DNA of 30,478 bases from a virus (IMGVR_UViG_3300037420_001183:1-30478), one strand, 5' to 3'; shown: positions 1 to 30,478, counted from the first letter of the stretch. Program-made: numbers and translations. The notes: generated from the letters alone by a model not told the origin.

Positions 1-2
1 CT

Positions 3-155
3 GCGCAAGCAGCCGGCGTTGCCCACCGCCCGGACGGTGAAGCCGTGATCGTCGGTCTGCACGTTGACTGCGGCGGCCTGATCTACCTGCAGCCCGACGG
101 CAGCTGGCTGTGCCGCGGCACGGCAAGACGGCGGTGCGGGGCGAGGTGGGTGTGA
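3..155 (+). CDS. 3' end of a small Zn-ribbon-like protein (partial, begins before the window)
   Basis: Frame 3 reads ...LHVDCGGLIYLQPDGSWLCRGTARRRCGARWV*; its TGA (153-155) overlaps the next GTG (GTGA). Confidence 0.55.
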   Translation, partial: AQAAGVAHRPDGEAVIVGLHVDCGGLIYLQPDGSWLCRGTARRRCGARWV

Positions 156-577
156 GCGACAAGCTCGACCGCGTGCGCACGTTCGCCGGTTTCGTTGAGG
201 CCGGGCTGGTCCGACTTCACGCGCCGACGCGCTGGGACGACGGCGACCTGCTGCTCGACGAGCGCGGCGAGATCGTGCCGGTGGAGAGCCTGCCACGCGT
301 GCTCGTGCCGGCGCCCGACTACGCGAAGATCGCCGATCGCGTTTACGGCCCCCAATGGAAGCGGCGCATCGTCGACGAGCTGGTCATGGTCCACCCTGCC
401 GACCTCGCGGCGACACGCCACCGGCTGCAGGAGCGATTGCTCGGCTACACGCCGCACCAGGTCATCATCGACGATCCCGACTGGTGGCCGACGAGTCTCG
501 AGCGCGGTGACCTGCTGCTCAGGATGCGCGCCGTCGCGCGCGGCGAGCGGCTCTCGCTGATCGGCGGTGCCCGGTGA
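152..577 (+). CDS. hypothetical phage protein
   Basis: Part of ORF 110..577; GTG at 152 follows GAGG (143-146); GTGA coupling at both ends. Confidence 0.65.
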   Translation: MSDKLDRVRTFAGFVEAGLVRLHAPTRWDDGDLLLDERGEIVPVESLPRVLVPAPDYAKIADRVYGPQWKRRIVDELVMVHPADLAATRHRLQERLLGYTPHQVIIDDPDWWPTSLERGDLLLRMRAVARGERLSLIGGAR

Positions 578-921
578 GCGACGCGACCCTCGACGCCCTG
601 GTCGCGCTGTTCCGCGAGGCCCGCGCGAGCGCCGAGCGGTTCGCGGTGCACGTCTCGTGGGCGGTGCCGCAGAACACCTGCCGCTACTGCGGCCGGCACT
701 GGAAGCGGTGGGCGGGCAGCCAGGTCGACGGCCATGCGGCCTGCATCGTCGGCGACGCGTTCAAGGCGCACCTGGCGCGCGTGCTCCGCGGCAACGCCCG
801 GCTGACGTATGCGAGGCTCGGCGTTGCGTTCAGTATCTCGCCGTCGATCATCCGCTCGTGGGTCGCGCCGCGCAGCGATCGGGGCCGAGACGCGCTGTAC
901 CTGCGCCGCGGCCCGCCTTAG
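574..921 (+). CDS. putative Zn-finger + helix-turn-helix DNA-binding protein
   Basis: CRYC...HAAC followed by HTH-like LTYARLGVAFSISPSIIRSWV; GTGA-coupled start. Confidence 0.6.
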   Translation: MSDATLDALVALFREARASAERFAVHVSWAVPQNTCRYCGRHWKRWAGSQVDGHAACIVGDAFKAHLARVLRGNARLTYARLGVAFSISPSIIRSWVAPRSDRGRDALYLRRGPP

Positions 922-1023
922 CCCAATGCGCGGCCGTCACGGCTTCCACCCCGAGCCGGTCGCTACGTCCTCAGAGCTCCCCAGCCCTTCAGTCGCGCAA
1001 CCACCATACGCGCGAGGGCTGAC

Positions 1024-1401
1024 ATGCGGCAATCGAAAGTAGAGAGCGGGGAGATCTCCGGATCCGACCGCGACCCCGGGGACGAGGACACGCAGCAGCG
1101 CTGTGCTGCTCGCGGCTTCCACGAGTTCGTGATGGGGCTTGCCGGTTGCCGCGTGTGCGGTGCGCCGGACGTGGGACGGCCTGCCATGGTGACGCTGCGC
1201 TACGACGCCCGACCGGTGAGCGAAAGCTTCCGGCGCTTGGCCGAGCGCATCGAGCTGGACACGCGGTCGCGGCCGCTGCCTTGGTGGCGCCGTCTCTGGT
1301 CGTGGCTCCGAGAGCTGACCCCGCTGGAGTGGACCGTGCTGGCGATCATCGTCGGCATGCTGGTCGGCGTCGTCCTGCAGCTCACCCGAGGTGCCCAATG
1401 A
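1024..1401 (+). CDS. hypothetical protein with Cys/His knuckle and C-terminal transmembrane helix
   Basis: CAARGFH...CRVCG motif; hydrophobic WTVLAIIVGMLVGVVLQL; GAGGG upstream; ATGA overlap with next gene. Confidence 0.6.
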   Translation: MRQSKVESGEISGSDRDPGDEDTQQRCAARGFHEFVMGLAGCRVCGAPDVGRPAMVTLRYDARPVSESFRRLAERIELDTRSRPLPWWRRLWSWLRELTPLEWTVLAIIVGMLVGVVLQLTRGAQ

Positions 1402-2081
1402 CGCTCTCCTCGGCAACCCGTGCTCCCATCGTCTCCGAGGCCGTGCCGGAATCCGTCCAGCCGCACGTCGAGAAACGCGCTTGCAAGCGGCGTGGTTGCC
1501 GCGTCGAGCCACGCGACGACTCCGAGTACTGCGATGAACACGCGCGCCGTCAGCGGCAGTACGACGCGGCGTACAAGGCCCGGCGGCGGGCTGCCTGGGC
1601 GCGCGCCAAACGGTGCACGCAGTGCGGGGCCGCCAAGCGCCGGCCCGGGTTCAAGCGCTGCTCGGCGTGCGTCGCAAAGGAACGAAAGGCGCTCCGCGGA
1701 TCTGTCCAACGCCAAGTCGAGAACAAGTCCGCCCGCATCGCCGCGCGGCTCATCGCCTGGGTCAACAGCCCGCAGAACGCGGGCCGGATGCGGCTCCGCG
1801 GCGGCACGCGCGGACGCCCGCGCATCGAGGACGAGAACCGGCTCGACCTCGAGGAGGTCCAGAAGGACTTCCCGGTCGCGGTGGACGCGCTGATCGACGC
1901 GGACGCCGAGTACCAGAAGCTCGTGCCCGCGATCCAGCGCCAGAACACGCGCGAAGCGGCGGCAGCTCGGTGGCTGCTCGTCGCGAAGTGGGCGCTCGTG
2001 ATCGCTCGGAGGAACGGCGGAGCGCTGCCCACGACGATCGCCGAGTTAATCGGCGATTCCGACGACGAGAGCGAGACTTAG
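1398..2081 (+). CDS. basic Zn-finger protein
   Basis: ATG at 1398 (ATGA overlap) within ORF 1146..2081; CKRRGC...YCDEH and CTQC...CSAC motifs; Arg-rich. Confidence 0.65.
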   Translation: MTLSSATRAPIVSEAVPESVQPHVEKRACKRRGCRVEPRDDSEYCDEHARRQRQYDAAYKARRRAAWARAKRCTQCGAAKRRPGFKRCSACVAKERKALRGSVQRQVENKSARIAARLIAWVNSPQNAGRMRLRGGTRGRPRIEDENRLDLEEVQKDFPVAVDALIDADAEYQKLVPAIQRQNTREAAAARWLLVAKWALVIARRNGGALPTTIAELIGDSDDESET

Positions 2082-2085
2082 GCGA
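2048..2085 (+). promoter_or_regulatory. degenerate copy of the late-promoter motif before the small terminase
   Basis: TAATCGGCGA (6/9 match to AATCGACCC), then CGAGACT at 2072-2078, 6 nt, ATG at 2085. Confidence 0.4.
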
Positions 2086-2627
2086 TGTCGGGCGATGAAC
2101 CGAAGCGGCCGGGACAGCGCGGCGCGGGCCGTCCGTTCGAGAAGGGCCGGAGCGGGAACCCAAACGGGAAGATCTCGCTGAAGAACGACCTAAAGCGGGC
2201 GGTCGCGATCGGCACGCTGCCCGAGCTGCACCGCGTTCTCGACGAGTGGTTCGGCGAAGCGTCCGCGAAGCTGGCCGAGCTCGGGCCCGACGGGTTCATC
2301 GCGGGGCTGCGCGAGGCGATCCGCGAGGCGATGGCGCTCGACCTGCCGGTCACGCCCGAGGACGCGCGCGCGCAGTGGTGGCGTACCCTGCTGCCGGTCG
2401 CGTTCGCGGGCCCGAGCGGCACGAAGGACTCCGTCTGGACCTACGCCCAGCAGGAGGTCGGCGTTCGGCTCCTCGGCAAGCCGAAGGAGCACGTCGTGCT
2501 CGAGGAAGGCGCGGCGCCGCCGGTGGACTGGAAGCGCGTCCCCGAGTCCGAGCGCGAGGAGCTCCAGGCCGCGATGCTCAAGCTCCTGGGCTATCTCGGC
2601 GAGCCCGAGAGCATGACGGAGCACTGA
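2085..2627 (+). CDS. terS: terminase small subunit (DUF5681-like N-terminus)
   Basis: GRPFEKGRSGNPNG motif; directly upstream of TerL. Confidence 0.75.
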   Translation: MSGDEPKRPGQRGAGRPFEKGRSGNPNGKISLKNDLKRAVAIGTLPELHRVLDEWFGEASAKLAELGPDGFIAGLREAIREAMALDLPVTPEDARAQWWRTLLPVAFAGPSGTKDSVWTYAQQEVGVRLLGKPKEHVVLEEGAAPPVDWKRVPESEREELQAAMLKLLGYLGEPESMTEH

Positions 2628-2628
2628 C

Positions 2629-4134
2629 GTGTTCGACCTCTCGCGGCTCACGCGAGCCGACCTCCAGCGCTACAGCACCGAGATCAGCCAGTCGCTCGCC
2701 GAGGAACGACTGCGTAACTACACGCGCCTCATGTGGCACGTCATCGAGCCGAGCCGGCCGCTGGTGGGCGGCTGGGCGATGGACGCGATCGACGAGCATC
2801 TCGAGGCCGTTACCAACGGGCGGATCAAGTACCTGTTGATCAACGTCCCGCCGGGGTTCCGAAAGTCGCTGGAGACGTGCGTGTTCTGGCCGTCGTGGGA
2901 GTGGGGCCCGCGCCGGCGCGCCGACCTGCGGTATGGCTTCATCGGCTACCGGTCCGCGCTCACCGAACCGAACAACGTGAAGCTCCGGCGGCTCGTCTCG
3001 AGCGAGCTCTATCGGCAGCTCTGGCCGCACGTCGCCATCGCCGAGGACCAGAACACCAAGGTGTTCTTCGAGACGACCGAGACCGGCTCTGCGCTCGCCA
3101 CGTCGATCGGCGGCACGGTCATGGGCAAGCGCTGGGACCGCTGGGTGCTCGACGATCCGAACAACACGAAGGAAGTCGACAGCGACGCGAAGCTCACCGA
3201 AGCGCGCCTGTTCGTCACCGAGGTGCTGCCGACCCGCGTCAACGACGAGCGCACGGTGGCCGGCGTGACGATCATGCAGCGCACCGGCGAGCGCGACGTC
3301 GCCGGGCTGTTGCTCGAGAACGAGCTCGTCGACTGCCACCTATGCATCCCGATGGAGTGGCGCACGGGGCACCCGTACATCCACTACCCGGACCGCTGCA
3401 CGGCCATCGGCTGGTGCGATCCGCGTCGCGAGGAGGGCGAGCTCGCGTTCCCCGAGCGGTTCCCGCGCGAGTCCGTCGACCGGCTCAAGAAAGCCCTCAG
3501 CGCCGAGGGCGGCGACTACGCCGTCGCTGCCCAGCTCGACATGGTGCCGGTCCCGCGCGGCGGCGGCATGTTCGACGAGACGTGGTTCGACAGGTTCTGC
3601 GACGAGCACGAGGTGCCAGCCGGTGTGACCGTCCGAGGCTGGGACATCGCGGCGAGCAAGGGGCCGAAGTCGCCGTTCACGGCGAGCGCGAAGATCCGGA
3701 TCGCGTCGAACGGGACCGTGTACCTGATGGACGTCACGAACGAGCGGATCGACGCGGCCGGGTTCGAAGAGCATCTCGTCGCGGTGTCGCTTGCCGACTC
3801 GCCGGACACGATCATCGACGTGCCGCAGGATCCAGGGCCGTCAGCGAAGATCCTGGTGACCTCGCTCGCGCGACGGCTGCACGGCCGGACGTACCTGTAC
3901 TCGCCCGAGGACGGCGCGAAGGACACGCGCGCGATGCCGTTCGCGGCGCAGTGCAAGGCGAAGAACGTCGTGCTCGTGCGAGGCGCGTGGAACAAGCCGT
4001 TCATCCAGCAGGCGAAGTCGTTCCCGCGCGGCATGTTCAAGGACATCATCGACGCGTGCTCCCGCGCGTATGCGCGGGCGGTCGCGCACGCCTCGATGGC
4101 GTCGCCGGTGGGCGGCCGGCTGCGCGTGCTGTAA
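2629..4134 (+). CDS. terL: terminase large subunit
   Basis: Walker A-like INVPPGFRKS, Walker B WVLDD, coupling motif IMQR, RNase H-like VRGWDIAAS and KDIIDA. Confidence 0.95.
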   Translation: MFDLSRLTRADLQRYSTEISQSLAEERLRNYTRLMWHVIEPSRPLVGGWAMDAIDEHLEAVTNGRIKYLLINVPPGFRKSLETCVFWPSWEWGPRRRADLRYGFIGYRSALTEPNNVKLRRLVSSELYRQLWPHVAIAEDQNTKVFFETTETGSALATSIGGTVMGKRWDRWVLDDPNNTKEVDSDAKLTEARLFVTEVLPTRVNDERTVAGVTIMQRTGERDVAGLLLENELVDCHLCIPMEWRTGHPYIHYPDRCTAIGWCDPRREEGELAFPERFPRESVDRLKKALSAEGGDYAVAAQLDMVPVPRGGGMFDETWFDRFCDEHEVPAGVTVRGWDIAASKGPKSPFTASAKIRIASNGTVYLMDVTNERIDAAGFEEHLVAVSLADSPDTIIDVPQDPGPSAKILVTSLARRLHGRTYLYSPEDGAKDTRAMPFAAQCKAKNVVLVRGAWNKPFIQQAKSFPRGMFKDIIDACSRAYARAVAHASMASPVGGRLRVL

Positions 4135-4171
4135 TCGACCCATCGGCACAGCATCGGCGACACACGGTGTG
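4133..4171 (+). promoter_or_regulatory. late-promoter motif copy 1 (portal, leaderless)
   Basis: AATCGACCC 4133-4141 overlapping the terL TAA; CGACACA at 4158; GTG at +38. Confidence 0.75.
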
Positions 4172-5637
4172 TGAACGGAGACCGCACGGCCAAGGGACGG
4201 TTCGCACCGGGCAATCAGGCTGCGCGTGTCGCGAAGGCGAAGCAGGCGCCCGGCTCGACCGGCGTCATCGCCTACGGCGGGTGGGTCCAGACGGGCGATC
4301 CGTCGTCGCTGTCCGGCACGCGGAAGTGGGTCGAGTACGCGAACGCGTTCTCGCGGCCGCCTGTCGCGATCGCTCTTTTGCTCCGCTCCGCGCTGCTGTC
4401 CGGCGCGAAGTGGTCGCTGCACGAGAACGCCGCCGGCGGCAAGGGTGCGAAGCAGGGCGTCGACGTCATCCAGCAGGGGCTGCTCGACGCCGACCTGGAC
4501 GAGCCGTGGAACGAGGTCGTCGCGCGTGCTGCGATGAGCTACTTCCACGGCGCGTCGATCCACGCGTTTTCACTCGCGCGGCGCCCCGACGGTTTGGTCG
4601 CGGTGAACGAGCTCGGCCATCGGCCGATGTCGACCATTCTCCGGTGGCTGCGCGCGGCGGACAACATGCCGTTCGATTCCGTCGAGCAGCAGACGCCGGA
4701 CGGCAAGCTGTGGCCGATCCCACTGAGTGAGTGCCTGTACATCCGCGAAGGTGTCATGTCGGACAGCCCCGAGGGGGTCGGCGTTCTGCGGTTGATCGTC
4801 GAGCGCATCCGTCGCATCCACAAGTACGAGGCGCTCGAGGGCTCGGAGATGTTCTCGTCGATGGGCGGGCTGCCGATCGCACGTGCGCCGCTCGAAGAGA
4901 TCCGAAACGACGTCAAGGGACTACCGGCGGACAAGCAGGAAGCCGAGATCGATCGCCGCACCGACGCTCTCGAGACCGCGGTGAAGAACCGGATCAAGAC
5001 GCCCGAGAAGCAGCAGTACCTGCTCCTCGACTCGGCGACGTTCAAGGGCGCCGACCCGAACGAGATCACGACCGTGCCGAAGTGGGCGCTCGAGATCGTC
5101 AAGGGCGACCTCCAGGGCCTCGCCGACATCCGCAAAACCATCAACGACCTCGATCTCGACCTAGCGCGCATCCTCGGCGTCGAGTTCGCCTACGTCGGTG
5201 GCGGCTCGTCGTCGGGCACGTACGGCATGCACGAGAGCAAGGTCGGCGTGTTCCAGGCGTCGCTGCAGTCGGGTCTCAACCGGATTGCACAGCGCGCGAT
5301 GCGCCAGCTCGTGCGGCCGATCATCAAGGCGAACGGTCTCGATCCGGACACGTGCTCGCCGACGCTCGTCCCGGAGAAGATCACGATCTCGGCGGTGCTT
5401 GAGGCGACCCAGGCACTGGCGAACATGACACTCGCCGGGCTGCGGCCCGACGACCCGGCGCGCAACGTGATCCGTGAGCGCCTCGACCTGCCGCCCGAGC
5501 CGGATCCGGCGCCCGCGCTGATGCTGCCGCGCGGCCGAGTGCCGGCGGATCCGAACGCACCCAAGCCCGAGGATATCCCGCCGGCCGACCCGGAGCCGAT
5601 GCCCGACGTCACCGAGAAGCGGAGGAAGCGCCGATGA
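4171..5637 (+). CDS. portal protein (DUF935/Mu gp29-like)
   Basis: Position after TerL, 488 aa, motifs SPEGVGVLR, MGGLPIAR, SGTYGMHESK, IRERLDLP; Pro-rich tail. Confidence 0.85.
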   Translation: MNGDRTAKGRFAPGNQAARVAKAKQAPGSTGVIAYGGWVQTGDPSSLSGTRKWVEYANAFSRPPVAIALLLRSALLSGAKWSLHENAAGGKGAKQGVDVIQQGLLDADLDEPWNEVVARAAMSYFHGASIHAFSLARRPDGLVAVNELGHRPMSTILRWLRAADNMPFDSVEQQTPDGKLWPIPLSECLYIREGVMSDSPEGVGVLRLIVERIRRIHKYEALEGSEMFSSMGGLPIARAPLEEIRNDVKGLPADKQEAEIDRRTDALETAVKNRIKTPEKQQYLLLDSATFKGADPNEITTVPKWALEIVKGDLQGLADIRKTINDLDLDLARILGVEFAYVGGGSSSGTYGMHESKVGVFQASLQSGLNRIAQRAMRQLVRPIIKANGLDPDTCSPTLVPEKITISAVLEATQALANMTLAGLRPDDPARNVIRERLDLPPEPDPAPALMLPRGRVPADPNAPKPEDIPPADPEPMPDVTEKRRKRR

Positions 5638-6164
5638 GCGAGAGCATCAGCGTGACCGGCGTTTCGACGCCCGTCACTATCTACGGGACGTTCAACGCGG
5701 CGAAGGACTACGTCGCGGTCATGTACGGCGCCGCTTACGCGGCGTGGACCGCGCTGACCGACGACCAGAAGAAGCAGACGCTGATCGCTGCGCTGCGCTA
5801 CCTCGAGCAGCAGGCGTGGGACGCCGATACCGCGGCGGACTTCGCGACTCGCGACGCGATCGCTGCGTTCCCGCAGGCTGAGTACGAGCTAGCCGTGCTG
5901 ATCGCGGACGACGCGAGCATGACGCAGAACGCGGACGCGAGCTCGAACATCCGCGCGGTCGGTGCCGGATCGGCACGCGTCGAGTTCTTCAACCCGACGA
6001 GCGTGCAGAGCGGCACGGCGTCGGTGCTGCCACCGATCGTGATGCGGCTCGTCGGCCAGTACCTGGCCGCAGCGACGGTTGGCGTCGGCGCGAGCGGCCA
6101 GAGCGGCGACTGCGAGAACCCGTTCTCGCGGTGCGCGGACTTCGATCGCAAGGTGCCCTACTGA
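5634..6164 (+). CDS. head-tail adaptor (DnaT-like phage family)
   Basis: YGTFNAAKDY...KKQTLIAALRYLE...AEYELA...VGAGSARVEF pattern typical of this adaptor family. Confidence 0.7.
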   Translation: MSESISVTGVSTPVTIYGTFNAAKDYVAVMYGAAYAAWTALTDDQKKQTLIAALRYLEQQAWDADTAADFATRDAIAAFPQAEYELAVLIADDASMTQNADASSNIRAVGAGSARVEFFNPTSVQSGTASVLPPIVMRLVGQYLAAATVGVGASGQSGDCENPFSRCADFDRKVPY

Positions 6165-6553
6165 TGGGCATCAACATCGCGAAGGAGCTACGCAAGGGCC
6201 TGAAGGCGGTTGGTTCGACCGTCGGCCTACGCGCTGCCACGCTCGTGAAGCAGACGCCTGGCACGCGCTCGTCGGGAAATCTCAGCGCCGGCACGAACCC
6301 GACATCGACGAGCTACCCCTGCGAGGCGCTGATCGAGCAGGCCACGGCTAAGAACGTCGGCGACACGCTCGTCGCCCAGGCCGAGCGCTTCATCGGCATC
6401 ATCGGCGCGTCGCTGCCCAAGGGTATCGTTCCGATCGCCGAAGACCGGATCACGCTGGTCGATATCGACAAGGTCAGCAAGACGTTCCGGCTCGTCGCGC
6501 CGGTGTCTTCGGATGGCGTGGGTGCGATGTACGAGTTCGCGGCGAGGAAGTGA
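6164..6553 (+). CDS. putative head closure / head-tail joining protein
   Basis: ATG 6164 overlaps TGA (TGATG); 129 aa, beta-rich, follows the adaptor. Confidence 0.6.
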   Translation: MGINIAKELRKGLKAVGSTVGLRAATLVKQTPGTRSSGNLSAGTNPTSTSYPCEALIEQATAKNVGDTLVAQAERFIGIIGASLPKGIVPIAEDRITLVDIDKVSKTFRLVAPVSSDGVGAMYEFAARK

Positions 6554-6556
6554 GCC

Positions 6557-7501
6557 ATGTCCGAGCGCGACATGCAGAAGCTGCTCGACATCGTCGAGGC
6601 TCACCTCGGCGGGCAGTGGGTCGACCTGATCGACTGGCTGCGTCAACAGAACACCCTCGACGAGATCGAGCGTCGCCTCGCGGCCCACGACTACACCGGC
6701 GTGATCCAGGCCGTCGACGACGCCGCGCTGAAGTTCGCCGCCGAGACGCACGCCGCGTACGTCCGCGCCGGGCAGACGGCCAGCGAGTGGCTGAACTCGC
6801 AGCTCGAGGACGCGCTCGTGCGCTTCGACCAGACCTCGCCAGCCGTCCTGCAGGCCGCCCGCGAGAACCAGTACCAGCTCGCGCAGGGCATGGCGTCCGA
6901 GACGCGGCAGGTGATCCAGCAGGTCATCTACGACGGTACGGTGCGCTCGGCGAACCCGCGCGACATCGCGCGCGACTTGCGCGACAGCATCGGTCTCGCC
7001 CCGAACCAAGAGGCCGCGGTGCGCTCGTACCGCCGCGCGCTCGAGAACGGCGACTTCGGCAACGCGCTCGGCCGCGAGCTGTCGAGCGGGCACAGCGACC
7101 GTACGATCGCCGCAGCACGTGACGCCGACCGTACGCTGACCGACCAGCAGATCGACCTCGCCGTCGAGCGTTACCGGGCGTCGCAGGTCCAGTACCGTGC
7201 CGAGACCATCGCGAGGACCGAGACGCTGCGGAACGTCCACTCGGGGGTGTCCGCCGCGTACGAGCAGGCGATCGCGCGCGGCGACGTCGACGCTGACGAG
7301 CTCGTGAAGGAGTGGATCCACGCGGGGCGCGGCCGCTACTCGAGGCCGGACCACGTCGCGCTGGACGGCACGAGCGTCGGATTCCGCGACACGTTCGACG
7401 TCGGCGGGACGCGGATGAAGTTCCCGGGCGACCCGGCGGGCGGGGCGGACCAGACCGCGAACTGCAGATGCACGTTCGCGACGACTATCCGCGTCGCTTG
7501 A
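6557..7501 (+). CDS. minor head protein, MuF/SPP1 gp7 family
   Basis: RAETIARTE, KEWIH, RPDHVALDG, FPGDP...ANCRCT. Confidence 0.92.
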   Translation: MSERDMQKLLDIVEAHLGGQWVDLIDWLRQQNTLDEIERRLAAHDYTGVIQAVDDAALKFAAETHAAYVRAGQTASEWLNSQLEDALVRFDQTSPAVLQAARENQYQLAQGMASETRQVIQQVIYDGTVRSANPRDIARDLRDSIGLAPNQEAAVRSYRRALENGDFGNALGRELSSGHSDRTIAAARDADRTLTDQQIDLAVERYRASQVQYRAETIARTETLRNVHSGVSAAYEQAIARGDVDADELVKEWIHAGRGRYSRPDHVALDGTSVGFRDTFDVGGTRMKFPGDPAGGADQTANCRCTFATTIRVA

Positions 7502-7505
7502 GCGA

Positions 7506-7544
7506 AATCGACCCGCTGTGCCACCGCGCGCCACCTTGGCCGCA
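7506..7544 (+). promoter_or_regulatory. late-promoter motif copy 2 (protease, leaderless)
   Basis: AATCGACCC 7506-7514; CCACCTT at 7531; ATG at +38; no SD. Confidence 0.8.
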
Positions 7545-9034
7545 TGGCACAGGCCCAGCGCTACAAGCTCAAGCTCAAGCAGTTGGACTTCGTCTCGCTC
7601 GTCGATGACCCGGCGCAGCCGAACGCGAAGTGTCTGCTGATCAAGCGCAAGGACGGCGGCAAGTCCGAGATCGAGGCGACCGCCCGGCTCGTCAAGACGA
7701 ACGACGAGCTCGGCTTGGCGTTCTTCTGGGCGTTCACCTCGACGAACGCCGACGGATCGGCGCACTACGACCTCCACGGAGATCAGGTCGTCGCCGACGA
7801 CACGATGATCAAGGCGGCGATGGCGTTCATGGAGAACGGCGGCGCGGTCGACGAGATGCACGACAGCGATCCGGACGGCGGTCGTGTCGTGTTCGCCATG
7901 CCGATGACGCCGGAGATCGCGAAGGCGTTCGGCGTCGAGACCAAGACGAGCGGCCTCATGATCGCCATCAAGCCGTCCGCCGAGGCGATGGTGAAGCTGA
8001 AGGACGGTACGTACCGCGCCGTCAGTATCGCGGGCCTGGGCGAACGAGAGACGGTCAAGGGCGCCGGCCGCGTCGTCAAGAGCACGCTCTACACCGACCT
8101 CGTCGACGGCCACCAGCACGAGGTGTGCGTCTGCGACGACGGCTCGCTGTATGTGCGCTACGCGACCAGCGAGGGCGCCGACCGCGAGCACAGCCACGGC
8201 ATCGTGTTCGAGAACGGCCAGCTCACCATCCTGGCCGACAGCGGCCACACGCACGTTCTGGCCGAGGGTCAGCCGGGCGTCGCGATCGTTCCCGCCGATG
8301 CGATCGTGGTCGTGCAGGCGAGTGCTTCTCCGACGAAGAACGTGGGTGCAGCGCGCAATACCACCGAGACTGGCGCGAGCAAATCGACCCGTCAGGCACC
8401 TGCGCGCGACAACGACAGCATGAAGATCGTCATCCTGTCCGAAGCGCAGCACGCGCACTACTCGAAGCTGGGCGCCTCCGAGCAGGAGGCGTTCGTCAAC
8501 AAGTCGGCCGCTGAGCGCGATGCCGAGGTCCAGAAGGCGCTCGACGCCGACCCGATCGTCTTCAAGGGCGAGCGGTCGGGCCTCGAGGTCCGCAAGAGCC
8601 AGGGCGACTTCGCCTTGAAGCTCGCGAAGCAGGCCGAGGAGAACGCGGCCACGGTCGCGAAGCAGGCCGAGGAGCTCGCGAAGCGCGACGCCGAGATCCG
8701 CAAGCAGGCGGTTATCGCGAAGCGCAACGAGGTCTTCCAGGGCAAGGCCCCGGGCAAGGACGAGGTCCTCGACCGCATCATCGAGAAGTTCCTCGGCGAC
8801 GACGAGGCGCTCGCCGTGTTCAAGGGCCTCGTCGCGGTCTCGAAGCTCGGCGACAAGGCCCCGGGTGCGAACGGCGGCCTCGAGCCGTCCGACAACCCGG
8901 CGCTCGACGCCTTCAACAAGGGGCTCGTCGAGTTCGCGAAGTCGAAGAACACCACCCCGGTGCTCGCGACCAGCGAGTTCATCTCCACCACCGAGGGCGC
9001 GACCCTCTACGCGGCCACCCAGGCGCAGGCCTGA
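7544..9034 (+). CDS. XkdF-like prohead protease fused to an HxH-repeat module and a C-terminal scaffold
   Basis: VSLVDDPA, DLHGDQV, IKAAMAFM..VDEMH, KDGTYRAVSIAG; coiled-coil C-terminus; upstream of capsid genes. Confidence 0.85.
   Translation: MAQAQRYKLKLKQLDFVSLVDDPAQPNAKCLLIKRKDGGKSEIEATARLVKTNDELGLAFFWAFTSTNADGSAHYDLHGDQVVADDTMIKAAMAFMENGGAVDEMHDSDPDGGRVVFAMPMTPEIAKAFGVETKTSGLMIAIKPSAEAMVKLKDGTYRAVSIAGLGERETVKGAGRVVKSTLYTDLVDGHQHEVCVCDDGSLYVRYATSEGADREHSHGIVFENGQLTILADSGHTHVLAEGQPGVAIVPADAIVVVQASASPTKNVGAARNTTETGASKSTRQAPARDNDSMKIVILSEAQHAHYSKLGASEQEAFVNKSAAERDAEVQKALDADPIVFKGERSGLEVRKSQGDFALKLAKQAEENAATVAKQAEELAKRDAEIRKQAVIAKRNEVFQGKAPGKDEVLDRIIEKFLGDDEALAVFKGLVAVSKLGDKAPGANGGLEPSDNPALDAFNKGLVEFAKSKNTTPVLATSEFISTTEGATLYAATQAQA
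8382..8420 (+). promoter_or_regulatory. late-promoter motif copy 3 (intragenic)
   Basis: AATCGACCC 8382-8390; CGACAAC at 8407; in-frame ATG at +38. Confidence 0.75.
8420..9034 (+). CDS. nested in-frame scaffold protein (204 aa, MKIVILSEAQ...)
   Basis: (8420-7544)/3=292, so in frame; follows a low-complexity linker; Ala/Glu/Lys coiled coil; has its own motif copy. Confidence 0.7.
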   Translation: MKIVILSEAQHAHYSKLGASEQEAFVNKSAAERDAEVQKALDADPIVFKGERSGLEVRKSQGDFALKLAKQAEENAATVAKQAEELAKRDAEIRKQAVIAKRNEVFQGKAPGKDEVLDRIIEKFLGDDEALAVFKGLVAVSKLGDKAPGANGGLEPSDNPALDAFNKGLVEFAKSKNTTPVLATSEFISTTEGATLYAATQAQA

Positions 9035-9046
9035 AAGGACACGACC

Positions 9047-9424
9047 ATGGCGACCACGCAGGCACTCATCGAGATCAGCCTCAAGGCTGCGGCCGATCTC
9101 TCCACCAAGCAGTTCTACTTCGTCGAGGCCACCGCGGCGGACACGGTCAACGCGTGCAACGCGATCACCGATCTCGCCATCGGCGTCCTCACGAACAAGC
9201 CGAGCGCGGCCGGCCAGGCGGCGAGCGTCGCGATCGGCGGCATCGCCAAGGTCGTCGCGGGCGCCGCCATCTCGGCCGGCGCCAAGGTCGCGCCGATGGC
9301 GAGCGGCAAGGCGCAGACCGCCGCTTCCACCCAGTTCCCGCGTGGCGTCGCTCTCGAGGCGGCTGGCGCGGACGGCGACATCATCCACATCCTGCTGCTC
9401 ACCAGCGGCGCCGCGCTTCCCTGA
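9047..9424 (+). CDS. capsid decoration/cement protein (DUF2190-like)
   Basis: Ala/Gly-rich 125 aa, GIAKVVAGAAISAGAKV...GVALEAAGADGDII; SD AAGGA; precedes the major capsid gene. Confidence 0.8.
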   Translation: MATTQALIEISLKAAADLSTKQFYFVEATAADTVNACNAITDLAIGVLTNKPSAAGQAASVAIGGIAKVVAGAAISAGAKVAPMASGKAQTAASTQFPRGVALEAAGADGDIIHILLLTSGAALP

Positions 9425-9448
9425 TCTCCACCCACCGGAGCAAGTACC

Positions 9449-10453
9449 ATGAACCGCCAGTCGCTCATCCGCAAGGCCGCCACCCCGGCGGACATGTATC
9501 GCAACCCGGTGCTGGAGAACGTCTCCAATGCCGCGTTCCAGAACCCGGCCGATTTCGTCGCGCGCACCGCGTTCCCGACAATCGCTGGCCCGACGTCTGG
9601 GACGTACTACGAGATCAACACCGACACGATCGCCAAGAACAAGGCCGCCAAGCGCGCGCCTGGTACCGAGGCGGCCGAGGGCACGTGGGACATCTCGAAG
9701 AAGACGTTCACCTGCGAGCAGCTCGGCTACCGCGAGAAGCTCCCCGAAGAGCTCGTCGCGCAGGGCAACGCCGCTGCGATGGCGGACGTGATCGCGGCCC
9801 AGTCGGTCGCGGAGGTGATGCTCATCGCCTCCGAGGTCGCGTGGGGCGCCGCGTTCTTCGCGACCAGCAAGTGGGGCCGCGACATGGCGGGCGCGGGCTC
9901 GACGGTCGCGGACACCTCGTACAAGTACTGGTCGACGTCGGGCTCGACGCCGATCGCCGACGTGCTCGCCGAGCGCACCCGCATGAAGAAGGTCGGCAAG
10001 CGGTTCCCGAACCTGCTGATCATCGGCAAGAGCGTCGAGGACTACCTCCTCACGCACGCCGACATCCTCTCGCGCGTGAACGCGGGCCAGACGCCGGGCG
10101 CCGGCGCTGATCCGACGCTCAACGACCTCGCGAAGTTCTTCAAGGTCGACCGCGTGGTTGTCGCCTCGGCGACGTACAACTCGGCGCTCGAAGGCGCAAC
10201 GGCGTCGAACGACTTCATCCTCGACAGCAAGAGCGCCCTGCTGATGTACGTCGCGCCGACGCCGGCCGTGATGGCACCGACCGCTGGTTACCGCTTCGCG
10301 GACCAGGACGTCTCGGGCAACGCGATGGGCGTTCGCAACTGGAAGTACTGGGAGCAGGGCAAGCGCTCCTGGTACGTCGAGGGCGCCGTCGACGATACCT
10401 ACAAGATGGTGTCCTCGAACCTCGGCACGTTCCTCTCGGGCATCGTCCAGTAG
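9449..10453 (+). CDS. major capsid protein (lambda gpE-like family)
   Basis: 334 aa, position, KRAPGTEA, PIADV...PNLLIIG, ends GTFLSGIV; SD GGAG; strong codon bias. Confidence 0.88.
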   Translation: MNRQSLIRKAATPADMYRNPVLENVSNAAFQNPADFVARTAFPTIAGPTSGTYYEINTDTIAKNKAAKRAPGTEAAEGTWDISKKTFTCEQLGYREKLPEELVAQGNAAAMADVIAAQSVAEVMLIASEVAWGAAFFATSKWGRDMAGAGSTVADTSYKYWSTSGSTPIADVLAERTRMKKVGKRFPNLLIIGKSVEDYLLTHADILSRVNAGQTPGAGADPTLNDLAKFFKVDRVVVASATYNSALEGATASNDFILDSKSALLMYVAPTPAVMAPTAGYRFADQDVSGNAMGVRNWKYWEQGKRSWYVEGAVDDTYKMVSSNLGTFLSGIVQ

Positions 10454-10468
10454 CTCGAGCAGCGCTGA

Positions 10469-10525
10469 CGGCCTCTGCGGAGGCCGCTTGCGTTGAGAGT
10501 CGGGCTTCGGCGCCGGCCCTCAACG
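10469..10525 (+). terminator. tandem hairpins after the capsid gene (terminator or processing site)
   Basis: CGGCCTC-TGCG-GAGGCCG (10469-10486) and CGTTGAG...cTTCGg...CTCAACG (10491-10525); no U-tract. Confidence 0.5.
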
Positions 10526-10533
10526 GAGGCATC

Positions 10534-10845
10534 TTGGCGTTCCAGCGTCGCATCCCGCCCACGGACGGCCGCTATGTCGCGGCGCGCACTATCGACTTCG
10601 GCGACCGCGTGATTGCCGAGGGCGAGCCCTTCCCGTGGCGCGAGATGGGCATGGACGAGCGCCAGGTGCAGCGTCGCTGGTGGAGCGGCGAGCTCGAGGC
10701 CGCACCGGCCGAGGCTCAGGCGCCGGTGAGCGCCAACGAACTGTCGACGGTGGGCGAGCATCACGGCGAGCAGCCCGTCACGATCAACGACACCGCCTCC
10801 AAGCTCACCCGCGCCGAGCGCCGCGCCCTTCGCTCGAAGGGCTAG
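10534..10845 (+). CDS. hypothetical protein
   Basis: TTG start after GGAGG; fills the gap between capsid and neck genes. Confidence 0.65.
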   Translation: MAFQRRIPPTDGRYVAARTIDFGDRVIAEGEPFPWREMGMDERQVQRRWWSGELEAAPAEAQAPVSANELSTVGEHHGEQPVTINDTASKLTRAERRALRSKG

Positions 10846-10848
10846 CTC

Positions 10849-11319
10849 GTGCCGGGCGGCACGCCGCAGGCCGACCGCATCGCCGCCGAACTGCGCCGTG
10901 CGGTCGAGAAGCAAGCGATTGCGCTCGTGCTCGACCTGGTGCGCGCGCTGATGCGCGCAACGCCGGTCGACACGGGGCATGCGCGCCGCAACTGGTTCGC
11001 GTCCATCGGGCAGCCGGTGACCGAGCCGACTGCGGCAGGTGGCGGCGCGTCGAACGCGCAGGTCACGGCCTACAAGCTCGAGGCGGGCCCGCTGTGGGTC
11101 TCCAACCCAGTCGACTACGTCTGGTTCCTAAACTACGGCACGTCGAAGCAGGCGGCGGCTGGCTGGATCGAGACGACGGTGATGCAGGTGCTGCAGCGCG
11201 CGAAGGAGAAGGGCGGATCGCTCGACGTTGCGGGCATCGAGGGTGCCTTCGCGGACACGGTCGGCGGCACGGGGGCCGAGAACCTGGCGAGCGCCTACAG
11301 CCCGTTCGGGGGCGACTGA
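10849..11319 (+). CDS. neck/tail completion protein, HK97 gp10-like
   Basis: TPVDTGHARRNW and NPVDYVWFLNYGTSKQAAAGWI. Confidence 0.85.
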   Translation: MPGGTPQADRIAAELRRAVEKQAIALVLDLVRALMRATPVDTGHARRNWFASIGQPVTEPTAAGGGASNAQVTAYKLEAGPLWVSNPVDYVWFLNYGTSKQAAAGWIETTVMQVLQRAKEKGGSLDVAGIEGAFADTVGGTGAENLASAYSPFGGD

Positions 11320-11471
11320 TGTCGATGATCCCGTTCCTCGACCACGCCGAGACGTGCAAGGTGTGCCACGCGCGGCCCGATCTCCTCTGCGCGATCGGCA
11401 AGCAGCTGTTCGAGGAGGGCAGGGTGCGGCTCATGCGGAAGCTCGATCCGGCGAAGCGGGCGAAGGCGTAA
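11319..11471 (+). CDS. 50-aa His/Cys microprotein
   Basis: TGATG coupling; MSMIPFLDHAETCKVCHARPDLLC...; its TAA forms part of the next motif copy. Confidence 0.6.
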   Translation: MSMIPFLDHAETCKVCHARPDLLCAIGKQLFEEGRVRLMRKLDPAKRAKA

Positions 11472-11508
11472 TCGACCCACCGAGGTGGTCGGGGCCAGCA
11501 TCACTTCA
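11470..11508 (+). promoter_or_regulatory. late-promoter motif copy 4 (leadered)
   Basis: AATCGACCC 11470-11478; CCAGCAT at 11495; +38 is A11508; SD AAGGAG and ATG 11537 follow. Confidence 0.75.
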
Positions 11509-11536
11509 GCGGAACACGTCCGCGAAGGAGATCATC

Positions 11537-11986
11537 ATGGGCAACTTCAAGATCGAGATCGAAGCAGTCGGCGGCCACGGCATCCAGCGCGAGGTGAAGC
11601 AGGGCGAGATCATCCCCTACGACGCCGCGCACCCGAACGAGCCGGACGTGCTCGCGAAGCGGTTCGTCGAGGAGTTCGCGAGGTCAAACAGCATGGTCAG
11701 CGCGAAGTTGATCCACTGGCCCGACACCACGCCGATCGTCGACAACCTGCTGACCGGCATCCGTGAGCACGGCGACTTCACGACCCAGTGGCAGGGCGAG
11801 GAGATGCTCAAGTATTTCGCGTTCGGACACCTGCCCGAGGGGCCGATGCGGGACATCTCGCGGCTGTACTGCCACCTCGCGTTCATGACCGTGCGCACCG
11901 TGCCGCGCTGCCCCGAGCGCACCGTGGCGCTACGCAAGCTTCTTGAGGGCAAGGACGCTGCAGTGCGCGCGGCGATGACCAGGTAG
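11537..11986 (+). CDS. two-domain protein; C-terminal helical hairpin reminiscent of Acb2/Tad1-type domains
   Basis: SD AAGGAG; C-terminal YFAFGHLP...LA...PRCPERTVALRKLLEGKDAAVRAA. The CDS is solid; the function is speculative. Confidence 0.6.
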   Translation: MGNFKIEIEAVGGHGIQREVKQGEIIPYDAAHPNEPDVLAKRFVEEFARSNSMVSAKLIHWPDTTPIVDNLLTGIREHGDFTTQWQGEEMLKYFAFGHLPEGPMRDISRLYCHLAFMTVRTVPRCPERTVALRKLLEGKDAAVRAAMTR

Positions 11987-11990
11987 CACC

Positions 11991-12425
11991 GTGACCGAGC
12001 TCGAGGCCACCAACGCGATCCTGACGCTCTGGAAGTCCGGCTGGGAGGCGCTGCATCCGGCCGACACGTCCGATCCAGACAGCGTGCCCTGGTGTACCGA
12101 CGACGAGCTCTACGCGCCGGACCAGCTCGGCGCGCTTGGCTGCTGGGCGCGGATCGTGTTTCGGCCGGCCACGGACGAGCAGCTGACGCAGGGCCCGGTC
12201 GCGATGAACGAGGCGGCTGGCGTCGTCATCGTGCAGCTGTTCGGGCCGTTGAACGAGGGCACCGCGAAGCTCACCGGCCTGGCCGACGACGTCCGCACGG
12301 TGCTCAAGCGCAAGCGATCCGGCGAGCTGCGGACGCACGACGCGCCGAGCTCGAAGCCGGCGAGCGACGGCGAGTGGGCAATGCGCGTGGTGACCGTCGA
12401 GGTCCGCTACACGTACACGGGCTAG
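11991..12425 (+). CDS. tail terminator-like protein
   Basis: WARIVF, GVVIVQLFGPLNEG..KLTGLAD, W...VTVEVRY; upstream of the tail tube gene. Confidence 0.78.
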   Translation: MTELEATNAILTLWKSGWEALHPADTSDPDSVPWCTDDELYAPDQLGALGCWARIVFRPATDEQLTQGPVAMNEAAGVVIVQLFGPLNEGTAKLTGLADDVRTVLKRKRSGELRTHDAPSSKPASDGEWAMRVVTVEVRYTYTG

Positions 12426-12458
12426 CAGAATGTCATTGGGGACTGATAAAGATCAGCC

Positions 12459-13205
12459 ATGCCTCCGAGGCTGAAGGATCGCAGCGGGCAGCGCTTTGGC
12501 GAGATGGTGGTCGTCGAACTGGCCGGCAGGCGCCCGCGCCCAGGACGGAGCCTGTCCCGCCTCTATTGGTACTGCCGATGTTCCTGCGGCGCGTTCGCAA
12601 TCATTGCCGATTCGAACCTGAAGACGGCCGGACGCAGCCACGTCCACGTCGCCGCACAGGACCTCACCGAGTGGCGCGCAGAGACAGAGCGCCTCATCGC
12701 CGACGAGAAGGCGAAGCGGGCGGACGCCGCGCTTGAGCGCGCGAGACGGACCGCTGCACGGCGCGCGGCAGCCGCGGTCACGCTCGGAACGAGAAACTCC
12801 TGGTACGACATGATCCAGCGCTGCACGAATCCGAAGGTCGAGTACTACCCGGATTACGGCGGTCGCGGGATCCGCGTGTGCGAGCGCTGGCTCTCATTCG
12901 ATGCGTTCCTTGCCGACATGGGGATCCGACCGGACGGCCTGACGCTCGATCGCATCGACACAAACGGTGATTACGAGCCTGGAAACTGTCGCTGGGCCAC
13001 GCGCAAGGAGCAGTCGCGTAATACGCGGGCTACGCGGCTCACCGAGAGCGAAGCTGCGGTGATCGGCGCACGCCTACGCGCTGGCCATCGCGTTGTGGAC
13101 ATCGCACGCGACTATGCAATCAACAAGGGAACGATTGCGTCCGTCAAGGCGGGCCGCTCCTGGCGCGACGTCAGCGGCATCGCCGCCCGAAATCGACCCG
13201 CCTGA
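12459..13205 (+). CDS. free-standing HNH homing endonuclease with C-terminal HTH
   Basis: DRSGQRFG, WYCRCSCG, WYDMIQRC, YGGRGIRVCERW, TLDRIDTNGDYEPGNCRWAT. Confidence 0.92.
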   Translation: MPPRLKDRSGQRFGEMVVVELAGRRPRPGRSLSRLYWYCRCSCGAFAIIADSNLKTAGRSHVHVAAQDLTEWRAETERLIADEKAKRADAALERARRTAARRAAAAVTLGTRNSWYDMIQRCTNPKVEYYPDYGGRGIRVCERWLSFDAFLADMGIRPDGLTLDRIDTNGDYEPGNCRWATRKEQSRNTRATRLTESEAAVIGARLRAGHRVVDIARDYAINKGTIASVKAGRSWRDVSGIAARNRPA

Positions 13206-13229
13206 CGCCGGTATACGAGCCTGTCCTCC
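13191..13229 (+). promoter_or_regulatory. late-promoter motif copy 5 (tail tube, leadered)
   Basis: AATCGACCC 13191-13199; CGAGCCT at 13216; SD GAGGAGG 13236-13242; GTG 13248. Confidence 0.75.
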
Positions 13230-13245
13230 TCAACCGAGGAGGCAG
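13221..13245 (+). promoter_or_regulatory. SD-sequestering hairpin of the tail tube gene
   Basis: CTG-t-CCTCCTC AACC GAGGAGG-CAG. Confidence 0.7.
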
Positions 13246-13247
13246 CC

Positions 13248-14777
13248 GTGTCCGACGTACTCAGTGAAGGCGTATCCGTCCGCATCGCCCCCCAGACGAC
13301 GCTCGGCACCGCGCCGACCTCCGAGTGGACCCAGCTGCAGCCCGACAAGGGCAGCATCCAAGGGTTCAAGCGCGAGAACCAGACGGTCGAGCGGAACATC
13401 CACGACCCCAACATGGGGCAGCGCAAGGGTGACGTCGTCGGCTGGGCGGTGAAGCCGCAGTTCGCCCACGACTTCAACAAGGACTTCGCCGACATCCTCG
13501 CGGAGCCGATCATGCGCTGCACCGGCGCGCACCCGGGCGGCAAGAGCAAGCGCAAGTACCGGCCGACGGCTGTCGTCGACGGCGGCGGCTCGGACGACTC
13601 GTTCACGGTCGCGGCCAGCGGCGACCTGCCCGCGAAGACGCTGATCAAGACGCGAGGCTTCACGAACAGCGCGAACAACGGCCTGTTCAAGACGACCGCC
13701 GGATCCGGCGCGACCGCGATCCACGTCGCGACCGGCACGCTCGTTGCCGAGGCCTCGCCGCCCGAGAACGCGACGCTCGGCGTTTGGGGCTTCGAGGGCG
13801 CCAGCGACGATCTGACGATCGACGCGAACGGCTACCTCAACTCGACGACCGAGGACTTCACGACACGTGGCATTCCGGTCGGCGCGCTGCTCCAGATCGG
13901 CGACCCCGATACGGCGAACTGCGCGTTCGGCACGCTCGGTGTCTTCTACGCCTGGGTCGTGTCGGTCGCAGCGCACCAGGTCGTGCTCGAGGGCCACAGC
14001 TTCGCCGATGGCGTCTCGCTCGGAGCCGACGCTGGCGCCGGCAAGACGATCCGCGTGCGCGTTCCGTCGCTGTACCGGAACTATGCGATCACCAACGCGA
14101 GCTACCAGAAGAAGCGCGTCTGGCTCGAGCTCGAGCTGCCCAACGCCGGCAGCGACGGCACGACTCGCTGGATCGAGGCCGACTTCTGCGCAGTCGACAA
14201 GATCGACATCTCGGCGCCGCTCAAGCAGAAGGTGACGGCCACGGTCTCGTTCGTCGGTGGCAACGCCACCAAGCCGCTCGCGGCAGCCGATCGCGAGGCG
14301 GCCGGCGGTGTCAGCCGCGGCGACCGGCAGTCGACGGCGTTCGCGCCGCTCGTGGCGGACCTGTCCGACACGGCCAACGATCTTCGATTCGTGCGCCTTC
14401 TCGACGCGGGCTCGAATCTCGTCGCGAAGATCAACAACTGGACGCTGACGCTCCAGAACAACGTGACGCCGCTCGAGGTGCAGGGCACGCCGGGCGCGAT
14501 CGACCACATCTATGGCGCGTTCATGCCGAGCGTGAAGGTCGAGGCGTACTTCGACAACTCGGCGCAGATCGACGCGGCCACCGACAACGACGACCTGTCG
14601 TTCGACGCCTGCGTGGACAACGGCGAGTTCATGTTCGCGTTCCGGCTGCCGCGCACCGCGATGCGCAACGACCAGCTGCAGATCCAGGCGAACACGCAGG
14701 TCAAGCTGAACTTCGACTCGCCGGGCTTCCTGCACGAGACGACGAACGTCGCGAACGTGCTCTGCATCTTCGAGTAG
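13248..14777 (+). CDS. major tail tube protein (long form with a probable inserted domain)
   Basis: QTTLGTAP N-terminus; LTLQNNV, VEAYFDN, FAFRLPR C-terminus; lies between terminator and chaperone genes. Confidence 0.85.
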   Translation: MSDVLSEGVSVRIAPQTTLGTAPTSEWTQLQPDKGSIQGFKRENQTVERNIHDPNMGQRKGDVVGWAVKPQFAHDFNKDFADILAEPIMRCTGAHPGGKSKRKYRPTAVVDGGGSDDSFTVAASGDLPAKTLIKTRGFTNSANNGLFKTTAGSGATAIHVATGTLVAEASPPENATLGVWGFEGASDDLTIDANGYLNSTTEDFTTRGIPVGALLQIGDPDTANCAFGTLGVFYAWVVSVAAHQVVLEGHSFADGVSLGADAGAGKTIRVRVPSLYRNYAITNASYQKKRVWLELELPNAGSDGTTRWIEADFCAVDKIDISAPLKQKVTATVSFVGGNATKPLAAADREAAGGVSRGDRQSTAFAPLVADLSDTANDLRFVRLLDAGSNLVAKINNWTLTLQNNVTPLEVQGTPGAIDHIYGAFMPSVKVEAYFDNSAQIDAATDNDDLSFDACVDNGEFMFAFRLPRTAMRNDQLQIQANTQVKLNFDSPGFLHETTNVANVLCIFE

Positions 14778-14791
14778 CGTCGTGGGCTGCA

Positions 14792-14872
14792 GCTCGGCGG
14801 CCTCCTCCACGCCGAGCGAAGCGGGCATGCTGACCGCGGTCCCAGCGCCCCGGAAGGACCGCCCCGCAAGGG
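14792..14872 (+). other. three consecutive stem-loops after the tail tube gene
   Basis: GCTCGGCG/CGCCGAGC (14792-14817), GCGGTCC/GGACCGC (14836-14862), CCC-GCAA-GGG (14863-14872). Confidence 0.5.
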
Positions 14873-14876
14873 CCGT

Positions 14877-14914
14877 AATCGACCCGTCCGCCGGTCGGCG
14901 GCGACGCTGAAGCA
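14877..14914 (+). promoter_or_regulatory. late-promoter motif copy 6 (tail chaperone, leaderless)
   Basis: AATCGACCC 14877-14885; CGACGCT at 14902; ATG at +37. Confidence 0.8.
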
Positions 14915-15354
14915 TGCCGATTCAGTTGACCGACGACCTGTTCGAACATCTGACGCCTCCCGACACGGTGGACTGGACGCTCACCGGCGTTCGGTACCCC
15001 AAGGACAACCCCGAGCCGATCGTGCTCGAGCTCAAGTGGGCCGGCCAGGAGTCGCCGTTCTTCAAGGAGATGAGGAAGCTGGCGCTCAAGCCGCTGCCGG
15101 ACGCGATGGACAACGCCGAGCGGGCGCTGCGCCAGTTCGCGAAGCTTGCGATCGGCGGCTGGCGTAACGTGCTCGACGGAGGGACGCCGGCACCGTTCGA
15201 CGCGAAGATCTGCGGCGAGTTCCTCGCCCGCACGCTGCGCAAGCGCGGTCCGCAGGGCATCGTCGAGGCCGAGGCAATGATGGGCTACGCGGCGTCGCCG
15301 GGCGTGTTCCGCCGGGCCGCACCGCCGACGGCGGATGACCTGGGAAAAGAGTAG
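14914..15354 (+). CDS. tail assembly chaperone (gpG-equivalent)
   Basis: Between tube and tape measure; IGGWRNV..G...PF motif; ends LGKE on a slippery site. Confidence 0.82.
   Translation: MPIQLTDDLFEHLTPPDTVDWTLTGVRYPKDNPEPIVLELKWAGQESPFFKEMRKLALKPLPDAMDNAERALRQFAKLAIGGWRNVLDGGTPAPFDAKICGEFLARTLRKRGPQGIVEAEAMMGYAASPGVFRRAAPPTADDLGKE
15342..15348 (+). promoter_or_regulatory. -1 programmed frameshift heptamer G GGA AAA
   Basis: XXXYYYZ in the correct phase (CTG GGA AAA GAG TAG); the -1 frame is open to 15734. Confidence 0.85.
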
Positions 15355-15734
15355 CGGCGTGGCTCGCCTGGTCCGAGACGCACGCCGGTGTCTTTCGTCA
15401 GGCCCGGATCGAGAGCGACGGCGACAAGCCGTTGCGCAAGGAGCTGCAGGCGCAGGTCGATCGCGCTCGCGCCGAGGAGCCAGAGCGTGACGCCGCGATG
15501 TCGCTCGTCATCGAGTGCTGGCAGATGCTCGCCAGCGACCGGCCGCGCGAGCTCGTGCCGGTCAATCTCGGCTTCGCGTCGATCCGCGGAGAGATCCCGT
15601 TCTCGTCGATCGATGCCTGGGCGAAGCGCTTGGATCTCAGCGACGAGGAGCTGCTGCTCGTCGCGCAGGTCGTCCGCCAGCTCGATTCCGACAGAACCGA
15701 ACGCGTTCTCAGCCAACTAGCCACGCAGGGGTGA
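15342..15734 (+). CDS. frameshifted chaperone extension (gpT-equivalent)
   Basis: -1 frame reads RVAAWLAWSETHAG...CWQMLASDR...IPFSSIDAWA...VRQLD; same frame as ORF 15432..15734. Confidence 0.8.
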   Translation, partial: GKRVAAWLAWSETHAGVFRQARIESDGDKPLRKELQAQVDRARAEEPERDAAMSLVIECWQMLASDRPRELVPVNLGFASIRGEIPFSSIDAWAKRLDLSDEELLLVAQVVRQLDSDRTERVLSQLATQG

Positions 15735-15738
15735 CGCC

Positions 15739-17964
15739 ATGGACATGGAACTCATCGCGATCAAGGTCGACCCGGGCACCGCGCTGACGACGCTCGACCA
15801 GGCGACGACGAAGCTGCGTGCCGCCGAGACGCAGGGCCAGCAGACGCAGGGCTCGATGGCCGGGCTCACCGAAGCGTTTCGATCGTTCGCGCAGGCGCTC
15901 CAGCAGGGGCAGAGCGCCGAGCAGCGCGCGGCTGCGCTCCATGCCGAGCTGTCGGCGAAGAACAGCGCGCTCGTCGGATCGTTCACCGGGCTCGCGCAGG
16001 CGATCCAACGCGAGCGCGACACGCTCGACCAGATCCACGGTCCGGCGCGCAAGGTCGCTGCCGAGACCGAAACGCTGAACTCGCTCCTCGCGAAGGGCGC
16101 GATCGACGCGGACCAGTACGCGAAGCAGCTCGCCAAGGTGAAGGCCGAGGCGGGCAGCGGACCGAGCGGCGGTGGGGGCGGGGCCGGCGGCGGATTCCTC
16201 AAGGGCATCGCCGGGCAGTTCGGCCTGGGCGGCCTCGGAGGCCTCGGTGCGGCCGCCGGCGCCGTGTTCGCTGCGAAGGAGGTCATCAGCATCTCGGATG
16301 CGTGGACCGAGGCCGAGAACCACGCGCGGAAGTTCGTCGACGCGAACCACGACATTCATCAGGTGATGGCGGACCAGGTCGCGCTGTCGAAGGACCTGCA
16401 TATGTCGCTCGACGCGACGATGGCGGCGTTCGACGACGTCGGAGACGCGACCGAGCGGCTGAACATGAGCTACTCGTCGACGATCACGCTGACGAAGGCG
16501 CTCTCGGAAGCGGCAACACTCGACTACAAGTCGACGGGCCAGCTCACGCAGGAGCTGATGCAGCTGTCGGTCGCGTTCGAGACCGGCGGCCGCGTCGCCG
16601 GTCCGTTGCGGCAGCTGTTTCGCGATTCGCCCGCGCTCGCGCACCTCATGATGGACAACCTCCACATGACGGAGCAGCAGATCGTCCAGTTCGCCGCGAA
16701 GGGCGAGCTGTCGTTCAAGGACGTCGCGCGCGCGCTCGCGCTCCCCGGTCCGGCGCTCGACAAGATGACTGCCGACTTCAACGCGCGCACGGTCACGGCC
16801 CAGCAGCGCTGGGAAGAGTTCAAGCAGGACCTCGAGGCGCCGATCGATCTGACGCAGGCGTTCCGCAACTTCTCGCCCGTCGACAAGGCGGCGCAGGACA
16901 TCCAGCACCTCGCCGATTCGATGCGCGACGGGACGGGCGTGTGGCGGGACGCGGCATCAGCGGTCGACCAGTACAACCGCAACCTGAAAGAGGTGATCGA
17001 GACCGCCCGGAGGGACATCTGGGACGAGCAGATCGACCTCGTCGGCGAGCTCCAGAAGGGCTACGGGATCCTGACGACCGCCGTCGGCAAGTACACCGAC
17101 TACACGATCGCGGCGCGCAAGGCAGCGCATGACCAGGCCGTCGAGATGGCGAAGCTCCGTCTGGAGTACGCGAACGAGGCGCAGATCCTAGCGCTCCAGC
17201 GCGATCTGAACCCCGAATTCAACGGGCTCAAGAGCATCGAGAACGCGACGGCGAAGGGCGAGCAGGCAGCCAAGGACCTACAGAAGTTCGCCGAGGAGTC
17301 GTTCAAGGCGCAGGACGAGGCCGCCAAGAAGCACGCCGCCGAGCTCGCTAAGATCCCCGAGCAGTACGCGGAGTGGGAGGCGAAGGGCCGCGACGTGATC
17401 AGCGGGCTCGATTCGGGCTGGAAGCAGATCGTTCTCGATGCCACCGACAGCGGCAAGCACATCCGCGACGCGATGACCGGCGCGTTCCAGGATATCCAGC
17501 AGTCGCTCGAGGACATGGTCCTCAAGGGCAAGCTCGACCTGTCATCGCTCGGCTCCGAGCTCGAACAGCTCGCGGTCCGCTTCGCCGTGCAGCAGGCCAC
17601 CGGCGGCCTGCTCGGGTTGATCGGCGGCGGCATGACCGGCTTCGACTACATGACGCCCGGCTCGGGCGGTCGCTACGCCTTCCCCGGCTTCGCGACGGGC
17701 GGCGACATGCTGGTCGGCGGTTCCGGCGGGCCGGACACGAAGACCGCGATCTTCCGGGTGACGCCGGGCGAGACGATCAGCGTGCGGACGCCGCAGCAGC
17801 TCGAGGCCGCGCGCAAGGGTGGCTCCTCATCAGGCCCCGGCCACACGATCGTGAACCTGAACTATGACCCGCACGCGATCCGATCGGGCAAGGACATCGA
17901 GACCGGCGTGATGAACGTGATCCGCAGGAATCCCGCAGCGATTCGCGCCCTCCTCGGCGGCTGA
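15739..17964 (+). CDS. tail tape measure protein
   Basis: 741 aa, helical and Ala-rich, follows the chaperones; C-terminal FATGG...GSGGPD...VTPGETISV. Confidence 0.92.
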   Translation: MDMELIAIKVDPGTALTTLDQATTKLRAAETQGQQTQGSMAGLTEAFRSFAQALQQGQSAEQRAAALHAELSAKNSALVGSFTGLAQAIQRERDTLDQIHGPARKVAAETETLNSLLAKGAIDADQYAKQLAKVKAEAGSGPSGGGGGAGGGFLKGIAGQFGLGGLGGLGAAAGAVFAAKEVISISDAWTEAENHARKFVDANHDIHQVMADQVALSKDLHMSLDATMAAFDDVGDATERLNMSYSSTITLTKALSEAATLDYKSTGQLTQELMQLSVAFETGGRVAGPLRQLFRDSPALAHLMMDNLHMTEQQIVQFAAKGELSFKDVARALALPGPALDKMTADFNARTVTAQQRWEEFKQDLEAPIDLTQAFRNFSPVDKAAQDIQHLADSMRDGTGVWRDAASAVDQYNRNLKEVIETARRDIWDEQIDLVGELQKGYGILTTAVGKYTDYTIAARKAAHDQAVEMAKLRLEYANEAQILALQRDLNPEFNGLKSIENATAKGEQAAKDLQKFAEESFKAQDEAAKKHAAELAKIPEQYAEWEAKGRDVISGLDSGWKQIVLDATDSGKHIRDAMTGAFQDIQQSLEDMVLKGKLDLSSLGSELEQLAVRFAVQQATGGLLGLIGGGMTGFDYMTPGSGGRYAFPGFATGGDMLVGGSGGPDTKTAIFRVTPGETISVRTPQQLEAARKGGSSSGPGHTIVNLNYDPHAIRSGKDIETGVMNVIRRNPAAIRALLGG

Positions 17965-18129
17965 TCAGAGGCGAGTGTTCACGATGCGCCGCGATCGCAG
18001 TGGCGCCTGGTCGTCGGGCCACGTCCTAAGCACCTGGTAGGCCTCTCGTAGCTTCGCCCACGTCTCGCGCCGCTTGACATCCTCGACGTCGACCTCGACG
18101 AACAGCGGGCGGAAAACGCCGGGCTCCAC
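17965..18129 (-). CDS. 54-aa antisense microprotein (absent from the ORF track)
   Basis: GTG...TGA gives MEPGVFRPLFVEVDVEDVKRRETWAKLREAYQVLRTWPDDQAPLRSRRIVNTRL; exactly abuts the tape measure stop. Confidence 0.55.
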   Translation of the reverse strand: MEPGVFRPLFVEVDVEDVKRRETWAKLREAYQVLRTWPDDQAPLRSRRIVNTRL

Positions 18130-18144
18130 GTGTAGAGCCTACCA
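18130..18144 (-). promoter_or_regulatory. extended -10 sigma70-like promoter, leaderless
   Basis: Minus strand reads TGgTAGGCT-ctacac-GTG. Confidence 0.5.
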
Positions 18145-18151
18145 CGGCCGA

Positions 18152-18190
18152 AATCGACCCGTCCCCGGCCTCGCCACGACCCTACGGTCA
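18152..18190 (+). promoter_or_regulatory. late-promoter motif copy 7 (leaderless)
   Basis: AATCGACCC 18152-18160; CGACCCT at 18177; ATG at +38. Confidence 0.8.
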
Positions 18191-18528
18191 TGGCCGGAAC
18201 CATCGCCACGCTCATCACGCAGGTCGCGGCCTGCTCCACGCTCCGCGACGGAGGGGTCGCGCAGACCGGATCGCTCGAGGTGCTGCTCGAGGGCATCGCT
18301 CAGGCATGCGACACACCGGCACCGGCAGTCGCGGCGGCGATCCGTGCGAACGCGAAGGACCTCGCGGACGCCGTCACGCGGGGCACGTCCCATGTCGCTG
18401 TCGACCTCACCGATCCGGCGATCCAGCACGTGCAGCGGTTCCTCGCGATGACGCGGGCGAAGCGCGCGGCGCAGATCACAGCTGTCCAGGCCGCGCTCGA
18501 CCAGCTCGTCGCGCAGGGCAACGGATAG
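18190..18528 (+). CDS. hypothetical helical protein, first gene of the tail accessory cluster
   Basis: 112 aa ORF with good codon bias; start fixed by the motif. Confidence 0.7.
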   Translation: MAGTIATLITQVAACSTLRDGGVAQTGSLEVLLEGIAQACDTPAPAVAAAIRANAKDLADAVTRGTSHVAVDLTDPAIQHVQRFLAMTRAKRAAQITAVQAALDQLVAQGNG

Positions 18529-18531
18529 CCG

Positions 18532-19212
18532 ATGACGCTGCCCGCGTTCAAGGCGATCGGCTCCGGCTCGACGGGAAATCCGTCGTGGCCGGCTGGTCAC
18601 GCCGCGGGCGACTTCGCACTCCTTTGCATCGAGCACCAGCTCACGGGCTCCGTCGTCACGACCCCGAGCGGCTGGAGCCTCGTTCGCCGGAACGAGTACC
18701 CGAACGGCACGACCATCCTCAGCGTGTTCTCGCGGTTCGCGACGTCGGGCTCGGAGACCGCGCCGACGATCAGCGGTCCGACGAATCACACGTGGAGCGT
18801 CATCTCGACGTACAGCGGCGTGAACACCGACACGCCGATCCACGGCGCCTGTCCATCCTGGGCCGCAAACAACAGCGCCGGCCTGCCCGGGATCACGACG
18901 TACGTCGACGACTGCCTGATCGCGCAGATCGTCGCGTGGTCCGCGGCGTCCGTCGGTCCGCTCACCAGCGGCGAATCGAACAGCACGCTCGGCAGCCTGA
19001 CCAAGCGGTTCGACGCCGGCACGCTGGCCGGTAACGGCGGCGGCCTCGTCATCTACGACGGCACGCTCGCGACGCACGGCACGTTCGACATCACGAGCTT
19101 CACCTGCGGGACGGCCACCAACTTCGCGTGCCTGACGCTCGCGCTACAGGCGGCTGACAAGAACCTGCCGATCCTGCAGCGCAAGAGTCGCGTAATCAAC
19201 GGAGGCATGTAG
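18532..19212 (+). CDS. putative virion beta-sandwich/adhesin-like protein, paralog 1
   Basis: Thr/Ser/Gly-rich; WPAGHAAGD, TTPSGW, YSGVNT..PI. Confidence 0.7.
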   Translation: MTLPAFKAIGSGSTGNPSWPAGHAAGDFALLCIEHQLTGSVVTTPSGWSLVRRNEYPNGTTILSVFSRFATSGSETAPTISGPTNHTWSVISTYSGVNTDTPIHGACPSWAANNSAGLPGITTYVDDCLIAQIVAWSAASVGPLTSGESNSTLGSLTKRFDAGTLAGNGGGLVIYDGTLATHGTFDITSFTCGTATNFACLTLALQAADKNLPILQRKSRVINGGM

Positions 19213-19445
19213 CCCGTGAGCCTTCCCGTCTTCAAGGCGATGGGCGCCGGCAGTGAGACGGCACCGGCGTGGCCTGCCGGGCACGCGGCCGGTGACTTCG
19301 GCCTGCTCTGCGTCGAGGTCGCGAATGCTGGCACGGACATCGCGACGCCAAGCGGCTGGACGAAGCTCGCCGGCTGCCCGATTCTGCGCGGTGCGAACGC
19401 CCACCTGACGCTGTTCTATCGGTTCGCGACGTCGGGCTCGGAGAC
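18733..19445 (+). repeat. 26-bp exact direct repeat shared by the two paralogs (18733-18758 and 19420-19445)
   Basis: CGGTTCGCGACGTCGGGCTCGGAGAC in both, encoding RFATSGSET. Confidence 0.85.
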
Positions 19446-19890
19446 GGCGCCATCGATCGCCGGTTCGTCGGACCACGCCTGGGGCGTCATCTACACGGCG
19501 ACCGGCGTCAACCAGACGAACCCGATCCACTCGATCACGACGTTGTGGTCGACGGGCAACCGCGTCGACTCGGCCGGCATGACGACGTACCTCGAGGATT
19601 GTCTGATTCTGTCGATCTTCGGGTACCACATCGACAACGCCGGCCCGGTTAGCAGCGGCGAGACGAACGCCTCGCTCTCGTCGCTGACGGAGCGCTACGA
19701 CGCGGGCACGACGACGAACACCGGGGGCGGCATCGTGATCATCGAAGGCGGGCTCGCAACGCCAGGAACGATCGATCCGACGAACGTCACCTTCACGCCG
19801 AGCGGCAACGCGACGAGCGCGGTGGTCGCGCTGCAGGCGGCCGGCCGTTCGTTCGGAATGAAGTCTCGAATCGTCAACACGAGGATGTGA
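19216..19890 (+). CDS. putative virion beta-sandwich/adhesin-like protein, paralog 2
   Basis: Colinear with paralog 1 along its whole length; SD GGAGG. Confidence 0.7.
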   Translation: MSLPVFKAMGAGSETAPAWPAGHAAGDFGLLCVEVANAGTDIATPSGWTKLAGCPILRGANAHLTLFYRFATSGSETAPSIAGSSDHAWGVIYTATGVNQTNPIHSITTLWSTGNRVDSAGMTTYLEDCLILSIFGYHIDNAGPVSSGETNASLSSLTERYDAGTTTNTGGGIVIIEGGLATPGTIDPTNVTFTPSGNATSAVVALQAAGRSFGMKSRIVNTRM

Positions 19891-19893
19891 GCC

Positions 19894-22245
19894 ATGCCTG
19901 GAATTCCAGTCAAGCAATCCACCGCGATCGATGTCGGCGTTTGGGCCGCTGACTCGGCCGACGGCAAGACCGGCAAGACCGGGCTGACGCTCGCCGTAAC
20001 GCTCAAGAAACAGGGCGCACACACGTTGTCGTCGATCTCGCCGACCGTCACCGAGGTCGGCAATGGTCACTACGACATCTCGCTCACGAGCTCGCACACC
20101 GACACGCTCAAGGCGGCGACGCTGCGCGCGACCGCGACGGGCGCGGACCCGATCGACGCGCCGAACCTGATCAACGTCGTCGCCTACGACCCCTACGACA
20201 GCGTGCGCATGGGCGTCACGGCGCTGCCGAACGCGGCGGCCGGTGCGAACACCGGTCTCCCCGTCGTCGGCTCGCAGATCCCGAACGCGAACGCCGGAGC
20301 AATCGGCGGCCTCGCGACCGACGCAATCGCGAGCGGCACCGCGCAGGGCGCCGGAACCGGCAACAACCAGATCCAGCTCGCCGCCGGAGCCTCGGCGACC
20401 GATGCGTTCTACAGCCGCCAGAAGATCACGATCACGGGTGGCACCGGTGCTGGCCAGACGCGATTCATCATCGCGTACACGGGCTCGACGAAGATGGCGA
20501 CCGTCAACCGCAACTGGGCGACGAACCCGGACGCCACCTCGGTGTACGAGATCTCCGGCGAGTCCTTCAGCGTGCTGACCGAGGGTCTCGCGCAGGCAGG
20601 CGCCGCGACGTCGATCACGCTGCAGTCGACCGCGTCGGCAGTCGACGACTTCTACAAGGGGCTCTGGCTCGAGCTCGTCAGCGGGGTCGGCGCTGGGCAG
20701 TGTCGCCTTTGCACGGCGTACAACGGTACGACGAAGGTTGCGACGGTCGCGCGGGCCTGGGCGACGAACCCCGACTCCACGACCGGCTACCAGGCGCACC
20801 TCGGCGCGGGCGTCGATGTGGCGAGCTGGGCGGCGTCGGCGGTCGCGGCGCCGAACGTCGCAGGCTACCCACTCATCGACGTGAAGAAGTGGCTCGGCAC
20901 CGACGCGGCCGCGCCGACGGTCGCCGGGATCCCGAAGGTCGAAGACGCGACGCTGCAGGCGCGCCTGACTACGGCACGCGCGGGCTACCTCGACAACCTG
21001 AACGTGGGCGGCAACGTCGCCTCGAGCACCGAGGTCACCAGCATCCAGAACAACACGCGATGCGTGCGCGTCGTCCCCGAGACGATCGACATCCCGGACA
21101 CCTCGACACGTACGTACCGCATCGAGCTCATGCTCTACGACGAGGTCGGCAATATGGAGGCGCCCGATGCGGCGCCGACCGTCGCGCTCGTCAACCAGGC
21201 GGGTACGGACCGGAGCTCGCGGCTCGACTCGACGACGATGGCGCTGGTCTCGACGGGCCGCTACCGCTGTATCTACACCTCGACGGCGGGCGACACGCAG
21301 GAGCAGCTCGTCTGGGCGTTCTCGGTCGTCGAGGGCGGCGCGACGCGCATCTTCGGCAACACGTCGAACGTCGGCGCGACCGCATCGGGCGGTTCCGGCA
21401 GCGGCACCGGCGACACGACTGGCACGGCGATCTGGGACAAGAACGAGACGCTCGCGCGGAAGCGCCGCGTCGATCTGCTCGTCCGCGCCGACTCGGGTGA
21501 CCTCGCCGATCGCGGGACCGACTTCATGGCGCTCGCGATCGTCTACCTGTCGCTGTCGAACAGCACGGACCTGACGACCGCGCTCGGGACGATGACGAAC
21601 AAGCGCATCCCGATCAACGCGCCCACGGGTACGTTCACGGCCGACTCGACGACGGACCAGCTCGCGAAGACCGCGCACGGCCTCGAGACGGGCGACGGGC
21701 CGCTGTTCGTCAACGTCAGCGGCGGAACGCTGGCGGCTCCACTCGCCGCCGCGACGCCGTACTACGGGATCAAGATCGACGACGACCACGTGAAGCTGGC
21801 GACGTCGCTCGCGAACGCCTACGCCGGTACGGCCATCAACCTGACGACGAATGGCACCGGGACGCAGAGCTTCGTTGCGAACCTGTCGTTCCAGTGCTCA
21901 CGCGGCGTCGACGGCCTGTTCACCTACGAGGCGACGCAGGCCGAGACGAACCGCGACGACAACGAGATCCTGCTCCTGGTCGACGGCACGGGCTACTCCC
22001 TCGCCAACAACGCGGGCGGGCGGGCGTCGATCGTGATGAACCCGAACGACGGGTGGGAGAGCACGCTCGGTGACGGGCTGACCCGCAACGAGGGGTTGCT
22101 CCTCGTCACGCGCGATGCGGTGGCGCCGATCAACAAGAGCGGCAGCGACTACATCGTCCGCGACGTCAACGACACCAAAGACAGCCACCACGGCACGATC
22201 ACGGCAGCCGGGCGCAGCGGGACCGGCGTGGATGACCCGACGTAA
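19894..22245 (+). CDS. large multidomain virion protein (fibre/adhesin-like)
   Basis: 783 aa, Thr/Ala/Gly-rich, two ~70-aa internal repeats, HGLETGD...YYGIKID...KLATS module. Confidence 0.7.
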   Translation: MPGIPVKQSTAIDVGVWAADSADGKTGKTGLTLAVTLKKQGAHTLSSISPTVTEVGNGHYDISLTSSHTDTLKAATLRATATGADPIDAPNLINVVAYDPYDSVRMGVTALPNAAAGANTGLPVVGSQIPNANAGAIGGLATDAIASGTAQGAGTGNNQIQLAAGASATDAFYSRQKITITGGTGAGQTRFIIAYTGSTKMATVNRNWATNPDATSVYEISGESFSVLTEGLAQAGAATSITLQSTASAVDDFYKGLWLELVSGVGAGQCRLCTAYNGTTKVATVARAWATNPDSTTGYQAHLGAGVDVASWAASAVAAPNVAGYPLIDVKKWLGTDAAAPTVAGIPKVEDATLQARLTTARAGYLDNLNVGGNVASSTEVTSIQNNTRCVRVVPETIDIPDTSTRTYRIELMLYDEVGNMEAPDAAPTVALVNQAGTDRSSRLDSTTMALVSTGRYRCIYTSTAGDTQEQLVWAFSVVEGGATRIFGNTSNVGATASGGSGSGTGDTTGTAIWDKNETLARKRRVDLLVRADSGDLADRGTDFMALAIVYLSLSNSTDLTTALGTMTNKRIPINAPTGTFTADSTTDQLAKTAHGLETGDGPLFVNVSGGTLAAPLAAATPYYGIKIDDDHVKLATSLANAYAGTAINLTTNGTGTQSFVANLSFQCSRGVDGLFTYEATQAETNRDDNEILLLVDGTGYSLANNAGGRASIVMNPNDGWESTLGDGLTRNEGLLLVTRDAVAPINKSGSDYIVRDVNDTKDSHHGTITAAGRSGTGVDDPT

Positions 22246-23852
22246 TGGGCTGGCTCGCAGGCAAAGACGCCGGCATCTACGTCGGCTGGCTCGGGCTCGA
22301 CGAGGATTTCACGGTCTTCCCGGGCTACGGTCCGAGCGGCGTCGCGACGTTCGCGCTCGACCTCGAGGACGGCTTCAAGGTCACGCTGAGCTGGCGCACC
22401 GACGTCATTTCGCACGCCGACGGCACCGAGCAGCGGATCTCGACGCTCGACCGGCCGGTGCAGCACTACGACGGCGCGGCGTTGCTCATCGGCTCGACGC
22501 GGCGGCTGGCGCGAGCTCGGCTCGCCCGGTACGCGGCGCAAGGCGCGGAGTTCCTGCTCGCGCTGCCGCATGAAGCGCTGACCCCGATCGCCGACGCGTC
22601 TGGCGCGCAGCTCACGGTGTCATCGCTGACGTACTGCGACTGGAAGGAGGTCGGCCAGCGGGTCGTCGTGCTCTCGGCGGACCGTTCGCAGAGCGTGGAC
22701 GGCGTCATCCAGGCCGTCTCGGGCAACCACGTCACGCTCGACGTCGCGCCCGGCTCGGTCGGCGCCGAGGGCGGCACGTTGATGCCCGCGATGGCGGTCT
22801 TCCTCGAGCCGCAACAGAACTTCAACCGCTACCGCGTCGCCGTCGACGCGTGGAACCTGTCGGCCCGGGCGGCGATCTTCGACTTCGCGCCTGCTGCCGC
22901 AGGCCTCGATCTCGGCACGATCAATCCGGCATGGGCAGGTGCCCGGGTCGTGGCACGCCAAGGCGGACTCGCCGGCAACCTGATCACCGTCGACTGCGAC
23001 ACGTTCACGAGCAATCCCGCCGGCGGTGCGTACGCCGAGACCGTGCCAACGAACGTCGCCATTCACATGAAGGGCGACACCGACACGCTCGGCGACATGG
23101 CCGCGCTGGTCAACGCGCAGTCATCGCTCGTGATGATTGTCGGGACGTACAACGGGGCCGCGTCCATCGGTTCGGGTGACGCGTTCACCCAGGACCTCGC
23201 GGGCGGCGAGGACAGCGGCGCGATGGGCACGGGCGCGACGCTGACGATGTATGCCGGGCATCCCGTCTGGGATCGCGGCGTCGAGAACAGCAGCACCATC
23301 TCCGAGCCGGTCAATGCGATGACCGAGATCCTCGACCTCGGCGGCGTACCGTACGCGATCGGGCAGGCCATCGCGCCCGTGTGGGGCCGCGCCGTCGCGA
23401 TCACGGGCTCCGCGTTCGGCGGCGACTGGGCGTGGCTCAAGCTCATGCTCGCCACGCTGCGGGGCGCGCAGCGCATGTTCTGGCTGCCAAGCTGGCGAGA
23501 CGACCTGACCTGGGTGTCGTCGGGGACGCTCAGCCTCACGGTCCGCACCGACGACGACTCGGATCTCGCCGCCTGGTACCCGTCGCAGCGCGACCGCCTG
23601 CAGATCCGTCAGGACGACGGGACGATCACGTACGTCCAGATCACCGGCACGCCGGTCGACAACGGCGACGGGACGCAGACGCTGACCATCTCGAGCACGC
23701 TGAGCGGTGTCGACGTAGACCTGATCAGCTGGCTCGAGCCGTGCCGCTTCGAGGGGGACGCCTTCGAGGTGACGTTCAAGCCCGGCTCGTTCGAGATGGA
23801 GGCCATGGCGCGGGCGCACGCGGCGGACGAGATCGCGGAGGTGGAATCGTGA
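22245..23852 (+). CDS. distal tail / tail structural protein
   Basis: WRTDVI...GTEQRI, LRGAQRMFWLPSW, ISWLEPCRFEGD; directly upstream of the BR0599 gene. Confidence 0.75.
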   Translation: MGWLAGKDAGIYVGWLGLDEDFTVFPGYGPSGVATFALDLEDGFKVTLSWRTDVISHADGTEQRISTLDRPVQHYDGAALLIGSTRRLARARLARYAAQGAEFLLALPHEALTPIADASGAQLTVSSLTYCDWKEVGQRVVVLSADRSQSVDGVIQAVSGNHVTLDVAPGSVGAEGGTLMPAMAVFLEPQQNFNRYRVAVDAWNLSARAAIFDFAPAAAGLDLGTINPAWAGARVVARQGGLAGNLITVDCDTFTSNPAGGAYAETVPTNVAIHMKGDTDTLGDMAALVNAQSSLVMIVGTYNGAASIGSGDAFTQDLAGGEDSGAMGTGATLTMYAGHPVWDRGVENSSTISEPVNAMTEILDLGGVPYAIGQAIAPVWGRAVAITGSAFGGDWAWLKLMLATLRGAQRMFWLPSWRDDLTWVSSGTLSLTVRTDDDSDLAAWYPSQRDRLQIRQDDGTITYVQITGTPVDNGDGTQTLTISSTLSGVDVDLISWLEPCRFEGDAFEVTFKPGSFEMEAMARAHAADEIAEVES

Positions 23853-24703
23853 CGTTCGACGCCGACGAATTCTCGAAGCAGTCGGGTCAGCCGGTCGAAT
23901 ACATCGACATCGCGTTGCCGATGGAGACCTATCACATCGCCTGCGGCAATCGAGACCTCGTGATCGGAAGCACGTTGTACAAAGCCATCCCGGCCAGGCG
24001 CTCGCCGATCGAGGTTCCGCAGCCTGCCGCGGACAAGCAACTCACGATCTCGCTGCCGGTCGATCACGATGTCGTGCGCCGATGGCTTCAGCTCGGTGTG
24101 CCGCCGCGGTCGGTGCCCGTCACGCTCTGGCGGATGCAGCAGCGTTCGCAGGTGTCCGAGCAGATCTGGAAGGGTGTCGTGCTCTCCCTGGCCGTCGACG
24201 ACACGGGAAGCACGGCGACGCTCAACTGCCAGGGGATGGGCGTCTACCAGATGAACAAGTACCTGCCGACGGTGAGCGCGCTGCGCACGTGCCCGCGCAC
24301 GCTGTACGACGGACGCTGCCGCGTCGATCGCGACTCGTTCAAGGTCACGGCGACCGCGCTTGCGATCAACGGCAGGACGGTGCGCGTGGATATGGGGTCT
24401 CTTTCGCGCGGTGGCACGTGGGCCGAGCTTGGCGAGTTCTTCCACGTCGCGAGCGGCGAGCGCATGACGATCGCCGAGCAGGCCGACGAGGCTCCTGGCG
24501 TCACGACGTATGCCGTGCTCACGCTCCAACTGCCGATACCGGAGCTTCGACTCGGGGACGCGGTCCTCGTCTACGCGGGTTGCAAGAAGGACATCACGAC
24601 GTGCCGGGACAAGTTCACCAACCAGGTGAACTTCGGCGGCATGCCGAATCTGCCGAAGAAGACGATGTTCGGCCTCGACCACTTCGGCATCTGGGAGGAC
24701 TGA
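23849..24703 (+). CDS. baseplate hub protein, DUF2163/phage BR0599 family
   Basis: GTG 23849 (GTGA overlap); CPRTLYDGRC and YAGCKKDITTCRDKFTNQVNFGGMP. Confidence 0.9.
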   Translation: MTFDADEFSKQSGQPVEYIDIALPMETYHIACGNRDLVIGSTLYKAIPARRSPIEVPQPAADKQLTISLPVDHDVVRRWLQLGVPPRSVPVTLWRMQQRSQVSEQIWKGVVLSLAVDDTGSTATLNCQGMGVYQMNKYLPTVSALRTCPRTLYDGRCRVDRDSFKVTATALAINGRTVRVDMGSLSRGGTWAELGEFFHVASGERMTIAEQADEAPGVTTYAVLTLQLPIPELRLGDAVLVYAGCKKDITTCRDKFTNQVNFGGMPNLPKKTMFGLDHFGIWED

Positions 24704-26340
24704 TGCTCGTCGGACTCATCGCAGGCGGAATCGTCGTCGGCGACTTCATTTACCACCGCTGGTTCGATACGCCCGACAAGCCGCCTCCGCAGCCGGTGCC
24801 GACGCCCGAGACAAATGAGGGCTCGGTCGTGCCGTTGGTCTACGGCAAGGTGAAGCTCAACAAGCCGATCCTTGCGTGGTTTGAGTCGCCACAGACGTTC
24901 GTTCCCGTCGGCGGCATCCATGACGGGCAGACGATCTACTCCGCCAACATGTTTTGGGTGCTTGGGATTCCGTTCAGCACCGACGATCGACTCGATCGCA
25001 TCAACAACATCTGGGCCGGTGACCTGAAGCTGCAACCGCAGTTCCCGCCAGTGACCGACGGCGGCCCGTCGTTCGTCACGCTCCCCGACCTCGACGGCGA
25101 CGGGAACTTCGAGGACACGAACCGGCATCGGTGCGAGGTCAAAGGGGTCACCAGCATCGACGCGAACATCTTCGTCGGCGGCTGGGTCGAGTTCCTCAAC
25201 GGCAAGTCGACGCAGCTCATTGTCGATCCGGCGTCGTCGTATGCCCCGACGACGAAGGCTGGCGACTTCATGACGACGGTGCTCGGCACGCCGCCGAACA
25301 ACTTTCAGGGCGACGTCGATAAGACGCTGTGCCCGGGCTATCGCGGCTACTTGAGTTGCCTCTTCTACAACGACTCGTACACATCCTTCTCGCCCAACAA
25401 CAATCACTGGGTGTTCGGCCTGACGCCGCAGGTGCAGACTTACTCGTTCGAAGTCAGTTCGTATGTGTACAGCTTCGATGCGAGCGCGTGGCCTGCGGTG
25501 TGGCCGTACAGCCGTGTCGGCGACGACTCGAATCCTGCCAACGTGATCTTCGACCTGCTCACCGGCGATGGCGCCGATGGCAAGCTCGGCCAGGATCCTT
25601 CAACCATCGACATCACGAGCTTTCGCGACGCTGCGCACACATTGTTCACCGAGGGGCACGGCTATTCGCGTGCGCTCGATCAGGCGAAGCCAGCACGCGA
25701 CCACATCAACGACATCCTCAAGCAGATCGACGGTGCGCTTTCGTTCGACGTCGCAACCGGCCAGTGGGTGCTCAAGCTCGTCCGCAACGACTACAACCTC
25801 GCCGACTGCCCCGAGATCACGAGGGCGAACTGTAAGGGACTGCGGGGGTTCGCGAGCGGAGGCTGGCTCGACCGACCAAACCGCATCCTGATCGAATGGA
25901 CGGACCGTGCGAACGACTACATCGTCGCGACCGCGCCATCGTCGAACCAAGCGCTCTCGACGGCAACGCTTGACGGCGGCATCCGTGAGCAGACGGTTCA
26001 GATGCTCGGCATCTGCGACCCGACGCTCGCACACAACTGCGCAGAGCGCGAGCTCGCCGCGACCAGCCGGCCGCTGATGAAGCTCACGGCGCTGATGGAT
26101 CGCTCGGCTCTGCGATGGAAGATCGGCGACGTCGTCAAGCTGACCTGGAGCAAGCCGGACATCGCCGGCCTGCCGTTCCGCGTGGCGAACATCAACCGAG
26201 GCGCGCTCGATGACGGCACGATCGCGGTGGACCTGATCCAGGACTTCTACTTCACGTGGCGCGACTTGCCGCCCGAGAATCCGGGCTTCGGCGGTCACAC
26301 GATCGACGGACTCGAGGGGTTGTCGCTCGGCGGCGGCTAG
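24703..26340 (+). CDS. tail tip / central hub protein (Phage-tail_3, gpJ-like)
   Basis: ATG 24703 (TGATG); EGSVVPLVYG, PGYRG, DSNPANVIFDLLT, IDITSF..AA..LF.EG, LKLVRNDY, IGDVVKL; 545 aa. Confidence 0.88.
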   Translation: MLVGLIAGGIVVGDFIYHRWFDTPDKPPPQPVPTPETNEGSVVPLVYGKVKLNKPILAWFESPQTFVPVGGIHDGQTIYSANMFWVLGIPFSTDDRLDRINNIWAGDLKLQPQFPPVTDGGPSFVTLPDLDGDGNFEDTNRHRCEVKGVTSIDANIFVGGWVEFLNGKSTQLIVDPASSYAPTTKAGDFMTTVLGTPPNNFQGDVDKTLCPGYRGYLSCLFYNDSYTSFSPNNNHWVFGLTPQVQTYSFEVSSYVYSFDASAWPAVWPYSRVGDDSNPANVIFDLLTGDGADGKLGQDPSTIDITSFRDAAHTLFTEGHGYSRALDQAKPARDHINDILKQIDGALSFDVATGQWVLKLVRNDYNLADCPEITRANCKGLRGFASGGWLDRPNRILIEWTDRANDYIVATAPSSNQALSTATLDGGIREQTVQMLGICDPTLAHNCAERELAATSRPLMKLTALMDRSALRWKIGDVVKLTWSKPDIAGLPFRVANINRGALDDGTIAVDLIQDFYFTWRDLPPENPGFGGHTIDGLEGLSLGGG

Positions 26341-26660
26341 TCGCACTCGTAGAACTTGACCACTGCATCGCTTCCGCCGCTTGCGTAGCAACAGCCGTGA
26401 ACGCCGTCGAGATCGACCGTACTCGAACACTCAACCTGATCACCGTCACGCGGATCGGTGGCCATGCACGCGCTACCGACGGGGTCTCCGGGGCCGGGAG
26501 GGTTAGGACGGGGCTCGCATGCGGATTCGCACTGCGTGATCTGGGCCGATCCCACGGAAGGGTAGTCGTTGCAGCTCACGAGTTGATGCCGGTCGTCCCC
26601 GCCTCCGCCACCACACGCCGCCACCAGAACGTACACCGCTGCGAGAAGAACTGACTTCAT
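26337..26660 (-). CDS. Cys-rich lipoprotein (antisense moron)
   Basis: Signal peptide with lipobox VAA-C, Gly linker and 8 further Cys; stop overlaps the tail tip stop (CTAG). Confidence 0.8.
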   Translation of the reverse strand: MKSVLLAAVYVLVAACGGGGGDDRHQLVSCNDYPSVGSAQITQCESACEPRPNPPGPGDPVGSACMATDPRDGDQVECSSTVDLDGVHGCCYASGGSDAVVKFYECD

Positions 26661-26696
26661 GCGTCAGAGGGTAAGCACGCGCGTCCGACGACGCAA
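26661..26696 (-). promoter_or_regulatory. sigma70-like promoter for the lipoprotein, leaderless
   Basis: Minus strand reads TTGCGT-N17-TACCCT-N7-ATG. Confidence 0.65.
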
Positions 26697-26716
26697 ATCG
26701 CGCGCGGCGTGCTCGA

Positions 26717-26756
26717 AATCGACCCGTCGCGCCGGTCGAGGCGAGCCTGTTCGAGA
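26717..26756 (+). promoter_or_regulatory. late-promoter motif copy 8 (leaderless)
   Basis: AATCGACCC 26717-26725; CGAGCCT at 26742; ATG at +39. Confidence 0.78.
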
Positions 26757-27193
26757 TGGCGCCCCGGGACCGCGATGTACTCGTCCGCAAGGATACGCCC
26801 GTGGGAGGCCTCGCCGTCCCGCACCACGTCGCCGAGCCCGGTACGGGCGTCGTCGAAGGCGAGGCGCTCCGGCAGGTTCGCGAGAGCCGCCCGCCGAGCG
26901 AGCGCATGGCTCACCTCGAGCTGCGCGTCGATGGCGTCGTCGCGGACCTCGGCGAGATCAAGGGAGACATCGGCGAGCTCCGGGGCGACGTCCACGGCAT
27001 CAAGGGCATGCTCGAGCGCGACCTCGAGGAGCGACGGGCCGAGCGTCAGGCGCGCCTTCAGACCGAGACGAACCAGGTCGGGCTCGAGAAGGTCCGGCTC
27101 AACAGCCGCGCGAAGATCATCCTCGGCATCCTCGGCGTCATCAGCGCGGCGATTGGCGGCGCAATCACCCTGCTCGCGAAGGCGCTGTCGTGA
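26756..27193 (+). CDS. coiled-coil protein with C-terminal TM helix (holin/antiholin-like)
   Basis: Heptads LELRVDGVVADLGEIKGDIGELRGDV; TM IILGILGVISAAIGGAITLLA. Confidence 0.65.
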   Translation: MAPRDRDVLVRKDTPVGGLAVPHHVAEPGTGVVEGEALRQVRESRPPSERMAHLELRVDGVVADLGEIKGDIGELRGDVHGIKGMLERDLEERRAERQARLQTETNQVGLEKVRLNSRAKIILGILGVISAAIGGAITLLAKALS

Positions 27194-27690
27194 AGGGCTC
27201 GATCGACGACGAGTTCCGGGACGTCGACACGGCGGAGATCGCGCCGCTGGTCACGGGCGCGCCGGGCGCCGGTGGCAGCGGCGCGCGCAGCCTCGCCGAG
27301 ACGATCGAGCACATGGGGATCGCCGAGTTTCTGGCCCAGCGTGAGCGCAGTCTCGACGCGGAAAGCAAGGCTCGCCACGAAGACCGCATCGAGCTGACGA
27401 AGCGGCTCGAATCGCTGACCGGAGAGATGCGCGACGGCTTCGATCTCCTCGGCAAGCAGTTGCTGCCGGTCGTCACGAAGCTCGACGAGCGCGTGGCCAG
27501 CCACACCAAGCAGCTCGCCGAGCACACCAAGCTCCTGTTCGCGCTCGGCGACCGCCAGAACGAGATCGTCGAGCGCCAGCAGCAGATGGAGGCGCGGCTC
27601 GACATGGTCGAGCGCGAGCTCGCGGGGAAAGCGGTCGAGCCGCTGCCCACCAAGAAGGTTCAACGCCCGAAGAGGGCGAGGAGGAAATGA
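27190..27690 (+). CDS. coiled-coil hypothetical protein
   Basis: GTG 27190 (GTGA overlap), MKGSIDDEF...; basic C-terminus. Confidence 0.7.
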   Translation: MKGSIDDEFRDVDTAEIAPLVTGAPGAGGSGARSLAETIEHMGIAEFLAQRERSLDAESKARHEDRIELTKRLESLTGEMRDGFDLLGKQLLPVVTKLDERVASHTKQLAEHTKLLFALGDRQNEIVERQQQMEARLDMVERELAGKAVEPLPTKKVQRPKRARRK

Positions 27691-28193
27691 TCATGAAGAG
27701 GCTACTGGTTTGCGCGTTCTTGGCCCTCGGTGTCTGCACTGTCACCACGCCGCTCGTCGCCGCTGATCCGCTGGGGAGCGCGACGCTCACGACCGATACC
27801 GGCTCCGCTGCGCCGGTCGCGACGCCCACACCTGCGAGCACGGGCTCGGCGGTCGCGCAGACCCCGGCGGACAAGTTGCCGAACCCCGGCGACGATCCGG
27901 CGAAGGCGCTCGATGCCGAGAAGGCCGCGTACAAGCTCGGCTGGCCGCTCGCCGTGCTCGCCGCGCTGGTCATGCTCGCCAAGCTGGCCGGGACCGCCGC
28001 GACCATCTCGTGGCTTGCCTGGCTCGGCAAGGGCAAGGCCGCGGCGATCGCTGCTGGCGTCGGCGCGGTCTCCGCGGCCGCCTTCAACGCACTCGCGCTC
28101 GGCGGCACGTGGTACGCGGCGCTGATCGCGGCCGGCGGCGTCGTGCTCCTGCTGATCAAGCCGCACGCCGAGCCGAAGCCGGCGGCCACCTGA
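27687..28193 (+). CDS. membrane protein with signal peptide and about 3 TM segments (holin candidate)
   Basis: SD GAGGAGG; N-terminal signal, Pro/Thr linker, hydrophobic C-terminal half. Confidence 0.65.
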   Translation: MIMKRLLVCAFLALGVCTVTTPLVAADPLGSATLTTDTGSAAPVATPTPASTGSAVAQTPADKLPNPGDDPAKALDAEKAAYKLGWPLAVLAALVMLAKLAGTAATISWLAWLGKGKAAAIAAGVGAVSAAAFNALALGGTWYAALIAAGGVVLLLIKPHAEPKPAAT

Positions 28194-28194
28194 C

Positions 28195-28437
28195 GTGGGC
28201 CTCCGCCTCCAGCGCCATCTCGGCGCCCTGGGCTCGATCGACCCCGGCCAGTACGCCGTCGACAAGCCGTGCATCTTCGTGAGCTGTCCGGCGTGTGGCT
28301 GCGTCGATGACATCTCGGTTACTCACGAGGTGAACATCGGAGGCGTGGTCGCGCCGCGCTGGAAGTGCCCGACGGTGACGTGCTCGTTTCACGAGTTCCT
28401 GTCGCTCGACTGCTGGAACGAGGAGCCTCGGAGTTGA
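28195..28437 (+). CDS. small Zn-finger protein
   Basis: CPACG...WKCPTVTC. Confidence 0.65.
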   Translation: MGLRLQRHLGALGSIDPGQYAVDKPCIFVSCPACGCVDDISVTHEVNIGGVVAPRWKCPTVTCSFHEFLSLDCWNEEPRS

Positions 28438-28442
28438 GTCCG

Positions 28443-28580
28443 ATGGCGAAGGACGCCGCGTCCAAGCTCGCGCAGCGCATCTACGAAGACCCGACGCGCG
28501 CGAGCGTGGAGGACGCCCGGAAGCTCGCCAGAGCGGTCCTGCTGCTCACCACCGGGCGGTTACCCGAGGTGCGGCGGTGA
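28443..28580 (+). CDS. 45-aa hypothetical protein
   Basis: MAKDAASKLAQRIYEDP...; GGAG upstream; alternative TTG start at 28434. Confidence 0.55.
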   Translation: MAKDAASKLAQRIYEDPTRASVEDARKLARAVLLLTTGRLPEVRR

Positions 28581-28690
28581 GGAGCATCGGCGCCGTTATC
28601 GTCGCCCTGGGCGTGCTGGCGTGGCTGTGGTGGCCGCGGAAGCCAGTTGCCGTCGGGCGTCGCCCTCGGACGGGGCCGCCGCGCTGGTAG
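28577..28690 (+). CDS. 37-aa single-TM microprotein (absent from the ORF track)
   Basis: SD GAGGT, GTGA overlap; MRSIGAVIVALGVLAWLWWPRKPVAVGRRPRTGPPRW; stops just before motif copy 9. Confidence 0.55.
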   Translation: MRSIGAVIVALGVLAWLWWPRKPVAVGRRPRTGPPRW

Positions 28691-28692
28691 CA

Positions 28693-28731
28693 AATCGACC
28701 CAGCTCGGCCTCGAGCGCGACCGTCGAGGCA
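28693..28731 (+). promoter_or_regulatory. late-promoter motif copy 9 (lysis cassette, leaderless)
   Basis: AATCGACCC 28693-28701; CGACCGT at 28718; ATG at +38. Confidence 0.8.
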
Positions 28732-29150
28732 TGGAGATCGCCGCGATCATCGTCCTCGCCATCGCTCTGGCCGGTGCGATCGGCGGGCTGATCTACATGG
28801 GCCGCGAGCTGGTCTCTGGACTGCGCTCGGAGCGCGCGTCGTTCGCCGCCGAGGTTCTGGCGGGCAAGGCACAGATCGCCGCTGAGAAGAACCAGGTTGC
28901 TGCCGAGAACCAGCGCGACGAAGCGCTGGCCGGGAAGGCGAAGGCCGAAGCCGAGCGCGACGCCACGAAGGCGCTGCTCGTCGCTACGCAACAGAAGCTA
29001 GCCGACGAGCTCGGCAAGAAAGGAAGCGATGCGGCTGCTCAAGTTGCTGCTGATCCTGATGCTCTGGACCGGATGCTGTCCGAAAGCGCCCGCGTGCCCG
29101 GTGGCGGTGATGCCCCCGAGGCCGCCGGCGCAGATCACGGTCACCCCTGA
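28731..29150 (+). CDS. i-spanin (Rz-like)
   Basis: N-terminal TM MEIAAIIVLAIALAGAIGGLIYM, then an Ala/Glu/Lys coiled coil; overlapped by a lipoprotein gene. Confidence 0.72.
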   Translation: MEIAAIIVLAIALAGAIGGLIYMGRELVSGLRSERASFAAEVLAGKAQIAAEKNQVAAENQRDEALAGKAKAEAERDATKALLVATQQKLADELGKKGSDAAAQVAADPDALDRMLSESARVPGGGDAPEAAGADHGHP

Positions 29151-29376
29151 CCGCCCGCCGTGCCACTTCGTCGACTGGCCGCCAATGTTCGCGCTGACCG
29201 GAACGAAGGCGCCGAGCGGCGGCGTCCTCATGCTGGCCGACGGCGGGCCGGCGGTAGCCGTGCCGAAGGGCGCGCGGCTGCTGCTGCCCGCTGACGCCGA
29301 GGCGATTGCCCGCTACGTCGCTGGGACGGCGGCCTTCTACGACGCGGTGACGCTGTGCATGCGAGGTGCGAAGTGA
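29029..29376 (+). CDS. o-spanin (Rz1-like lipoprotein)
   Basis: MRLLKLLLILMLWTG-C lipobox, Pro-rich, starts in the +1 frame inside the i-spanin gene. Confidence 0.72.
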   Translation: MRLLKLLLILMLWTGCCPKAPACPVAVMPPRPPAQITVTPDRPPCHFVDWPPMFALTGTKAPSGGVLMLADGGPAVAVPKGARLLLPADAEAIARYVAGTAAFYDAVTLCMRGAK

Positions 29377-29969
29377 CCGACGCCCCCAAGCGCCCGTGCA
29401 GCGCAGCCGAGGCCGTCCAGCGCGCGCGCGAGCTGCTCGCATCGCCGCTCAACGCCAGCGCGGCCTACGTCTTAGGCGGCGGCGACTACCGGCCGGGCTG
29501 GACATCGCCGTGGACGACGCACGGCTCGCTGCATGGCGGCGATTGCCGCGTGGCGTTCCTATGGTGCTACCGCGTGCCTGCATCGCGCCCGGGGTACAAC
29601 CACGGCGCGTGGGCCACGGTGAGCGACTGCGTGAACTACAACTCGTTGATCGAGGACTCCGACCACGCGCAGGACCTCGTCGTGCCGGCTCTGGGCGCAC
29701 CGCAGGAAGGCGACATCCTCGCGTACCCGACGATCCACCTCGACGGCAAGACGTTCATCGGGCACGGCGCCATCGTCATCGGCGTGTCGCGTGCGGTCGG
29801 CTGGGATCCGGGCCGGCCGCAGTTCCACCTGCTCGACATCATGCAGGTGAAGGGTGGCGAGGGTAGGCGACCGGCGGCCGTCGCGACGGACGGCTCGGTG
29901 TTCGACCATCATTCCGAGTTGTGGCCGAAGCCGCAGCACTGCGCGCGGCTGCTGCGCGTTAAACCGTAG
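29373..29969 (+). CDS. endolysin, NlpC/P60-CHAP-like cysteine peptidase/amidase
   Basis: GTG 29373 (GTGA overlap); YVLGGG, GDC (catalytic Cys), PQEGDILAY, GHGAIV (catalytic His). Confidence 0.78.
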   Translation: MTDAPKRPCSAAEAVQRARELLASPLNASAAYVLGGGDYRPGWTSPWTTHGSLHGGDCRVAFLWCYRVPASRPGYNHGAWATVSDCVNYNSLIEDSDHAQDLVVPALGAPQEGDILAYPTIHLDGKTFIGHGAIVIGVSRAVGWDPGRPQFHLLDIMQVKGGEGRRPAAVATDGSVFDHHSELWPKPQHCARLLRVKP

Positions 29970-29970
29970 C

Positions 29971-30243
29971 TCAGCTCGGCTCGCGGTGGTTCGTCGAGTC
30001 GCCCGGCCCGAAGCAGACGTGACCGGTGACGCCCGTGCGAGCGAGCGCGTCGAGGTCGGCGCCGCACGAAGAACAGGTGCCGCTGAGGGGAGCGCCTTCG
30101 ACCGCCAAGGCGTGCGTCGCGACGACCTCGATCGAGGTCGGTGCACTGCATCGACAGGTGCAATCCCAGTCATCGACGCCGACGCACGAACCGCCCGCGT
30201 GCAGTTCGATCGCGTGCTTGCAGTAGATGCAGCGGCTAGCCAT
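29971..30243 (-). CDS. Cys/His-rich small protein
   Basis: ATG 30243 preceded by SD AAGGAG; CIYCKH...H...C...CTCRC and CSSC...HVC; convergent with the endolysin. Confidence 0.65.
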   Translation of the reverse strand: MASRCIYCKHAIELHAGGSCVGVDDWDCTCRCSAPTSIEVVATHALAVEGAPLSGTCSSCGADLDALARTGVTGHVCFGPGDSTNHREPS

Positions 30244-30478
30244 CGCTGCGCTCCTTGCCCTCGACATTCTCGGGGTGCCGACAATCAGCCTTATGCGGAC
30301 GATCGCGCGGTTCGTTGCAGAACGGACATCCCGACCACAGCGGAGGGGGCGCGGCTCTCGCCACGACGATCTGCACGGCGTTCTCGAGAAACACGACCTA
30401 TGGCTGCGCGAGGTCGAACGGCCGATCGATCTCGGCCATCAGCCGGCCAAACAGCTCGGCATCGATAGTCACCTCGAG

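Follow-up and report, generated by a model that had tools for sequence, protein, structure and literature searches.

A recurrent bipartite signal, predicted to serve as a late promoter, and a zinc-finger protein as its candidate activator in a group of uncultured phages

The stretch of viral DNA analysed here (IMGVR_UViG_3300037420_001183, 30,478 nucleotides, hereafter the window) represents about 41% of its phage genome and carries nine copies of a bipartite signal that recurs in related phages and, on the evidence of its arrangement, is very probably a promoter. Based on sequence comparison, it is reasonably probable that these copies act as late promoters for the host sigma70-type polymerase and are activated by a zinc-finger protein of 227 aa, encoded at 1398-2081 on the + strand, directly upstream of terS. 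A phage factor is likely to be required by the promoter, and the 1398-2081 product is probably that factor.

The nine exact copies of AATCGACCC, at 4133, 7506, 8382, 11470, 13191, 14877, 18152, 26717 and 28693, are all located on the + strand, with none on the - strand. In 100 shuffles of the window, the mean number of copies was 0.22 and the maximum 3, nine or more being reached in 0/100, and tolerating one mismatch added just four scattered matches. Every copy is flanked by A/T on its 5' side and by A/G on its 3' side (9/9 each), and is followed at fixed offsets by a C (+25, 9/9), an A (+27, 9/9) and a T (+31, 7/9), the latter corresponding to T-7, which is missing from two window sites. Long ORFs start at +38 in five copies (GTG 4171, 7544, 8420, 18190 and 28731) and at +37 (14914) or +39 (26756) in one copy each; in the remaining two, the start codons are found at +67 (11537) and +57 (13248) behind strong SDs, with duplex energies of -9.3 and -11.6 kcal/mol. 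The nine copies, their flanks, the bases at fixed offsets and the distances to the SD-less starts had been noted in a first-pass annotation of the window and were reproduced.

Along the + strand, the terS-like gene (2085-2627) and the terminase large subunit gene (2629-4134) have no motif in front of them (2085-4134), and the series begins at the terL/portal junction. There, site 1 (4133-4164) combines the 9-mer at 4133-4141 with the -10-like box GACACA at 4159-4164, upstream of the predicted leaderless GTG of the portal gene (4171). Site 2 (7506-7537, box CACCTT) precedes the predicted leaderless ATG 7544 of an XkdF-type protease/scaffold ORF (7544-9034), in which site 3 (8382-8413, box GACAAC) is embedded; the start at 8420 previously assigned to this copy was recovered, but as an in-frame internal ATG, predicted to be leaderless, that opens the scaffold part of the protease ORF. 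The cement (9047) and major capsid (9449) genes follow on the same strand. Site 4 (11470-11501, box CAGCAT), with a predicted transcription start at ~11508 and an SD leader, lies ahead of ATG 11537 of a phrog_1761 gene and, after it, the tail terminator gene (11991). Site 5 (13191-13222, box GAGCCT) overlaps the last codons of an HNH gene (12459-13205) and is separated by a leader with a strong SD from GTG 13248 of the tail tube gene. Site 6 (14877-14908, box GACGCT) is followed by ATG 14914 of a tail chaperone-like gene (weak match) and then by the tape measure gene (15739), and site 7 (18152-18183, box GACCCT) by the predicted leaderless ATG 18190 of an ORF with no family match, the first gene of a block running to the tail assembly and hub genes. 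Site 8 (26717-26748, box GAGCCT) precedes ATG 26756, whose product has no family match and a hydrophobic C-terminus, and site 9 (28693-28724, box GACCGT) the predicted leaderless ATG 28731, with a weak Rz-like spanin match (E 0.0045). The module-by-module placement proposed in the first-pass annotation was borne out across related phages; its list of modules lacked the one behind the copy at 11470, and its tail tip, membrane and lysis labels correspond to ORFs with weak or no family matches.

Comparison with the related phages yields a clade-wide consensus, WWTCGMCCC - 16/17 nt - (G/T/C)ANNNT. In 11 sequences, 70 of 73 exact 9-mers are on the late-gene strand and 63 have the A...T pair at offset 26 (29 sites) or 27 (34 sites), other offsets being represented 0-2 times, all these counts including orthologous, and hence non-independent, sites. 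In the subset of six sequences retrieved with the capsid protein as query, the pair occurs at those offsets in 32/39 9-mers. The regular series of sites likewise begins at the portal gene in the relatives, with just isolated weak matches upstream. The 9-mer is non-palindromic, has a core that is near-invariant across divergent phages and would occupy about -38 to -30, followed by a spacer without conserved bases; in the region upstream of it (from 30 nt), no conserved columns were detected except for a weak C/G bias. Only two spacers, 17 and 18 nt, occur, and the -10-like box keeps A-11 and T-7 with mostly G, not T, at -12. The signal has the sequence geometry of sigma70-type promoters, namely A-11, T-7, a spacer of 16-18 nt to a hexamer at the -35 position and a start 6-8 nt past the -10 box. 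An exact-pattern scan of viral contigs returned 32 loci, with repeated copies in L007/L008 (one contig) alone and single copies in the rest, and variant-pattern scans, covering 31 and 41 of 64 parts, returned at least 243, so that further carriers may exist. Among the matches listed, eight loci had at least three copies per strand, seven of them in this phage group, the other being L338 (GC 0.49).

Capsid and terminase types vary among motif carriers and the sites are found at module borders, as would be expected of non-regulatory signals for module exchange by recombination or for packaging. Such a role is nevertheless very unlikely, with 9 bp being short for homologous exchange, one copy lying within the protease ORF, and both the second box at a fixed distance and the phasing of the start codons being left unexplained.

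This phasing was further documented across the group. An SD-less start codon lies 10-12 nt past the conserved A in 55 of 71 sites, a set chosen on A...T with 3 sites added by hand, versus 25 of 527 random A...T sites (4.7%). These starts are 10, 11 and 12 nt past the A at 3, 15 and 6 sites with the 17-nt spacer, and at 4, 25 and 2 sites with the 18-nt spacer; the distance being constant under both spacers, the start tracks the A and not the 9-mer. SD duplex values were -2.2 for the 55 leaderless-type starts versus -5.8 for 22 motif-free genes of the window (p 4e-8), and the value of -6.2 for leadered controls is inflated by the choice of the best-SD start. A pyrimidine is directly 5' of the start codon in 48/55 leaderless-type cases versus 13/22 of those motif-free genes, and sites with no adjacent start show a pyrimidine-A step at A+11 or A+12 in 14/21 (background 0.067 per position). 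The A...T geometry, together with an SD-less start at 10-12 nt, fits a sigma70-type promoter yielding leaderless mRNA, and leaderless starts are highly likely in most copies. Both propositions had been put forward for the window and stood up to comparison with related phages. Start modes are not fixed: the tube gene is of the leaderless type in 10/11 cases but has a leader and an SD in the window, the scaffold gene is leadered in 9/10 and of the leaderless type in the window, and in both sets of orthologues the site remains.

That separate promoters take the place of one antiterminated late operon, as initially suggested, is plausible. A terminator scan of the sequence detected none above chance between modules, so that transcripts reading through from promoters further upstream may supplement the internal starts, and a consensus promoter scan gave nothing exceeding chance. 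The same lack of terminators is compatible with a signal acting in RNA, the zinc-finger protein recognising the 9-mer within an extended late transcript to enable SD-less starts, or the 9-mer serving as a processing or antitermination mark. Mu Com offers an analogue of such an action, CCCH-type fingers frequently bind RNA, and the first finger of the 1398-2081 protein is of this type (weak zf-TRM13_CCCH and WRC matches); every site is also strand-specific, with downstream genes devoid of SDs. We consider this reading quite unlikely, however: the restriction to two spacers (17 and 18 nt), the bases A-11 and T-7 and the pyrimidine-purine step where transcription is predicted to begin amount to sigma70 promoter geometry, sites are kept before genes with strong SDs, and the seven window starts have no shared RNA fold (mean -21.1 versus -19.8 kcal/mol for other starts).

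If the signal is a promoter, the next issue is which factor reads it. The first-pass annotation had proposed a dedicated sigma factor or activator; the searches favour an activator, with 1398-2081 as candidate, and left the sigma factor unsupported. No Sigma70_r2 match was obtained in the window and five other phage records (G000, G002, G003, G004, G006 and G009, of which G000, G004 and G006 are incomplete) and none was listed for phage contig C93 (G001), the control being positive in 10/14 genomes. Mor-family activators were found in 0/5 phage records (control positive in 1/14) and in 0/144 members of the zinc-finger family, and a T7-like RNA polymerase gene in 0/5 records, with a control likewise at 0 and a consensus that is bipartite, unlike the contiguous -17 to +6 consensus of such polymerases.

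The 1398-2081 protein comprises a C-x4-C-x10-C-x2-H finger, a long helix, a C4 finger, an Arg/Gly beta-hairpin and a C-terminal helical hairpin. Its family (758 clusters at 50% identity, members of 200-230 aa) is basic, with a median net charge of +16, near-invariant Cys/His residues and a G-R-x-R-x-x-G-x-x-R-G hairpin; AT-hook motifs occur as exact RGRP in 10/144 members and as RG[RQK][PQ] in 68/144. No described family was matched in Pfam, PHROGs, NCBIfam or PDB, and neither a helix-turn-helix nor another known DNA-binding fold was detected. Foldseek gave 0 matches at E<=1e-3, with the fingers and hairpin barely covered; the best VIA match (Z 8.7, rmsd 2.5, 66 aligned) is a generic helical hairpin restricted to residues 139-208, and ESM Atlas scores were all under 0.9. 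A single-protein search of viral contigs with 1398-2081 found no match, and family member P0073 had no cultured-phage match among 50,697 records; cultured capsid relatives reach at most 38% identity. Run on the candidate host phylum (401 genomes), the family profile recovered C93, a phage contig, and otherwise a single weak, partial match. No description of the motif, the protein or the phage group was found in the literature, and of 81 papers containing the 9 letters, the 15 listed had unrelated titles. Across 10 genomes, identity within the family ranges from 19% to 49%, and in 10 pairs protein similarity showed no clear pattern with the motif variants (AA/TT at the start, A/C at position 6). 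Set against this divergence, the near-fixed 9-mer could owe its fixity to a conserved host protein.

The candidate gene ends 0.4-2.6 kb upstream of terL, and its family is the sole non-virion, non-packaging family present in 6/6 long genomes (the window and five relatives). The two genomes found via the DNA motif alone, G006 and G009, both encode the zinc-finger protein (E 8.6e-34 and 4.7e-49), their capsids having just 23% and 26% identity to that of the window; conversely, the exact 9-mer precedes the portal gene in 4/4 new contigs found via the protein alone. The gene was present in 0/24 records with capsid relatives at 28-45% identity, 18 of which are incomplete or of unstated completeness, and a single full site was found in 26 capsid-relative loci (455 kb), these negative controls representing mainly other hosts and GC contents. 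As all carriers belong to a single group of related phages, common ancestry may account for this co-occurrence. The activator might also be another small or fast-evolving phage gene, given that the window covers about 41% of its genome, that the ORF filter (>=45 aa, codon bias) may lose small genes and that unrelated HTH genes are present in single genomes. This is improbable: no other non-virion family occurs in more than 4/6 long genomes at E 1e-3, no Sigma70_r2 or Mor match was obtained, and the position of the zinc-finger gene before the terminase parallels that of lpa in P1 and of rinA.

A further possibility is that a host factor alone, either an alternative sigma or a myxobacterial zinc-plus-sigma-region-4 protein, reads the sites, with the zinc-finger gene merely co-inherited. 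The near-invariant 9-mer core would agree with this, as would the resemblance to TTGACA of TCGACC/TCGCCC, which retain its T, G and C and vary where sigma70 promoters vary. The candidate host is moreover rich in sigma factors (52 Sigma70_r2 matches in G001), and phage G003 encodes a sigma-region-4 protein 55-60% identical to the candidate-host copy. This gene is found, however, in just 1/6 long genomes, and searches for sigma region 4 apart from G003 returned weak, unrelated HTHs. The first-pass annotation had made its reading depend on the motif not being common in host DNA, and candidate-host genomes did not show it to be so: 61 genomes from the candidate host order gave 149 matches at the true spacing versus 159 at a shifted spacing, with no spacing-specific enrichment (a reversed pattern was set aside as a control because it alters word frequencies), and 5/7 matches in an 8-Mb MAG are on its phage contig. 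As late timing also has no obvious source in a host-only promoter, we regard a host factor alone as unlikely.

Under the favoured scheme of a phage-encoded activator, the 1398-2081 protein would be co-expressed with the terminase genes, under a promoter that fires earlier, and would bind the 9-mer. Its site, at about -38 to -30, would overlap the -35 position; the protein may sit next to sigma region 4, its Arg/Gly hairpin contacting the A/T bases immediately 5' of the site. It would thereby offset the non-consensus TCGACC/TCGCCC hexamer, and host sigmaA would melt the weak -10 box. RNA would begin ~11 nt past the A, which in most copies is the ATG/GTG itself; in the others, a short SD-bearing leader would come first. 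More tentatively, the protein may found an undescribed class of factors that dock on sigmaA region 4 or the polymerase flap, redirect -35 recognition to WWTCGMCCC and establish a largely leaderless late programme. Such a class would use two zinc fingers and an Arg/Gly hairpin in place of a helix-turn-helix, in phages of soil myxobacteria.

For late control in a large group of uncultured phages, these results put forward a 32-bp promoter together with a 227-aa protein, a pair open to testing, and they give a probable function to a family without matches in Pfam, PHROGs, NCBIfam and PDB. Should the protein alter -35 recognition, it would represent a new route to redirect bacterial RNA polymerase and, if the scheme is true, a compact, inducible, one-gene orthogonal expression switch for myxobacteria. 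It would also suggest that a Gram-negative host translates leaderless messages extensively, and the orthologues that are leaderless in some phages and leadered in others form a natural experiment on how leaders tune virion protein amounts.

A late strategy of many activator-dependent, often leaderless promoters is already known, P1, Mu, P2 and Lalka27a being multi-promoter cases, which limits the surprise. phiC31 is another phage with a phage-specific promoter. At some ten individual late promoters of P1, as described in PMC10695390 and PMC3152322, Lpa acts through a 9-bp site, an inverted repeat whose centre is at -22, and host SspA is required; the Lpa gene is placed directly before pacA/pacB. 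The present phages resemble it in their many late promoters and in a candidate activator gene directly before terS/terL; they differ in their non-palindromic 9-mer at about -38 to -30 and predicted leaderless starts, and no family named Lpa was among the library matches of the zinc-finger protein. In Mu and P2, according to PMC3152322, one phage protein acts with host RNA polymerase at several late promoters, C/Mor in Mu, with C binding -30 to -55, and the zinc-binding Ogr in P2, at inverted repeats at about -55. Here, the protein is of 200-230 aa, has two fingers and lacks a Mor or Ogr match (Ogr family, 0 of 144 members). RinA of staphylococcal phages (PMC3152322) is a late activator linked to the terS region; it is produced ahead of the late genes and acts at a single promoter, upstream of terS, that serves the late operon as a whole. 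Here, by contrast, terS is not preceded by a site, and internal sites number up to about ten. In T4 (PMC7403470), the MotA box stands in for the -35 element before a host -10 box in middle genes, with AsiA and MotA. The phage-specific box at the -35 position and the host -10 box are common features, but late genes are concerned here and no MotA/AsiA-type Pfam/PHROG match was found for the candidate among 144 members. Mycobacterial WhiB7 (PMC3905903), an activator with cysteines, binds region 4 of sigmaA and uses an AT-hook to recognise A/T bases immediately 5' of -35; as a host WhiB-family protein, it is an analogy only, exact RGRP being present in just 10/144 zinc-finger family members. For Thermus phage Lalka27a, a preprint (bioRxiv 10.64898/2026.04.20.719267) describes sixteen putative, mostly leaderless late promoters with a phage-specific consensus (TAGGGT at -10 plus C at -25), a presumed phage factor and no apparent antitermination. 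The phages studied here share with it a phage-specific late consensus with mostly leaderless starts, as predicted, and are set apart by a -35-position box, which Lalka27a lacks, and by a different host phylum.

The record is a linear viral fragment of 30.5 kb (ca. 41% complete, 68% GC) carrying the late region of a long-tailed phage, with genes for terminase, portal, adaptors, a Mu F-like protein, an XkdF-type protease, cement, capsid, neck, tail terminator, HNH endonuclease, tube, tape measure, tail assembly and hub. The repeated 9-mer reported in the first-pass annotation was recovered as nine exact copies at 4133, 7506, 8382, 11470, 13191, 14877, 18152, 26717 and 28693, all on the plus strand (0.22 expected; nine copies were reached in 0 of 100 shuffles). 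Counting from its first base, the fixed positions also held, with C at +25 and A at +27 in 9/9 copies and T at +31 in 7/9, as did the start codons at +37 to +39 in seven copies, the other two lying upstream of genes led by a Shine-Dalgarno sequence (SD). No site precedes terS or terL.

Capsid searches revealed relatives with 43-72% identity, among them a contig of 59 kb from a Kofleriaceae MAG (C93 of G001, hereafter K93), G002 (76 kb, 97% complete) and G003 (62 kb, 100% complete), in which the 9-mer reads AATCGACCC, AATCGCCCC, TTTCGCCCC or TTTCGACCC. In the clade consensus, WWTCGMCCC is followed after 16 or 17 nt by (G>T>C)ANNNT, the second box being usually preceded by C. In 11 sequences (six found by capsid alone, four found by motif, and the window), and without selecting for the second box, A...T occurs at offset 26/27 after 63 of 73 exact 9-mers, and after only 0-2 of the 73 at each of the other offsets between 15 and 39; the six capsid-found sequences alone gave 32/39, and 70 of the 73 copies lie on the late strand. 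The two-part signal is clade-wide, not specific to the window. Among sites whose following ORF had a match among the window proteins, portal, protease and scaffold are each preceded by one in 10 contigs and tube in 11, with 29 further sites having no such match. The regular series begins at the terL/portal junction, upstream of which relatives display only isolated weak matches.

The TCGACC/TCGCCC hexamer and the ANNNT box lie 17 or 18 nt apart, as do the two elements of sigma70 promoters, which argues for a promoter, a well-supported reading of these sequences. Start-codon distance is fixed relative to the A, not to the 9-mer: starts lie 10, 11 or 12 nt after the A in 3, 15 and 6 sites with a 17-nt spacer, and in 4, 25 and 2 sites with an 18-nt spacer. 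Together these represent 55 of 71 sites vs 25 of 527 random A...T sites, the 71 being selected for A...T apart from three manual additions, with one duplicate removed and orthologous sites not independent. No SD precedes these A-adjacent starts (duplex energy averaging -2.2 kcal/mol, n=55, vs -5.8 for 22 motif-free window genes with start codons chosen by eye; p 4e-8), and a pyrimidine precedes 48/55 of them vs 13/22 of the controls. Sites with no adjacent start exhibit a pyrimidine-A step at A+11 or +12 in 14/21 cases (background 0.067 per position), and an SD in the short leader (-6.2, a value inflated by choosing the best-SD start). The tube gene is leaderless in 10/11 contigs and leadered in the window, where it has gained a leader and a strong SD, unlike its 10 relatives; the scaffold gene is leadered in 9/10 and leaderless in the window. 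Orthologous late genes, as predicted from their start regions, switch between the two modes. No RNA fold common to the seven window starts was found.

Several regions of the window are of separate note. A single reading frame (7544-9034) combines protease and scaffold, with a promoter-like site inside and an in-frame start at 8420; the two are separate ORFs in several relatives (G003, G007, L033). The final codons of the HNH gene (12459-13205) overlap the tube-gene site, and a related HNH occurs at a different location in K93. Between neck and tail terminator, the gene 11537-11986 is inserted together with its own site; it has a C-terminal phrog_1761/5120 domain and no homologue among the relatives compared. 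A four-gene block after the tape measure (18190-22245, with 18532 and 19216 paralogous) gave no family matches and is mostly missing from relatives. A second ORF following the tail chaperone gene (15354-15734), where a frameshift product is usually encoded, is conserved in 5/6 genomes. The 115-aa ORF at 574-921 contains C-x2-C and may end in a helix-turn-helix; it has no match in Pfam, PHROG or NCBIfam and no homologue in relatives. Elsewhere, locus L191 carries divergent back-to-back sites at 2468 (minus) and 2488 (plus), the former predicted to drive a 128-aa ORF that is leaderless and lies between the tail terminator and tube genes. Another strand-specific repeat, CGTGGAACA, with 6-7 plus-strand copies in distant capsid relatives (L041, L046, L047), is possibly another late-promoter motif, and unrelated loci (L066, L076, L097, L148) have other over-represented 9-mers (ATGATACTA, ACGGCCGTT, GGCATCCAA, CCCACACCC).

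The motif is not common in candidate-host DNA, a finding that leaves its proposed phage specificity standing: 61 genomes of the candidate host order showed no spacing-specific enrichment, with 149 matches at the true spacing (2 of them on C93) vs 159 at shifted spacing. The unpublished genome G071 supplies 1 and 2 of these, respectively, leaving the conclusion unaffected. In the 8-Mb MAG, the phage contig holds 5/7 pattern matches. The signal is not an evident host regulon. With a primase-like gene split across its ends, C93 appears to be a free circular contig of phage origin that was co-binned with the MAG. A G003 gene (L170:8285-8779, minus), a phage version of a myxobacterial zinc-plus-sigma-region-4 protein, is 55-60% identical to genes of the myxobacterial MAGs G001 and G005; the host is only suggested by this gene and contig C93. 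Some members are probably temperate, since K93 encodes a serine recombinase and has an HTH gene, and an integrase was weakly matched in G003.

Of the dedicated sigma factor or activator initially proposed, the sigma factor found no counterpart, no Sigma70_r2 being detected in six phage records or on C93, and an activator is favoured, with the window gene 1398-2081 as candidate. No Mor was found in the phage records searched; a phage RNA polymerase search gave no match, but neither did its control. All-against-all comparison of six long genomes revealed one non-virion, non-packaging family common to 6/6, namely 1398-2081 and its homologues (E 3e-15 with a profile from three relatives alone), ending 0.4-2.6 kb before terL. 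Its pairing with the motif is backed by two blind tests. G006 and G009, found solely by DNA motif and with capsids 23% and 26% identical to that of the window, carry the gene; further motif-found fragments (G007 and G008, 12% and 9% complete) do not extend to this region. A protein-based search returned six loci, two of them known, and the exact 9-mer precedes portal in 4/4 new ones, one site lacking T-7. Among records with 28-45% capsid relatives, the gene occurs in 0/24, of which six have a completeness of 90% or more, and a single full site was found across the 455 kb of 26 such loci. Counting against the pairing are the low identity of the proteins (19-49%) beside a nearly fixed site, motif variants that do not sort clearly with the protein, and the kinship of all carriers. 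Besides their divergent capsids, G006 and G009 (L223, L319) have more distant terminases in genomes that are otherwise syntenic, which suggests exchange of modules governed by a common promoter system.

The candidate family comprises 758 representatives at E<=1e-3 (288 at 1e-10); its proteins are basic and share near-invariant cysteines as well as a G-R-x-R-x-x-G-x-x-R-G hairpin. Pfam, PHROG and PDB gave 144 members no assignment beyond weak zinc-finger matches, and NCBIfam none for six. The confident structural model (pLDDT 87) predicts a finger, 24-residue helix, finger, helix, beta-hairpin and helical hairpin, for which fold searches returned generic helical hairpins only. In G002, a second, short ORF whose zinc fingers are similar (L168:16135-16458, E 1e-6) lies 0.8 kb downstream of the candidate. 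This undescribed family would be the novel core of the system.

Late sites are likely host sigmaA promoters dependent on a phage activator. The candidate host sigmaA has canonical regions 2 and 4, and would recognise the -10 box inefficiently, since position -12 is G in 51/75 sites. The activator would cover the -35 position by binding the 9-mer, perhaps next to region 4 of sigma and with the Arg/Gly hairpin contacting the A/T bases upstream, like the AT-hook reported for WhiB7 (PMC3905903); with exact RGRP in only 10/144 members, this step is an analogy only. An earlier phase of expression, under a different promoter, would supply the terminase and the activator. No terminators above chance were detected, so that late transcripts probably overlap and the sites would add graded starts instead of isolating modules.

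Many activator-dependent late promoters, as proposed here, are reported for P1 (11 promoters under Lpa, whose gene adjoins pacA/pacB; PMC10695390), Mu C and P2 Ogr (PMC3152322). In T4, the MotA box replaces the -35 element (PMC7403470), and the 9-mer would likewise lie over that position. Lalka27a has 16 phage-specific late promoters, mostly leaderless (bioRxiv 10.64898/2026.04.20.719267), as inferred for the window phage. Literature searches gave no description of the motif or the activator protein, and promoter, leaderless, Kofleri, Haliangi and zinc are all absent from the main text of a 2026 myxophage preprint. Where compared, the system differs from each of those named in site position, symmetry or protein family. 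The working strategy is already known from other phages, and the putative activator family is the new part.
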